Virus record (IMG/VR): IMGVR_UViG_3300044451_000434
Span: 1 to 64,000 of that record
Origin: a virus
DNA length: 64,000 nt
Strand: one strand, 5' to 3'
The translations under genes and the position numbers were made by a program. Numbering within the stretch: position 1 is the stretch's first letter; each line of letters starts with the position of its first letter. Shown one piece after another: positions 1 through 64,000 of this stretch. The notes beneath the pieces were generated by a model that was not told the origin of the DNA, searched no databases, and worked only from the letters and a program-made list of their open reading frames with translations.

Positions 1-3000
1 AATCTGTTTCACATGCCTCTCCCCCCTGAGGCGGCTGCGGCTGCTGACCGCATGGATAGGGCGGTAACCTAAGAATCTTCCAATTCAAGTCTCCAGAAGC
101 AACTCCTATAATTGACTTGGGATCATTGAGAGACATCAGACATGGTCGAACGCATACAGTGTGCGGAGCCATCTCACAACCATAAATTACCTCCCTATCG
201 GCTTCGGGAGGATTAACTCCATTTTCTATCAAGAAAGACACAGGAACCATCTGCTCCCAACATATTTCTAATTTTTCCCAATCGATGTTGCCGTTGCACG
301 GCATTGGATAAGCAACTTGACCAGTACCAAAAGCCTGCTGCTCAGAGACTTCATTTAATGGGTATGAAACAATAATTCTGTACTCTCCAACCTGATATTT
401 TGTTTCAGTTTGGTCGTATGAAGACACTTCAACATAGTATATTTGATTGGATAATGTATTGACATCTATAAGAATACCTGTTGATGCAAAAAAACTGTTA
501 TCTGGCGGCGATGTATGATCTCCATTTTCGTCAAAATAAGCCCTGTATATCGGTTTCAAATTAATGTCTGTCAAAGACTCAAATTTTACCAACTGCCTTT
601 CTTCATTGTATATGCGTATAGAGCTGCGAAGTGTGCTTATTCCCCTAGGTTCGATACATATGTCAACTATGCCATTAATAGGCGCAACAAAAGAGTAAAG
701 ATCAGTGTCACCAATGCCAGATATGACTCCTATCGCAGTGGAAACAAAAGCTTCAACCCCATCATTAGAAGAGGCTCCTCGAATTGGCAGCATCCCACTT
801 ATTCTTCTTACCGAGAATACGGGCATGACTGCAGCATAATCAAATTCACCAGCATCAGCATATCTGTCTTCGTCAGAAAGCTCTGGGAATGAGAGTTCGT
901 TTTCTGTTGCTTGATCTGCCTCTGCACTTGGATCAAATTCTGTACTGCCGTAGTAAAAATTATCAACTATCCTTGCTGCCACAATTACTTGATATGGAAA
1001 GCGTGTTTTCCCTTGACGAATCGAGATGGTGTTATCTAGCTCATCAGTAGCTGCCAAAGTATCCACAACCCCAATATCAGCACTAGTTATAACGCTGCTG
1101 CCAAGCAGAGTTACTATATCACTTAATGGTCTGAAAGGATCTTCAGATCTTGGAGCCAATCTTGCATAGCCAATACCAGACGATATGTTAACAATACGGT
1201 CATCTATCCTCACAGGGAATATTTTTGTTCCCTTCCTTTTCCTTCGCCTAAATATATTACCAGTTCCTCCTCCGCTAGGAATGCCTCCAGTGCCTACCGA
1301 CAGCTCTTCTAAATCATTACCTTGAAATTTTATGTAGCCATCAAGTTCTACAACAACATCATCATCAAGAGGTCTACCCTCATCGTCGAAAACCCTAATC
1401 CTGAGATCAACTCCAGAAATTCCATCTAGCCTAGCACTTGCCTGGACATCCTCAATTCTTAATCCATCCTGTATAGGCTGAACATTGGACTCAGTCTGTT
1501 CTCCGAACGCTTCGACTGCAATTTGGCAAAATCCTGGCGCCTTGCCATTGGTTATGCCTCCAGAAACCATAACCAAAGACTCTCCGTCCCAAGTGGATGC
1601 TAGCAACAACCTGCCACCAATAAGAGACCTTCCTTGAGATTTAACATAAAGACCGTTGGATAACTCAAGTATTTCCATTCTCTTGGTGGCATTGGTTCCA
1701 AGATATTTTCCAATTGGAGGAAGTTTTCCACCAATGATTATTAAAGTGCCATCGCAATCAACATGCGCAGCCTTCCCTCGAGGATCAGGTATATCAGCAA
1801 AAATAGAATCTGCAGAATATATATCAAACGGTCTAGCAGTACTTGTTGAAGAACTACTAGAAGAATTGTTGCTTGAAGAAGAAGAAGAAGAAGAAAGTGA
1901 ACTAAAGTAGGAGTCAATATTTGACACATCAAACATGAAAGAATCGGCGAAATAAACCTCCCTTGATTCCTCAACGGTTACTACACTATCCGCATTCCCA
2001 AATGTATAGGAAACCTCTTCATTGATTATACTGCTTCCCCCTGTAAATGCCCATTTAGCATCATCAATTTTTACAGCTGCAGGATACAAACGACCATAGG
2101 TGGCAAGATCGTTATCAAGAACCAAGAAAGAGCCAAGCCACTTATTAGCTGATATGCTGAAAATATGAACATATTTAGAAACTTCTGCAACCTCTAGTAC
2201 GTTTTGCTCGACATTGCTTGCCCCACACAGGGCAAAAATGTAGTCTCCAGCAACTATGCACTTCCCGAACGCATGACCATGTCTAATAACAGGAGGTGAT
2301 CCAGAATTTGATCCTGAGCCACCGAAACCTCCAGAAGAGGGAGAAGGAGGCAAATCAGTTCTCTGTGGCAGGGGGGGCATCTCTTGCCACTCATCTGCCT
2401 CTATACTATATCTGAAGAAATAACTTGAACATTTTGGTTTGTAACCTCCTGAAGAGCCAGATCCGAGGAAAACCATTTCAACTCCGCCAACGACATAGAT
2501 GTATTGATCGTCGTTTGCTACCGACATACCCATCAATGGCTTCGGCATTTTGGCGCAACTTTTCCACCTGTTCTCTGATGACGACCACCGCTCCATGTAG
2601 TTGGTCACTCCAGCAGATGTCAATCCTCCTATAGAGTAAAAATGACCATGTGCATACGCCATCCCGTGCCAGCATTTCTTGAAACCCATATCTGCGGTTC
2701 TTGTCCAACCGCTGTCTGCATCATTAAGGTCGTGTATGTAGCATGTGGCTGTTAGTGGCAAGACGATCTCATTTCTAAAAATCAGACCCGCCTCATCAGT
2801 CAATTCTGAAGGATCTGGGCGTGGTATAGGCGATCCAGAAGATCCATCACCCGAACCTCCGTCGCCACCTCCGTCGCCACCTCCGTCGCCACCTCCGTCG
2901 CCACCTCCGTCGCCACCTCCGTCGCCACCTCCGTCGCCACCTCCGTCGCCACCTCCGTCGCCACCTCCGTCGCCACCTCCGTCGCCACCCATCAGCGCTG

Positions 3001-6000
3001 CAAAAGAACCACCCTGATATGACAAGGATACTCCATGGACACGTTGTCTATAAACGAATCCAAAGTTTCCTTTATCATAGTTGCATTCGGCAAATACTGT
3101 TGTGCTAAAAGACATGCCTGGAGATATTGGCAAAATGGCAACTTTCACAACAGAAGATAGAGCAGGAACCTCGCCTATTTCATTTGGCTCATACCAAGAT
3201 CCGCTTTCATTTACAACTTGAGTCTTGAGTGTTTGTGCAGATACTCCTGGCAATTCACTTCCGCAAGATGTGATATATACATCTACATCTGCTGGCACAG
3301 GATTATTTGCGAATGTAACGACAAATACCAAATTGTGATGTGCTTCTCCATCAGCAAGTACTTCATTGGTAAACAACCTTTGCCCATCCCTCTCTATCCA
3401 TCCAAAGTGGACATTGAGTGGCTCTCTAAATTTTATGAGTTTTTCAGGCACCCCCATGCCCTTTCTGCCCTCTCCATAAACTGTGGAGGTATAGATAGAG
3501 GAGTTGACAAAAAGATTCGCCGCAACAGATACGGCAATATCATAATCAATCCAGTTGTTGGGGTTTTCAGGATCTGATGATGGCAAATCAGACCAGCCAG
3601 CAACTGAAAAAGTTTCGCAAGTCACATTACCTGTTCTTGCAGTTGTTGGCTTGCCAAACCTATTCCACTTGAGAGGTATAAATGCGTTGCTTAAAACTCT
3701 AAAATAGGTTTGATTACCCGGTTCAAGTTGCAGAGTGGAATCATTCGTGTATACAAGTCCGCCTTTTATTATTTTGACAGGGCTACTCCAATAGGGTATA
3801 GATGTCGACCCCTCTTCAGTGAAACGCACTGGCCGATGAATCTTGACATCGATTACTGTATTTTCAGACATCGGCACATAAGTGGCATTCGGCAAAGACC
3901 CGTATAAAGAGCCGTCATCAGATATGTAACAACTCTTAAAATTATCAGTATTGATGTTTTGATCGATTTGATCTAAAGACATTACATCTCTTACAGTTCT
4001 GAATATAGCACTCTGCTCTCCATCGCTATATATAATTTGTGTATTTCTGTATCCAAAAGATTGCACCGGACCGTCAGCATAAATCGCTGCTGTCTGTAAA
4101 GAATTTTCTACTATAGGGTCTTCTACCTCCTCATTTTGATAAGGAATCAAGCAAGCTACGGTGCTTACGGAAGCCGACTGGCCAGAGAGAGAAACACTAA
4201 CCCTTATCACATACTCCTCAGGAATTATGTAGTAGACTGACTGAGAACCGCCAAAGTTTACGTCCCCATTATCTCCTATACTACTTCCAGGTGATGATCG
4301 GGTCACTATTGAGGTTACCACATCAGAAGCTGGGCCGAAGTACACCCTATCTGACTTGCCACCAACTGTAAAATCCCAAACTCCAAAGGCATATCTTGGG
4401 TCATCTGATTGTGATGTTGAATAGAATGGACGGTTTCTGCTGTTTCTGAAGCCTATCAATTCCCACCTGACGGGAGTGCCGTCTGGACTCGGCTTACGTA
4501 AAACTGTTGTGGCATTAGATTTATCTGGGTCTATTATGGAAATTTCAGCCACCTGCTGAGCAATATCAAGACCGTTAGCAATTGGAGATCGTGCAGTAAA
4601 ATCCACACGAAGGGTGGGAGCAACAACTATATATTTGTGAACTGTCCTTCTGAGTCCATTGATTGAAACTGTCGCGCACACCTCTGCAGCACAAGATACA
4701 TCAGGAACTTGGATGTAAAAGTCAGCTACTGACATACCACCAGTCAAGGTGGTGCTATAATAAATAATTTCTGTAGGAGAACTGAAGTAGGCGACTGGAG
4801 AACTAGGTATCAGTATGGTAGAATCTTTATAAGTGGCTGTATCAATAATATTTGTAGCAGCTTCAACCCTCTGCCACAAACTAGGCCCTGGAAGATCAAC
4901 CTGTTCAGCAACACCAAAAAATTCACGATTGTTTATATTACTGCAAACTTCAGTAAAAGCACCTTCATCACCTACCGAACTGCTATACTTAGGCATGTCG
5001 GCATCAAAACTGTTTATTGTGCATACAGAACCGGCAGGAAGACCCTTTTTGCGGTATTGCGCAAATACAGCAAAAGAGAGCGGCAACTTTCTTCCTGCAT
5101 AAGCACCCACCTCAACCGTTGTCGGATTTACAGTCGACGCGGGGGAACCACAAAATGACTGCCCATTAAGCGAAGATCTTGCTAGACCTGTACACTCGTA
5201 AGAAACAGAATCTCCAGCCCCGGCTGTAAGAGTTATACCTATGGGGTTTTGAAATGCTATCCTAATTGGCTGGGTGACGAATGCGAACGACCTATCAGAA
5301 GTGGCCGTTGAGTCAGATCCTAAAATATTTACAGAATCTCCAACAGCATTTTGCCTAATTGTGATACCAACCTTGGCTGAAAAGAAAATACTTTCCAAAC
5401 ATGCAAGTCGCTCGGGAGACGCAGGAGCAAGGCTGATGTCAAAACGTGTCCAACCATTTGCCAAGCTGACTTGGTTAAATCGTACAGTATCTCTAAATTT
5501 AAAAAGTTGCACAGACGCACTTCTAGTTAATGCGTCAAAAGTAAAATCTGTATTTGTGAAACAAAAACCAGGAATTGTGACTGATCCCTGATCGGAAGAA
5601 GAGTATACGAATTCGGTCGTGATTGTGAAGTTGTTCTGATCAGGCAGTGCATTACCGTATTGATCAGTAACCCTGCAATACAAATACACCCTCTCATCAA
5701 ACCATGCATTTACATCAAAAAAGAGTCTTGGAAGCAAAGGGTTGAACCATCTTACAGTGGTAGTTCTAGAATCGATTCGGTCGTATCTTAAACCATAAAC
5801 AGCCTCTGGACCCACCCCTATCGGTGATTCAGATTGTGGAATAATGACCTCAATTGACTCTGGTGAGCTCAAATTGCCATATCTATCTCTAGTGTACACA
5901 GAGAAATATGCTTTTTTTCCTGGCTCTATATCTTGAGCACAATCTTCTCCCAAAAGTGAAAGTTCACCGAAAAAATCATTAATAGAAGCAAGTGGTCTAT

Positions 6001-9000
6001 CAGCAACGCAAATTCTACCCGAACGTAGAACGCATGAATTGTCCTGAGGATCACCAACAAAAATTGGGTAATACCCAGAAGAAAGTCCGCCATCTTGCTC
6101 AACTATAGGAAAATCATTCTTTTGGTAATAAACAATTATGCTTGAAACATCTGAAGAAATCGGAGGAATCCAGTTAAGTATAACCTTGCTCCTGCTTGCC
6201 CTCGCCGACAGTACAGAAACTGGAGGCAATGACACTGATGGCCTCTCGTTTTCTAGCACCATGCGTGGAGTGTATTGAAAAAGCCCACTGTCTTCGGGAG
6301 CAGAAAAATCACTGCTGCCATCACTAGAAGAGGAAAAAATTCTGAAGAAGTGTCTCATGCCTCCCCAAATAAGTCTTCCCCTCTGCCCTTGTGCCCCAGG
6401 TGTTAACGGGCTGTCAAAGTCATCGTTAAACATGAACTCGTGCTCACCGATGCCAAAAAAGTCATCAACAACTGTGTCCCCCTGATCAACATCGCATGGA
6501 CCAACATCGTCTCCTAACGCCATGCGAACCCTCAAGTCGCTTTGCGAAATATCCTGATTACCTGAACCTGGTGGTCTCGAATTAACAGAGCCCAAATAAG
6601 ATCCGACGTTAGAGGCTCCTGCTATGTCTTGATTGAGAACTCGTAGATGCCCTAGTTCTTTAGTTCTCTTTATTTTTATGCGAACATTTTCACCTTCGCC
6701 AACTGCATGAGGCCCAACAAACCAACTGAGCACGACAGCTCTATCTCCGTTATCTTGCAAAACACCAGAAGACAAAGAGGACTGAACCTGAACTTCCAAG
6801 AAAGATGCATGCACGGAAAACTCAGAAACTCTGCCAAACCATCGGGCAAATTTGCCATCGGGATCAGCACCAACACATACTCCACCAATGTAGAAAGACT
6901 GGACAGTATTGCAGGATATTTCTGCAAAATCAGCACCAACATACAACCTGATTACTGAAGAGTCCTTTGAATAAGACCAAGCAACCCTGTGCCAGTTGTC
7001 GGCGCTCATGGGCATGCTTAGAGAATTACCAGACCAATAACTATGAACTTGGGATCCATCCCAATAAATTATCAGTGGGTCTCCATTGACAATAGTAAAT
7101 ATTATCGATTTATTACCTGAAGAAGATGTTCCATAAACCCATATGGCAAAAGTAAGATCCCCAACTATATTTCCTACATCAGAGTTCGTCTTTATATATT
7201 GGTCTCTACCATTGAGACGCAAAGCAAAACCTTTGCCTTCACCAGTTGGCGTGGGCGGAGACTGATCGCCCCCCACCCATAGAGGCGGCACAGGTCCATA
7301 AAAAACAGACGCATGATTGCTGTTATATGAAAAATCATATAATTTCTCTCCTCCGCCCTCGTCCATGTGCAGTATCAGAGCTGCATCTTGCGATCTCTTG
7401 ACCCCAGTTCCAACCATCTCCTTACCGATCAAACTCTTGATTCCAGGTGGTCTTGGGCCGCCTATTGGCACACGAATATAGCTAGCTTCACCGAAAACAC
7501 CTCGAGAATCATAGGGATAAATGCCGTAGTACACATTGGACACGCCACTAGGAGATATATTGACATGCATATCCACCAAACCATTTGCAACTATGTCTCC
7601 ATCTGTGGGAGATACAGGATAACGGTCGTATCTTCTGACGACTTGAACTCCATAAAAATCAGTTCCTTCGTCCTTGAGCGCCCCACCCTTTGCCACAAGA
7701 GGGTTTGAGGGTGTAGATATTTGCTCCTCAGTAGCAGCGAACCACTCAACTTTGATTGTATCACCTTGAAAGGTGGATATCACTGAATTGAGACGACCAG
7801 GATATGCATTATTTATTGCAGATAATATGTTTGAAGCAACATCATATCTTGCCTTGCTTTTATCTGACCAACTCATAGAACCGCTTTGATCAACAACAAA
7901 AACTATCGTCCTTTCTGGCAGATTGAGAGCCAAGCCACCTTCTACAGATGCAGTATTAGTGAATTTAGGTTTCAAAGAAGCATTATCAAAATCAGTTATT
8001 GTAATTGATTTTTGAATCGCAGGACTTGTCTGTATACAGACATCAGAAGACGGTGATGCCGCGTACACCCTAATAGCCATCCTGTTAGGAACTTCATAAT
8101 TACCACTAGTACTATAAATCAGTGTTTTGGTTGCCTGATCAGATGCAGATACGGCATCTTCATCCCAAACAAAATAACGAGAAGGACTTGCAGGGCTTTG
8201 GATTACGGCTACGCCAAATTTAGTTGGCATCGCAGGTACATCAAACCCGGGGAGTGATCGTAAACCAAAATTGACCCATCCATCCTCGGCATAAGGGGTG
8301 ACATCAGACTCCACTCCAACTATTGGATATTCGCCAACAACAGTGTTGTCATCTGCGACATCTAGAATTTTAATATGCACAGTGGTGTATGCTGAAGAAA
8401 AACTATCTATAATAGTGTTTTTATTGAAGTCAGACACAACAACTTCATCAATAATAGCGAATTTCCCCCCACTAGTAGCGGTGTGTATAGATATTATTGC
8501 AGCCTGATTCTCCTCTTCCAAAAAAAGATTTTCTACTGCAATGATAAAACAATCTACAACATAGCCGCTACCATAAAACATCATCTCTACATCTTGCTCG
8601 CCTGCCTCAGGAGGAAGCCAATTAAGCCTTATCCAAAACCATTCAGGATTCTGAGCTTCCATTATGTCTTCAGGAGATATTTGGATACTACTGAATGTCG
8701 AATGACCACATTTTACAACCACCCTAATATTTGTAAATACGGCATATGGTGATATACGTAAAAATAAATTGTGAAGCACCGATACAGAAGCTTTTATTCT
8801 ATATCTACAAACAGATGGTAAACCCAAATCTTCAAAAAACATATCAAAAGCACATGATCCATATGCCTCTGGATAGTCAAATCTAAATCTAGAGGCATGG
8901 TTCCCGAATTCAAAATCTACAACATTTCCTACATCAATATATGTCTTCCCAGAAACAAGTATGGGGGCGCCATGCCCGGCTCCACCAACGCCATGCAGAT

Positions 9001-9034
9001 GAAGAGAAATTCTAGAAAATTCTTGCGACGACAT
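1..9034 (-). CDS. Giant multidomain adhesin-like/virion protein, >3011 aa, 3'-truncated by the window edge (vWA motif, FN3, LamG, Big_1 Ig-like repeats, GGDG linker, Kelch propeller, PPC-like module)
   Basis: ATG at 9034 (MSSQEFSRISLHLHG...), in-frame TAA upstream at 9059-9061 and an AGAGGT SD-like motif just upstream of the ATG. I translated it by hand and the frame stays open to base 2 (...PQGGEACETD). The ORF track lists no minus-strand ORF in this frame, consistent with no internal stop. Confidence 0.93.
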   Translation of the reverse strand, partial: MSSQEFSRISLHLHGVGGAGHGAPILVSGKTYIDVGNVVDFEFGNHASRFRFDYPEAYGSCAFDMFFEDLGLPSVCRYRIKASVSVLHNLFLRISPYAVFTNIRVVVKCGHSTFSSIQISPEDIMEAQNPEWFWIRLNWLPPEAGEQDVEMMFYGSGYVVDCFIIAVENLFLEEENQAAIISIHTATSGGKFAIIDEVVVSDFNKNTIIDSFSSAYTTVHIKILDVADDNTVVGEYPIVGVESDVTPYAEDGWVNFGLRSLPGFDVPAMPTKFGVAVIQSPASPSRYFVWDEDAVSASDQATKTLIYSTSGNYEVPNRMAIRVYAASPSSDVCIQTSPAIQKSITITDFDNASLKPKFTNTASVEGGLALNLPERTIVFVVDQSGSMSWSDKSKARYDVASNILSAINNAYPGRLNSVISTFQGDTIKVEWFAATEEQISTPSNPLVAKGGALKDEGTDFYGVQVVRRYDRYPVSPTDGDIVANGLVDMHVNISPSGVSNVYYGIYPYDSRGVFGEASYIRVPIGGPRPPGIKSLIGKEMVGTGVKRSQDAALILHMDEGGGEKLYDFSYNSNHASVFYGPVPPLWVGGDQSPPTPTGEGKGFALRLNGRDQYIKTNSDVGNIVGDLTFAIWVYGTSSSGNKSIIFTIVNGDPLIIYWDGSQVHSYWSGNSLSMPMSADNWHRVAWSYSKDSSVIRLYVGADFAEISCNTVQSFYIGGVCVGADPDGKFARWFGRVSEFSVHASFLEVQVQSSLSSGVLQDNGDRAVVLSWFVGPHAVGEGENVRIKIKRTKELGHLRVLNQDIAGASNVGSYLGSVNSRPPGSGNQDISQSDLRVRMALGDDVGPCDVDQGDTVVDDFFGIGEHEFMFNDDFDSPLTPGAQGQRGRLIWGGMRHFFRIFSSSSDGSSDFSAPEDSGLFQYTPRMVLENERPSVSLPPVSVLSARASRSKVILNWIPPISSDVSSIIVYYQKNDFPIVEQDGGLSSGYYPIFVGDPQDNSCVLRSGRICVADRPLASINDFFGELSLLGEDCAQDIEPGKKAYFSVYTRDRYGNLSSPESIEVIIPQSESPIGVGPEAVYGLRYDRIDSRTTTVRWFNPLLPRLFFDVNAWFDERVYLYCRVTDQYGNALPDQNNFTITTEFVYSSSDQGSVTIPGFCFTNTDFTFDALTRSASVQLFKFRDTVRFNQVSLANGWTRFDISLAPASPERLACLESIFFSAKVGITIRQNAVGDSVNILGSDSTATSDRSFAFVTQPIRIAFQNPIGITLTAGAGDSVSYECTGLARSSLNGQSFCGSPASTVNPTTVEVGAYAGRKLPLSFAVFAQYRKKGLPAGSVCTINSFDADMPKYSSSVGDEGAFTEVCSNINNREFFGVAEQVDLPGPSLWQRVEAATNIIDTATYKDSTILIPSSPVAYFSSPTEIIYYSTTLTGGMSVADFYIQVPDVSCAAEVCATVSINGLRRTVHKYIVVAPTLRVDFTARSPIANGLDIAQQVAEISIIDPDKSNATTVLRKPSPDGTPVRWELIGFRNSRNRPFYSTSQSDDPRYAFGVWDFTVGGKSDRVYFGPASDVVTSIVTRSSPGSSIGDNGDVNFGGSQSVYYIIPEEYVIRVSVSLSGQSASVSTVACLIPYQNEEVEDPIVENSLQTAAIYADGPVQSFGYRNTQIIYSDGEQSAIFRTVRDVMSLDQIDQNINTDNFKSCYISDDGSLYGSLPNATYVPMSENTVIDVKIHRPVRFTEEGSTSIPYWSSPVKIIKGGLVYTNDSTLQLEPGNQTYFRVLSNAFIPLKWNRFGKPTTARTGNVTCETFSVAGWSDLPSSDPENPNNWIDYDIAVSVAANLFVNSSIYTSTVYGEGRKGMGVPEKLIKFREPLNVHFGWIERDGQRLFTNEVLADGEAHHNLVFVVTFANNPVPADVDVYITSCGSELPGVSAQTLKTQVVNESGSWYEPNEIGEVPALSSVVKVAILPISPGMSFSTTVFAECNYDKGNFGFVYRQRVHGVSLSYQGGSFAALMGGDGGGDGGGDGGGDGGGDGGGDGGGDGGGDGGGDGGGDGGGDGGSGDGSSGSPIPRPDPSELTDEAGLIFRNEIVLPLTATCYIHDLNDADSGWTRTADMGFKKCWHGMAYAHGHFYSIGGLTSAGVTNYMERWSSSENRWKSCAKMPKPLMGMSVANDDQYIYVVGGVEMVFLGSGSSGGYKPKCSSYFFRYSIEADEWQEMPPLPQRTDLPPSPSSGGFGGSGSNSGSPPVIRHGHAFGKCIVAGDYIFALCGASNVEQNVLEVAEVSKYVHIFSISANKWLGSFLVLDNDLATYGRLYPAAVKIDDAKWAFTGGSSIINEEVSYTFGNADSVVTVEESREVYFADSFMFDVSNIDSYFSSLSSSSSSSSNNSSSSSSTSTARPFDIYSADSIFADIPDPRGKAAHVDCDGTLIIIGGKLPPIGKYLGTNATKRMEILELSNGLYVKSQGRSLIGGRLLLASTWDGESLVMVSGGITNGKAPGFCQIAVEAFGEQTESNVQPIQDGLRIEDVQASARLDGISGVDLRIRVFDDEGRPLDDDVVVELDGYIKFQGNDLEELSVGTGGIPSGGGTGNIFRRRKRKGTKIFPVRIDDRIVNISSGIGYARLAPRSEDPFRPLSDIVTLLGSSVITSADIGVVDTLAATDELDNTISIRQGKTRFPYQVIVAARIVDNFYYGSTEFDPSAEADQATENELSFPELSDEDRYADAGEFDYAAVMPVFSVRRISGMLPIRGASSNDGVEAFVSTAIGVISGIGDTDLYSFVAPINGIVDICIEPRGISTLRSSIRIYNEERQLVKFESLTDINLKPIYRAYFDENGDHTSPPDNSFFASTGILIDVNTLSNQIYYVEVSSYDQTETKYQVGEYRIIVSYPLNEVSEQQAFGTGQVAYPMPCNGNIDWEKLEICWEQMVPVSFLIENGVNPPEADREVIYGCEMAPHTVCVRPCLMSLNDPKSIIGVASGDLNWKILRLPPYPCGQQPQPPQGGEACETD
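375..735 (-). other. PPC-like (pre-peptidase C-terminal) beta-sandwich module within the 1..9034 CDS
   Basis: GVISGIGDTDLYSFVAPINGIVDICI...LRSSIRIYN...YYVEVSSY...GEYRIIV fits the PPC pattern GxI...GDxDxYxF...LRLxD...YYVxVS...GxYxL. Confidence 0.6.
1545..2750 (-). other. Kelch-repeat beta-propeller within the 1..9034 CDS
   Basis: Repeated GG...Y/F...W blades: HFYSIGGL..MERWSSSENRW, YIYVVGGV..FRYSIEADEWQEMPPLP, YIFALCG..SANKW, WAFTGG, LIIIGGK, VMVSGG. Confidence 0.8.
1841..1903 (-). repeat. Poly-serine tract inside the Kelch region
   Basis: Encodes SSLSSSSSSSNNSSSSSSTS and includes a (GAA)n run on the + strand. Confidence 0.85.
2855..2989. repeat. Perfect 12-bp tandem repeat (ACCTCCGTCGCC)x11 + ACC, encoding (GGDG)11 in the minus-strand giant CDS
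   Basis: Counted directly: 11 identical units, unit length divisible by 3, in frame with the 9034 ATG. Confidence 0.97.
3200..5720 (-). other. Several Big_1 (invasin/intimin-like) Ig modules within the 1..9034 CDS
   Basis: RVTDQYGNALPD; PIANGLDIAQQVAEISIID..PDGTPVRW; VLADGEAHHNLVFVVTFANNPVPADVDV; another near 1350-1430 (RLDGISGVDLRIRVFDDEGRPL). Confidence 0.55.
6800..7385 (-). other. LamG/concanavalin-A-like lectin domain within the 1..9034 CDS
   Basis: LILHMDEGGGEKLYDFSYNSNHA..ALRLNGRDQYI..LTFAIWV..WHRVAWSY..IRLYVG..FGRVSEFSVH is the typical Laminin_G_3 pattern. Confidence 0.85.
7765..7912 (-). other. von Willebrand factor A (vWA) N-terminal segment with MIDAS DxSxS
   Basis: RTIVFVVDQSGSMSWSDKSKARYDVA (DQSGS at 7877-7891). 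Confidence 0.75.
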
Positions 9035-9045
9035 TTCTAAACCTC

Positions 9046-9088
9046 TATTTCTGCAAAATTATTCTCTACCCTCGCCAAATGATTTATC
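9046..9088 (-). promoter_or_regulatory. Conserved intergenic motif, copy 1 (candidate late promoter or operator)
   Basis: Minus strand ATAAATCATTTGGCGAGGGTAGAGAATAATTTTGCAGAAATA resembles the 30774-30817 intergenic sequence. Confidence 0.5.
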
Positions 9089-9094
9089 GCTATT

Positions 9095-12000
9095 TTAAGT
9101 AGACAAATCGTCTATGTCTGGTATTTCAGACACCGAAATTACCAATTTAGGTATTCTTGTTGGCAAGCCAATTTCCAAAAGTCCTTTAATAGGTGGATTT
9201 GAGCTTGAGCTAGAACTCGAAGATCCAGATTGGCTACAGCAGTCTTCTGGAATGTCTAGGATATCACTAAGAAATTCACATACAGACAATTGAGAGAACT
9301 CGAAATTCACTATAGAGAAACCAGAGCATGGACCATCATAGGTTGCCAAAGAAACATATGGATTGTCAGTATCTATCCGACTCGATCCAAGTGGCGCAGA
9401 GAGTATTTTAAACATATCAATCACTTTAGAAGTGCGATATATTCTTGTGTAAGAATTATTGGTGCATATTGAAGTCACGCTCAAAAAAGTATCATCGTTG
9501 AGATTTTCAAGCTCTACAATAATCGCTGCTACATCAAGAGTAACACTAGAAGGTATGCATGGCGTCTCATAAGCATAACTGCTAGAAGACGAACTTGAGG
9601 AACTGCTTCTTGAAGATGAAGAACTGCTGCTCGAAGATGAACTTGACGAATTGCTGCTAGAAGATGAGGAATTGCTGTTAAAAGATGAAGAACTACTGCT
9701 TGAAGATGAACTTGAGGAACTGCTGCTTGAAGACGAACTTGAAGAACTCTTGCTAGAACTACTGCTAGAGGAGGACAAATAACTACTAGATGACGAACTA
9801 GATGATGAACTTGAAGACGAAAAATCAGTAGTTATTAGTGGAGGACTAGAGGTGTCTGTCACAAACCAAGCTCCTCCGTCAGCGTCCATATTTATTAAAC
9901 CAACTCCTGTTTCATAAAGTTGTATACTATCTGATGATCTAGTAACGCGCCACACCCATTTGCTAATGTTTTGTCCAGCAACTGCTTGAGCGCCGCTTAC
10001 GATAAAATCCGAATTAAAAGACAGGCGCTGATTAGCCGCAACATACGGCGAGAAGCCTCCAAGACGCTCGTTGATGTCTATTAGTATAGAATTTATTCTT
10101 GAAAAAGTATCTGCCCTCGAATTTTGAGGGAATTCATCTGGCTCCCAAGAATATATATGATCAATTCCAGTTATGCACGCATGACGCAGCAACTCGTCCC
10201 ACATGGAAGAATTCACAAAACCAACTTCTCCACTATCGTCGCCATCCCACGACCTTGGAGCTATCCATGGCCTGATCGGCGAACCGCCACAGCTTCTGTT
10301 GATGGCACGCAGGGTCTGCAGAGCCAACAAAAGAGAATTCCAAGGAGTCCGTCCAAAGGGAGTCGTGGTGGCATTTGACTGGTCCAGGCGAACTAGCCTT
10401 GTGGGGTCATCAGTTGCCACAGAGTATGTATTTGGAAAATACCATTGACCGTAAAGATAGGGAGAAGAAGCATTGCCAGCAAGACCCTGCTGCATGTCAT
10501 AATGCCCGTTGGCGTCATAGGAGTGGTCCCATGGGGCAATAGAATATGCATGGTAGTTTGTCATGCTCAAACCTGGATATTGAGCCTTGCCTATTGGCAT
10601 AAATGCCTCGTAGAGGTTTGCTGCATCAATAGCAGATACACCGCGATTCCAATAGTGATATGCAGGGGTGTTTTGGGGGTGTGGCCCAGAAAGACTGCTT
10701 ATCAATTGTTCCAATTGAGCGTTAAAATCAAAACGACCGCCATCGGTGAACCAGTATTTCCAAGAGGCAACGCCAAACCAAGACTTGGAGAATTCTGGCC
10801 TATTGGCATATGAATTAACCCTGTCTGCATCAAGACTCCAGTTGGTAAATATCCCCCTCATTTCGTAATCAAAAACCAAATGATCGAGTGGAGCACTTTG
10901 GTTCTTCAGGGCTCCTACGATGGTTGTCCAGGCATTCTTTACAGCAGTGACTCCGTTGGAGGCCCATATGGAAGGAACGTTCACTCCACTAGAAATGACA
11001 AATTGATCTGGAGTACCAAGGTTGTCATAGAACATTCTCTTGTTGACGCCAGCTTTATAGAAATAATGCATACGAAGAGATCGCATGCCAGATGGAAGTT
11101 TTTTGAGCAACGACACAACCGCGTTGAACCTATCTGTATTTATGAATGTTGCAGGGGCACTCTGACCACCATCAGTGAAGGTACTTGTGCTAGTGGGTCC
11201 GTACAAGGGAACAATAGGCTTGACATATGTGTACATTGTCAAATCCGCAGACGTTTGATCTATTACATCAGCATCCAAGCTTGCAGACACTGGGCCACGC
11301 CAGGTACCAGCCCAGATTGGGCGCACAATCCGAGTTGGATCTGCAGTCCTGTTTGCAAGCTCTGAAACCATCGACTGAATGTTGTAAGAAGCTACATATT
11401 CGGCCTTGGCAATCGATGAACACGTCACCGTTCCAAGCTCCCAGCATGTCTTTGAGAAAATGGCGCCACCAACAAGTGGACAACCTGCGAAATCAGATCT
11501 CTTCAGATCTCTTTCTATGGCATCAAATATGAATCCATCAATTTTGTGCCTCATGAACGGCTGTATGCAAGATGAATTGAATTGAGATTTTGACATCTTG
11601 CAGTTGTGCGTCGCGTAAGAAGGAATGGTAGGAAAAATAAATACGCCAATATTGGTGACATATATAGGCCTGGGTGTTTTCTTTGATTGGCTGTAGTGAT
11701 GCAGTATGGCGTCTGTTGCCACACCCACCTTGGTAGAAATTTGTTGCCTGCTTATTATGGTTGGGGATGCAGGCGTGCATTCAACAGCAACGAAATCAAC
11801 CGCGTCTAGAAGAGGCCCATAAGCTTCCGATATGCGTGTTGCAACACCCTGCCTTGCCCAAGATGAACTCTGCCTTATATCGACATTGGTTTCTGCTGAG
11901 ACAAACCTCGATGACTCAAAATAGGCAGCCCCGACATTTCCATTTATTGTAAAATTACCAAGCCCACAGATACCAAATTTTACAGATGGATGGATTGTCT

Positions 12001-15000
12001 TGAGTTTGGCAATGGTCTCTAGCAGCAAGCCATTAATTGCCGCCAACTCTCGCAATATTTGATCCCTGCTGCCGAGCGTGTCATTTGGATCAATCATGTC
12101 AATCGGATTTGAAACCCACCTAGAATGGCGATTGAATACATCAGAATCGACATTGTCAGAACGGAAAATGCTCTTCAGGTCTATGATGACATGTGTTATT
12201 TCAGACGCAAAACCAATCGCAGTGTCACTGGCAATATTCGACTTGAGATCATTCACATATCTAATAATTCCTGAGGGGATCGGCATGCCGTTGTCGTCTA
12301 TGTTCCTGTATTGAGATGATGGTGATGAATCTTCTCGTACAAATAGCATTGGTTTTGCACCAAGAGAGTTCGCCCAAGAACGTTTGGCAAGAATGTGATC
12401 CCTCATCAGCTGGTCTTCTGGAGTGAGGGTGTACACTGCCTCACTGTCAGAACAGAATACCTCAGGCGGTAGCGGACTCTCTGAAGAGCAATATGGCACG
12501 ATCCCAGCAAGCGAGGGAAGCATGCCTGCAAGTGTTGAACTGCCATAGCTCCCTCTAAACTCAATACCAGTGACAATCCTGGTGACATCTGTCGGACTAG
12601 AAGGGTTGCCCACCCTGTCCCTCGCGACCACAAATCCTAATGGGCAATACGAAGAAAAACCTGTTAAGCTATTTGGCTCATCGATCACACGCTGCCAAGC
12701 CGATGGGTTCGCAACAACACTTGCGTGCAGATCTTCGAAGATCGGCTTTGCAAGGACTATCTTGGATACATCGGGGTCATTCTCGGATCCGTCACAGTAC
12801 ATTCTTACGATGATCTTGTCATCTTCTTCAGCAGCATTCGCTAGCCAGTCAAACAGACACCTCAACATGTTGATGGAGTTGCAAGAAAGCCCTGGATAGG
12901 GGCACGGATCAAATTGGGACCCCTGTCCTGCTCTGACTATAAATTCAGTGACATCGTCATCTTTAACCCTATCGCGCAACTGCACGTCTATTACCGAACC
13001 AAGATCATATGAACATGGGGTGATCGACACACCTTCGACGGTGCGCACCCCAATCATGTCGTTCATTTCTGAATAACCACCTTCTATGACCATGTCTATA
13101 GGATCAAATTTTCCACGTTCCTTGTTGAGCAGGAACTGTCTTGCACGCACAGGTAGCTGTGTTGATGAGAATTTAAAATTGAACCTTACATACCTTCCCC
13201 ATGTTCTTGGAGTTCCTGCATAGAAATTCAATTTGCCTAGCAATGGCATGTGCTCGAGCGGAATAAGCTGATCAGATCCTGTGTAGGTGGTCTTGTAGAA
13301 GCTGTCAGCTACGATAAACGCTGAAGAACTGCACATGCTGAGTATTGACCTTGCACCCGAAGGAATGTTTTCTAGCAGATGCTTTCGTGTTGAATACTGG
13401 ATCGGGTTCATGTGCTTCGTCATGTCCGTCCAGCCAAGATCTGTAGCTGATGTGATTATCATGTGTTGCGCACTACCGTCTCCAACACACACCTCAAATC
13501 CGTGACATGGAACAGCGAGAGGATTGGGAAACTCGCCACCTGAAGATGGCCCGATTGTCGCCGAGATGGGTGGCTCGCCACCACGGATTTTTATGAGGTT
13601 CCAGAGAAGATTTCTGGAATTCTTCGCTTTGGTTATGGACAATCCAGCCATGAGTGAGGTGTCATAGAACTCATTCTTTAATGTTGCCAGCGGCGGTGGC
13701 ACCAATGCTCCAGGATCAGGGCTGTCGAGGAACTCCTCCTGCATCCATATGACACCACCATTGAACCTATTCAATATTTTAGCAGTTGCTGCTGGAACTG
13801 CAGAACGGGCAAAAGGTATAACCAAAACTCCAATCCCCAATTCATCATAAAGGTCTAGAGAGTCATCCTGCACCACAGAAACAGGCACGCCATTATCAAC
13901 ACATGTGTGGATTGCACCCATGAGTGGCCAATAGTATTGCTGCCACTTGGCGTTTGCGACGCCTCCCTGTATAGAAGCCCCAAAAGCAGCTTCCGGGCTG
14001 TGAACCACTGCCACCCAAGGCACCCTACTTCTCTTGGCTTTAGGCAGGCCACCGTCCTTAAGACTTGAAGCCATGGATGCTAGTCTTCTGATGTATACAG
14101 AGGCGTTATCCGAAGGCAATGAAGTGTCGTTGTTTTCCACCCCCGTTAGGGAATCAGGATTTTCTCCTGAATATCCAGCGCCAGAGAAATACATCGCATC
14201 AAAAATGTTACCGCATGCCCATGTTATGAGCAGTTTGTTCTCTAGGAAACCCCTGATTGCATGATCGCGAACAATCCCCTTCCCGCCCAAGAATGTGAAT
14301 CTACCGCTCGCTGCTTGATAGGCGGAGTCCAAATTGCTTGTGCATGTCACCAAACTCTGCTCTGTGTCCGTTGGAGGTCTGAGCGCATCTGACTCTGAGG
14401 GGCTCCACAGAGTCAGCGGCTGCCACATCAGGGATGGCTTACCATCCCTGCTCCTTGACATAAGCATGTCTGCAATTTGTGCCAACCACATGTCAGGAGG
14501 AGTTGATGGGCTGGTATTGTTGCTTGGCATCCGCAGATCGAGTATCTGCTCCACACCAAGTTCAGACTTGAAACCAGCAGAGTAATATGCAGAGTCATGC
14601 TGATTGGCAAAAATTGAGTAGGAATGACCAGAATGTATGCCGGCTGGAATGATTGCAAAATCGGGATGCCCATAAGACTTCATCGTGTCCGCGATGAAAT
14701 TCATGAATTCTTTTTCCTTCTTCCTCAACCATTCTAAGTATCTTCGGACTTCAGATTTAAAAGTAACAGGGTTGGTCTGGCTTGATTCTATCCAGTTCAC
14801 AGAAGGATTATCAAGAGATAAAAGATCGGTTATATTTGTTGTGTTTTGATTGCTGAGCCAAGTCCACAGTGAGACAAGACCTAAATTATTTGCTTTTTCG
14901 TAAGTGAGGGGGAATGGGAAAATTGATGGATCTGGCTTGGGTATTTGGAATTCTTGGTTGAAATTTTCAAAAAGGCCCTCATACGTTGCCCAACTCACGG

Positions 15001-18000
15001 TGTCTTCAGAAAAGTCTCCCCTAAAAGGATCTATCGGCATGCTATCCCAATACATGCCGCGAACACCAAGCGGATATCCGTCAGATCCAAGAATTGGTTC
15101 GTTAGAAACATCCTTTGCTAGACCTTGCCTTGCAACCTCTTTGCACCAATCAGCCATCAAAGCTCTTGTCGACGGAGACATGATGGACAGGAGAGTCATG
15201 CCAGAATTGCCATGCTCACTTGCAGTGATCAGATTGCCAAATATATCAGTAGCCTTGTGGAAAACCTCTGATATTTTCCATCCACCAGAAGGTGCAGTAA
15301 TTCCGAACCTCGTTAAACTTGTATTTGTGTTGTTTGCCTGAACATCCAACTCTATAGAAGAGAACATCTTGAAGTATGCAATCAGGCGAATTCCATATTT
15401 AATAGAAGCCGCCACATATTCAGCCATTGGGTCCATAGCCATCCCAACCGCTCCCGCCACAGTTCCATCATTTGCGAACAACTTCCACTGATTAAAAGTA
15501 GCACCATCTCTGCTCCAATCCCAATCTGTAGATGGCGTTGAAGCAGGCTTTGGGAACCACATAGGCTCGTCTGAACTCCTCAAAAATACAATAGCAAAAT
15601 CAGGATTCCACTGTGCTGCAGCCCTAACCTGAGCATCTATGTTGAAAGCAGAACTAAAAGCAGCACGAGCGCCAGCCAACTTAGCAGCCGTGGCCGCACC
15701 GCAAGACGGCAAAGAAGACGACTCAAATGTCGAGGACCCAGTGGAGTGCTTGCGCTTATAGAATGAAAGGGATGCGGAAGAAAGATTTGGAGCAGAGCAG
15801 TTGCTCAGCAAACAAACCTCGCAGTCAGAACCGCTTATGGCAGCACCCTTCATGTTTCTGACATTTTGATCATAGAGCAAGACGCAGTTTAATCCGCTCC
15901 ACTGGGTATGAAGGCTGAATCTTGATTCTCTGTACCAAGATGTATCCTTGACACCAGAGGTAGTTGCAGATGCATTTGCATACCCTGCGACCTTGGTTCC
16001 TTCGAGCCTGTAGGTGGTCAAGCCATCTCGTCGGCTTACCACCCCAGTGTCTTCCACCATCTCGAACGTGGGCGGAGTCATGCCCTCCTCATATGGCATG
16101 CTGAACCACATGCCACAAGGACGCTTCGGGTTCGGACGCAATCTAGCGATCTCTTCAGATCCAGACCTGACCGAAACAACGAATTTCTTCAGATTCAGTA
16201 TCCTGTTATTCGGAGGATACTGCTCATTGGGACTTATGTCGGGGACTTCGGTCGGGGTGGGAACAGAAAGTCTGAAGAGCAAATACGCAGGAGATGAGCC
16301 ATCATCTGTCTCCTCTACCTTGACACATGTGATGCATGGCTTCATCTGTGCATCAGTGAGTGGCGGGATGGTGCCATCCACAAGAGATTGAGGCGTGTCG
16401 GAAGAGTCTGTTTCCGCAAAACTAAACTGATATTCGTGTCGGAATGCAATACTCCAACGACGACGTGAGCCAACAGCACGCTCTATATCTCCCAAAACTG
16501 CGTTAACGGTTGTGCTGTTGAATACCGTGTCTTCTATGCCTTCAGCAACCACTGCATATTTGCCTGTAAATATTCTTTCTGCGCTTCCATACCAGAATGT
16601 AAATAGAGGGTGGCCCTGGGCTACTAGCATGGCATGAACCATCTTTTCCCACCACATCCAGCCGTGCACCAGTTCCCTGCTGCGCACGCCCCCTCCATGC
16701 CATCGACTTGGCCAACTCTCGCCTGGCAGTTGCCTGTCTGCCTCATTCCATATGAATCCAACTGGAGAAACATCTGGACGGGCAAAGCCGCCAGGCCACT
16801 CGACCCATGCAAGACAAGTTTGGGATGGATGGCTGTATGCGCACTGCTTGATCGCGTAGATGCCATACTTGAGATCAGCAAATGGCTCCATGGCGCTACG
16901 TGCTGGAGTTGGAGGAGATATGAAGTTGTCAGATTGTACGAGAGCCAGCGCCTTGGTAAACGAACTGAATCCGTTTGCGGTTGGGACATTCTGCCTGGCG
17001 CCGTTACCCACCCATGTCAGTCTAGACCCCGGCAACTGAGTTTGGTTGAAAGTCTCCTCAGGCCCAGACCTGTCATCCGAGTTCGTGCCGCTTGACAATT
17101 TTCCATCTGTTTTCAGCCTCAAGAAACCACCGTAATTACCAGAGCCTCCCATCAAAACAAGCGGCCAAGAACTTTGGTCATCTATTGTTCCCACTTCATA
17201 TTGACTAGAACCATGATAAAAAGTGTTAATCAAACCACTCTGCATATTAGAAACATCAACAAACTGCGTAAAGAGCCAGTACTGACTATAACCGCTGTAG
17301 ATTACATCAGTCGGGATGTCTCCAGCGCATTCAAAAAGAGAATACTTGCCCTGCCAACTAAGTTGATTTGATATGGTACCATCAGAGCCAGGGTTGGCAG
17401 AAATGAGCGGAGTCCCTGGAAGGTATATCCTCTCCGCGAGATTGATCCGCATACCTTGGGTGCTAGACGAAACCAATTTCGACAGGTCTCCCCAAGCATA
17501 TAGGGTTCCATCTGCTTTGAGCGCAACGGTGAATCTTTGGCCTGCGCCAACCCACACACAGTCGGAGGTAGTGGCGTTCTGAAACTGGACGGGCACAACG
17601 CATTCACCGTCGTTATTTTCTCCCCAACAAGCAACAGTTCCATCTCTGCGCAGGGCAACCGCATGGTGGTAACCGCCAGCTACCTGCTTGAATGGGCCTG
17701 ATGGGATGCCGCCATTCGGCAGAGATTCTCCCCATTCGTTCCTGTCCCATGCAAATATAGAACCATCTGGTCTGATTGCATAGTTGTTGTAATATCCGCA
17801 TGATATTGCAGAAACTGAATTTGCAGTGGTTTTTAGGGTCTTTACAGTTGGAGCTGTATTGTCCCCAGGGGGAGCATTTGGATATGGATATTCCCTGCCA
17901 TTTTCTATCCACTTGCTAGTTGATGCTTCAGCAGTTGCGTTAGGCCGGCCAGACCCCATCCTGACATATTCATTGGTCTGTAGGCCGCTGCCAGTTACTG

Positions 18001-21000
18001 CGTAGAAGAAATTACCACCCCATGTCTCTATGTTCCCGTCATCAGTGAGAAGAAGATTGTGGAATCTGCCAGCAGAGATGTCAATATACGACTGACCGGA
18101 TGTCCCGAATATGGAGTTAGGTATCAAAGATCCTGATGAATTAGTATATCCTTGACTGTTCCCCGTGCTTATATTCTCTGCAGAACTTAACCAAGACCCA
18201 TCTAGGCTGACGTTGACACCAGAAGCAACAGTTGATCTGGCAAACTGGTAGTCATTTGGAGCACCTGTGTCCGTTTCCCAGTTGACTATGCCTGCCCAAG
18301 AAGTTGCGCTGGGAGCAGGATAAGATGTAGATGGAGTGTCAAAATTGCTGTTGGGAAGATCGCCGCCACGGAATGGACATCCCAAAGAGTTGAATCTGAA
18401 AAGCCTATACTTTCTGTTCTGGGGACTAATTTGACAAGAATTGCCCTGCAGCACAGGGTCGCCAGAAGCATCAAGAACGCAACTGTCCTGATCATCTGTG
18501 ATGCATGGGAAATACCCTAGATATGAGGATGCGTCTTGCTTGTACTCGAAGTCGATGTATGGAATATGATTTGTAATGAGCGTCGCATCTCCTGCGGTGG
18601 GCCTAGGTATACTTCCCACCTTGGTCCAAACTGTATTGGGATCGCTCAGTTGGGCAGATGAATTGTCCCCCCAGGCAACTACAGATCCGTTGTCTAGCAG
18701 CGCCAAGAAATGAGATCCACCTGCAGCGATTTTCTTTACTGTACGACCAAGTGAAGCCAACTGTTCTGTGAAGGCTTCGGCAGCTTCTGAAGCAGTAACA
18801 TCACAATGCTCTAGAGCAGGTCCACCCCATGCCACAACATTTCCATCTGTTGTCAAACCGACAACAACACCATATCCAACTGCTATCTGCCTGTATTTGA
18901 GAGAAGCAAGTTCAGAAGGTGGCAGCAGATCATATCCTGCAAAATTATCTTGCGTGGTAACCCATCTTAAAGACCCGTCTTTCAGGGTGTAGAATATTAT
19001 TGGCGAATGACCTACAGATATCGATGTGTAGTTTTCTCCATACCTCTCAGGGAACTGACCAACCTTAAAAGTGGTGTCTGCATCCAATCTTGAAACACAC
19101 TGGTAGCCATAATATGGAAGGCTACTTTCTGGACGCATGCACCCTTCTGCCTTAAGAGTAACCTCTATGGCTTTGGTTATGAGCGCAAAAACTTCATTTT
19201 CTAGTATTGAAACCACAAGCTGGAGACGACTCAGCATGGGATGCTCCACCGAGCCATCCCATCGAGTCTCAACCAGAGAACGCAACCCTTCAGATATGCT
19301 CCTAGAGCCAGTCAAACTAGACCCGTATCTGCCATTACCTGCTTCTAGTATAGATATCACACCAGTAAAGCCGTTCCAAGATAGGTTGCTCCATTTTGGA
19401 TTGGTGGTCTGTCTAATCAACCATTCATCCATCAGTCCATAGCCACGCACCACTTGTATCCAATCCCAAAGTGTGCCAGTCTTGTCTCCTGCGAACTCAA
19501 CTATGAAATCATAAATGATGTAGTCAAGAAGGTTGCCATCCCTAGATAGGTCAAATGGCAACCTGTATGGATCAGAGCCGATGCTAGAGGCATCAACATT
19601 CGCAAATAGCCTTTGACCAATTGCATTCACATTTGGAACGTTAGGTGGCTGCTTCGCATACCAGCAGAGTTTCCTGATCATGTACTGTATGAATCCACCA
19701 CCGCTTGCGGTCGGCTGCCCACTAGCATCGAGAGTCCCGCAATAGAACTTGATCAGATTATCGTGGAAAAGTGATGGCAGACGAACTGTTCTGCTTGATC
19801 CCCCAAAATCCGTGTATGTATACTCCTGCAGATCTGGCTGAAACCATACTGGATATCTCCAAGAGTGAGGGTCAGATGGCTCAACGCGAGAACGATAGTC
19901 TCCCTTCCACGAGTGGCAGAAAGGAATATCAACGGGATAATATCCCCTTTGGCCAGATGGTATTGGCTTGGGCTGGGGGTTGGATGCATCAAACCCGAAA
20001 TAACCCCTGTCGCACAAAAGCCCAGGCATGATTATGTCGTTCATGTTGCCACCATCGATGGCATATCTGACAGCATCGTAAAAAACACTATGTGTGATTG
20101 TCGCAGACCATGGAAGCTGAGAAGCCGGTGGCGTGCTGCTGTGACTGTTGATGAGCCACCTGTTCACTGCATAATTTTGAGGACGATTGCCATCTCCAGC
20201 AAAAGCTGGATCAGTAACCTTGAATGAATAATCACCAGCAGAAGCATTAACACATATGCTGTCTATTTGTGCATCTTTCTGGCAAGTAAATACTTCGCTA
20301 ACATCTTCAACAATATGACTTTCTCCTGAAAATTTCAATCTCTTGTATTTGAGAGTAAGATTGTCAAAATCGTTGTTAGGAGGGGCTGTGGGGTGCGGAC
20401 TCCCCCATCTGTCGATGACCACAAACGGCCTCACCCTCCTGCTGATGGGGCTTCTCCCAGATGGCTTCTGGTATGGCCAGCCCCTCAGCCAAAGGTAGCC
20501 TCCCGAGGATGTCTCAGATTGGTTCCACCCAGTGTCCCACATATTGAAACCATTGAAGTCATCAAGGGACATGAAATCAACTGCAGGCCAAGGGTCGAAA
20601 TCACAGTTCAACCTGCATCCCGCTGCGGCAAACAAGGGATCTAGTAGGTTTAGTCTGTGGGCTACCGCAAGAAAGGGCTTGCCAACACTGAAAGAGGTTG
20701 CAGTTGCTCCAGTGCTCCAGTCGCCCTCGGTCTTGAAGATGCGTAAAAAGTCGGTTTCATGATCAAATGAGGCGGCAGAGAAAAGATCTTCATATGCTGA
20801 TATTGGATTGATTCCATAATCAGAAGACAAAACCTGGAACAAAACAGACAGCACCTGCCCAAGATCCCCACGATCAGACTTTACAAAATGGTTTGGGTCG
20901 TGCATAACAAGTGCATCAGTTTGACATCCGGTCGTTCCCGATGCGATCAATAATACAGCTGTTTTTGCTTCTTCAAAAGTTGTGACGGTTTGCTGTGAAA

Positions 21001-21373
21001 GCACACAACTTGCACCCAACACAGATCTTGCCATAAAATCGAAATCAACTCTTGCAAAATTGTCCGAATCAACCAATACCACACCAGCGCCAGCATTAAA
21101 AACCCCAGCAATTACAGCGGAGCCAGTCTCAACCGACAAACCAACACCAGTATTAGAAGAGTATAACCCAATTGTTTTTGCATCAGGAGAGACTCCAGAA
21201 GACAGATTTCCCGATAGGGGCTGTGCCTTTGATGGGTCAGAAGAAAAACCCTCGAGGTAAGCAACAGGAGCGTAAGAAGATGAGGTTGCGCCCAAGGATC
21301 CCTTGGCAATCTTCACATATCCGTCTTGGACGAGCCTGTTGAGCAGATCAAACTGATCGTAGTCAGACTTCAT
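9095..21373 (-). CDS. 4092-aa giant protein: 7-blade RCC1/BLIP-II propeller, several glycoside-hydrolase-like barrels, 81-codon Ser-rich tract, Cys-rich C-terminus; putative virion-associated receptor-binding/depolymerase protein
   Basis: Uninterrupted ORF; ATGA overlap with the upstream gene; motifs are given in the sub-features. Confidence 0.9.
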   Translation of the reverse strand: MKSDYDQFDLLNRLVQDGYVKIAKGSLGATSSSYAPVAYLEGFSSDPSKAQPLSGNLSSGVSPDAKTIGLYSSNTGVGLSVETGSAVIAGVFNAGAGVVLVDSDNFARVDFDFMARSVLGASCVLSQQTVTTFEEAKTAVLLIASGTTGCQTDALVMHDPNHFVKSDRGDLGQVLSVLFQVLSSDYGINPISAYEDLFSAASFDHETDFLRIFKTEGDWSTGATATSFSVGKPFLAVAHRLNLLDPLFAAAGCRLNCDFDPWPAVDFMSLDDFNGFNMWDTGWNQSETSSGGYLWLRGWPYQKPSGRSPISRRVRPFVVIDRWGSPHPTAPPNNDFDNLTLKYKRLKFSGESHIVEDVSEVFTCQKDAQIDSICVNASAGDYSFKVTDPAFAGDGNRPQNYAVNRWLINSHSSTPPASQLPWSATITHSVFYDAVRYAIDGGNMNDIIMPGLLCDRGYFGFDASNPQPKPIPSGQRGYYPVDIPFCHSWKGDYRSRVEPSDPHSWRYPVWFQPDLQEYTYTDFGGSSRTVRLPSLFHDNLIKFYCGTLDASGQPTASGGGFIQYMIRKLCWYAKQPPNVPNVNAIGQRLFANVDASSIGSDPYRLPFDLSRDGNLLDYIIYDFIVEFAGDKTGTLWDWIQVVRGYGLMDEWLIRQTTNPKWSNLSWNGFTGVISILEAGNGRYGSSLTGSRSISEGLRSLVETRWDGSVEHPMLSRLQLVVSILENEVFALITKAIEVTLKAEGCMRPESSLPYYGYQCVSRLDADTTFKVGQFPERYGENYTSISVGHSPIIFYTLKDGSLRWVTTQDNFAGYDLLPPSELASLKYRQIAVGYGVVVGLTTDGNVVAWGGPALEHCDVTASEAAEAFTEQLASLGRTVKKIAAGGSHFLALLDNGSVVAWGDNSSAQLSDPNTVWTKVGSIPRPTAGDATLITNHIPYIDFEYKQDASSYLGYFPCITDDQDSCVLDASGDPVLQGNSCQISPQNRKYRLFRFNSLGCPFRGGDLPNSNFDTPSTSYPAPSATSWAGIVNWETDTGAPNDYQFARSTVASGVNVSLDGSWLSSAENISTGNSQGYTNSSGSLIPNSIFGTSGQSYIDISAGRFHNLLLTDDGNIETWGGNFFYAVTGSGLQTNEYVRMGSGRPNATAEASTSKWIENGREYPYPNAPPGDNTAPTVKTLKTTANSVSAISCGYYNNYAIRPDGSIFAWDRNEWGESLPNGGIPSGPFKQVAGGYHHAVALRRDGTVACWGENNDGECVVPVQFQNATTSDCVWVGAGQRFTVALKADGTLYAWGDLSKLVSSSTQGMRINLAERIYLPGTPLISANPGSDGTISNQLSWQGKYSLFECAGDIPTDVIYSGYSQYWLFTQFVDVSNMQSGLINTFYHGSSQYEVGTIDDQSSWPLVLMGGSGNYGGFLRLKTDGKLSSGTNSDDRSGPEETFNQTQLPGSRLTWVGNGARQNVPTANGFSSFTKALALVQSDNFISPPTPARSAMEPFADLKYGIYAIKQCAYSHPSQTCLAWVEWPGGFARPDVSPVGFIWNEADRQLPGESWPSRWHGGGVRSRELVHGWMWWEKMVHAMLVAQGHPLFTFWYGSAERIFTGKYAVVAEGIEDTVFNSTTVNAVLGDIERAVGSRRRWSIAFRHEYQFSFAETDSSDTPQSLVDGTIPPLTDAQMKPCITCVKVEETDDGSSPAYLLFRLSVPTPTEVPDISPNEQYPPNNRILNLKKFVVSVRSGSEEIARLRPNPKRPCGMWFSMPYEEGMTPPTFEMVEDTGVVSRRDGLTTYRLEGTKVAGYANASATTSGVKDTSWYRESRFSLHTQWSGLNCVLLYDQNVRNMKGAAISGSDCEVCLLSNCSAPNLSSASLSFYKRKHSTGSSTFESSSLPSCGAATAAKLAGARAAFSSAFNIDAQVRAAAQWNPDFAIVFLRSSDEPMWFPKPASTPSTDWDWSRDGATFNQWKLFANDGTVAGAVGMAMDPMAEYVAASIKYGIRLIAYFKMFSSIELDVQANNTNTSLTRFGITAPSGGWKISEVFHKATDIFGNLITASEHGNSGMTLLSIMSPSTRALMADWCKEVARQGLAKDVSNEPILGSDGYPLGVRGMYWDSMPIDPFRGDFSEDTVSWATYEGLFENFNQEFQIPKPDPSIFPFPLTYEKANNLGLVSLWTWLSNQNTTNITDLLSLDNPSVNWIESSQTNPVTFKSEVRRYLEWLRKKEKEFMNFIADTMKSYGHPDFAIIPAGIHSGHSYSIFANQHDSAYYSAGFKSELGVEQILDLRMPSNNTSPSTPPDMWLAQIADMLMSRSRDGKPSLMWQPLTLWSPSESDALRPPTDTEQSLVTCTSNLDSAYQAASGRFTFLGGKGIVRDHAIRGFLENKLLITWACGNIFDAMYFSGAGYSGENPDSLTGVENNDTSLPSDNASVYIRRLASMASSLKDGGLPKAKRSRVPWVAVVHSPEAAFGASIQGGVANAKWQQYYWPLMGAIHTCVDNGVPVSVVQDDSLDLYDELGIGVLVIPFARSAVPAATAKILNRFNGGVIWMQEEFLDSPDPGALVPPPLATLKNEFYDTSLMAGLSITKAKNSRNLLWNLIKIRGGEPPISATIGPSSGGEFPNPLAVPCHGFEVCVGDGSAQHMIITSATDLGWTDMTKHMNPIQYSTRKHLLENIPSGARSILSMCSSSAFIVADSFYKTTYTGSDQLIPLEHMPLLGKLNFYAGTPRTWGRYVRFNFKFSSTQLPVRARQFLLNKERGKFDPIDMVIEGGYSEMNDMIGVRTVEGVSITPCSYDLGSVIDVQLRDRVKDDDVTEFIVRAGQGSQFDPCPYPGLSCNSINMLRCLFDWLANAAEEDDKIIVRMYCDGSENDPDVSKIVLAKPIFEDLHASVVANPSAWQRVIDEPNSLTGFSSYCPLGFVVARDRVGNPSSPTDVTRIVTGIEFRGSYGSSTLAGMLPSLAGIVPYCSSESPLPPEVFCSDSEAVYTLTPEDQLMRDHILAKRSWANSLGAKPMLFVREDSSPSSQYRNIDDNGMPIPSGIIRYVNDLKSNIASDTAIGFASEITHVIIDLKSIFRSDNVDSDVFNRHSRWVSNPIDMIDPNDTLGSRDQILRELAAINGLLLETIAKLKTIHPSVKFGICGLGNFTINGNVGAAYFESSRFVSAETNVDIRQSSSWARQGVATRISEAYGPLLDAVDFVAVECTPASPTIISRQQISTKVGVATDAILHHYSQSKKTPRPIYVTNIGVFIFPTIPSYATHNCKMSKSQFNSSCIQPFMRHKIDGFIFDAIERDLKRSDFAGCPLVGGAIFSKTCWELGTVTCSSIAKAEYVASYNIQSMVSELANRTADPTRIVRPIWAGTWRGPVSASLDADVIDQTSADLTMYTYVKPIVPLYGPTSTSTFTDGGQSAPATFINTDRFNAVVSLLKKLPSGMRSLRMHYFYKAGVNKRMFYDNLGTPDQFVISSGVNVPSIWASNGVTAVKNAWTTIVGALKNQSAPLDHLVFDYEMRGIFTNWSLDADRVNSYANRPEFSKSWFGVASWKYWFTDGGRFDFNAQLEQLISSLSGPHPQNTPAYHYWNRGVSAIDAANLYEAFMPIGKAQYPGLSMTNYHAYSIAPWDHSYDANGHYDMQQGLAGNASSPYLYGQWYFPNTYSVATDDPTRLVRLDQSNATTTPFGRTPWNSLLLALQTLRAINRSCGGSPIRPWIAPRSWDGDDSGEVGFVNSSMWDELLRHACITGIDHIYSWEPDEFPQNSRADTFSRINSILIDINERLGGFSPYVAANQRLSFNSDFIVSGAQAVAGQNISKWVWRVTRSSDSIQLYETGVGLINMDADGGAWFVTDTSSPPLITTDFSSSSSSSSSSSSSYLSSSSSSSSKSSSSSSSSSSSSSSSSSSSSSSFNSNSSSSSSNSSSSSSSSSSSSSRSSSSSSSSSSYAYETPCIPSSVTLDVAAIIVELENLNDDTFLSVTSICTNNSYTRIYRTSKVIDMFKILSAPLGSSRIDTDNPYVSLATYDGPCSGFSIVNFEFSQLSVCEFLSDILDIPEDCCSQSGSSSSSSSSNPPIKGLLEIGLPTRIPKLVISVSEIPDIDDLST
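9578..9820 (-). repeat. Long poly-serine tract (81 codons, mostly Ser) built from degenerate tandem units; a short second tract lies near 9200-9228
   Basis: Translation SSSSSSSSSSSSSYLSSSS...; recurring + strand unit GAACTTGAGGAACTGCT(G/T)CTTGAAGA. Confidence 0.95.
9930..11330 (-). other. Glycoside-hydrolase-like (TIM-barrel-like) domain, best-preserved copy of the local paralogous family
   Basis: IWASNGV..LDHLVFDYE..YHYWN..QYPGLSMTNY..DANGH..SSPYLYG..IRPWIAP..WDELLRH..IYSWEP: alternating beta/alpha pattern, acidic residues at strand ends, many aromatics. Family not assignable by eye. Confidence 0.5.
13750..15640 (-). other. GHL6/GH29/GH42-like TIM barrel followed by a class-I GATase-like (GH42 trimerisation-type) domain
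   Basis: DPMAEYVAASIKYGIRLIAYF..SPSTRALMADWCKEVA..GVRGMYWD, then VAVVHS..GAIHTCVDNGVPVSVVQDDSL..GVLVIP. Confidence 0.6.
17480..19030 (-). other. RCC1/BLIP-II seven-bladed beta-propeller
   Basis: Seven repeats: SISVGHSPIIFYTLKDGSL, QIAVGYGVVVGLTTDGNVVAWG, KIAAGGSHFLALLDNGSVVAWGDN, DISAGRFHNLLLTDDGNIETWGGN, AISCGYYNNYAIRPDGSIFAW, QVAGGYHHAVALRRDGTVACWGEN, WVGAGQRFTVALKADGTLYAWG. Confidence 0.92.
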
Positions 21374-23085
21374 CGCACTATATCAACCGTTCCTGCTGAG
21401 GAAACAGACCAATCAGTAGACGCTGAAGCCATATGTCTAGCGTTTGTGTCGGCGAGCGCCCTGAGGTGGCGGGTTAGAAGATGTGTCCATTCCACCTTCT
21501 CCCATCTCAAGATGGCAACAATTTGCCTTGTAATGAGTGATGAACTTGAGGCAACATAATTTGCATTTTTATTATTATACCGACCAGATGATACGGACAT
21601 GCCCTGCACAGGATTTTTTACAGGCAAATCTGGATAAATAAATCTCAAAGACGACCATGCTGCTTGATCGTCTACACAAGAAGATATTGTACCTTTCCAG
21701 TCAATCATGCGAGATCCGTCCAAGTCCGACCAAAATATGTCATGCATGCAGTTGCCAAGTTCTGGATCTGCAAGTTCGTGGTTCCATGCAAAACCAACTG
21801 CATTTTCGTGACCAAGCTCATCTCTTTTTTCGTCAATCGGCCTAGAAATCATCCTTCTCCCCAAAAATTGATACTCAAGAGACCTTCTTGCGGTAAATCT
21901 GTCGGAATTTGAGCTTGAGGTGGCTGCAGATATAATTTCTTCCATATTGTCGCCAATAACAAAATCTAAGACCTTGCCGCCGCCGTCATAAATTCCGCGT
22001 AGAAGAGGCCTTATATATTCGTCTATAAAATATTCAGGGATTGGCAGCATACCATACCATGAGCTACCCATCAAGGCGTTCGGCAAAACTGAAGAAACGC
22101 AAAGTATGATAGAATCTTGCTGACCTATGGTTTTTGCAAAACGCGCCAAAGAGAGACCAGACTCCCTAGCTGCCAATTTGCAAGAATCAGACAATATCTG
22201 ATATTGAAAATTTGTTTTTGCATCTTTTGCGCCAACTGCCCTGAATGTGGAACCGTGAGGAAGTTTTGTTGAATTTATCAAATCTACCCAACCATGTGGC
22301 ATCCCAGAACTCATATGAACAAAAAAATTGCCTCGAGAATTTGAATTATACAAATATGAGCCCTTGGAGGAGGTGAAAGCTTCCACAAATGGCATCTTCA
22401 AGCCAAATCCAGAAATCCCGCAAGCAATCGCAAAGTTTTTTTGCAATTCAGATCTGAAGTTGCTGTTGCCAATACTGAAAGCAGCATCCCTGATCACCCC
22501 ATATGACATCGTTGAATCAGAACTTATGAAATCAGCACATGCCGGAGGTATCACGCTAGTTTTTTTCCTTGTGGCAGCCAAAGCCAAATCGCAATTTCTT
22601 CTTGCATCCATAACCAAAGATTCAATAACAGAAAAATACATCTCATCAGATGTCAAAGAAATATTTGATATGCCTTCAGTTCTCCTGAAGCCACGAACCA
22701 CCTCATGCGCCCTGCGCAGGTGTGCGCCAGACTCAGAAGTCATACCTTTGATCATTTCTTGAGCATTGAACCTTCTGCCGGTTATAATTTTTAGATATTC
22801 GGAATTTGGCTGCAAAAAAAGATTTTCACCTTCACAATCACGAAATTGATTGTTAGACAATTTGTCATTCAAGCTTGGCAAGCCGTCACCATTACCATAA
22901 GATCCAGCAAATCCATCAATGCACGGCGTGACGGTACACCCAACAGAGGATAGCGACTCCACAGATGTGCTACCTACAACACCATACGGCACACCTGATG
23001 CACTGCAGAAACATCCGACGAAATTTTCGGCCTGCTCTGAATCGCACCTGAATCCAAGCCTGTTAGATGGCATCAAAACCCTCAT
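21370..23085 (-). CDS. Hypothetical protein, 571 aa; C-terminal part possibly a degenerate copy of the local GH-like domain
   Basis: ATGA overlaps at both ends; GKVLDFVIGDNME..LRFIYPDLPVKN loosely echoes PLDHLVFDYE..KAQYPGLSMTN. Confidence 0.8.
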   Translation of the reverse strand: MRVLMPSNRLGFRCDSEQAENFVGCFCSASGVPYGVVGSTSVESLSSVGCTVTPCIDGFAGSYGNGDGLPSLNDKLSNNQFRDCEGENLFLQPNSEYLKIITGRRFNAQEMIKGMTSESGAHLRRAHEVVRGFRRTEGISNISLTSDEMYFSVIESLVMDARRNCDLALAATRKKTSVIPPACADFISSDSTMSYGVIRDAAFSIGNSNFRSELQKNFAIACGISGFGLKMPFVEAFTSSKGSYLYNSNSRGNFFVHMSSGMPHGWVDLINSTKLPHGSTFRAVGAKDAKTNFQYQILSDSCKLAARESGLSLARFAKTIGQQDSIILCVSSVLPNALMGSSWYGMLPIPEYFIDEYIRPLLRGIYDGGGKVLDFVIGDNMEEIISAATSSSNSDRFTARRSLEYQFLGRRMISRPIDEKRDELGHENAVGFAWNHELADPELGNCMHDIFWSDLDGSRMIDWKGTISSCVDDQAAWSSLRFIYPDLPVKNPVQGMSVSSGRYNNKNANYVASSSSLITRQIVAILRWEKVEWTHLLTRHLRALADTNARHMASASTDWSVSSAGTVDIVR

Positions 23086-25412
23086 TGGTAATATTCCTCA
23101 TCATCAGATTTGGAAGTTCGCAGGTAAACAGTTGGATTGAAATTACCAGCATAAACTCCCCACCACGGGGCCTGGTCTATAGGTTGAGCAGTCCCGCCAG
23201 AATATCCTTGTATGGCTACAGGGTTGGGATCGCCATCATCCACAACAATTTCAGAGTCATCCACCCCAAAACCAAACCTTTCTCTTTCTCCGCCAAAACG
23301 CCATGAGCAGTCACCGACGGGAGAAGAGAGATACCAATCTGAAAGCTGATCTCCATCAGATGAGCATTTGGTCAAAACACGAACCCCTTCTGACAGAGGA
23401 GGCACATCCTTATGTCCCTGTCCGAATATACCGACATGTGGAATACCAATACGTGGAGATGGAGTAAGTGATGGTGAACTAAAATTATTGTACTGCACCA
23501 TGCTGAATAGCGGAGATGCATCTTTATGATCGCATATATTTTGAGAAGATTTCGGAGTTAATCCTGGAGAAGAAACAGAACATCCAACAAAATGATGAAC
23601 CAACATTTTGCCTACAGATTCGTTAAGAGCAAAAGCAGCAGCAGCTCGGGCTACATCCATGTACCACTTTGCAAACGCTCTGTTACCAACAAAATCAAAT
23701 GCAGATCTGTTCTGAAATACATTATTTGCGGTGAATGTTTTGTCTAACTGACCACCTGGCAAGTAAGATTTTACTGAGTAGATTCTTGAAAATTCCGAAC
23801 ATGCTAACAGCGTTTTCTCTGATCCAAAAATATCTGCAATCACTTCCCGCTCCCACCTGCTGTCAAAAATATGGCTTTCCCAATTTCCATAATATGTTAT
23901 GCCGTCCACGACTTTTGGCTGAGATACTGCACTGTTGATATCTACGGGCAATTTTGAATTGAAAACAACACACCAAGGAGATTGGACGCCTACGCCTATA
24001 AAAACAGCCCACCTCTGGCGCACAGTCTCAAACCTGTATATGAATTTTGACATCCAAGATCTGCAAGATAAAATCCCATTATAGTTGAACAAGCTATCTC
24101 TAGGATTCTGTATAGATTTGCCAGATGGAGGCAAAGACAAGGCATCTCCAGCATGTTCGGTGAGCCTGCACTCCTCGTAATGTGTATCTACGACTTGAGA
24201 AGAACCGCCACGCCCCCAATCTGAAAAAACTAACACGGAAGCAAACTCGCCCAAGTAATCACGCTGGGGATGACTACTCCACTCTTCCGCAAGAATGCCT
24301 ATAGCAGCATCAGCAGCTTTGCATGCCCCATAAGAGCCATATGCAGATGGCGAAGAAATCTTGGAAGACAAGATTCCAGCACTAGTAAATGGCATCAATG
24401 GATCTTCGTAGTACGGCTGTCTTGCTGCATAATACGAAGGAAGATTACAGACACCACCTGCTTCATTCGCGCTACTTGAGCAGTCTATGTTTGCAGGTGC
24501 GACTATACTCGGAATAGACTTCGCGATACTGCTAAAAAATGAATGACAAGAACCAACGCCAACATGAGATCTGCGACCGGCTAGAGATGGGACAATAAAT
24601 TTCTTAGATTTTGCGCCCAAATCTTTAACACGACGCTCTTCGTCAAGATAGGCATCTACTATATATTTCCAATCAGACGAAAGAGAAGAAACAGATGGTT
24701 TCCAGCATGGAACATATCCCCAATTTACACAAGAGCGAATCACTCTTTCTGACAAGTCTTCCGATTCTATCGTCACAACTGATTCAACTGAAGCCCTCAC
24801 ATTAGCACTCGCCCATCCACTTACTGGTAAAGTGCTGTCAGAAACAGCCACTGGTAGGTCGTACCACTCAGGCAAATCACACGCTCCGCTAGTGGACACA
24901 TACGGATTGCCAGAATTGTCTCGCCACAAGTAAAACAACATATGTCGTTCAAGTATTTGCTTTAAAAGGCGATTTGTGCAACTGTCATACGGATCGTATG
25001 GATCAGAGGGCTTTGGCATGTTGTCCGACACTATAGCGGTGATTCCGTTGTTTACAAGCTTAGGTAACTCATAATCCATAAAACTGCCACTAAGCAAACT
25101 AGTTTGAGCGGCCATATGGTAGCCTAAATCATAGCGCACACCGACAGTAACGGGATGACTGCAAGACTGAACAAAAGAATACACCAAACTAAGCCAAGAT
25201 GTGCAAATCTCGTTTTGCACTTCATAATAGGGATCGGATGCAATTCCAATTGCGTTGCCGCATGGTGATACCACAAACCTTCTCACACCCCACCCATACG
25301 CTTTTTTTAAAGAAGAAATAAAAAAATCTTCGGACATATACAGTCTAGAAAAATCTACAATAAATCTCCTATCTATTGCATAATGCGCATAAGTAGTTGC
25401 AATTTCAGTCAT
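23082..25412 (-). CDS. Hypothetical protein, 776 aa; paralog of the N-terminal part of the 1333-aa protein (GH-like barrel family)
   Basis: ATGA overlaps at both ends; colinear blocks shared with 45393..49394 (KAAD, NGI..W..KF..RF, NRAF..WY). Confidence 0.85.
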   Translation of the reverse strand: MTEIATTYAHYAIDRRFIVDFSRLYMSEDFFISSLKKAYGWGVRRFVVSPCGNAIGIASDPYYEVQNEICTSWLSLVYSFVQSCSHPVTVGVRYDLGYHMAAQTSLLSGSFMDYELPKLVNNGITAIVSDNMPKPSDPYDPYDSCTNRLLKQILERHMLFYLWRDNSGNPYVSTSGACDLPEWYDLPVAVSDSTLPVSGWASANVRASVESVVTIESEDLSERVIRSCVNWGYVPCWKPSVSSLSSDWKYIVDAYLDEERRVKDLGAKSKKFIVPSLAGRRSHVGVGSCHSFFSSIAKSIPSIVAPANIDCSSSANEAGGVCNLPSYYAARQPYYEDPLMPFTSAGILSSKISSPSAYGSYGACKAADAAIGILAEEWSSHPQRDYLGEFASVLVFSDWGRGGSSQVVDTHYEECRLTEHAGDALSLPPSGKSIQNPRDSLFNYNGILSCRSWMSKFIYRFETVRQRWAVFIGVGVQSPWCVVFNSKLPVDINSAVSQPKVVDGITYYGNWESHIFDSRWEREVIADIFGSEKTLLACSEFSRIYSVKSYLPGGQLDKTFTANNVFQNRSAFDFVGNRAFAKWYMDVARAAAAFALNESVGKMLVHHFVGCSVSSPGLTPKSSQNICDHKDASPLFSMVQYNNFSSPSLTPSPRIGIPHVGIFGQGHKDVPPLSEGVRVLTKCSSDGDQLSDWYLSSPVGDCSWRFGGERERFGFGVDDSEIVVDDGDPNPVAIQGYSGGTAQPIDQAPWWGVYAGNFNPTVYLRTSKSDDEEYYQ

Positions 25413-28400
25413 GATAATGGAACTCCAGAAACAATCCTGTTTAATCTGTTTTCATCTATATACTTCCACATGTTGAATCCAACAACAGCGATCCTACCAC
25501 CAACTTCTATCAAATGATGCACGCAATCTATTCCAGTCGCCTGAGGCGTTTCTGCCTCAAAACTTGTTTGCGAAAATTCTATATTATTGTCAAAAGTATA
25601 CTTTACAACGCATGTATAACCATTTGCGAATCCGCAAATCATGTAATCATCTCGCAAAGAACCGTTTTGAGAAATTGACCTGAACACCAATATAGAATTG
25701 CAAGCAACTCCAGACATAGAAACTCCATCAGGAGATTCGGGTATTTCTAAAAGTCTTGGTGGATTATTAGAGTTACTAGAGGCACCAACAGCCAACATTT
25801 TATCATAAACCACACCACTTTTTCCTCCATAAACCAAAAACTCTTCCTCGGAGTGGAGGCCTTGATATGTACGATGGCCTCTGAATTTTACAAGAACATA
25901 AGGTGTAGTAAGAAGTGAATCTCGTGATTTTGCAAATCTTAAACCGTCTAGAGACCAGGCAAAATTTGATCCTGAAGAAATCACAGTAGGCGTGCCATCG
26001 AATATATGGTTTATTTTTTCGAGCTGATTGTCTTCATTAAAATCTAAACCTCCACGACGAACAAATGAAATTGAAACATTTGTTTTGGAGTATATGATAT
26101 TTGATGTTGCCACAATGTATGTTTGTCCGTTTTTTCCGCCGGCGACAATCAATCCGACAACACCTTCGAGGGGCACAACTCGACTAGACATCTCAAATTG
26201 ATCATATTCAAGTATTTTGCTTGGGCTATAGGCAACAATTAGGTTGCCGTAAATAGCCAACTTGAAAGCGAATCCGTGATCAAGCCAGCCTGGTGGAGCG
26301 GATGTCATATGACCAGAAGATGCATCAACGAACAAAACTCCAACATCGGTAGAAAATGCGATCAAATTGTGGTTTATCAAATATACTGCAGAAAGAACAA
26401 AAGAAGGCGATTTAGAAAGGCCATACGACCACCTCACGGCTGTATGACCAACAGTAGATATTTTAGCGTCCATCCAAGACATATCTGCTGCATCATGCAG
26501 TGATGTTTTTTCTGTGCCCCTCGTGGGATCAACGCCTGTTTCTATTTTAATTGATGCTGCATTATGAAGCATGTTTATTCGCATAGCTTCTGCCATCTTT
26601 AATGTAAGTCCTGAATTACTGCCTTCAAGACTATCTTCTATAACCCTGTGAGTAACCTCTCCAGAATCATTCCATCTCTTTGCCAAAACTACGCCCTCAA
26701 CCTTATCTCCCTTGCCAACTCTAGAGCCATCTATGAAACGCATTTGACCCAAGGTCGGCAACGCCTGCCCAACCACAACTGCCCCAGCTTGCTCAAAATC
26801 TATGGGCAAAGAATCTCCGTGCCCACCTCCAAAAATAGATGTTTCAGTCAATATTCCAAATTCTGAATCTATTGTGGATTGGCTATTTGAAGCTAGATAT
26901 GCTTCTCTGTCAAAATAGTCGGGACACTGAGAGATATCAAAAGGCGGGTTGCAATTAACTCCATAAATTGAGCTAGAACTAGAAGAACTAGAAATAGAAG
27001 AACTAGAACTTGAAGAAGATGAAGAAGACGAAGAGTAGGATGAATCTAAATCTACAAAAAAAGCGCTCGTGTGAATAATATCTGTATCTGATATGTTTTT
27101 GTCAGGATTACTGTTTTGTGTATTAGTGATTTGCCAAGATAAATCACTTAATATTATCTCTAGAACTCTTTTCATGTTAGGGGTCAAGAGAGAAACACCA
27201 GTACTTATGGTAGAAGTTATTGCTCTGTCATCAAAACTACATATGGAATTACCGTCAAACGCAGGCGGCGTGCAAGAAAAAAATCCATTAGAATTTATAG
27301 TTAATCCGTAAGTGGTTCCGCCCCACAAAGCCGCACCCATAAAAATCGTGCCCTCGCTGTGTTTATGAAGAAAAAGACTTCCAGAATCGCCAGCTGCCAC
27401 GCAGTGTTGCATGTCTGTAAGTTGAACCCCCGACGGCATGGCTGCCCAAGGGGAATTTACAGAATTAGCCTGAGTGATCTGACCAGAACTGGTTAATCTC
27501 ATAGCTGAAACAGTAAACCAAGAATTATTTACAAAAGCTAGAGCGCTATTGGTAGGGAAATGAATGTTTGGATATTGAGTGAAGCCAAGCCGTATTGGAT
27601 TTATTTCATTAGGAACTGGATTTTTAAATACCTGAACAACTGCATCGTGAAATTGATTCCAAGTAATTGCCGGAATATCTGGATATCTTTGACTTACAGT
27701 ATTTCCATTATTGTTCTCGTACCATTCAGGATATCTATTCAATACCATGACGCCGTTGCCAAGAGTAGTGTATCTGCAACAATCAGTAGATCCCTGCTCT
27801 GTGTTAGTTCTCTTGATGATAGTAAATCTCGTGCTGTCAGTGCATGCATACATGGTGCTTGTGGTCGGAGGGTAATGCTCGCACATGAGCAGATGCTGTC
27901 TAGTAATTAGTACGGCGATCCTTGACCCCATACCATTTCTGTGACCCCTAGGTGTTTCTGTCCTTCTCGCATACACCAAACCAGTGTAGTCCATAGACAG
28001 CGGACTGAAATTAGATCCAGACATACACGCCAAATTAATTTGCGATGGGGTGAATCCATCAGACTCATAATTAAGCAAATCATGTCTTTCTGTATCATAG
28101 TTTGGCTCATCTATAGATTTGCCGAAACGCGGAGAGCCGTCGTTAAAATTTATGAAATCTCCAATAATTTCTGAATAAACATCTGGATTTAACAAGAGTC
28201 GTAGAACATCTCCTTGTTCTATGTGGTCATTTATATCTATTGGTAAAGAACCGAATGTCAAATAAACAGTGTCGCCCAAAACTGAAGAGACCATTGCCAA
28301 AGATCCAACACGCCTACCGGCACCACCCTCTCTAAATGTAAAAATCTCACAAACATCTGTTCTAGAAAATTTTATTGCATCAGCAACTTTGAGACTGACT

Positions 28401-28426
28401 ATGAGGTTGGTGCCAGTGTAATACAT
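25409..28426 (-). CDS. 1005-aa protein: trypsin-like (clan PA) serine protease domain, poly-Ser linker, probable C-terminal beta-propeller
   Basis: AVLITRQHLLMCEH (His184), HDAVVQVFKNPVPNEINPIRL (Asp261), AAGDSGS (Ser348), in the chymotrypsin-clan order. Confidence 0.85.
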   Translation of the reverse strand: MYYTGTNLIVSLKVADAIKFSRTDVCEIFTFREGGAGRRVGSLAMVSSVLGDTVYLTFGSLPIDINDHIEQGDVLRLLLNPDVYSEIIGDFINFNDGSPRFGKSIDEPNYDTERHDLLNYESDGFTPSQINLACMSGSNFSPLSMDYTGLVYARRTETPRGHRNGMGSRIAVLITRQHLLMCEHYPPTTSTMYACTDSTRFTIIKRTNTEQGSTDCCRYTTLGNGVMVLNRYPEWYENNNGNTVSQRYPDIPAITWNQFHDAVVQVFKNPVPNEINPIRLGFTQYPNIHFPTNSALAFVNNSWFTVSAMRLTSSGQITQANSVNSPWAAMPSGVQLTDMQHCVAAGDSGSLFLHKHSEGTIFMGAALWGGTTYGLTINSNGFFSCTPPAFDGNSICSFDDRAITSTISTGVSLLTPNMKRVLEIILSDLSWQITNTQNSNPDKNISDTDIIHTSAFFVDLDSSYSSSSSSSSSSSSSISSSSSSSSIYGVNCNPPFDISQCPDYFDREAYLASNSQSTIDSEFGILTETSIFGGGHGDSLPIDFEQAGAVVVGQALPTLGQMRFIDGSRVGKGDKVEGVVLAKRWNDSGEVTHRVIEDSLEGSNSGLTLKMAEAMRINMLHNAASIKIETGVDPTRGTEKTSLHDAADMSWMDAKISTVGHTAVRWSYGLSKSPSFVLSAVYLINHNLIAFSTDVGVLFVDASSGHMTSAPPGWLDHGFAFKLAIYGNLIVAYSPSKILEYDQFEMSSRVVPLEGVVGLIVAGGKNGQTYIVATSNIIYSKTNVSISFVRRGGLDFNEDNQLEKINHIFDGTPTVISSGSNFAWSLDGLRFAKSRDSLLTTPYVLVKFRGHRTYQGLHSEEEFLVYGGKSGVVYDKMLAVGASSNSNNPPRLLEIPESPDGVSMSGVACNSILVFRSISQNGSLRDDYMICGFANGYTCVVKYTFDNNIEFSQTSFEAETPQATGIDCVHHLIEVGGRIAVVGFNMWKYIDENRLNRIVSGVPLS
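26969..27043 (-). repeat. Poly-serine linker
   Basis: SSYSSSSSSSSSSSSSISSSSSSSS. Confidence 0.9.
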
Positions 28427-28427
28427 T

Positions 28428-29930
28428 TTATTGCAAGTCCTCTAATGGCATCACATCCAAAACAACGACATGCCTTCCCGACATAGGATGCACGAGAGCA
28501 CTAACTGAATATGGAACTATCATGCTAATCCCATATGACTGCGCCCTCGATACGGTTTTATCTTCTATAGCAATTATGTATATATCTCTGTGCGAATTGG
28601 AGACATAGTCACGCAAAACAGACAGGCAAGCATCAGTCGTTTTTGAGTTTACATAGCAAGCCCACTTAATTGGAGGAGTTGTATTTGCCATAGCAGACTT
28701 CATATATGAGTCTATGGATGGAATGTCATCTTCTCTAAGTCCATACGGGAAAGCACAAGCGAATGCGTGATTGCCGTTCCTAGAAAATCTCTCAAGCCAG
28801 CGAGATAAATACATGAAAGAACTTGATGAGAACTTAAATTCTCTGCTCAGTATTCCAGGCTCTACAAAAGCTATATAAGAATCTAAAGATTCGCTGCCTC
28901 TCAATTTTTCACTCAAATAAAAAAAATCATCAGAATATGTATTTTTTTTCCACACGCCATCAGTAAGTCTTGCGCCTCCAGACCACAAACATGAGGAAGT
29001 CCGAAACGTGTTTATTGAATTACTAAGAACAGAACATGATGCACAACATGGCGCATGCATGGCTGCAAAATTTATCATACAGAAATTTCCGACTGGCAAA
29101 TTACTGATACTGTTGATAGAACTTGTGGAATTGCCGACACATGCAGACCAAGGCGTCCCCAAGGGCATTTGTGAAGAGATATAAACACGACCGCCGCTTT
29201 GAGGATTGTTGACCATTCCGTACCAAAGTTTTTCACTGCTTCTAGATATCCAATAAGGAACATCTATAGATTCCCTGCTTGTTCTTAAAATTACTGAATT
29301 AGCCTGCATGCGGTGATCTGAGCAGATGGCAAATTGAGAAATGTCTAAAACTCCATCTGAACGTAAATTGTAGGACTCAAGAGGTTTCAAATACATTACA
29401 CTGTTCTGAACTCCATTAATGCCAATCGCACTGCTGCTTCCGCTGTCGTAAAAATGATGATTAGTCATTTTGGGTTCAAAAGAAATAAGCAATTCTTTTG
29501 TGGATGAAACATGACCATCTTCAAAAGTAAATGGAGCAGATGGGTTAATATAATATGCAGAACCGCCACTTAAGTCAGCCATCGGGAGAACTGATAGCTG
29601 TATATCAACCCCATAAGCATGAATAAAACCAGTACAAGACGATTTAAAAATACCCAAAATACACGAATTTGATGAGCAATTTCCTGTACTATTAGAACAA
29701 TTCCATTCTACATCAACATCCCTATCAAAAAATAAGGTGATGTTTATATCTGTGGGCAAAACAATTTTATTTGGAATGTTCTTTTCTGAAATATACAAAC
29801 GCATATCGGTGAGCCAAGAAGGTCTTACAGCAGATAGGAGTAGGCGAGAAGAACCTACAAATGAAACCTTGTCTCTTTGACTCCAAGAGTAATGTTGTCC
29901 AGGATCAAATTGAAACTTAAGGTCTGCCAT
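28428..29930 (-). CDS. Hypothetical Cys-rich protein, 500 aa
   Basis: ORF fills the space between neighbours with 1-2 nt gaps; no recognisable motif. Confidence 0.8.
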   Translation of the reverse strand: MADLKFQFDPGQHYSWSQRDKVSFVGSSRLLLSAVRPSWLTDMRLYISEKNIPNKIVLPTDINITLFFDRDVDVEWNCSNSTGNCSSNSCILGIFKSSCTGFIHAYGVDIQLSVLPMADLSGGSAYYINPSAPFTFEDGHVSSTKELLISFEPKMTNHHFYDSGSSSAIGINGVQNSVMYLKPLESYNLRSDGVLDISQFAICSDHRMQANSVILRTSRESIDVPYWISRSSEKLWYGMVNNPQSGGRVYISSQMPLGTPWSACVGNSTSSINSISNLPVGNFCMINFAAMHAPCCASCSVLSNSINTFRTSSCLWSGGARLTDGVWKKNTYSDDFFYLSEKLRGSESLDSYIAFVEPGILSREFKFSSSSFMYLSRWLERFSRNGNHAFACAFPYGLREDDIPSIDSYMKSAMANTTPPIKWACYVNSKTTDACLSVLRDYVSNSHRDIYIIAIEDKTVSRAQSYGISMIVPYSVSALVHPMSGRHVVVLDVMPLEDLQ

Positions 29931-29932
29931 AT

Positions 29933-30751
29933 TTATAAGTTTCTATCTACACATGGGTCACAGTCTTCACCACCGCAAGAACCTCCACCATCCTGCTGAA
30001 GTTTCTTTCTCGTTCTAGCACGCTGAAGACATTTGTAAACATTTCCAAGACCCAAGTCAGACTTGATCATGCCGATGGGTTTTGCCGTGTTTGTGTCTGG
30101 CCTTATAGACTGTAGCAGCTGCGGTATTGCCGAAGATTGGTCGTTGGTACGAAGGGCCGCCACGACCCTCAAAAGAACTTTTGCCTTATTGCTTCTGCAC
30201 GAGGAGACATTAGATTTTCTCGAGCATATTGGATCAACACCCAATGTATTAGACAACGAAGATACGACATCTAGTATTTGCTGCCTGACCCTAGGATGAA
30301 GAGAAAACCAAAAAGAAAAGTAAGAGTTTTGAGTGAATGATGACTCCCTAGTTGCTGCAGAGGTAATTGATTTAATGTGTTGAGAAGGACTAATTTCTCC
30401 GTAATCTTCTGAGGCCACAGCACTATAGCCCGCAGTACGCTTGCTTGCTGCTGTGCCTAAGTATATCAAAATGGGAACTGTAGCATTAAACAATTTTGCT
30501 ATCTTCGACTCCGATGGCTGTAGCGCTAGATTAGAATCTTCAGGTGCATACTGCGTGTAGTCGTATTCTAGATTTGGATTAATATAAAAAGACTCGTTGC
30601 AAAAATTAAAAAGAGAAGTATCCACATCTGATCTAAAACATATTGGTCTCTGCCTATTGAGAGACATCTCAAGTAGGTTTCTAGACCTGGCAACATTAAG
30701 AAGTCTCTGAAAATCAGAATCCGATTCATATCTGGTGTCGTTGTGTGGCAT
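29933..30751 (-). CDS. Hypothetical protein, 272 aa, with C-terminal CGGEDCDPC
   Basis: First ORF downstream of the conserved intergenic motif; no recognisable family. Confidence 0.8.
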   Translation of the reverse strand: MPHNDTRYESDSDFQRLLNVARSRNLLEMSLNRQRPICFRSDVDTSLFNFCNESFYINPNLEYDYTQYAPEDSNLALQPSESKIAKLFNATVPILIYLGTAASKRTAGYSAVASEDYGEISPSQHIKSITSAATRESSFTQNSYFSFWFSLHPRVRQQILDVVSSLSNTLGVDPICSRKSNVSSCRSNKAKVLLRVVAALRTNDQSSAIPQLLQSIRPDTNTAKPIGMIKSDLGLGNVYKCLQRARTRKKLQQDGGGSCGGEDCDPCVDRNL

Positions 30752-30773
30752 TTAAAAATTCCTGACAAAATGT

Positions 30774-30817
30774 TATTTCTGCAGAATCACCCTACTACCT
30801 ACCGCCACTACATTATA
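30774..30817 (-). promoter_or_regulatory. Conserved intergenic motif, copy 2, with TATAAT and palindrome TTCTGCAGAA
   Basis: Minus strand TATAATGTAGTGGCGGTAGGTAGTAGGGTGATTCTGCAGAAATA. Confidence 0.5.
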
Positions 30818-30829
30818 GAACTACTAAAC

Positions 30830-33800
30830 CTACTGGGACATGATTTCGGGCAATACGGTTGATGGACCATCTAGGATTTGACCTCTAAACTTTCTTCTTC
30901 CGAAGAACCTTAATACACTAGGGATTATTCCAAAATAGGTGAATTCTCCAGTGAATGCAAGATCTTCAATAGGAATGGAAAGCGCTGAAGCGTCTTCGGG
31001 TAAAAGCTCGTAATTCGGCTCAAGAGAACCCTCTGGTGAATCTTTTGGGAAAATTGGCGGCAGACGGTAGCCGATGTCTTCGGCGTCGTAAACACCCTTG
31101 TTGCCAACTATGGTCTCTGAAAATGGGTATGAAACAACACCCAACGAGGACAAGAGAGAGGATCTGACACCATATGGTGACTCAAATGCATTAGCAAGCA
31201 AATCAACCTTGATCATAGGATCAGGAAGCCTATAAGTAGCATCAATACCCAAGAATGCCAAAGCCTGTCTGTCATACACAAAACGATTGGCTCTCTCAAT
31301 CTTGCTCAGCAAAATGCGCATATTGCTTCTAGAAAATCTGTGAACACCATAAGATTCGGGCTCGCCAGTTTCTGTGTTTTCTGAATTTATCAACATGAAT
31401 TTAGCATGATCCCGCATTTCTTGAAAAGCCAAATCAAATGATTTTTTGGCGGATGACTCCTCGCCAAATGTTGGGTTTAAGCTAGATATGAAAGCAATAT
31501 CATCATATGGTCTTTTTGCTCGGCTACCATCATTAATTTTCTTACCGTTGACTTTTAGTGCAATTGGGGCTGCATAATCTAAATGAGCCCATCGACCTTT
31601 AGGGTGCCTCCACGCATGATAACTTCTAGCAACCTCTATTTCAAAAAATTCCTCAGGAGGCTCCTCTAAAAATACGCATTCTGGCAACCCGGTTTCAAGT
31701 TGAGATTCATACTCCTGATCAGCAGCAAGCCTAGGAAAAACTCTTGATCCATTCGCAACGAACTGAAAATAAATACCAATGTGCCTAGGCTTGCCATTAA
31801 TATAAAGTGTTGGTGACTCTTTGACGTCAAAAATACTAATTCCAAAATAAAGATCACAATAATTAGCCCATCTATTGAAATTGACTGCAGAGATAGCACC
31901 CCCCTCACCCCCAACCCACAGGCGTCCAGAATGGGACTTCACAGTCAATGGCAAGAAGAAGCGACCATCGGTAAATTTTGGCATAGACATTTTGCGGAGG
32001 ACATACCTATCTGATTCCCTTAAATTGGTGTCTGAGTTAGTTCTGAGCAAGCCGTCGTCGGAGCAGACAAACAGCCCGTCTTCATGTACGGCACACCTAC
32101 CGAGCCTGATGTCCGATTGAAACATCTTTGATACAGAAGAATTATCAAGTCTCCATATTGAATTAGTTGCAATTAACAAGACAAAATCTTGTTCAATATA
32201 AGTGTCTATTATTTTGAGCCTTCCTGGTAAATTATCTAGTAGAGAAAACTCTGAACCACTTGAATCTCCAACGAAAAGACCGTCTTCCGAATAGATGTAC
32301 GGTAATCCATTCCAAGAGAAACAAGACCATATCAAAGTTGCCTCTGAAGATATGGAGGGTAGTTGCCGAAAATATATCTGAGAATTTAGCTGTATAGATA
32401 TCTTCCATATGGCATTTGCAGCGACTGCTATGAAGTTTAAATCATCAATTCTAATGACATCTCGGAAGCACTTAACTCCCCTCTGCATCCCTAATCCCGT
32501 AGCCAAAGGAGTCAAATTGCCATCTGCTTGAATTCTAGCCATGTCTATACCCCTAAAGGCAATTATGAACACAATGTCGCCAAATATTCTTATCCTGAAT
32601 GGACAACCCGCATCATCAGGAGGCAAAGATGAGGATATTTCAACAATCGTTCCAATGTCAGAAGTGTTTTTATACATCCAACTGCCAACACTTGATGCAA
32701 CAAAGCCAATATTTCCAAAGAACTCCATGTCATGTATAAATGCACGAGCACTGCCTCTAGATATGGGGAATGAACTAGGGACAGAACCAAGATGGGTATC
32801 AACCTCTGCACCAGCCAACTCAATAGCGACTTCTGAATATTGGGAGTCAGATTCAGAATATAATCTAATCTTGTTTCTTTCGTTTACAGTAGCAAACCAT
32901 CTAAAATTGTCTGCTGATTGCATGATGCATGTCATAGGCAGCATGTCCATGAATGTCTCGTCATGATTTACGGATGGGATAACACCCCTACTGACAGTCC
33001 CAGATGTTAATTGACCTGCAGAAAGTATGCCAATCTGCTCCCCGTCCAAAACTCCTTCGACTTCAGAAGTTCCAAAAACTACAGATTTAACTACAGAATC
33101 ATCTGGAAGCTCTTCCACAAAATTTATGGATCCATCACCGAATATTTGATAACCAACAGAAGTTACTGAATTGTTTACAAATACAACACCATGAGATGGG
33201 TCAATTCCAACCTCAATAGGCGATGAAGGGATGTATGTCAACCTGTCTTCAGAAACATATTTATCTATCAAATATAGATCACTCAAATCTATTCTGAAAT
33301 CGTTGTTATCATCCAATCTGAAATGTCTGTGCTCGGCAATCAATTCTTCAGCATTCTCAACAACAGGATCAATCATGTTAGAAAGCAATCTACGCTCGTC
33401 TTTTAATGATCCATTTTGAGATCTTGAGAACAATAGCATGCTACTATCTGGAGGGTTGGTGATTTGAGCCGTGACCACTGAGCATTCAGACACAATAGAC
33501 CTGATAGCAAACCTGTATTCTCCGTTGGCTAGTTTAAAATTTCTTAAGGTGTATGTTTTTGATTTACTATCTGAAGAACCAACTCTAGAGAATCTACCTG
33601 TAGAAGGATCAGAAACATACAACTCAAATCCATCTACAGGTATTGTGTATTCATTCCAAGACAATACATAGTCGTCATTTATAAATTGTGAAGAAAGACC
33701 AGTAGGTCCTGGATTTTCTGACCTGCTCACAAAAGTGGTAAGAACTCCGATTTTACCCTCTAATTCGTATGTTTCTGGACGCATGCTCCTAGCGCCCCAA

Positions 33801-36163
33801 AAATTTTCATATCCTATGCGGTAGGAGTAGGAATTCCCGTCCAGAACCATGAGATCTAGATATTCATAAGAACTTGGATCAATCTCCGCAATCAGCCCAT
33901 ATGGACCAAGAGAGCCAGATGAGTCAACTTGACTTCTGTATACTAAAAACTTCCTTGCGGGAAGTCGTGATTTTCCATTCCACGTAACCATGATGCCATC
34001 TTGTACAACTGCAGAGAAAACTCCATCCAACTCCCCAGGAGCAGGCATGTCATCAATGAAGGGGCTAAAAAGATCAAAAGAAGATGCGATGGATTTATTG
34101 TTATACTCATCAACCGCAACAATCGATATACTATATTTTGTTTTTGGTTTTGTCAGTCCTGAGGGGAGCAAATATGTCCTCAGTTTTGTTTTTTGAGAAA
34201 CCTGTGCGATTTGCTGACCTGTCGTATATGTGTAAGTTGTTGGTGAAGCTGAAGAATCTTTAACCTGTAAAATTATGCCGCCAGAAGCAAAAAAGCCTCC
34301 AGTTCCATCGTCGGTGATGTCCGAATTAAATTCCCCCATTCTAAAAAGAATAGGTGATGTATCCGCCAATCTTGCATTACTCGTTGCTGCCAACTTTTGT
34401 GCAGGAAGAGATGGCGAAGATATATTTATCCCGTCACGAGTTAAAGCAGGATTAAACCAAAAAGAAAAAGCAGGTCTTGCTTCTATAAGTTGAAACATGC
34501 TGTAAGTAATACCCGTAACTTTAGATTTCATCCTAATGTTGGCATAGTTAATAAACGCAATGACATCTGTTATGTTCTTGTCAGTCAAATCGAAGGACAC
34601 TTCAGAAAAACCATCTACAGGCGTAAAGTTGCTATCATCAACTCCCTGTATCCTTAATGTAACCCCGGATATGGTAAAATTAAAATCACACATGTTGCCC
34701 GAATAACGCCTTGCTATATAAATCGAATCAGATGGATCTTCATTTAAAATTTCTATCCTTTCTTGTATCTGATATGAAACCACAGACAGTTCATAGTAAG
34801 AAACATCAGAAGGGTCTTGATGAGCCCAATTAAACCTTACTGATCCGCCGACGGAAAAAAATCCTGATATGTCAACAACGGGTGGTGGGGGCGTAGAATC
34901 TCCAGAAATTACCCTTGTAAATCTTCCCCTTGTCTGAGACTGACCGACTTTTCTGAACAAAACAATCGTGTAAGTTGACTTGTCTTCAAAATACTGAGTA
35001 GTAAAAGAAGAACCCTGCATAGCCTGCACGGTATAAAGTTCGATATTGCCACTATTTGGCATCTTGATATCTTTAGATGTCCAAACAAAACCAAAGTTAC
35101 CGTTCTTGTGTATCCTTAAATAAAGATTATTCATGGGATCATATGGATCATATCCATCAACAGATATGGCAGATACTGAAAGATAAAAACTACCAAGTGG
35201 GTTTCTCAAAATGATGGCATCAATATCATCGACATCTCCAATTTGCGCAGCAGATGTTGGAACAAGATATTTGTTTACCGAAGCTGATGTCTTTCCGTAG
35301 ATTGACCTGTTATATATAGATACTCTATATCTAAATCCATTAATCAAATCTCTTATAATAAAATGTGATTTAGAGACAGGCACTTCAATAGAAAATTCAT
35401 CACCAACTTCATTCCCAAAAACATCCACCCGTCTCCAAGAGACAATTTTTTTATCAATCAACCCGGACGCAGACTTGTCAAAAACAACACAAATAGATGC
35501 ATTGTTTTCTACGGCGGCAACACCAGTTGGAATTGGCGGAATCACATCCGCAAATGGCCTACTTACTAATACTTCTTCCGAAAACAATCCAGGAGTGTCA
35601 TCACGTCCGAAAGCTTGCATCTTCAGAGATATGGAAGATCCTTCGCTAATCGGGTGCTGAAAAATATCATCAGATCTTGATATTTGTGCAACATAAATAT
35701 TATCAATGATCAGATATGCATATGATGTTGTTATAGAAGCTTCATTCCAATTAAAATAAATAAAAGCAAAATCGTCTGATACGTATGCATTAAAAGTTGG
35801 TGGGGATGCAGGAGATGCATCGTTAACAACAACTTTTCGGCTTGAAGAAAAATTACCAACCTTAGAAATCATATTGGTCTGCTTCTTCAAGAACACCCCC
35901 TCGCCAACATTTGGATATTGGCAATAGCGCTCAAGCATGAGCTGCGAAAAGATTCCGTTAATGAAAGCCGCACCGCTAGATATGAAAACATATTCACCAA
36001 TCAAACTAAAATCCAAACCGTATGCAACGCCATCACCAATAGCAGAATAAAATGCGTGCAACTGCTCGTCTATCATCATCATCCTGCTCTTATCAACGGT
36101 AGCAGAATATCTGTCCCCTCTTTCGAAGTATGGAAGTTGCAGTGATGGAGTTGGTCTAGTCAT
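30830..36163 (-). CDS. 1777-aa tail-fibre/baseplate-like protein with FN3 repeats and a C-terminal beta-propeller region
   Basis: N-terminus TPSLQLPYF..IDEQL..IGDGVAYG..ISSGAAFING resembles phage fibre/baseplate attachment domains. At least 4 FN3 modules (PPIPTGV..LINGFRYRVSI; IMVTWN..GNSYSYRI; PGPTGL..VLSWN..GEYRFAIRS). Fibre-like LSAGQLTSGTVSRGVIP motif. Confidence 0.85.
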   Translation of the reverse strand: MTRPTPSLQLPYFERGDRYSATVDKSRMMMIDEQLHAFYSAIGDGVAYGLDFSLIGEYVFISSGAAFINGIFSQLMLERYCQYPNVGEGVFLKKQTNMISKVGNFSSSRKVVVNDASPASPPTFNAYVSDDFAFIYFNWNEASITTSYAYLIIDNIYVAQISRSDDIFQHPISEGSSISLKMQAFGRDDTPGLFSEEVLVSRPFADVIPPIPTGVAAVENNASICVVFDKSASGLIDKKIVSWRRVDVFGNEVGDEFSIEVPVSKSHFIIRDLINGFRYRVSIYNRSIYGKTSASVNKYLVPTSAAQIGDVDDIDAIILRNPLGSFYLSVSAISVDGYDPYDPMNNLYLRIHKNGNFGFVWTSKDIKMPNSGNIELYTVQAMQGSSFTTQYFEDKSTYTIVLFRKVGQSQTRGRFTRVISGDSTPPPPVVDISGFFSVGGSVRFNWAHQDPSDVSYYELSVVSYQIQERIEILNEDPSDSIYIARRYSGNMCDFNFTISGVTLRIQGVDDSNFTPVDGFSEVSFDLTDKNITDVIAFINYANIRMKSKVTGITYSMFQLIEARPAFSFWFNPALTRDGINISSPSLPAQKLAATSNARLADTSPILFRMGEFNSDITDDGTGGFFASGGIILQVKDSSASPTTYTYTTGQQIAQVSQKTKLRTYLLPSGLTKPKTKYSISIVAVDEYNNKSIASSFDLFSPFIDDMPAPGELDGVFSAVVQDGIMVTWNGKSRLPARKFLVYRSQVDSSGSLGPYGLIAEIDPSSYEYLDLMVLDGNSYSYRIGYENFWGARSMRPETYELEGKIGVLTTFVSRSENPGPTGLSSQFINDDYVLSWNEYTIPVDGFELYVSDPSTGRFSRVGSSDSKSKTYTLRNFKLANGEYRFAIRSIVSECSVVTAQITNPPDSSMLLFSRSQNGSLKDERRLLSNMIDPVVENAEELIAEHRHFRLDDNNDFRIDLSDLYLIDKYVSEDRLTYIPSSPIEVGIDPSHGVVFVNNSVTSVGYQIFGDGSINFVEELPDDSVVKSVVFGTSEVEGVLDGEQIGILSAGQLTSGTVSRGVIPSVNHDETFMDMLPMTCIMQSADNFRWFATVNERNKIRLYSESDSQYSEVAIELAGAEVDTHLGSVPSSFPISRGSARAFIHDMEFFGNIGFVASSVGSWMYKNTSDIGTIVEISSSLPPDDAGCPFRIRIFGDIVFIIAFRGIDMARIQADGNLTPLATGLGMQRGVKCFRDVIRIDDLNFIAVAANAIWKISIQLNSQIYFRQLPSISSEATLIWSCFSWNGLPYIYSEDGLFVGDSSGSEFSLLDNLPGRLKIIDTYIEQDFVLLIATNSIWRLDNSSVSKMFQSDIRLGRCAVHEDGLFVCSDDGLLRTNSDTNLRESDRYVLRKMSMPKFTDGRFFLPLTVKSHSGRLWVGGEGGAISAVNFNRWANYCDLYFGISIFDVKESPTLYINGKPRHIGIYFQFVANGSRVFPRLAADQEYESQLETGLPECVFLEEPPEEFFEIEVARSYHAWRHPKGRWAHLDYAAPIALKVNGKKINDGSRAKRPYDDIAFISSLNPTFGEESSAKKSFDLAFQEMRDHAKFMLINSENTETGEPESYGVHRFSRSNMRILLSKIERANRFVYDRQALAFLGIDATYRLPDPMIKVDLLANAFESPYGVRSSLLSSLGVVSYPFSETIVGNKGVYDAEDIGYRLPPIFPKDSPEGSLEPNYELLPEDASALSIPIEDLAFTGEFTYFGIIPSVLRFFGRRKFRGQILDGPSTVLPEIMSQ

Positions 36164-39100
36164 TGTGTCAGAGAATTGAACTTAACCAAAGATCCGTTTT
36201 CCAATTCAAACATCATACTGAATCCTTTTAGTATTGGTACATTCACCTGATCTCCACAATCAAAGCCTGTTTCTATGATATTCATAAATGTCAATCCAAC
36301 AAAAGCGAAACTGAAATTATGTCCGTTAAAAGATTCGATTGTTATGAAATAACGATTATTTACCTCAATATCACCTGATGGAGGAGTGAAGGTAACTCTC
36401 GTTGGATCTTGAGTTCCGAAGAATGGCGGCTGTGTTGGCAACCAAGGATCATCCGAATCGCCAGCTGTCCATCCAGAGCTGTTTGCTAATGAAAAATAGG
36501 ACCCCACCATCTGGGTGAGTGCCTCATCTTCATATATGCGTATTCTGAAATCATATGCGCCAGCAAAGCCATCACTAGGCACAAACTCAAAAGCAATTAT
36601 GTTATACATAGATACAGATGCTTCTTTTATAAACGGTCTACTCAATTCAGAAAGATTTTGTTCAACTCCATTTCGTATCACATCAATATCTACATAATAT
36701 GTCGTGCCTGACACAAGAGAAAATGCATATGGTAGCATAGCAAATGAACCTATACGCCCCAAAAGTATAGTGGCACCGTTTGCATTGGGGAATGGAAGAC
36801 CGTCGAATAAGAAATATTGAGGAGAATCTATGGTGTTTGCAGATGCACGAAGAGATGTTCTTTCTTGGTCATCATAAAAATAAACAGAAAAATCCACAAC
36901 ATCATCTATTTGTGAATGTGAATTGTCTATATTCCAAAGCACAGTGTTACTATAAATATCTTGAGAATTTCCTGATGAAGTACCGTCATCTATAAATGAA
37001 GCAGGAGTCAAGAACTTGAATCCAACACGCAATTTGGTGCCATACTGAGATCCATCAACTGAAAAAAGCCTGTTTTCAGGAAGTTCTTGGAAGTCGGCTA
37101 TAGAAACACGATCAAGAGTATCCAAACATGGAACAATCATAGCAGATACAGGAACAAGCTTATCCATGCTCAAAATTCCCCGTTTTACAGGCGAAGGCAA
37201 GACAAAAGTAGTCGTTATAAATTGACTAGTTGAATTTGTAAGCGACTCTATTGATATCTGCTGCATGATAGGGTTGCTATTAGGACTAGTAGACATGAGA
37301 ACTATTTTTATCTGTATGAACTGGCCTACTTGGCCGCTCATGTCAAACTCTTCGACTACAGATGTAATTGGCGTGCCGTACTCTGCAGAAGCACACTGGT
37401 CTCTAGTTCTGCCAACCTTGAAGTATATCCATATTTCAGAGTCGGGTGGGGTGACAGAAACCCAAGACATTGTCCCCCAAGCCACATGTCCATCGCTTGC
37501 GTTTAGTATCTCAGTTTCTACGACCGCAGATTCACGACGAATTCGATCTGCAGAAAAGAACGGAGCGTCACCATTCCCGATCACGACCGTTGTATCTCCG
37601 TTGCCTTCAAATTCTATTATTTGACCGGATATAGCTGAAGATCTGAGCAAACTAGAACTTATGTCCAATACCAAATTGTCATTTATCCCGTCTCCGTTTT
37701 CATCTGGCTCAGAAGCCAAGACTGTTGAGTTGCCAGCCTTGTCAGCAAGCCTGAGGTAGACACGACGTACAGCTCCAGAAACATTGACAGCGTAGAGAGA
37801 AGACGCTGTCCAAAAAACCACCTGATTATCCGTAGACTGACCGATACCAACTATGTCTGCATCAGACTGCCCCATGACAACCCAGCCGTTGGCATATCTG
37901 TATATTTGTCTACCTACTGACGCGAAAATATTATCTCGCCCTGCAAGGACAATCTTCTTGACTGCATGTATTGGAGCAGTAGTGGATCTGAAAGATGCTA
38001 AGAATGGCTCGTCTTCGTCAACTGACCGCATGATGCGACCGGAAGAGGCAGTACCGACATAAATATTTGTACCAAGGCTGTCAACTGTTGTCAAGGCATC
38101 CGAATCGTAATGCAGACTCTCAACAACTATGGGAACAGATCCCAAATCTGCTCGGTATATCCGCTTGTCTTGCCCGGTGGCTACCACCACAAACCTATCA
38201 AAGCCTGATATTCCAGATCCTCTGTCGGCGACAAAGTTAACTTTAGCTGATGGGGAGCCTGAACCTGTATAATAATATATTCTTGCTGGAGAGTCTGTAA
38301 GCATATATAGGGAGTTGTCATAATCACTCAGGAAGAAGCCTGCAAACCCTTCGGCTTCAAGGTGTGACACACTAACAAATTGAGCTCCATCTGAAGACTT
38401 GTAAATAGCCACATTTTCTCCACTTTTAACAACAGCAACATAAAGCTCATTGCGAAAAACAATAACACCTGCAATTTCAGAATTGACAGGATCAGTTCCA
38501 ATCATGGTTTGTGTTTCCGAAAAATTGTCGCCTGTCTTTGACCTGCAAGCCGCAGGAACACTAGTGAAGACAAAATCTCTTGCTGAAAGAGCAGACGCTG
38601 GTCGGAAAGATACGAATCCACTTATCCTACCGCTTGTCTCATTCCAAATAAGTCCACTCAGAGCACTCAAATTGAGTAGACTATGATCGAACTGCGCTGT
38701 AAACGGCTTCGGCTCAACTGGAGTTACTCCGTTAGTGGTGAAATTAGAAAAATTACTGATTTCATAGGTGGACACCCCGCTAGTTGCATCATACGGTAAT
38801 TGACCATCTTCGCTGCCGAGAGTATCTATAGACAACCTGACTACATTGGCGCTAATTTGGCTCACAAAATTCAATTTGCCTTGCGGTGGCTCGGTGTCCA
38901 AGACAACCTCGTCCGATGGCAGGCCAGAAGAAGAAGACAGTTTTACCACAGATCTTTCGCCAGCATCTGCCACGGCATAAAATTCCAAACCTCCGTCAGC
39001 CACATGATTCAATTTTCTCGTTGAAGAGTAGCCAGACGCAACCTCTGCACGGTTTGGATTAAGTTTTCTGATAAGTCGGAGATCGTCTCTCACAACTAAA

Positions 39101-42100
39101 GATACATTATCTTCAGCGAGAAGGGGGCATGCAAATTTAACAACGCGACGGCTAGCATCTTCTTGAGACACTCCAAAACCAACATTGACTAGGCGACCAT
39201 TAATAGACACCTGAAGCACAGAGTCGGACTCTATAGTCTCGCTAGCTGGCATACTGAACTCATACGATGATGTGTCAATCGGCCTCGAAGGAGGCACAAT
39301 ATATAGTGAAGAATTCGCTATCATAGATCCCACCATATAACCGCCTGATGGTCTTGACTCAAACACTCCATATTCGCAGGCAACCATCAATTTATCAGCC
39401 AATTTACTTATGCTGAATATTTGCCCAAGATTGGTGCGAGATCCTGAAGATGAAGCCAATAATAGTGGAGTCCACCTTGAGCCATCAAGGCGGAAAACTC
39501 TAGAACTAGTTGCGCAGTACACATTTCCATCATGACCGTCTATCAGCGACACAACGCGCTGAGATCCAAAAGATCCGAGTGATCCAACATCGACTGAAAA
39601 CCCATCCACGATTCTCCTGACTCCAAATTGACCGATCAGGCAAACGCCGAGAATATTTGAGTGTGCAACATCGCCACCATTGAAATCGCAAATCTCTTCC
39701 ATATCATCTTCTGCAACTGCTATTGCTGAAGATGGCTGAGAAGACGGTATTTGAGATACATACCTATTCCAGTTTTTGATATAGAAAAGTTTAGATGACC
39801 TTACTATGTATAGACCGTCAGATTTTACAATCTTGACCACGGGAGCGCCGAAATTGAATGGCACAAATCGGAAAAGATCATATGAGACATAGACATCACC
39901 AGCTTGTGTGAGCACAAGCATGTTGCCATCGCTGTCAAAATAACAAGATTGCGCCTCTGCAGCAGGTGCTGGCAAATGAGTAATTGCTCTCGCAGTTTCA
40001 GAGCTCATGTCAAATAGCGATTCTGATTGCCAGTCATAATGGAAAACATGACCATCAGAAACTATAAAAGCATCGCCAGATGCACCTATGTCAACATCTG
40101 ATGGGTTTTTGGCTGGCAAGGATTGGGCAGCAGATCCAATAAAGGTAATTTGTCTAGGCGCATATCCGCCGCCAACAAATACACGCAATTTGTATAGAGC
40201 CAATTTTGCAGACCTGAATGAACTCATGTCTCCGAACCTGATATATGGCTCATTGACTCTGGCCAGGTAAACATCGTCTGTGGATTCAGACGCAGACCCC
40301 AGTTCTAGGAATTGTTGTGTAATTGATGCAAAAAATACTGCCAACGATACGCGACCGTATGCAGTCGTGTCATTGTTCAAGAATTCTCTTTGAGACCTGT
40401 CCTGCCTAGATATGGAGCTGAATCCGTAAACAAAATGGAGATTCTTAAATGTTGATGAGGCCAAATTAACGGAGCTTACTATGCGTGCCGTTGAAGCCAC
40501 CACTAGCTTGTGTTCATCCATACCAGGCCAGCCTGAAGAAGTTATTTGAGTGCTTATGCGCTGAGTTAGATGAATAGTCGGAACATCTCCCAACTGTTCT
40601 TGACGTACGCCTGACAATCCTGAAACAGAGACTGATCTTTTCAAGTATGCCAAAGCAACTAGAACAGGATCTGTTGGGCAAGAAACAGAGGCATGGGTAC
40701 AATCTCTACTATCATCATTAGCAACCATCACGATGGTGCTTAGTGTTGTCAATGACGGGTTGAAAGATCTGTACATTATGCATCTGTGAGAAGATGGTGT
40801 TGTTCCTTTTCTTATAAAGTCGTCCCAGCACACATGGCAGTTACCGTCTTGCGATGATGCAATGGATGGTCTAGAAGAAGCAAATGAGTCCATGGCTGAA
40901 GACAGTTGTATGTCTACTAACCCTGCACCACTGCTTTCCCATCTTGATTTGCTAACCAAATAGCGAGCCATGGCGATCTTGGAGCCACCAACCCCGTCAA
41001 GACTTTCAAAAACAACAAATAAATTGTTACTTGAATATACAATTTTGTGATTCTTCACCCCTCCAAGAGTTGATGTAACCTTATAGCCATTGCTACCGCC
41101 AGAAGACCACCCACCGGAATCTGGAAGATATGCATGATACAACTCGTCATGCCCTGAAATATTGTCATTCCACACAACATGAACTGCATCCACACCGTCT
41201 ACGGAAACTTGGCCACTACAAGTGGCTGACCTTGCAAGAGCAACACGACTGTATGGCTGAATCTTCGGCAATTTTCCAGAAATAAATATAGCGGAATGCA
41301 TGATGGCTGCAGACGATCCATCAAGAGATGTTAGGCACACCTGATAGACGCCCAAAGATGAACTCCAAAGTATATCTGGTCTCGAAGAAGGCATGTCTCC
41401 GTACATCCTGGTTGGCAATGACCACCCCGAATCTTGAGACCACCAAGACATCCACGAAACAGGTTGATTGCCGCCATCGTCGGACCACCACACCGCAACC
41501 ATGCTCGCACCATCAGAAGAACATGCTATTTTGGGGTCAAAACATGTACCAGAAACCATGTCGCCAGTGCTTTCGGCGATTTCAAAAGGCCCATTCCACT
41601 CCATAGAGCCGCCAAGTTTCATGAATGCAGATGTGCCCGTGGAATTTTTGGATATCAACACATCTATCTGCTGACCCGCCTCAGAAAGCGCGACTTGGTT
41701 GCCGTCGATAATAACTTTTTCAGTTTCTATATTTATATTATGCTTTGTCTTTCCATCAAACCAAGAGAGACCTATGCCGCTCTCATCTACAGAGTCAGAT
41801 GCCAAACTCTCCTCTATCTTTTCATACGCAAAAGACAACTCCATGGTGTATCCGCCTTCATCAAGTGCATATTGCGACCAGATAGTGCTACCACGCATAG
41901 TTTCTATATATGCCTTCCTACCTGAAGCAGACCCCATTGGGACAAGTCCAGCAAAAATAGTTTTAGAAAGCACCTGAAGCAGCAAAGGTGACGACTCAGT
42001 AAGATCAAAATCATTTATAAACGATGCATTAACGCCCTCATACCCAGATGTTACAGAGGCGTTGTAGTACAGAGAGAAGGGGATGACATCGGCGTTTGCA

Positions 42101-44340
42101 CCGATGTCTACCTGATTAAGTTGCTGTATTACTGATGCAATATTTGAATCAATTAAAGATATAGAAAAATGATTCTTAAAAGTGTCTGTAAACTCGTTAC
42201 TAGCAATTTCGGCACTGAGCACACCAGAACTCAATGAAAATTTATAAACTTCTATGCCAAGTCTGTTTTCTATTTTTGCCACATTAACCACAGCATTTTG
42301 ACTTGACGCCTCCACCCCCACATTGGAGAAAGTTGTGTCTATAATTAAGTAATCGTTTTGTTGATACGCAAATGGGGCAGTTCCGTGCGACGACACAGAA
42401 GAGAATCCCGACGCGTCCAATGATGACTTACTAGTAAAATTGCAGGACAGGCTCCATTCATCGACCGCAGATCCAGAAATCACTGTTGCACCAAACGGGT
42501 GAGCAACAATGACATGTTGACCGTATGAATCTCCAGAAATCAAAGATATTCCCGATCCTGATTGACCAATCACACTGCAGTCATAGACTCTCGGATAAAC
42601 AGATGGAGAAACAAAATACACCGTGTCACTTGAAGCAGTACCATCGGAGCCAACAACAGAAAATCCACTACTAGACTGACTTATATGTGACACAGAACTG
42701 CAAGGTAGAGACCCTAGTGGATATGCGCCCATCTCTTGTGCTGGAGAAAAACTTTTTGCAAAACTAACGCTTGATATCGTCAAGTCATACGAGGTGGAAT
42801 CTCTAGATCGCGGAGAAATCTGAACATACTTGGAGGTGGAAAAAATCTCTTGACCCGATATAGACCCGTTAAAAACCTGTACTGAATTAACATGCACAGC
42901 AACAGTCTTCCCGATGCATGACAATCCAACTTGCTTTTCTACAGTCATATCAAAAATGCCAGTGTATACAATATTACTCCCACTCCTCAAACGCAAAGCC
43001 GATGGGGATATGTCTAGTGAAATTAACAAAATATCATCTGAAACATCTAGAGAATACGGATATAATACCGTTGGACTAGAATCTGAATTCTTAACGCAGA
43101 ACATCCCAAATTGCAACCTCCAACCATCTGAATTAGAGGCACTAGAAAGCCAAGGATTTCCCGGGGTAGAAAAGCGAACCACATCCGAAATTGACTCCGA
43201 CCCGTCAATTGACAAGGTGATGTAGTATGTCAAACCTGGCAGCAAAACTCCCTCGGGAACAACTGCGATTCCCGATGACGCGGGCACCGTCTCTTCCCAA
43301 TAGAATCCATCACTAGGCAGACTTCCTATTTTTACCCGCATTTCCAAATCATCTGCATCGGGATATCGCCACGTTATTGTAGGAGACAAACTGTTGGATG
43401 TATTGTCTGATGCTCTACCATCAACAAGAACTGGGCTGAAAGATCTCGATGAAGCGCCTATCTCAACCGACTCAGATGTTGAAATTTGTCCTTCAGCGCC
43501 AGCAACCAAAGACTGAACCTGAACAAAAACTTCGTCTCCAGGGACAACCCTAAGTCGTGCCCATCTGCCTCCGTCTGTGTCGGATTCGTTAGTAGGTGGC
43601 GAAACCATCTCGTTGTTAACGAACCATCTATGTATAAAAGATACAGCATTTTGATTTACATCTGCAAAAGTTGAAGCATCGTAAGATGCATACAGAATAT
43701 CGTCTGAAGTGGGATTGGTCGGATGGATGGTAATATAAGAAGAAAAAGAAGAAACAGCGTCCACCGTCAGAGCTGACAGCACTACTGGAGCCCCAGATTC
43801 TAAAGAGTCAAACGGAATAACTCTAGCGAACCACTCATCGCCGAATCTGAGATAAGAAGAAGGCAGACTTGGTCTATCGTCTATAGCGAAAATTCTTGTA
43901 CCATTACAGTACCACTCTATTCTGTATTCCGCATCATTTGAGTAAGGAGTCACATCAATAGAAAGTATCGTATTTATACCCAAAGAGTTTTCAGAGTAAT
44001 TTGCAGAAACTTGAGGAACCGTCTTTATCCGTATTTTGAATTTTAGCCAAGATCCATTGTTTAAAAGCTTCAATTGGCCAAAAAACACTTTGGCACGCAC
44101 GAGCCCTCCTGCGAAATTGAAAGCATGCTCCGAGGAAGGCAAACTTGGCTGAAACACATTTGCGATGTTTCCATCAAAATTGTCGCTGCCCCATTCATCT
44201 TCTGAAGATCCTATCCTTATTTGATATCCATCATATTCAGCAGTGCAATCCCACGAAATGACGAATCCCTTTGGCAGCACATCGGATGGTGTTGCCGATA
44301 TTGGGTTACCGTCTATGCGGACATTTTCTAGTTCAGCCAT
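36160..44340 (-). CDS. 2726-aa multidomain structural protein (Ig/FN3 modules, BNR-like and other beta-propellers, two C-terminal repeat modules)
   Basis: Ig: EWYCNG..GDEWFARVIPFD, PTNPTSDDIL..RWFVNN. Propeller blades: DPKIA..MVAVWW, VHVVWND, RPSIASSQDGNCHVCWDD. Also WGTMSWVSVTPPDSEI..GQFIQIKIVL..NPIMQQISI. Confidence 0.9.
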   Translation of the reverse strand: MAELENVRIDGNPISATPSDVLPKGFVISWDCTAEYDGYQIRIGSSEDEWGSDNFDGNIANVFQPSLPSSEHAFNFAGGLVRAKVFFGQLKLLNNGSWLKFKIRIKTVPQVSANYSENSLGINTILSIDVTPYSNDAEYRIEWYCNGTRIFAIDDRPSLPSSYLRFGDEWFARVIPFDSLESGAPVVLSALTVDAVSSFSSYITIHPTNPTSDDILYASYDASTFADVNQNAVSFIHRWFVNNEMVSPPTNESDTDGGRWARLRVVPGDEVFVQVQSLVAGAEGQISTSESVEIGASSRSFSPVLVDGRASDNTSNSLSPTITWRYPDADDLEMRVKIGSLPSDGFYWEETVPASSGIAVVPEGVLLPGLTYYITLSIDGSESISDVVRFSTPGNPWLSSASNSDGWRLQFGMFCVKNSDSSPTVLYPYSLDVSDDILLISLDISPSALRLRSGSNIVYTGIFDMTVEKQVGLSCIGKTVAVHVNSVQVFNGSISGQEIFSTSKYVQISPRSRDSTSYDLTISSVSFAKSFSPAQEMGAYPLGSLPCSSVSHISQSSSGFSVVGSDGTASSDTVYFVSPSVYPRVYDCSVIGQSGSGISLISGDSYGQHVIVAHPFGATVISGSAVDEWSLSCNFTSKSSLDASGFSSVSSHGTAPFAYQQNDYLIIDTTFSNVGVEASSQNAVVNVAKIENRLGIEVYKFSLSSGVLSAEIASNEFTDTFKNHFSISLIDSNIASVIQQLNQVDIGANADVIPFSLYYNASVTSGYEGVNASFINDFDLTESSPLLLQVLSKTIFAGLVPMGSASGRKAYIETMRGSTIWSQYALDEGGYTMELSFAYEKIEESLASDSVDESGIGLSWFDGKTKHNINIETEKVIIDGNQVALSEAGQQIDVLISKNSTGTSAFMKLGGSMEWNGPFEIAESTGDMVSGTCFDPKIACSSDGASMVAVWWSDDGGNQPVSWMSWWSQDSGWSLPTRMYGDMPSSRPDILWSSSLGVYQVCLTSLDGSSAAIMHSAIFISGKLPKIQPYSRVALARSATCSGQVSVDGVDAVHVVWNDNISGHDELYHAYLPDSGGWSSGGSNGYKVTSTLGGVKNHKIVYSSNNLFVVFESLDGVGGSKIAMARYLVSKSRWESSGAGLVDIQLSSAMDSFASSRPSIASSQDGNCHVCWDDFIRKGTTPSSHRCIMYRSFNPSLTTLSTIVMVANDDSRDCTHASVSCPTDPVLVALAYLKRSVSVSGLSGVRQEQLGDVPTIHLTQRISTQITSSGWPGMDEHKLVVASTARIVSSVNLASSTFKNLHFVYGFSSISRQDRSQREFLNNDTTAYGRVSLAVFFASITQQFLELGSASESTDDVYLARVNEPYIRFGDMSSFRSAKLALYKLRVFVGGGYAPRQITFIGSAAQSLPAKNPSDVDIGASGDAFIVSDGHVFHYDWQSESLFDMSSETARAITHLPAPAAEAQSCYFDSDGNMLVLTQAGDVYVSYDLFRFVPFNFGAPVVKIVKSDGLYIVRSSKLFYIKNWNRYVSQIPSSQPSSAIAVAEDDMEEICDFNGGDVAHSNILGVCLIGQFGVRRIVDGFSVDVGSLGSFGSQRVVSLIDGHDGNVYCATSSRVFRLDGSRWTPLLLASSSGSRTNLGQIFSISKLADKLMVACEYGVFESRPSGGYMVGSMIANSSLYIVPPSRPIDTSSYEFSMPASETIESDSVLQVSINGRLVNVGFGVSQEDASRRVVKFACPLLAEDNVSLVVRDDLRLIRKLNPNRAEVASGYSSTRKLNHVADGGLEFYAVADAGERSVVKLSSSSGLPSDEVVLDTEPPQGKLNFVSQISANVVRLSIDTLGSEDGQLPYDATSGVSTYEISNFSNFTTNGVTPVEPKPFTAQFDHSLLNLSALSGLIWNETSGRISGFVSFRPASALSARDFVFTSVPAACRSKTGDNFSETQTMIGTDPVNSEIAGVIVFRNELYVAVVKSGENVAIYKSSDGAQFVSVSHLEAEGFAGFFLSDYDNSLYMLTDSPARIYYYTGSGSPSAKVNFVADRGSGISGFDRFVVVATGQDKRIYRADLGSVPIVVESLHYDSDALTTVDSLGTNIYVGTASSGRIMRSVDEDEPFLASFRSTTAPIHAVKKIVLAGRDNIFASVGRQIYRYANGWVVMGQSDADIVGIGQSTDNQVVFWTASSLYAVNVSGAVRRVYLRLADKAGNSTVLASEPDENGDGINDNLVLDISSSLLRSSAISGQIIEFEGNGDTTVVIGNGDAPFFSADRIRRESAVVETEILNASDGHVAWGTMSWVSVTPPDSEIWIYFKVGRTRDQCASAEYGTPITSVVEEFDMSGQVGQFIQIKIVLMSTSPNSNPIMQQISIESLTNSTSQFITTTFVLPSPVKRGILSMDKLVPVSAMIVPCLDTLDRVSIADFQELPENRLFSVDGSQYGTKLRVGFKFLTPASFIDDGTSSGNSQDIYSNTVLWNIDNSHSQIDDVVDFSVYFYDDQERTSLRASANTIDSPQYFLFDGLPFPNANGATILLGRIGSFAMLPYAFSLVSGTTYYVDIDVIRNGVEQNLSELSRPFIKEASVSMYNIIAFEFVPSDGFAGAYDFRIRIYEDEALTQMVGSYFSLANSSGWTAGDSDDPWLPTQPPFFGTQDPTRVTFTPPSGDIEVNNRYFITIESFNGHNFSFAFVGLTFMNIIETGFDCGDQVNVPILKGFSMMFELENGSLVKFNSLTQ

Positions 44341-44382
44341 ATGGTTTCAGCCCGATACAGCATTTTACAAACATGCGGAGAA

Positions 44383-45396
44383 TCAGCCTCCGTCAAAGAA
44401 TTTAGCTCCTGAACCTGTAAGTTTCAAGCCTTGAGTTGGAGAGTTGCTAAAAGTTGAGTTTTCAACAACCTTGAAAGGCTTAATATCTACGGGAAAATTG
44501 ACAGATTTCAAATTTCGGACAGCATCAAACTGCGAACCAGTAATGCCAAATAATTTCCCATCTTCACGCACCGCAAATGTGCCATAAGAAGTTTCTGCCA
44601 CCCCAGCAACCCCAACAAAATATTCTGGAATCCCAGGTATAACCTGCTGAAGGATACTTTTTGCAGCCACGAACGCATCTGAAGCCCCAACAGCAGAAAC
44701 CAAATCATACATAAAACTAGCATCCTCTATATCCATAGTAGTTACAACAAGATCTTTCATGCAATCACCCATAGAGGGAACAGACACTACGCCTGGGATG
44801 AAGCTAGCAAATTGACGATTGACTCTTAGATTTCTAGCATTACTTTTGATACCGAAAGGCGCCGGTATGCCTTCCGTATCTTTTTCTAGAATATGACCGT
44901 CTACATGCACATTCATTTTTTGATCCGAACCTGTTTTCAACTGCAAGACAACAAATTGCCATACAAAAGTATCATTGCCAGAAAATCTAAATGATGACGT
45001 CACTCCGCCTTCATTTTGAGAAAATAGGTAATCGCTTATTCCGTCTGTTCTTTGAATCCTAGAAAATGCCCACCCCCCTTGCTCAAATATATCTCCAGAT
45101 GAAGATTCAGAGCAAGACAAAAGGGTGGCTTGAATCTCACTAGGAACTCCGTCTGAGTTTACGGCAGGTCTAAAGGTATCGGTTCTCAGCCAAAAACAGA
45201 ATGTTAGATACTCGTTGACAGCTTGAGGCATGAGGCAGGAGACAACACATCCAGGAGTCATGACAAAAGCTGCACCAAAATCCGTGCTAGAAATGGTTGG
45301 TGAAGATGAAACATAAACAGGATTAGAAAAGACTTCAACGATTGGGGACGCTGAAAGGGCAAATCCTAAAGATGTTTCTTGCGTGGGACGAATCAT
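44383..45396 (-). CDS. LamG/ConA-like domain protein, 337 aa
   Basis: LTFCFWLRT..WQFVVLQ..MNVHVDG pattern; ATGA overlap with the upstream gene. Confidence 0.7.
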   Translation of the reverse strand: MIRPTQETSLGFALSASPIVEVFSNPVYVSSSPTISSTDFGAAFVMTPGCVVSCLMPQAVNEYLTFCFWLRTDTFRPAVNSDGVPSEIQATLLSCSESSSGDIFEQGGWAFSRIQRTDGISDYLFSQNEGGVTSSFRFSGNDTFVWQFVVLQLKTGSDQKMNVHVDGHILEKDTEGIPAPFGIKSNARNLRVNRQFASFIPGVVSVPSMGDCMKDLVVTTMDIEDASFMYDLVSAVGASDAFVAAKSILQQVIPGIPEYFVGVAGVAETSYGTFAVREDGKLFGITGSQFDAVRNLKSVNFPVDIKPFKVVENSTFSNSPTQGLKLTGSGAKFFDGG

Positions 45397-48300
45397 TTTG
45401 GATCAATCCTGAATGATACTGTATTTTCGGCTGCAAAAGACTTCTTATTAATTGCTAGCCAAACATACGCGCAAAATCCAGTTTCAAAATTTGACAAATC
45501 AAACGATACTGAACCTTCTAAAACATTATTTACGATGCCGATATTTTTTGCAATCACATCGTACATTGAGAATCTAGAAGGTGAAGGCATGCACCAGAAT
45601 TGATAAGAACCAAGAGCGGCCCGCGTGGTCAAATTAACCTTATCAGCACTTACACTTGAAACTATATGACGCTTGTCAAATTTTCCACCTTTTAATTCAA
45701 CAAGCACATCGCCAGGGGCAATTGCAGATGGCCTGTCTATCGCAGACAGGGTAAAACCATCAGACCTACCAACGTTAATCATAAAACCTTGTCTATTAGG
45801 CAATTCTAGAACAGCATGAGACTTGCTGGGCAATCCTGTCAAATTAACAGTAGCGCTATGCTTCTTTGTGTCAAAAATACCGTCAACGATGGCAATGCAT
45901 CTGACAGCATATTTACCATCTTGATATATGTGATCCAATATATTGCTGCTCAGCAAATAAATAGACTCACCTTGACGATGAACCGAATGCCTAAATCTTT
46001 TATCTATTGACATGACATTATTTAATACATTAACGCGCATCAATTCTCGACCAACATAAACAAACTGATCAACAAGATCAGGACATGTAACTGGCAGGCG
46101 AATGGCTCGATTAGAAAGCTCCTTGTTTACAAATATGCCATGACCATCAGCTGAATTTTTAGGAAAGAAGCCGAAACCCTGATTTATTTTTCCGATCTCT
46201 ACCTGTAAGGGATCTCCAACATAACCGCCAGTCGAAAGTCTTGAAGCTTGCGTCGGATCTGGCGAAGTAGTATATATAGCCATTTCAAATACAGACGAAG
46301 GCTCAGGAGCATCAACCCTATTTACAGATGCTGAATAGGATGAGCCCAAGCCCAAAGATGTCTCGAATGTTCCAAGAGAAGAAACCGACTGCGTCCTCAA
46401 GGCATGTGGGAGTTGAACATCGATGCCCAAAGTTGCTAATTTTTTGGAAAATTCTGTCAAGTTATCTGCGACTATCCTCATTCTAGATATTTCGCCACCA
46501 TTAGCATCTATATTCTTTATCAAGACACTACCATTAGTGAAAGACATTTTTACTGATTTGGCCTGATTGTTTTTACTGCTAGATGTGTAAGATATTTTTA
46601 AGGACTCTCCTGAAGTCGGCTCTTCAGAGGATTCTTCAGCAAGTGGTCGTGTCACGAGAGACTTGACAAGCTCTTCCCACTCTGCCCTACTTCGCACCTG
46701 ATCGATATCATAAAATACTTGACCCTTATGCATGTCAATTATTTGACTAAACTTACTAGCAGATATGTGATATTTTGTAGATTCAAAACCATCTGGCAAG
46801 GCCCGATTTGAAGAATTGAAGCCAGAACGCATATCTCCAAAACCACCCTTGGGGCGCAATCCGACGAGTGGCATATAACAAATCTTAGTATTTGGAAGTC
46901 CTGATCCTGAAATCCATCTTCTTACATATGAAGCGTGTAAATTTTGCATATTCGTTCGTAAAGTATCAAAATCACGATATTTGATGCTGGCTGAAACGAC
47001 TCCCACTAACACTTCTCTGTTGGAGCCGCCGATTACCCAATCAGTTCTATTGCTGCCATCTTTAATTTGCCTATTGCCAAAGACCTCGTATGAGTTGTAG
47101 CACCCCACAGATGGGACGAATGGGCTTTGTATCAACTCAGAACCAAATTGAGAAGTATTTATGTATGAAAAAATAGGAGAATTTATCAATCTAGAATCAG
47201 CAATACTATTCACTCCCTGCCTGTCCGCAACAAACTCTGAAGCAAGGTTTGGTATAAAATCTGTATAGCTGCAAGATATACCAGGTATGGCAAATTTACA
47301 CTTTGGATAAACATTCTTGATGTTATCAAGCACAGCATGCCGCAATGATGCTAGCGCAACATTTCTCATCGTTAGGTCATACCACAAGCTGAATGCCCTA
47401 TTTTGAGGATACATTTTTGCATCTTTGTCATATCTAATATCAGAAGCCGAGTACAATCCAACTACAGATCCACTTCTTGAAATTTGATCGACCACCACAT
47501 CGGATGAAGAAAATTCTTCTTTCATTGTTCCAAATGAAAGACCAGGAATTTTCTCTGTTGAAAATCTTCCTGAAGATGAAATACCTTGCCAGACGCCCGC
47601 AAATGGAGAGTTAGGAGCACATGAAGTTTCCGACCCCAATTCGGCAGCACAAGCAGCATGCACAGAAGATGGATGAGATATGTTATCAAAAGATATAAGG
47701 TTTACCCACGGCACAAATGGAGAATTACCTGCAGCAATAGATCTTCTGTTTGACCTTGCTGAAAATCTATTCAAAAATTTCCTTATCCATAAAGAAGATT
47801 GCTTAATTCCGTTTGCCATGAACGGAGTCATAAGCGGAAACTTGGAGAGCACAGACGCAGAAGACAACGGATCTGCGAATTGATATATGGCATCTGCAGG
47901 ATGCATAAACAAGAAGGGGTATATGTCAAGCAGTCCTTCATCTACTGTCTCACAATAATCTGCTGGAAGTGGAGAGCCAAAATACTCAAAAGACAAATGT
48001 ATCCCGTTTTCGAACAACGATTCGGCAGAGCCTGCCGCAAGAGGGGACAGCGTGAGCAACAAATCGAACGCGATGTCAGCAGCTTTCTCTGCCCCAACTG
48101 TACCGTATGGACTTACAATCTTCAAGTCTGCCTGCGAAAGACCCGTAACCCAGCCAGAAGCCACTAGCGACTTCGCTGCAGAGTCAACACATTTTTGTGG
48201 ATTTCCTGAAAACCACCAAGCTGGTATGCGCGACCTAGCGACATCAGCATTAATATTTGGGTTTTCTAGACATGATACTGCAACACATGGTCTAATTTTT

Positions 48301-49394
48301 GGGCATCCACTCGCAGAGGATGCAAGATAGTGATTGTTTGAAGACATGGTTCCAGATAATGTTCTAGAATCACAAGCAAGTTTTGATATTATAGAGACAT
48401 TATGATAAAATTCCAAAGGCTTTCCTACATTCACCGTCTCCCCAGGAGACATTTCTGTATGAACTCCATCGTTTACAATGTGCTGCTTAGACCATCCAGA
48501 GTCGTAACTGTCTGAGGCTAGATGAATCTCTCTTCCAACTGCTAGAGATGAATCTGACCTAATTATAGATTGCATCGGAGAAGATTCTTTGTATCTCATT
48601 ATTATTGGCGCGGAGTTCAAAAACCACTGAGGCAGATTTACCCCGCTGTCAATGTCCAATTCTGGATCCAACCAAATGACTCTCATGCCAAAATTTATCA
48701 TCAGATGGTTAGATAATTCAACACACTGACCATATGTAAGAGACCTAGTGGGAGAAAATGCGCCATAAATAGCCACACAATCAACCACCCCAACAAACGG
48801 CTGCAGATTTTGCCTAAGCCATTCCCTAGTTAGAGAATCAAAAAGATTTGGAAACTCAGAACCCTCCCATGTATTCAGTTGCAAAACCCTGTTGGTCTGG
48901 GAACTGCTGCTTGAAGATGAACTTGAAGAACTACTACTAGAAGACGAGTTGCTAGAAGATGAAAGCGTGACAGGCAGCGACCATCGCAAACCCACAATGA
49001 CCTGCAAGCCGAATGCAGACTTGCCATCGCGAAGAGCCGCTATAAGTGCACCCGATCCACCATCCATGGGTGGCTGATATGCTGATCCTAAATGGAGCAC
49101 TGATGAATCCCATCCAGCTATTAAGTTGGCAGCGGGGTTGCCGTCATAAGTTCCCATAGGCGCAACCATAAAAAATCTTCCGTAGCCTGCTAAATTCGCA
49201 CCCTCCATCATTCCATAAACATGCGAATAAAGACTTCCAGTGGAACCTAAGTACCAACTGCCAATATTATCTTCACACTCTTTTATGCCCCAGTCGCACA
49301 TGGGCATATGAGCAATAGATCTTCCATCAGGCATGTACTTGACAGGCAAGACAGCATATGAGTCATCTTCACGGATGCTGACGAACGATGTCAT
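45393..49394 (-). CDS. Hypothetical protein, 1333 aa; GH-like barrel family paralog of the 776-aa protein, with poly-Ser insert and beta-rich C-terminus
   Basis: ATGA overlaps at both ends; colinear motif blocks shared with 23082..25412. Confidence 0.85.
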   Translation of the reverse strand: MTSFVSIREDDSYAVLPVKYMPDGRSIAHMPMCDWGIKECEDNIGSWYLGSTGSLYSHVYGMMEGANLAGYGRFFMVAPMGTYDGNPAANLIAGWDSSVLHLGSAYQPPMDGGSGALIAALRDGKSAFGLQVIVGLRWSLPVTLSSSSNSSSSSSSSSSSSSSSSQTNRVLQLNTWEGSEFPNLFDSLTREWLRQNLQPFVGVVDCVAIYGAFSPTRSLTYGQCVELSNHLMINFGMRVIWLDPELDIDSGVNLPQWFLNSAPIIMRYKESSPMQSIIRSDSSLAVGREIHLASDSYDSGWSKQHIVNDGVHTEMSPGETVNVGKPLEFYHNVSIISKLACDSRTLSGTMSSNNHYLASSASGCPKIRPCVAVSCLENPNINADVARSRIPAWWFSGNPQKCVDSAAKSLVASGWVTGLSQADLKIVSPYGTVGAEKAADIAFDLLLTLSPLAAGSAESLFENGIHLSFEYFGSPLPADYCETVDEGLLDIYPFLFMHPADAIYQFADPLSSASVLSKFPLMTPFMANGIKQSSLWIRKFLNRFSARSNRRSIAAGNSPFVPWVNLISFDNISHPSSVHAACAAELGSETSCAPNSPFAGVWQGISSSGRFSTEKIPGLSFGTMKEEFSSSDVVVDQISRSGSVVGLYSASDIRYDKDAKMYPQNRAFSLWYDLTMRNVALASLRHAVLDNIKNVYPKCKFAIPGISCSYTDFIPNLASEFVADRQGVNSIADSRLINSPIFSYINTSQFGSELIQSPFVPSVGCYNSYEVFGNRQIKDGSNRTDWVIGGSNREVLVGVVSASIKYRDFDTLRTNMQNLHASYVRRWISGSGLPNTKICYMPLVGLRPKGGFGDMRSGFNSSNRALPDGFESTKYHISASKFSQIIDMHKGQVFYDIDQVRSRAEWEELVKSLVTRPLAEESSEEPTSGESLKISYTSSSKNNQAKSVKMSFTNGSVLIKNIDANGGEISRMRIVADNLTEFSKKLATLGIDVQLPHALRTQSVSSLGTFETSLGLGSSYSASVNRVDAPEPSSVFEMAIYTTSPDPTQASRLSTGGYVGDPLQVEIGKINQGFGFFPKNSADGHGIFVNKELSNRAIRLPVTCPDLVDQFVYVGRELMRVNVLNNVMSIDKRFRHSVHRQGESIYLLSSNILDHIYQDGKYAVRCIAIVDGIFDTKKHSATVNLTGLPSKSHAVLELPNRQGFMINVGRSDGFTLSAIDRPSAIAPGDVLVELKGGKFDKRHIVSSVSADKVNLTTRAALGSYQFWCMPSPSRFSMYDVIAKNIGIVNNVLEGSVSFDLSNFETGFCAYVWLAINKKSFAAENTVSFRIDPK
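48899..48963 (-). repeat. Poly-serine tract
   Basis: SSSSNSSSSSSSSSSSSSSSS; 48900-48932 matches 9716-9748 at 32/33 nt. Confidence 0.9.
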
Positions 49395-50851
49395 AATGTC
49401 ACAACCTGTACAATTGATGTATTATTTACAATCACAATCTTGTTGAAATTGCCCACAGAAACCGCCAAATTGCCAGATTTCAAAAATCTTACAGAAGAAA
49501 CAGGACCACCCATGAATCCAATTGATGTCAGAACTCCTGTCGATATTCTGAAAGCATTACCTGTCTGATCAAAGACAAAAACACCACCAGAATTAGCAGC
49601 CAATTTAACCGCAACCTGATTGGTGGTGGTACCGACGAAGACATCTGTCACTCCAACTGGTGATACCGCTGCAACATGCATCTTTTGTTGGATATCTTCC
49701 AAAGAAAAATAATACAAACCTTCAAATTCTGAAATTGCAATCGGTTTAGATGGAACAAATCCCAAAAATACCCTTGAATCTGTAATTTTGTAAAGCCTGA
49801 ATCCTGTATTGTATGGCTCTACAGAAACTATAGACGATTGCGTAGAAAGTTCAAAAAAATTAGAACTATCACTCAAGACCTGTACGGTTTTTATGGTACT
49901 CATGATTTCTCTCGGCTTATTACACCCGACGTCTATGGCTGTCACTGCGACATTCTTGACTCCGTCGCCTTCTGGCAGTGTGATTACATTGTCCAAGAAA
50001 GGCTGTCTTGGTTCTCCCTCATAATCCAAAACAATTTGACCATTATCATATCTGAAAATATTGAACTTACATGAAGAAACTGAAGTGGTTTCATCAAATG
50101 CATAAAGTTTGGCAATAATATCTTTAGAGTTGACATACAGAGCACCTTGAGCAAGTTCAATACTCAAATCTGGGCCTATTGTGTCCAATACGAAAGTTCC
50201 AGTGTTTCTGATTTTTAATTTTTCTATATTAACTGCAGAAGATATTCTATTTGCAGAGTCTCTTGTATATAGGGATATCATGCCATCATCGCAATTACCA
50301 ATCCTGCTTAGGTCTATAGAATATCTGTCTAGAAGCCTTACGGAATCTAGTATTGGGAATTGATAGATGCCTAGACTCTGACTTGAAAAATTCACAAACA
50401 ATCTCACATATTTATGTGTAGATTTCATTCTACCAAGATTGAGTTTAATAAAAAATGATCCGTTCAATTCTTGACCTGCTATCGGTTCCAAAACCTCAAT
50501 TTGATCAAGTTCGAATCCGTAAATTGAAACTGCTGAACGGTTAAAAGATATTTCAGATCTAAATCCATTTGAAGAAACCAATCGCACCCCTATATGCACT
50601 GAATTAGAATTCAAATAACTTGGCGGCAACCATGAAAATGAAGTTGATTGTGCAGGAACTGACGCAATAACTATCCATTTTGAATTTTGTGCATCTTTGG
50701 CATCAAGATTTAATGTTGTTAATATTTCAAATGTATAAGAGGCAATTTGAGAAGCCGTTAAAGAAGGTGAAAGCCAAGATATATCAACATTGGTGCAATT
50801 AATAACACTGCCGCCAACAGGCGTCAAAATGGAAGGACGAGGCACTGTCAC
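49391..50851 (-). CDS. Ig/FN3-like protein with short propeller-like C-terminus, 486 aa (GTG start)
   Basis: VDISWL..TSFSWLPP; LDTIGP..GALYVNS..DETTSV..LPEGDGVKNVAVTAIDVGCN matches the DTxPP..GDGxKxV..DxAGN Ig motif. Confidence 0.8.
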   Translation of the reverse strand: MTVPRPSILTPVGGSVINCTNVDISWLSPSLTASQIASYTFEILTTLNLDAKDAQNSKWIVIASVPAQSTSFSWLPPSYLNSNSVHIGVRLVSSNGFRSEISFNRSAVSIYGFELDQIEVLEPIAGQELNGSFFIKLNLGRMKSTHKYVRLFVNFSSQSLGIYQFPILDSVRLLDRYSIDLSRIGNCDDGMISLYTRDSANRISSAVNIEKLKIRNTGTFVLDTIGPDLSIELAQGALYVNSKDIIAKLYAFDETTSVSSCKFNIFRYDNGQIVLDYEGEPRQPFLDNVITLPEGDGVKNVAVTAIDVGCNKPREIMSTIKTVQVLSDSSNFFELSTQSSIVSVEPYNTGFRLYKITDSRVFLGFVPSKPIAISEFEGLYYFSLEDIQQKMHVAAVSPVGVTDVFVGTTTNQVAVKLAANSGGVFVFDQTGNAFRISTGVLTSIGFMGGPVSSVRFLKSGNLAVSVGNFNKIVIVNNTSIVQVVTL

Positions 50852-52083
50852 GAGTTCCTCCAGTAGGAGGCATCTCCGAACGCATTCTTCCTATCCTTGG
50901 GATCTGAAAATCCTCTGTAGGAAGGCAGGGGGCTATCATCTTCTGTCTTTATATTGTTTCCAAGACCTGCAAAATCTATTCCCTCAGCAACAAGATCAAA
51001 TCTAGTTATAGACATATCTATGCACTCATTTGGTACACTCGGATAGAAAGCAGCAATACCATCAGAAGTAAGAACTCCATCCGATATCAGTGGTTCGAAT
51101 TCTGCTTTGTAAACTCCAGCATCGGCATCTTCAGCAGACATAATCGAAGAGAACTTTTTGACACCTCGGGTTACCATATGAGCCATAATCTTGTCATTAT
51201 CTGAACCCAAGGCTCCTATAGAGCCAAGTTGTATAAGTCTCTTGACGCGCTCAGGCTGAAAAAACTTGAATCTAACCACCAACTTTTCTATTTCTTTTTC
51301 CTCACCAACCTCAAGAGCATCTATGTCGTCTGGAGTAGCCGCCCTACCCGACGGCATCACAATAACTTGTGAAGATATAACGGGGTACCCATTAAACCTA
51401 GGCGGATCTATTTCTAATGTTTCATCATTATCTTCGCCACTAGCGATCTTTACTTTAATGCTTGCTGAGTATGAAGGTGGTCGATAATTGGCCAAAACAT
51501 CGAGACTCATGGTTTCACTTCGCCCAAAAAAAGTCAAAACTTCTGCAAAAACCTGCTTTTGACCAGATGATGGACTGAGCACCCAAGGAACCAAAAATTC
51601 ATCCTTAGCGAAAAAAATAGGCCTGAATGCAGAAGCAAGATTGTTGTTTGTTATGGCGGATTTTTGACCAACCGCTATCCAGTCAGAGAACGCGACATCA
51701 TTCTCATTTTTAAGCCTTACTGCATATGTGCCAGGAGTTCCTATGATGCTGAGCATTACCATGCAATCTTCAACCTCTGCCACGAAACCGCCTTCACCAC
51801 TCGTGTCTATAAGTCTTGAGACATAATCCTTAGAAACACGCATCTTTAGAAATTCAGAATCAGAACTTGGAATCAACGAAGAGTTAAGAACATCCGTCAT
51901 CATACACTGACTAAAGGAAGACTTAGATTTAGGCGCCACTGGAACTATCTTACATGCAGAAGAGGCAATAACACAATCAAGACCAGAGCCATTCATAACG
52001 AACGATGTCAATCCCCCAGTCCAGTCGGAGACTGATCCAAGAGAAAAAGATTCTGGTCTAATTGGCGTTGGCATGGCTGTCAA
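50848..52083 (-). CDS. Hypothetical protein with Ig-like module, 411 aa (TTG start; ATG at 52074 is an alternative)
   Basis: AVRLKNE..FSDWI..PWVLSPSSGQKQVFAEV; 4-nt overlaps at both ends. Confidence 0.8.
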   Translation of the reverse strand: MTAMPTPIRPESFSLGSVSDWTGGLTSFVMNGSGLDCVIASSACKIVPVAPKSKSSFSQCMMTDVLNSSLIPSSDSEFLKMRVSKDYVSRLIDTSGEGGFVAEVEDCMVMLSIIGTPGTYAVRLKNENDVAFSDWIAVGQKSAITNNNLASAFRPIFFAKDEFLVPWVLSPSSGQKQVFAEVLTFFGRSETMSLDVLANYRPPSYSASIKVKIASGEDNDETLEIDPPRFNGYPVISSQVIVMPSGRAATPDDIDALEVGEEKEIEKLVVRFKFFQPERVKRLIQLGSIGALGSDNDKIMAHMVTRGVKKFSSIMSAEDADAGVYKAEFEPLISDGVLTSDGIAAFYPSVPNECIDMSITRFDLVAEGIDFAGLGNNIKTEDDSPLPSYRGFSDPKDRKNAFGDASYWRNS

Positions 52084-55000
52084 GAATCATACAAAGGCCT
52101 AGAACCACCTTCGCCGTCAACAGAAGACCACCTTCCAGAAGACGAATCGTAGGTCGAAAATCTGCACTCCGAACGGAAACCCGAAGGGTTATCTACACTA
52201 TATGAACTTCCTGCCCTCCCATCCTGCCAAGATATATAGAACAAGCCTAAATCAGAACCCGCTACACTCGGGTTTTTTGCATCAGATTGCAGGGAAGACA
52301 GGTATGATATTCTTCCGTCAACCCCTGACCAACTGATAGATCTTAAAAAATAAGAAGATGGATCGCACATTATCTCGGTATCACCTGAATCAAGTTGTTC
52401 AATAGAATTTGAGATTTTGGCTTCAACAGACACATAGTACCTAGTGTGAGGCAATATAGAAAGTCTCTGCAATTCAGAAACTCTTAAACTTGGTTCTATT
52501 ATTTCTGAAGAAATTGAAGACATGTCAGCAAAAGCAGATTGAACACTCGAAGGTGGGGAAAATCTAGGTATGAAACTAGCTGATATGGTGTTGCCTGGAT
52601 AGCACACAACGCCACCAGAGGGGAACGATCCCCTGCCCGCGTCCCAATAGGTGGGATAATTTAACGAATCAAACACAGCAATTGGATTTTTCTTTTCAGC
52701 ATCAGTGAATATTTTTGCCGTGAAATGAACCAATTTATTTTCAGAACCCCTATTTGTGTAAGAGGCTGGAACAGAACATCTTTGCTGCTTGACAAAAGGA
52801 CAGAATATGTAACCTTTCTTTTTTATAGACTGAGCTTGACCTGCAGCAGTTACAACTCTTATTTGGGTGTACATAGATTCAGATTTCTTTTTTACTCTGA
52901 AATCTATGGTGCGAAGATTTGCGCTGAGAGTAATGTATTCGCCATCAGCAAATCTTATGGCCCTTGATCCAGCAGACTCCCATTGCGTACCAGGCAGGCC
53001 AAGAATCCCATCAGTAACAGCCAAATCCGAAGGAGTGGCGACTATTGCAACTATTGGCGCAGAAAATGTTATTGTCGACTGAACAAATTCTTCCACATCT
53101 ATCGTGTTTCCAGAATGTATGACCTGTGTAGGTGCATGTATTATAAAAGATCTATATTGAGAACCAAATGCAAACCCTGCGATAGAAGTAACACCAGATG
53201 GCAGGGAGAGGTTAGAGGTTATCTCCCCGTTGATGAGACTTACATAGTCTGAAGGTTGCCTGCTTGGGAAAGACACAGGAGCAGAACCGGCACTTTCCTG
53301 CACAACAACAAGCCTGATACTTGCAGTTGTCACTGTTGGATTCGTTCCTGTGAGAACTCCTATTATAGATTGCCATGTGCTTTCATTTGACGAATCTAGT
53401 TGCTCCACATTTGGTCCTGATTTTTGACTTATGATGCCAACAGACTCCTGTTGAGTTGCAGAAACCATGGGCTGCAACTCAAGCTCCCATCTAATTACGC
53501 CCTGATTTTTTATATCTTGCGGTATTGAATCAAACTGGATTTCATAATCGTTAGATGCATCGAGTGCCTGACCCTCAGAACTTAATGTGTTTCCATTCAG
53601 AAGCCAGCCATTAGGATTTTGCGTTGATGATGCTTGATATAAAAGTTGTGAGCCGTCCTCAAGATAGAAATTGACAACAAACTTGAATGTTGATGTCTGT
53701 GTTGGTCTAACCGTAGCAAATACTCCACACCTAAAAAATCTAGTGGGCAAATATGGATCATAAGGATCAGCATCAAAAGTTCTTATGAAACCGACCGCCC
53801 TGTCTAGCAGGCAGCCGTCGGATATGTCTGGATCTTTACTACTGCTTACTGATGCTGCTATTCTTGAATTATTGCCGTTCCTTTCCTGCCATGCAACAAG
53901 CAGGCGCCCATCGCCATCAGCGGAAATAGACGGAACATTCGAAACATGATTGGGCCTAGATATAGCCTGTGAAACCTTCATAGCCTCATCCCAGTCTCTC
54001 ATCGAACATACATTTATCTGCCATGTGCCTGTTTCATTACTTTCATAGGCGACATGCAACTTTGCCAATTTATCAACAACTATGGCTGGACTCCGCTGAA
54101 TGCCTTCTCCTTGCCCAATCCTTGACACCGACAGCCCACCTGTAGTGAAAGGACTACCAAACTGACACACAGCAGGGAGCGCGAACACATACATTTCATC
54201 AACACTCTGTAGAGTGAATTCGTCATTCGCATACTCGGATGCAACGGCAGATACATGTTCTATAGCTATATTGCTTCTGAATGGATCTTTGTATGTATCC
54301 ACAATAAGGTCATTAATTTCTACAGTAATATTGGAGTTCTTCTGATATTTCAATACTCTTCTTGACAAGTTAGGTGCTGAAAGATAAACACGGAAGGGCC
54401 CTTGGAAGCAAACTATTGGGGTAGAACCTGCAACATCTTGCTCAGCTTCGCCACCTTGAATTAAATAACCATCAGCGTTAACAACTTTGGGGCTTTCAGT
54501 CGGATCAACTAAAGATGTGGCAAGAGATTTTGCGTCTGGTACATCAAAGCCGTCACCGTTTACTGCATGGTGATCTGACCGCAGATACAATTCAGAGCCT
54601 AGCGACAAGAATGTACCTGATGGCAGCGACAATGAGGCGCCCCAACTGACAAGTTGTCCGTCTTCCCTTAAGGCGACGCAATAGTTGCTGCCGCAACTCA
54701 CCGCGACAAATCTACCAGAAGGCAGCGAAGAAAGATCATGCCCACCAGGGGGCTCAACTCCGATGAATACAAGATTGCCTGTGCCATCCACACATACGGC
54801 AAAAGTAGAACCCACGGAAATGTCTCTCCACGAAGATCCTCGTGATGTAAGATCCGATGTAAAAGCCTCAACCACTGCGTCCTGTAATTCGACGTCAGGA
54901 GAATAAACTTCCTCAATCCTAACAAACCCCCTTAATATACCTGAATCTGAAATCATCAACATGATCAGCAAATAATTTAAACCATCATAACTGCTATGAG

Positions 55001-58000
55001 CGGCATTGGTCACCAAGGCAAGACAGCCACTATCCAAAGCATCACTAAAGAATTGTTTCAAGTCATCCGAAGATCCATCGGTTTGCAATTTGCCTTCGGA
55101 ATTAACATAAGCACAGCCATTGTCTGTTTCTGATATTTTAATATTCGCGGCACGCTTCTGATATAGTGGGTGGAGAGCAGAAAGACGAAGACTGCCGACA
55201 CCGGGAGTCAATTTGGCTGTTATTCCCATAAAATCATTTGTGCTTACCCTGACTATCTTGGCGCCCTGATCTCCGCCAAAAAACAAGAACGGACTGACCA
55301 TATCGACTGGACAAACTAGCGAACCGTCACCCCTATATGGCTCTATCCGCTTGGCACGCAAAAATATAGAATATTCAGTAGAGTCAGCAAACACTGCGCT
55401 TTGACTTATAGACCCAATTCCTCCGTGACCAATTTTGCCTCTGCGTACTTGATGCATCCATTGAAAATTGTAACTATCAGATTGATAAATCGAAGGAGAA
55501 AATTGGAAGTCAGAAGACGCATTCGGCTGAAGAACTACTGCTCTCGATTGACCTCCCTGCCTTGCAAACGACAGACCAGAATACATAAAACCTGTTGGTG
55601 ACGCCAACCAGTCATCAACTGCAGAAAAATTGAAAGCCATATTGATCCAGTCACCGGGATCTGAAGTCGCGCTCAAATAGTCTATGTTGCGAGCCTGTTC
55701 AAAAGAATTGGTCTGCTGAACAAATCCGCTTGGCATGCTCATGTCAAAAGCACTTAATTGAGAACCATTCGCCATAGACAACTTATTATCCGATATGTCT
55801 ATGGAACTTATTCTCACAGCAAATCTGCCTGCTGCCAAACCATTTCTGTAGCCAACGTCGTGATGGCGGAACCAAGATATCGAAGATATGAAAGACCCGA
55901 AACACAGGTCAAATTGTCTGCGACCATCAGAAACATCCACACGCCAATCGTGAGAGATTTGCGGGTCTCCGTTCGCCATGCAAAAAATCATGTTTCTGTG
56001 TGCTAACGGGACAAGATCTTCAGCTTTCTCTGGCCCTTCAAACCTGAGGGGATCAAGGTGTGCTCTAGATGTGCGTATGGCATGTTCGTGGTCTTTTATT
56101 AGCATGGATCCAACAGTCAACCTAAACTGTTTGGAAACATCTATGATGTGGCTTGACTCATGAATTTCAAACGCATATGGAACGCCGCCATTCCCAGATG
56201 AAGATTCGCTAGACACACAATATGCAACAACCTTTGCACGACCAGTATATGCTGTTCTCACCAACCCCTCATAATATCTATCACAAGACCCGCCAGCAGA
56301 CATAACTTCATTACACAAGTCATCCCAAGTTTGCGTATTCCTTGCAAAGAATCTGACTGTCTCAAGCATTACGCCAACAGTGTAATGACAAACCACCCCG
56401 TCGACACCATCAGCGGCAGGTCTTGTAAATGTCGATAAAGATGGAGTTCTCCAATACGATCCAACCATATCAGAACACTGAAGATTGAAGGAACTTGAAC
56501 CGCCACTTTCTAGGTATCCTAGTCCTGAAGTCTGAACAACCCCACTAGGGTTGTAGTGTATGTCGTTCAGTCGCAAACTAGAAATCAGCGGAATGAAGTC
56601 TGAAAATTCTCTTGCGCTCTTTCCTACTGACATGACGTTGTTATCAAAATTAAACAAACCATCATCTCGAACACTGAAGCCTCTCAAGAAATTCTTAAAT
56701 TCATCGTCCACTGCATCTTCAGAAGAATTTCTCAAGAATGCGCCTGTGCTAGGCATCTTTGTGTACACAAGCGCGTATTGCCAGTATTCTGATTGAGCAA
56801 TAGTAATTACAGCACTTCTTGCTGCATGCTTGACGAGTATTGAAGAATAAAATGTAGATGCATTATCTAAAGTCCTACTTGACAGAGATGCATGACGGCC
56901 CAAAACAGTACCGCGATCTGTTTCAACACCTAATATGTCTGTTGTAAATGATATAGAACATGTAGTTGGTCTATAATCTGGAGGTATTGCAACTAGATGG
57001 GCCGCTATGTAATCACCGACCCTGAAACCCGAAAGTTTGTTAGTGTCATCAGCCAATTCCGTATTTACAAAGATTCTATCTTGCTCGCCCCTGAAGAACG
57101 GAGATGTCCCATAGAAATCAGTTCTGATTTGCACTCCATCGCTAGCAGAAAAAACATCGGATATGACTGGATTGATTATTATTGCAGAGCCAGGCAGTAT
57201 GTGGGCATCAAATGAAAACGATGGCTGTATATCAATGTCTGCATCAACCATGTAGCCTATCGACTTATGTGTTCCATCAAACTGCCTTCCTGAATCATCA
57301 GTGTAGTATGGAATAATTGCGCAACATTTTGATTGAAGCGGACTGTAATCTAGGCACACCGAGTCTGACCTTGGCATTGCCACGGATGCCCCTGCATCTG
57401 CAACCTTTATCCACCCCGTCCTAATTGATATTGGAGTCGAGGATGCGGCAACAATCAACCTCACCTGGAAAATGTCGTCAACAGGATGAAGCATTAAGGA
57501 GAAATCAAAACTCTTCTTATCCGAAGAGAGTGTGAATTCGCCATTTGAAAAACTTGCACTACCTGCTCTGCTTGGGAATGTTATACCTGTAGGACTAAAT
57601 ATTTTGTCAGTGAAAGACATCTCAGACTTCTGCCCTGCTATTGACAATATAACTCCATTGAAAGATATTCTGCCACTGTATTGCTGATTTGAAGTATTGG
57701 CAGATGGGTCTATATGGAGGATAACAGTCTCGACTAGGTCTCCATTTGAGACTTGTTGAAATTGTGCTATATTCCCATCCGTGTCGAGCACATTGGAAAT
57801 AAAAGAACTTGGGTTATCTCCATCAAACATAATATTAAATGGACAGGCTCCCAAAAACTCTCTTTTTATATATGCGGAAGAAGACGGTATCACATTACGC
57901 AAAAAGTTTGAAGAGTTGAACGGCAACTCTAAAATTCCACTTGAAGACTCGAGCGACAGCACGGATGACACGCGTTTTTCTGGCGCAACAATAGGGCTTG

Positions 58001-60062
58001 TGTCTTCAGATGATGATCTACAGAAATCGGCAACAAGCGCTTTAGATGAAAATATAGGAGAATCTGGACCTATGACGGCATACGCAACAAAAGTGCCATC
58101 TCCGACATCTCGCTCCCAAGCTATATGCATGTTCCCATATCTATCATCAAACACGCGTGGGCGCCTATTATCTCCATTATAAGTCAGTTGCAGCCAAGAT
58201 CCGTTGGATGCCCGTTCCTTATCTATTGGAAGCTCAGAGTACATAAACAATTGGTTAAAGCTATCGACTTGACTCTGACACAACACGCGACAAGATGACG
58301 ATATGGCCGGATAAACACAGGATGCGGGTTGTCCAAGATTATCCTCACGAACATTCAAAGAAATTTCTGACACGGAGGCTGCTTCACTTTCCAAGCCAGA
58401 CAAGAACGCAACATGAACGCACGGGATGTCATCGGAAATGACTATGCCGCCCGGTCTGTTTATGCCAGGGCAAGCCTGAAGCCTCACTGAGTCTGAGCTA
58501 GATTTGACGTAAGAAAATACAGTACCCCTGAAGGGACCACTCAAGAATGCGAGCGTACCCATGTCGCTGACGCCATGTTCAGATAAATCTTTTATCGTGG
58601 TACACCTGAAAGTTGCCGATGCTCCACTGAATTGCTGAACAGTTATGGCGTTGCCACCCAAACTACTGAGAACCTGCCCAGCAAGAAGAGAGAACCTAGA
58701 CTCAGAATATACATCTATTCTATCATTAATAATTTCTGCATAAATCCCTGAAGACTTCAAGACGATGTCTTCGTTTATCTGGTCAGCAAGTGATTGCAAG
58801 GCAGAAGGAGACCATATTGCACTGAGAGATATCTCCTGACTTTCACGCAACCTTATAACTATAGCGGCGACTCCAGATGGATTTTGGTTTGGACGCACGG
58901 AATGCGTGAAGGCGGGAGGCTTAATAATCAGTCCACGTCCAATTGCCGCCGGCATCACCTTGGCTGCAGAAGATGAACTTGCCACAAAAACCTGTGTCAC
59001 AGGCATAGACTGCCTCACCGAGACATCGCAATCGCTAGCCTGCGAAGATTCTTCTATGTATGGCTTGCAGTATGAAACCCAAGCACCATGATTGAAGATA
59101 TTCAAACCCCTGTCATCCGAATCATGTGCAGGAAAAAGAGATGAATAAGACTGAGACTTAGGATCGAAGAATTTTGCAGCAACCGACACATGGTCGATGA
59201 GATTACACCCACCAGATATGGATGCAAACTTGCTGCTGAAACCTTCACCGACACTTATATATTGCGAGTCTAAATGTGTAAGTTCTTGCTCGGTTTCAGA
59301 CCCATAGGGGTCATACAGCCGACCAACAATAGCCAAATCAGAGCAAGGTGCCTCTTGAGATACAAACCTGAGACCTTGGTCTGGAGATGATGTTGGATCT
59401 AGAACCACACAACCAGGTCTTGCTGGATCATTTGTGGCGGCAAGTGTCCTCAGCACAGAAGGTACAAAGTGCACATCAGATCCACCGTAAAACCAGTTTT
59501 CTTCATTGTCAGATATGTTGATCGGAACACGAACCAATGAATATGCCGACATCTGATCTTGTGAGAAAATTTGGTTGGCGGTGAACTTAAATACAGACCT
59601 GCCTTTCTTGTTGGTGCGACCTGCATATTTCTTTTCTCCGATTCCTATTCTGAAAACTGACGAGGCAGGCCCGTCCACAACGATATTGCACTTGTCGCCA
59701 TGAGCCACAAATTCTGGAGAAGCGCGCACATAAAAATTTTTGCTCTTACCCGTTTTGGGCCTATTAACAAGGGTTGCACATATAGCCTCGGATCCAAATC
59801 CATCTTCCACATGGCAAAATATTGCGAAATCATCGCTAGTCGGACGAACCTTTACAACTCCAACAATAGACGCTGACTCAGCAGTTGATTTATGTAGCCA
59901 TGTCTTACCGCCATCGGTTGAGACTGGCAAAGAACCACCACGAGAGGCATCCTCTATAGAGAATTTGCAACCCACTGCGCCATCAAGATCTAAATTGAAA
60001 TGAACCTCCCTGCCACCTTGGTAAGATTTCACATCAGTAATGTAGAGTTTTGGCTGTTCCAT
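52080..60062 (-). CDS. 2660-aa multidomain structural protein (BNR-like blades, RCC1-like repeats, 2-3 copies of an internal beta module, two C-terminal repeat modules)
   Basis: RPRVFDDRYGNMHIAWE, SPAIVVDKLAKLHVAYES, PSISADGDGRLLVAWQE; RCC1-like DISVGSTFAVCVDGTGNL and AVSCGSNYCVALREDGQLVSWG (54640-54830). Confidence 0.9.
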   Translation of the reverse strand: MEQPKLYITDVKSYQGGREVHFNLDLDGAVGCKFSIEDASRGGSLPVSTDGGKTWLHKSTAESASIVGVVKVRPTSDDFAIFCHVEDGFGSEAICATLVNRPKTGKSKNFYVRASPEFVAHGDKCNIVVDGPASSVFRIGIGEKKYAGRTNKKGRSVFKFTANQIFSQDQMSAYSLVRVPINISDNEENWFYGGSDVHFVPSVLRTLAATNDPARPGCVVLDPTSSPDQGLRFVSQEAPCSDLAIVGRLYDPYGSETEQELTHLDSQYISVGEGFSSKFASISGGCNLIDHVSVAAKFFDPKSQSYSSLFPAHDSDDRGLNIFNHGAWVSYCKPYIEESSQASDCDVSVRQSMPVTQVFVASSSSAAKVMPAAIGRGLIIKPPAFTHSVRPNQNPSGVAAIVIRLRESQEISLSAIWSPSALQSLADQINEDIVLKSSGIYAEIINDRIDVYSESRFSLLAGQVLSSLGGNAITVQQFSGASATFRCTTIKDLSEHGVSDMGTLAFLSGPFRGTVFSYVKSSSDSVRLQACPGINRPGGIVISDDIPCVHVAFLSGLESEAASVSEISLNVREDNLGQPASCVYPAISSSCRVLCQSQVDSFNQLFMYSELPIDKERASNGSWLQLTYNGDNRRPRVFDDRYGNMHIAWERDVGDGTFVAYAVIGPDSPIFSSKALVADFCRSSSEDTSPIVAPEKRVSSVLSLESSSGILELPFNSSNFLRNVIPSSSAYIKREFLGACPFNIMFDGDNPSSFISNVLDTDGNIAQFQQVSNGDLVETVILHIDPSANTSNQQYSGRISFNGVILSIAGQKSEMSFTDKIFSPTGITFPSRAGSASFSNGEFTLSSDKKSFDFSLMLHPVDDIFQVRLIVAASSTPISIRTGWIKVADAGASVAMPRSDSVCLDYSPLQSKCCAIIPYYTDDSGRQFDGTHKSIGYMVDADIDIQPSFSFDAHILPGSAIIINPVISDVFSASDGVQIRTDFYGTSPFFRGEQDRIFVNTELADDTNKLSGFRVGDYIAAHLVAIPPDYRPTTCSISFTTDILGVETDRGTVLGRHASLSSRTLDNASTFYSSILVKHAARSAVITIAQSEYWQYALVYTKMPSTGAFLRNSSEDAVDDEFKNFLRGFSVRDDGLFNFDNNVMSVGKSAREFSDFIPLISSLRLNDIHYNPSGVVQTSGLGYLESGGSSSFNLQCSDMVGSYWRTPSLSTFTRPAADGVDGVVCHYTVGVMLETVRFFARNTQTWDDLCNEVMSAGGSCDRYYEGLVRTAYTGRAKVVAYCVSSESSSGNGGVPYAFEIHESSHIIDVSKQFRLTVGSMLIKDHEHAIRTSRAHLDPLRFEGPEKAEDLVPLAHRNMIFCMANGDPQISHDWRVDVSDGRRQFDLCFGSFISSISWFRHHDVGYRNGLAAGRFAVRISSIDISDNKLSMANGSQLSAFDMSMPSGFVQQTNSFEQARNIDYLSATSDPGDWINMAFNFSAVDDWLASPTGFMYSGLSFARQGGQSRAVVLQPNASSDFQFSPSIYQSDSYNFQWMHQVRRGKIGHGGIGSISQSAVFADSTEYSIFLRAKRIEPYRGDGSLVCPVDMVSPFLFFGGDQGAKIVRVSTNDFMGITAKLTPGVGSLRLSALHPLYQKRAANIKISETDNGCAYVNSEGKLQTDGSSDDLKQFFSDALDSGCLALVTNAAHSSYDGLNYLLIMLMISDSGILRGFVRIEEVYSPDVELQDAVVEAFTSDLTSRGSSWRDISVGSTFAVCVDGTGNLVFIGVEPPGGHDLSSLPSGRFVAVSCGSNYCVALREDGQLVSWGASLSLPSGTFLSLGSELYLRSDHHAVNGDGFDVPDAKSLATSLVDPTESPKVVNADGYLIQGGEAEQDVAGSTPIVCFQGPFRVYLSAPNLSRRVLKYQKNSNITVEINDLIVDTYKDPFRSNIAIEHVSAVASEYANDEFTLQSVDEMYVFALPAVCQFGSPFTTGGLSVSRIGQGEGIQRSPAIVVDKLAKLHVAYESNETGTWQINVCSMRDWDEAMKVSQAISRPNHVSNVPSISADGDGRLLVAWQERNGNNSRIAASVSSSKDPDISDGCLLDRAVGFIRTFDADPYDPYLPTRFFRCGVFATVRPTQTSTFKFVVNFYLEDGSQLLYQASSTQNPNGWLLNGNTLSSEGQALDASNDYEIQFDSIPQDIKNQGVIRWELELQPMVSATQQESVGIISQKSGPNVEQLDSSNESTWQSIIGVLTGTNPTVTTASIRLVVVQESAGSAPVSFPSRQPSDYVSLINGEITSNLSLPSGVTSIAGFAFGSQYRSFIIHAPTQVIHSGNTIDVEEFVQSTITFSAPIVAIVATPSDLAVTDGILGLPGTQWESAGSRAIRFADGEYITLSANLRTIDFRVKKKSESMYTQIRVVTAAGQAQSIKKKGYIFCPFVKQQRCSVPASYTNRGSENKLVHFTAKIFTDAEKKNPIAVFDSLNYPTYWDAGRGSFPSGGVVCYPGNTISASFIPRFSPPSSVQSAFADMSSISSEIIEPSLRVSELQRLSILPHTRYYVSVEAKISNSIEQLDSGDTEIMCDPSSYFLRSISWSGVDGRISYLSSLQSDAKNPSVAGSDLGLFYISWQDGRAGSSYSVDNPSGFRSECRFSTYDSSSGRWSSVDGEGGSRPLYDS

Positions 60063-60064
60063 GG

Positions 60065-61123
60065 TCAGTTCAAAGCCTCCGACATTCGCTTTCTAACCGC
60101 AGCAAGCGAAAACATTTCTTCGGCCCTTTTTTTTGCATTTTTTGCCTTTTGGGATGCAATGTCATAGTATTTTTCAACAGCTTCAGCGACTGCCCTCCCC
60201 ACCGACTCCGATGTAATAACTGGCCAATATTTTGAAGAAAATTGCGGGTATCCATCCATAGAAGCCTGCTCCAAACCTGATGGTTCTATTACTAGACCGC
60301 AAGAATCGTCAAAAAAATCAGAAATTCCACCCGACCGTGTGCTCAACACGGGAACACCAGCCGCCATGGCCTGAGCAACGGGTAGACAAAATCCCTCACC
60401 CCTTGAAGCGCATAGAAAGGCGTGGCAAGACGAATACAGCCCTGCCATGCTTTTCTCCGTCAACTCACCCTCAACAATCATAAAACGGTTCCTAAGCGAT
60501 TCAGGCACGATCCTGACCACCTCCGCACGTGCGGCATGGGGTCTGTCTGTCTTTAAGACAAGACAAACCGGATGCCCGGCAGACATAGCGATAGAACATC
60601 CAAGAATTAGTGAAGACCAATTTTTTCTAGCTTTCCAAGCACCCACTGACAATATGACAAAATCGCCTCCATCATAACCCTTGGGATAGGAACGAAAATA
60701 TAGATCTCCGACCATGTGATTTATCACAGAAGATGGTTTTTCTACCCCCGCTTTTTCAAATACTGACTTACAAAACTTGCTTGGATACCAAATGTTGGAA
60801 CATTTTGAGTTTATAGTTTTTATCCAATCTGCAGGAGGATTTTCGCATTCAAATGTGCATATTCCCACCGTCATTTCCGAGCCCTGAGAGAGACCATTCC
60901 ATCTTGGCGGTATAGAGTGCCATATGCTCACTTGGGCGACTCCTGAAAAGTCATGCTGCAATGCTTGGGTGTCTTCATGCGACATCCATGGCTGATTTAT
61001 CATTGGATGCATACTTTTGACCCTAACCTTATGCCCACAAGACCTGAGCACATGTAAATAGCCAAGGGCGGCATGCCCGAACCCCGTGTTGTTTATGAAA
61101 CAGGCATATTCTACTTTAAGCAT
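60065..61123 (-). CDS. Glycosyltransferase, GT-B fold, family GT4 (Glycos_transf_1-like), 352 aa
   Basis: N-terminal TGFGHAA; IWYPSKF; ILSVGAWKARKN; LYSSCHAFLCASRGEGFCLPVAQAMAAGVPVLSTRSGGISDF. Confidence 0.92.
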   Translation of the reverse strand: MLKVEYACFINNTGFGHAALGYLHVLRSCGHKVRVKSMHPMINQPWMSHEDTQALQHDFSGVAQVSIWHSIPPRWNGLSQGSEMTVGICTFECENPPADWIKTINSKCSNIWYPSKFCKSVFEKAGVEKPSSVINHMVGDLYFRSYPKGYDGGDFVILSVGAWKARKNWSSLILGCSIAMSAGHPVCLVLKTDRPHAARAEVVRIVPESLRNRFMIVEGELTEKSMAGLYSSCHAFLCASRGEGFCLPVAQAMAAGVPVLSTRSGGISDFFDDSCGLVIEPSGLEQASMDGYPQFSSKYWPVITSESVGRAVAEAVEKYYDIASQKAKNAKKRAEEMFSLAAVRKRMSEALN

Positions 61124-61124
61124 T

Positions 61125-64000
61125 TCATGTGCTGATCATCGTCAGTCCAGGGAGGGTTTCTCGAGCGTCATGGATAATCCCAAGAGTTCCATTAGAAAGA
61201 TTTTCCACAACCTGTCCAAAAGAATCCACCCTAACAATCCTACCAGCACTTGAACCTATAGCGCTTTCAGCCACAAGAAAAAGACCATCAGCAGTCACGG
61301 AAACATCAGAGGCGTACAGTCCATCAGGACATGTGTACTGAAATGCCCTAGTTCCATCAGACTCGTTCACCACGACTACCCTACCCCTGTAACTCGCGTG
61401 CTTGGCAAGTGCCTGACCGACGAATGCATCAACCTCCCAAAAGTTTATCGGAGGTTCCGTTCCTGACTCAAAATCCACACCAGAAAGCAAAAGTCTGCCA
61501 TCGTCAAATATAACAGCACTGCCAAGAGTAAAATCAGAAACAGCAAAACTTGTGGCTCCACCAAACGCAAAAACTCCAGCCCAATCTGACTTTCTCAATT
61601 TGACAACGGTAGGTACAGTAGGCTGCTGACCTTCTTCTTCATCATCTACCTCCTCTTCAATAACCGTAATTCTCAATTGTATATCAGAAGGAGAAAAATT
61701 AGTCTCAACAAGAGTGCCATTGTCCTCCTGCTCAATACGAACCCGCAAATTTAGAAGATAGGTCGTTCCGACCATCGCTTGGGCGTTCGCACCTGAGGTT
61801 ATGGTCAATATGGAACTAAAAGCACGATCTTGTTTTACTTTGACAGTCCCAGAAAAAGCCGGAGTGCCCTGGAGCACAGGGGGGATGTGTCCGGGTTTTT
61901 CTGGATCATTGATGAAAGAAACTACGTATGGATTTCCATTAGGGTCTATTGATTGATCATCTGGGAATCGATATAAAACTCTAAATTCGAGACCATCACC
62001 TTCGGCAGCTATGTTGAGAAAATATTCGTCTGAGTCTGGACGCAAACCAGCACGTATCCTGTCAAAATTAATTGTACTGTTGCAAACTAACCAATAATCT
62101 CCAGCATCCTCAGCAGATACAGGATGGTACACTGAATTTAGGTAGGTGAAATCACCCACAAACAACCTAAGACCATTGAGTGTGTAATTTGCGGCAAGCA
62201 GACTAGAATTAGTATACGATGTTCTACCAACTACAGAAGGTTCCAATCTGCAGAAAATTTGCAAACCTGCGTCTCTTCCCTGGGTGGCAAGGAGCACTTT
62301 GTCGGTGGACAATTTTATCTGAAACACATTAGGTGGTCTACCATCAGTTATCACCTCATCAAGAGCATTTCCTTTAACCGAGGTTGATCCAATCACAAGT
62401 GTGAACTTACTCTTGTCTGCATTTGCTGCAAAAATTACATCGTCAGAAAAAACCATTTGTAAAATTCTAGTGAAGGGATTCAGAACAGCACACAATGGAA
62501 CAAACTGGCCTCCAGTTGGAAGAGGCTCTGCATTGCCGACGCCCCTAACGAATTTTGCGTCTCTAGATATCTGAAGAACTCTGTTATTGTATGTATCAGA
62601 AACTAAATAACTCTTATCTGAAACTCGTGATATTGAACTGACTTGGTCGAATCCAATAGTAGGCAATCCATTTGCAGACAAGACGCTAGATGGTCTTGAA
62701 GACTGAGAAGGAGATATGGGAAGATCAGCACCCATATATCCAAATTCTGAGAAAAGACTATCATCAAGTTGCTGTATAGAGTCGTTTGAAGCATAAAAAA
62801 TCTTTTTAATTTCTAGCGGAGGCTTAATTCGCACGCTAGCAAGACCAGAATTGGAATCAACAATTTCTGCATTACTCAATGTGCATAAAGACCATTGATC
62901 TCTGCGAGAAAAAACAAATCCAGATTCATTCCCAGTAGTTTTGATCAATATAGAAAAATCTTTGAATAATGGGGCTTCAGATCGATCACTATTTGCCCTC
63001 AAAGACACCTCAATATCCACTATCGTTGCAGAAACATTCAATAATTCTCCCGTTGGCGGAAGAGGCCCTTCGAAAAGCGCAGCATCCACATCTGCAAATG
63101 AATTCCCGTATCTGTATCGCAATTCAATAGCAGAAGTTGGGGGTATATTACTAGAATTCCATTCTATTGCCTGAATAATAAATGGGGAGTTTGCCACATA
63201 TCTGTAGCGTGCAAAGCCTGCTGCTTTAAAAATAACCTCAGTAGCACTCGCAGTGGATGTTCGCACATCGTCTATGTTGAAAGAAAAATCAACCGATCCA
63301 TCTTCTACCTCAAATACCATGGAAGTTATTGATTCGCGCTCAAATGGCGTGAGATTGTATTCAATCAACTTGAAGTTATCCATAGCGGGGTCTGAATTGG
63401 TGGTGATCTCATTTGCAGTGAGAACTATTGCTTTTGCAGTAGTGGTAGCAGTGGTATCTGTCGTGCCTTGGTTGATCAGGTAAAAAGAAACTACAGGGTG
63501 AACATCTGCTATGCACCTGATGTACATGAACAACTTGTTAAAATTACTCCAGTTGCTATTGCTTGATATTATTTTACGGAATATGACTTTGTTTTTCACC
63601 CCAGATCGCAATTTAACTGACTTAACTCCATCGGTTTGCACAGAAACATCACCACTGATACCAACAGTGCTTCCGATATTATCAACCGCAAAAGAAAAAC
63701 CAGGAACTCCAGAATCAGCGCCATTTTCAAAACTATCAGCAAACAAAACAGTCTCTTCATTTATTGTTGATGCAAGCGTGATCCCCGTATTTTCGCCAGA
63801 TAGGACAAATATGTTTTGGTGGGCGTAGTGAGACTTCAATTCATCTTCAGTGTCAAATCTGATGATGCTTATGGTACCTGCGGTCTGCTTTTTGCCTGCT
63901 ATACATCCGCTATTAGGTGAATAAACTGCGGTTGTGGCTCCGAAATCCACAATACTGTCAGTGGATGTGCCAGGAACATAAGTTATCGTGTTGACATGGT
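61125..64000 (-). CDS. Large structural protein with NHL-like propeller blades, >958 aa, 5'-truncated by the window edge
   Basis: The frame stays open from the track's GTG at 63950 to the window end, so the real start is probably outside. YLVSDTYNNRVLQI; ASDVSVTADGLFLVAES..GRIVRVDSFGQVV. IEWNSSNIPPTSAIELRYR..APLFKDFSI resembles a module in the 2726-aa protein. Confidence 0.85.
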   Translation of the reverse strand, partial: HVNTITYVPGTSTDSIVDFGATTAVYSPNSGCIAGKKQTAGTISIIRFDTEDELKSHYAHQNIFVLSGENTGITLASTINEETVLFADSFENGADSGVPGFSFAVDNIGSTVGISGDVSVQTDGVKSVKLRSGVKNKVIFRKIISSNSNWSNFNKLFMYIRCIADVHPVVSFYLINQGTTDTTATTTAKAIVLTANEITTNSDPAMDNFKLIEYNLTPFERESITSMVFEVEDGSVDFSFNIDDVRTSTASATEVIFKAAGFARYRYVANSPFIIQAIEWNSSNIPPTSAIELRYRYGNSFADVDAALFEGPLPPTGELLNVSATIVDIEVSLRANSDRSEAPLFKDFSILIKTTGNESGFVFSRRDQWSLCTLSNAEIVDSNSGLASVRIKPPLEIKKIFYASNDSIQQLDDSLFSEFGYMGADLPISPSQSSRPSSVLSANGLPTIGFDQVSSISRVSDKSYLVSDTYNNRVLQISRDAKFVRGVGNAEPLPTGGQFVPLCAVLNPFTRILQMVFSDDVIFAANADKSKFTLVIGSTSVKGNALDEVITDGRPPNVFQIKLSTDKVLLATQGRDAGLQIFCRLEPSVVGRTSYTNSSLLAANYTLNGLRLFVGDFTYLNSVYHPVSAEDAGDYWLVCNSTINFDRIRAGLRPDSDEYFLNIAAEGDGLEFRVLYRFPDDQSIDPNGNPYVVSFINDPEKPGHIPPVLQGTPAFSGTVKVKQDRAFSSILTITSGANAQAMVGTTYLLNLRVRIEQEDNGTLVETNFSPSDIQLRITVIEEEVDDEEEGQQPTVPTVVKLRKSDWAGVFAFGGATSFAVSDFTLGSAVIFDDGRLLLSGVDFESGTEPPINFWEVDAFVGQALAKHASYRGRVVVVNESDGTRAFQYTCPDGLYASDVSVTADGLFLVAESAIGSSAGRIVRVDSFGQVVENLSNGTLGIIHDARETLPGLTMIST

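Follow-up and report, generated by a model that had tools for sequence, protein, structure and literature searches.

The window analysed here is a stretch of 64 kb which forms the first part of a 164-kb (164,107 bp) IMG/VR virus contig of a large, uncultivated phage from lake metagenomes. It is tiled by 16 co-oriented, mostly overlapping ORFs on the minus strand (Table 1), five of which code for giant proteins of 1777 to 4092 aa. Eight of the 15 gene junctions are 4-nt overlaps, four are gaps of 1-2 nt and the remaining three are gaps of 42-78 nt. The plus strand of the window contains only three short ORFs, all inside the giants, and neither tRNA genes nor Rfam families were found on it. Promoter-like and terminator-like sites were not enriched over shuffled sequences and did not mark the intergenic gaps. 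The array ORFs are uninterrupted in relatives and evolve under purifying selection, with dN/dS values of 0.10-0.33 versus 0.06 for the large terminase TerL. ORF tiling, junctions, intact reading frames and selection thus bear out the tightly coupled 16-gene block with five giants described in the initial annotation. The absence of obvious signal peptides was confirmed as well, since none of the array proteins has a hydrophobic N-terminus; TM-like segments were also missing, the exceptions being a single internal window in the 4092-aa protein and another in the GT4.

Table 1. Array genes located in the 64-kb window and the modules assigned to their products.
Product	Coordinates	Strand	Modules and remarks
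Last giant	2..9034	-	3011 aa in window, cut by contig end (full-length ortholog 4149 aa); vWA-like MIDAS, residues 377-420; ConA-like lectin, 608-745; (GGDG)x11 linker, about 2016-2060; Kelch propeller, about 2097-2225; poly-Ser, 2381-2399
4092-aa protein	9095..21373	-	RCC1 beta-propeller, about residues 822-1350; long poly-Ser tracts, 3852-3932 and 4051
571-aa protein	21370..23085	-	no recognisable domain; order kept in relatives; 29% identity in relative L025
776-aa protein	23082..25412	-	N-terminal ~260 aa alternating beta/alpha, TIM-barrel-like (weak)
1005-aa protein	25409..28426	-	predicted chymotrypsin fold, residues ~114-435; His178/His184, Asp261 and Gly-Asp-Ser348 conserved; then poly-Ser linker, 465-486, and unassigned C-terminal part of ~520 aa
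500-aa protein	28428..29930	-	Ser-rich (16%); no recognisable domain
272-aa protein	29933..30751	-	no recognisable domain; distant relative 47% identical
1777-aa protein	30830..36163	-	N-terminal ~75 aa homologous to N-terminus of 1222-aa protein; weak fn3, 820-889
2726-aa protein	36160..44340	-	no domain detected in Pfam, PHROGs, PDB sequences or GenBank phages
337-aa protein	44383..45396	-	close relative 82% identical
1333-aa protein	45393..49394	-	poly-Ser tract, 150-165
486-aa protein	49391..50851	-	very weak Ig-like hint at N-terminus
411-aa protein	50848..52083	-	residues 156-263 resemble the 126-aa ORF upstream of the tape-measure candidate
2660-aa protein	52080..60062	-	one weak RCC1 repeat, 1747-1809; dN/dS 0.22
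GT4-family glycosyltransferase, 352 aa	60065..61123	-	embedded in array; paralog of capsid-adjacent GT4
1222-aa protein	61125..64000	-	window holds C-terminal 958 residues; gene extends to 64793

The complete array comprises 18 acidic, Ser-rich proteins encoded in about 77 kb, with about 24,400 aa in the contig and about 1,130 aa past the contig end. A single-copy set would amount to about 25,500 aa, or roughly 2.8 MDa before oligomerisation. Folds are assigned to less than 10% of the array residues. The N-terminus of the 1222-aa protein lies outside the window, and the stretch of about 75 aa that it has in common with the 1777-aa protein is a candidate docking domain. The 776-aa and 1333-aa proteins have a paralogous segment in common, residues 351-663 in the former and 425-766 in the latter.

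Gene order is kept in a 180-kb relative at 26-47% identity, and in closer relatives at 75-88% identity, with whole domains gained or lost between them. In a distant relative the ortholog of the 4092-aa protein lacks the RCC1 propeller. In a close relative its ortholog is enlarged by 4.2 kb near the C-terminus. In a close relative the ortholog of the 1333-aa protein reaches 1897 aa through an insertion of ~560 aa at the poly-Ser site. Two IMG/VR relatives have a version of the 2660-aa protein with 85% identity, and no homolog of it was detectable in a 173-kb IMG/VR relative whose TerL is 52% identical. The sequences of the former two relatives extend only 4.6 kb and about 10.5 kb downstream of the gene for this protein, which marks a site of assembly breaks. 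The poly-Ser linkers keep their position among relatives, and, as far as can be read from the sequence, both the poly-Ser and the GGDG stretches are flexible linkers conserved in position.

The genes on the minus strand of the contig follow one another, in the direction of transcription, in the order TerL, Mu-like portal, MuF-like fusion protein, major capsid protein, GT4, head-tail adaptor, tube-like protein, G/GT chaperone, 1033-aa tape-measure candidate and then the 18-protein array. The arrangement of the head and tail genes ahead of the array is canonical. TerL (phrog_2, 1.5e-25), the portal (phrog_16240, 5e-41; Pfam Portal_Mu) and the HK97-type major capsid protein (phrog_2522, major head protein, 2.4e-66) are encoded on the same contig and strand as the array, which supports the assignment of the element to the tailed phages (Caudoviricetes). 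The MuF-like fusion adjoining the portal has 1904 aa, and the tube-like protein matches phrog_290. The 138-aa chaperone ORF contains a canonical in-frame slippery site, GGGAAAA (G GGA AAA), two codons before its stop, beyond which another 76 codons can be read in the -1 frame. A G/GT chaperone would thereby be made through a predicted -1 frameshift; the corresponding site in lambda reportedly reads GGGAAAG. An ORF of 126 aa separates the chaperone from the 1033-aa protein. The latter, with 17% Ala, no Cys and the expected position, is a candidate tape measure by composition and location; it gave no match in PHROGs, PDB sequences or GenBank phages.

The initial annotation had proposed terminase, major capsid, sheath and baseplate genes as the flanking markers of a phage. 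The head genes were recovered, together with the portal, whereas the sheath and baseplate families were absent: Phage_sheath_1 (PF04984), Baseplate_J (PF04865) and GPW_gp25 (PF04965) gave nothing at E<=1 in six frames of the 164-kb contig, in searches whose controls did score. The tail is probably non-contractile and siphovirus-like. A contractile tail is unlikely since none of these three families was found, yet the searches covered an incomplete contig of a divergent lineage. The only matches to tail-spike or fibre PHROGs came from proteins at 114.7-118.6 kb, upstream of TerL, and the recognised receptor-binding proteins may for this reason be those.

No TerL relatives, and hence no candidate host, were found among 185,579 species genomes, and the best tblastn match of TerL in 50,697 GenBank phage records was only 25% identical. 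The lineage is probably new. The 'Moraphages' (PMC12619734) were considered as its lineage and rejected, as they are T4-like and possess sheath, gp25 and gp6. The contig lacks a terminal repeat, one of its ends falls inside a gene and CheckV estimates its completeness at 39%. Given 164 kb of incomplete sequence, the genome size above 200 kb implied by the term jumbo phage is plausible. A circular contig was discarded due to the missing terminal repeat and because the sequence following the last giant in the relatives, which contains a glycosyltransferase cluster and a helicase, has no overlap with the other contig end and gave no blastn or tblastx match to it.

Domain searches of the array proteins identified mainly binding modules. 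The RCC1 propeller of the 4092-aa protein (E 6.5e-39) and the Kelch repeats of the last giant (E 6.7e-12) are clear, and the Laminin_G_3 (ConA-like) lectin scores exactly on the Pfam cut-off, in agreement with the propellers and lectin claimed initially. For the vWA domain the Pfam match is partial but the DxSxS MIDAS motif is canonical, while the Ig modules claimed along with it are represented by weak fn3/Ig matches only. Relaxing Pfam to E<=5 added nothing for the array proteins. When the mid-size proteins and three giants were scanned against PHROGs, a scan which left out the 2660-aa protein and the GT4, we obtained two matches of unknown function with E values of at least 0.0025 and propeller-type matches on two giants. 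The only 'tail' match among the scanned proteins, phrog_13857 ('tail protein', E 3.3e-05), falls within the RCC1 repeats of the 4092-aa protein. With phmmer against PDB sequences, propellers were the only matches of the 4092-aa and 3011-aa proteins; the 2726, 1777, 1033 and 1515-aa proteins gave nothing, and the 2660-aa (weak RCC1 match) and 1357-aa proteins gave noise only, so that no giant matched a solved tail protein in this search. Neither Dit nor Tal was recognised by sequence, and the ESM Atlas offered no usable match for the 1777-aa protein. A DUF2793-type fibre N-terminus was considered for the 1222-aa and 1777-aa proteins and dropped after a contig search without match. Eight proteins or segments used as tblastn queries found nothing in the 50,697 GenBank phage records, and by this measure the proteins are not close orthologs of a described phage tail module, the alternative named in the initial annotation.

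An intact trypsin triad was claimed for the array, and the domain concerned is in the 1005-aa protein. Its predicted structure, of moderate confidence (pLDDT 64), shows a chymotrypsin-type double beta-barrel. An exhaustive search with residues 1-460 retrieved 13 homologs, whereas a word-indexed search with the whole protein retrieved nothing, probably because poly-Ser words swamped the query. Across 11 homologs, down to 23% identity, His178, His184 and Asp338 are invariant, and conservation reaches at least 90% for Asp261 and Gly346-Asp347-Ser348. Homologs of the domain occur in structural modules of T4-like phages, where it adjoins or is fused with a tail-tube-like domain. No Pfam family, Trypsin and Trypsin_2 included, gave a match at E<=5, low-complexity noise aside, and a profile of the family had no match, protease or other, among PDB sequences. 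Foldseek matches of the domain include non-protease relatives, e.g. umbrella-toxin subunits, and the protease-like but non-catalytic Protein Z and HGF score as well as proteases against the model. The triad of the earlier claim is supported by fold and conservation, and the model points to a PA-clan-like domain with a conserved putative catalytic His/Asp/Ser set. Compared with S1-like proteases of the PA clan, the domain differs in its large insertions, in its N-terminal place within a structural protein and in lacking Pfam trypsin and PDB protease sequence matches.

The array was also described as glycan-degrading, with several GH-like barrels. This part was not supported, as no Pfam glycoside hydrolase, lyase or beta-helix family was detected at E<=5 in any array protein, and a single weak TIM-barrel lead was left, in the 776-aa protein. 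ESM features suggest DUF4434/GHL10/GHL13 at 0.85, and the best Foldseek matches of its AF2 model are all TIM barrels with E values around 1e-3 (at least 1.2e-3); the model, with a pLDDT of 35, is too poor to settle the GH question, and these scores fall within the chance range of the tools. We thus consider it rather unlikely that the array is a multi-enzyme depolymerase toolkit, with several active glycoside hydrolases and a protease directed at glycan and protein layers of the host, functionally like the branched fibres of Klebsiella jumbo phages. The chymotrypsin-fold domain with its conserved triad, the lead in the 776-aa protein and the paralog of this domain found in the 1333-aa protein would fit such a toolkit, but they are set against the negative family searches, the absence of PDB sequence matches and the large proportion of residues to which no fold could be assigned.

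The GT4 in the window (E 3.6e-13) scores above the cut-offs of both Pfam GT-B C-terminal models, Glyco_trans_1_4 with 50.4 bits (cut-off 27) and Glycos_transf_1 with 45.6 bits (cut-off 26.4), and the family assignment made initially is supported. In its EX7E motif (EGFCLPVAQ) the second Glu is replaced by Gln, and the capsid-adjacent paralog has EGFCLPYAE. In relatives, five further glycosyltransferases follow the last giant. The glycosyltransferase genes sit in the structural operon among Ser-rich proteins, which is an association only. Dedicated GT4 enzymes are known to glycosylate serine-rich-repeat adhesins of bacteria. According to the article that cites the work, mycobacteriophage glycosyltransferases O-glycosylate capsid and tube proteins of the virion (Freeman et al. 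2023, cited in PMC12619734). The present phage resembles both systems in having glycosyltransferase genes in a structural operon near Ser-rich segments. It differs in that the mycobacteriophage targets are the C-termini of capsid and tube subunits, while here, as judged from the genes alone, the candidate targets are internal poly-Ser linkers of the giants, and in the variant EX7E motif of the window GT4. The enzymes could instead act on DNA or on host glycans.

In long-tailed phages, the genes for tail tip, baseplate and fibres lie downstream of those for tube, chaperone and tape measure. Since the array is located directly downstream of the tube-like, G/GT chaperone and tape-measure candidate genes, we infer that its 18 proteins are those of tail tip, baseplate and fibres. 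It is likely, on the evidence of the gene order, that the window represents the distal 64 kb of one long late structural operon and that its products, with the rest of the 18 proteins, build an adsorption organelle of very large size that is possibly glycosylated. In such an organelle, the 1222-aa and 1777-aa proteins would attach to the tail tip through their common N-terminal domain, and the modules would be strung on the Ser-rich linkers, which the embedded GT4 and the neighbouring glycosyltransferases may O-glycosylate. Propeller and lectin modules would bind glycans or proteins of the host surface, and the protease-fold domain could either cut a proteinaceous host layer or mature its giant neighbours. 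The earlier proposal of a virion appendage is in this way retained as regards the tailed phage, the tail-tip gene position and the binding modules; location on the virion and digestion of the host envelope are what we infer from gene order only.

The giants could be virion proteins of another kind, namely decoration fibres of capsid or neck, or internal cargo that is ejected, as in the giants of crAss-like phages or polyvalent MuF fusions. The array starts after the tube, G/GT and tape-measure candidate genes and thus outside the head block, exposed adhesins typically have lectin, propeller, fn3 and vWA modules and Ser-rich linkers like those of the array, and the searches revealed neither a nucleic-acid enzyme nor a toxin domain in it. 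Such a role is decidedly unlikely on these grounds, although the MuF-like fusion does adjoin the portal, a GT4 adjoins the capsid gene, and the giants have no tail-fibre homology beyond the weak 'tail protein' match on the RCC1 repeat. The lack of signal peptides would also suit proteins that never enter the virion but are late products with a role inside the infected cell, at its surface or once it has lysed, for instance adhesins that are set free or enzymes that remodel the host surface or matrix, with glycosyltransferases directed at host glycans or phage DNA; without signal peptides, their release would depend on lysis. One downstream glycosyltransferase of a relative indeed weakly resembles TET-associated DNA glycosyltransferases. 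We nevertheless judge this very improbable: the genes are translationally coupled within a structural operon, their order is conserved down to 26-47% identity, the protease-fold homologs occur in structural modules of unrelated phages, and devoting about 77 kb of late genes to non-structural proteins would be costly and without precedent.

As an adsorption organelle, the array can be compared with two kinds of tail systems. To our knowledge, it is far larger than the tail-tip modules of characterised phages with non-contractile tails. The phage shares with the siphovirus cassette of lambda, T5 and SPP1 the succession of a tube-like gene, a -1 slippery site (GGGAAAA), a long Ala-rich protein and putative distal tail genes. 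In that cassette, however, the block after the tape measure covers a few kb to about 20 kb, versus about 77 kb and 18 genes here, and its Dit and Tal have no sequence-recognisable counterparts here. The hyperbranched system of phiKp24 has fourteen putative fibres with depolymerase activity (PMC9700779). Like the jumbo Klebsiella myophages phiKp24, phiK64-1 and RaK2 and like CBA120/G7C, the present phage would combine, as judged from its genes, many co-transcribed tail-appendage genes with several binding or enzymatic modules, and a docking domain at the N-terminus of several proteins would be a further parallel, here a candidate in two proteins. Branched-fibre phages, however, carry beta-helix depolymerases that are recognisable by homology on contractile tails, whereas no beta-helix, GH, sheath or baseplate family was found here; the array consists instead of mosaics of 2-4 kaa with propellers and lectins, and the eight queries had no GenBank phage match.

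It is possible, but on balance doubtful, that this is the largest tail-tip organelle yet described, a glycosylated, linker-strung, multi-module apparatus for adhesion and enzymatic action with 77-80 kb and ~25,500 aa that would constitute a new architectural class. We are just as tentative about its full list of parts, in which propellers and lectins would be joined by a vWA-like domain, by a serine protease carried on the tail and perhaps by TIM-barrel enzymes.

If the proteins are located on the virion, nearly half of the 164-kb contig encodes the adsorption apparatus, and the domain of the 1005-aa protein would add a phage-borne chymotrypsin-fold family common with T4-like aquatic phages. 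The array would also allow the glycosylation of Ser-rich linkers by phage enzymes to be tested on tail proteins. If true, the proposed organelle would widen the known range of host-recognition machinery in phages. In practical terms, binding and enzyme domains that have yet to be explored can be drawn from this lineage.

Sixteen minus-strand ORFs tile the window almost fully, and the three short ORFs on the opposite strand are all embedded in giants. Neighbouring ORFs overlap by 4 nt at eight of the 15 junctions and are separated by 1-2 nt at four and by 42-78 nt at three. Neither tRNAs nor Rfam families were found in the window, and promoter-like and terminator-like sites were no more frequent there than in shuffled sequence. 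In related contigs the orthologs of these ORFs are intact, with dN/dS values of 0.10-0.33 (0.22 for the whole 2660-aa gene; 0.06 for the terminase). The ORFs are real genes, and the co-oriented, tightly coupled array described in the initial annotation was borne out. The same applies to the reported lack of obvious signal peptides, since no window protein has a hydrophobic N-terminus.

The source IMG/VR virus record, whose first 64 kb form the window, comprises 164,107 bp (44% GC) without a terminal repeat, and its completeness was estimated by CheckV at 39%. The genes that the table below lists upstream of the array lie on the same strand. Terminase and capsid genes, named in the initial annotation as the ones to look for in the flanks, were both found upstream (phrog_2 and phrog_2522), while the sheath and baseplate genes named with them were not. 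Because a six-frame search of the contig gave no match to Phage_sheath_1, Baseplate_J or GPW_gp25, the controls being detected, the tail is probably non-contractile. In the 138-aa ORF, an in-frame G GGA AAA heptamer lies two codons ahead of the stop, and after it the -1 frame is open for 76 more codons. A -1 slippery heptamer at such a position is a signature of the G/GT tail-assembly chaperone, for which the -1 frameshift is reportedly a general rule; this ORF looks like such a chaperone with a putative frameshift. The 1033-aa protein we take, by composition and position only, to be a candidate tape measure. Within the contig, the block following it has 18 genes that encode 24,402 aa over 73.6 kb; in total it amounts to about 77 kb. 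The 1515-, 1357- and 1222-aa proteins and the window proteins are all acidic, with 10-16% Ser.

Features of the contig and of related loci (genes from terminase to window ORFs in transcription order)
Feature	Location	Match or remark
Large terminase (TerL)	upstream of window, minus strand	phrog_2, 1.5e-25
Mu-like portal with C-terminal endonuclease-like domain	L003:6121-8331 (contig 101520-103730)	phrog_16240, 5e-41
1904-aa MuF-like fusion protein	L003:28-5742 (contig 95427-101141), directly after portal	phrog_2774, 1e-29
Major head protein	after MuF-like fusion	phrog_2522, 2.4e-66
GT4, protease-like protein, PhoH, head-tail adaptor	in that order after major head protein	
334-aa tube-like protein	after head-tail adaptor	phrog_290
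138-aa ORF	between tube-like gene and tape-measure candidate	heptamer at L001:16415-16421 (contig 77414-77420), minus strand
126-aa ORF	between 138-aa ORF and 1033-aa protein	
1033-aa protein	after 126-aa ORF	17% Ala, no Cys
1515-, 1357-, 1222-aa proteins	after 1033-aa protein, then remaining window genes	
Window ORFs, from the contig end (aa)	minus strand	3011+ (open at contig end), 4092, 571, 776, 1005, 500, 272, 1777, 2726, 337, 1333, 486, 411, 2660, 352, 1222 (extends to 64793)
12-nt tandem repeat in last giant	window 2855-2989	11.2 copies, 100% matches
Three genes upstream of terminase	L004:502-6305 (contig 114701-120504)	fibre-like
tRNA-Arg(TCT), tRNA-Lys(TTT)	L006:5301-5376, 5774-5846 (contig ~158.7-159.2 kb)	both read A-rich codons
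Protease-fold homologs in T4-like phages	L022:10001-14365, L023:3111-6308	right after gp23
Ortholog of 4092-aa protein in L025	L025:14009-22291	~40% identity
Insertion in L017 ortholog of 4092-aa protein	L017:5019-9239	4.2 kb
Glycosyltransferases and metallophosphoesterase in L018	L018:6211-12123	directly after last giant

Several features outside the array were also observed. The C-terminal domain of the portal (residues ~586-694) is DUF559/MTES_1575/HNH-type endonuclease-like, an unusual fusion, and the 1904-aa protein, a candidate packaged polyvalent protein, consists of an N-terminal MuF-like/head-maturation domain and some 1700 aa without assignment. The three genes upstream of the terminase, the third with a weak DUF2793 hint only, are a second, separate fibre-like set whose C-termini diverge from those of relatives. 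The two tRNAs hint that the GC content of the host may exceed that of the phage.

The best counterpart of TerL in 50,697 GenBank phage records shares no more than 25% identity with it, and a search of 185,579 prokaryote species genomes gave no relative of TerL. For eight proteins or segments from the array or tail, tblastn against the same phage records gave no match, and the array thus does not consist of close orthologs of a described tail module, the outcome against which the initial annotation had been set. Three IMG/VR contigs carry a TerL 88% identical to ours, and two of them hold the array genes at 75-88% identity in unchanged order; in a 173-kb IMG/VR contig with a 52% identical TerL, no homolog of the 2660-aa protein was found. 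Since L025, a metagenome contig of 180.5 kb, has the corresponding genes in series (1790/241/493/1011/763/566/3410+ aa) at only 26-47% identity, the module is no recent accretion but a stable component of the genome that defines the lineage. While the gene order stays fixed, domains are gained or lost as whole units. The RCC1 propeller (~770-1320 of the 4092-aa protein) is absent from the L025 ortholog, a clean case of a conserved giant gaining or losing a domain; the 1333-aa protein has 1897 aa in a close relative, with the insertion placed at a poly-Ser tract; and the insertion near the C-terminus of the L017 ortholog encodes over 300 Ser arranged in tracts, the longest of 46 residues.

The last giant, cut by the contig end, is complete in the close metagenome relative L017 (4149 aa). 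In L018, another such relative, five glycosyltransferases (GT-A/TAGT-like, GT4, GT2, GT4, GT2) and a metallophosphoesterase come directly after it, with a helicase next. The corresponding part of the studied phage falls past the contig end and, because this downstream sequence has no match at the other end of the contig, the genome is clearly larger than 164 kb. A size above 200 kb, as the jumbo phage of the initial annotation would need, is no more than plausible. Downstream of the 2660-aa gene, two IMG/VR relatives extend for just 4.6 kb and about 10.5 kb, and the studied contig stops within the last giant; the module seems to be a recurrent breakpoint of assemblies, possibly through strain variation or repeats.

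Curated models confirmed the predicted propellers (RCC1 in the 4092-aa protein, 6.5e-39, BLIP-II/UVR8-like in PDB; Kelch in the last giant, 6.7e-12), the lectin (ConA-like Laminin_G_3 in the last giant, exactly at the cut-off) and the embedded 352-aa GT4 (50.4 bits versus a cut-off of 27). The vWA domain of the last giant was recovered in part, with a partial VWA_2 match yet a textbook hydrophobic strand and DxSxS MIDAS motif, and the claimed Ig modules came down to weak matches, fn3 in the 1777-aa and Ig-like in the 486-aa protein. One weak RCC1 repeat was seen in the 2660-aa protein. For the 2726-aa and most mid-size proteins, searches of Pfam, PHROGs and PDB sequences gave no match, and internal repeats were not detectable. 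Only three paralogies were found: a ~350-aa domain common to the 776- and 1333-aa proteins, a segment of the 411-aa protein resembling the 126-aa ORF, and the N-terminal ~75 aa of the 1222- and 1777-aa proteins (35% identity), which we read as a putative common docking domain.

The intact trypsin triad of the initial annotation held as regards fold and residues, and activity found no support. Although Pfam does not detect the domain, residues 1-460 of the 1005-aa protein retrieved 13 homologs in an exhaustive HMMER search. In the alignment, which reaches down to 23% identity, Gln177-His178, His184-Tyr185 and Asp338 are invariant, and conservation of Asp261 and Gly346-Asp347-Ser348 is 90% or higher. 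This conservation supports a chymotrypsin fold with an intact-looking triad; His178 looks a better candidate than His184 for the catalytic His by its T-x-x-H spacing. The two homologs in T4-like phages adjoin or are fused with a Phage_TTP_2 tail-tube-like domain, so the family, common to unrelated aquatic phages, has a link with phage structural modules that does not depend on this lineage. The position of the poly-Ser linker after the domain is kept at 43% identity.

We consider it likely that tail tip, baseplate and fibres are the products of the array and that the phage represents a new lineage, probably siphovirus-like, gene position being the sole guide to where the array proteins sit in the particle. 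Phage identity, gene order, selection, the modules described above and the flux of domains are shown directly, whereas virion location, docking, glycosylation and any digestion of host layers, as proposed in the initial annotation, are inferred. Against this reading, the one 'tail' PHROG match in the giants (phrog_13857, E 3.3e-05) is a weak one within the RCC1 repeat region, and the contig's only tail-spike, short-tail-fibre or virion-structural PHROG matches are in two genes (114701-118564) on the upstream side of TerL, at 114.7-118.6 kb. That the giants are virion proteins other than tail appendages is improbable, and that they are non-virion late proteins very improbable.

A stronger version of the tail-tip reading, a true multi-enzyme depolymerase toolkit, is rather doubtful. 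No array protein matched a glycoside hydrolase, lyase or beta-helix family even at E<=5, and of the several GH-like barrels once proposed a single lead is left. Language-model features placed the 776-aa protein in DUF4434/GHL10/GHL13 clusters at 0.85, a range that the tool grades as lead only; AF2 modelled it poorly (pLDDT 35), but with strand/helix alternation in the first ~260 residues, and its best Foldseek matches are TIM barrels throughout (E>=1.2e-3). Several GH barrels are thus unsupported, and one TIM barrel is possible. The closest functional analogy is provided by the hyperbranched fibres of jumbo myophages of Klebsiella, for example phiKp24, with fourteen putative beta-helix depolymerase fibres (PMC9700779), and the closest architectural frame by the canonical siphovirus tail cassette. 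The array differs from both in its extent (about 77 kb past the tape measure), in protein size (six proteins of 1.8-4.1 kaa), in combining propellers, lectin and protease fold with no recognisable depolymerase, and in lacking relatives by sequence in any described phage.

Four window proteins contain poly-Ser tracts. The perfect tandem repeat encodes (GGDG)x11 in the last giant, and since alignments to relatives break exactly at this linker (residues 2015 to 2073), strains probably differ in its length. The embedded GT4 and the capsid-adjacent GT4 are paralogs (25% identity), the embedded one having Gln where the EX7E motif has its second Glu. In bacterial serine-rich-repeat adhesins, an analogy for the Ser-rich segments here, glycosylation is GT4-dependent. 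A second analogy is the reported glycosylation of mycobacteriophage virions (Freeman et al. 2023, as cited in PMC12619734). By these analogies, the embedded GT4 and the five downstream glycosyltransferases of the relatives may O-glycosylate the Ser-rich segments, DNA or host glycans being alternative targets. On the tail-tip reading, the array would form an unusually large adhesion apparatus, its modules, at least one protease-fold domain among them, strung on flexible, possibly glycosylated linkers.
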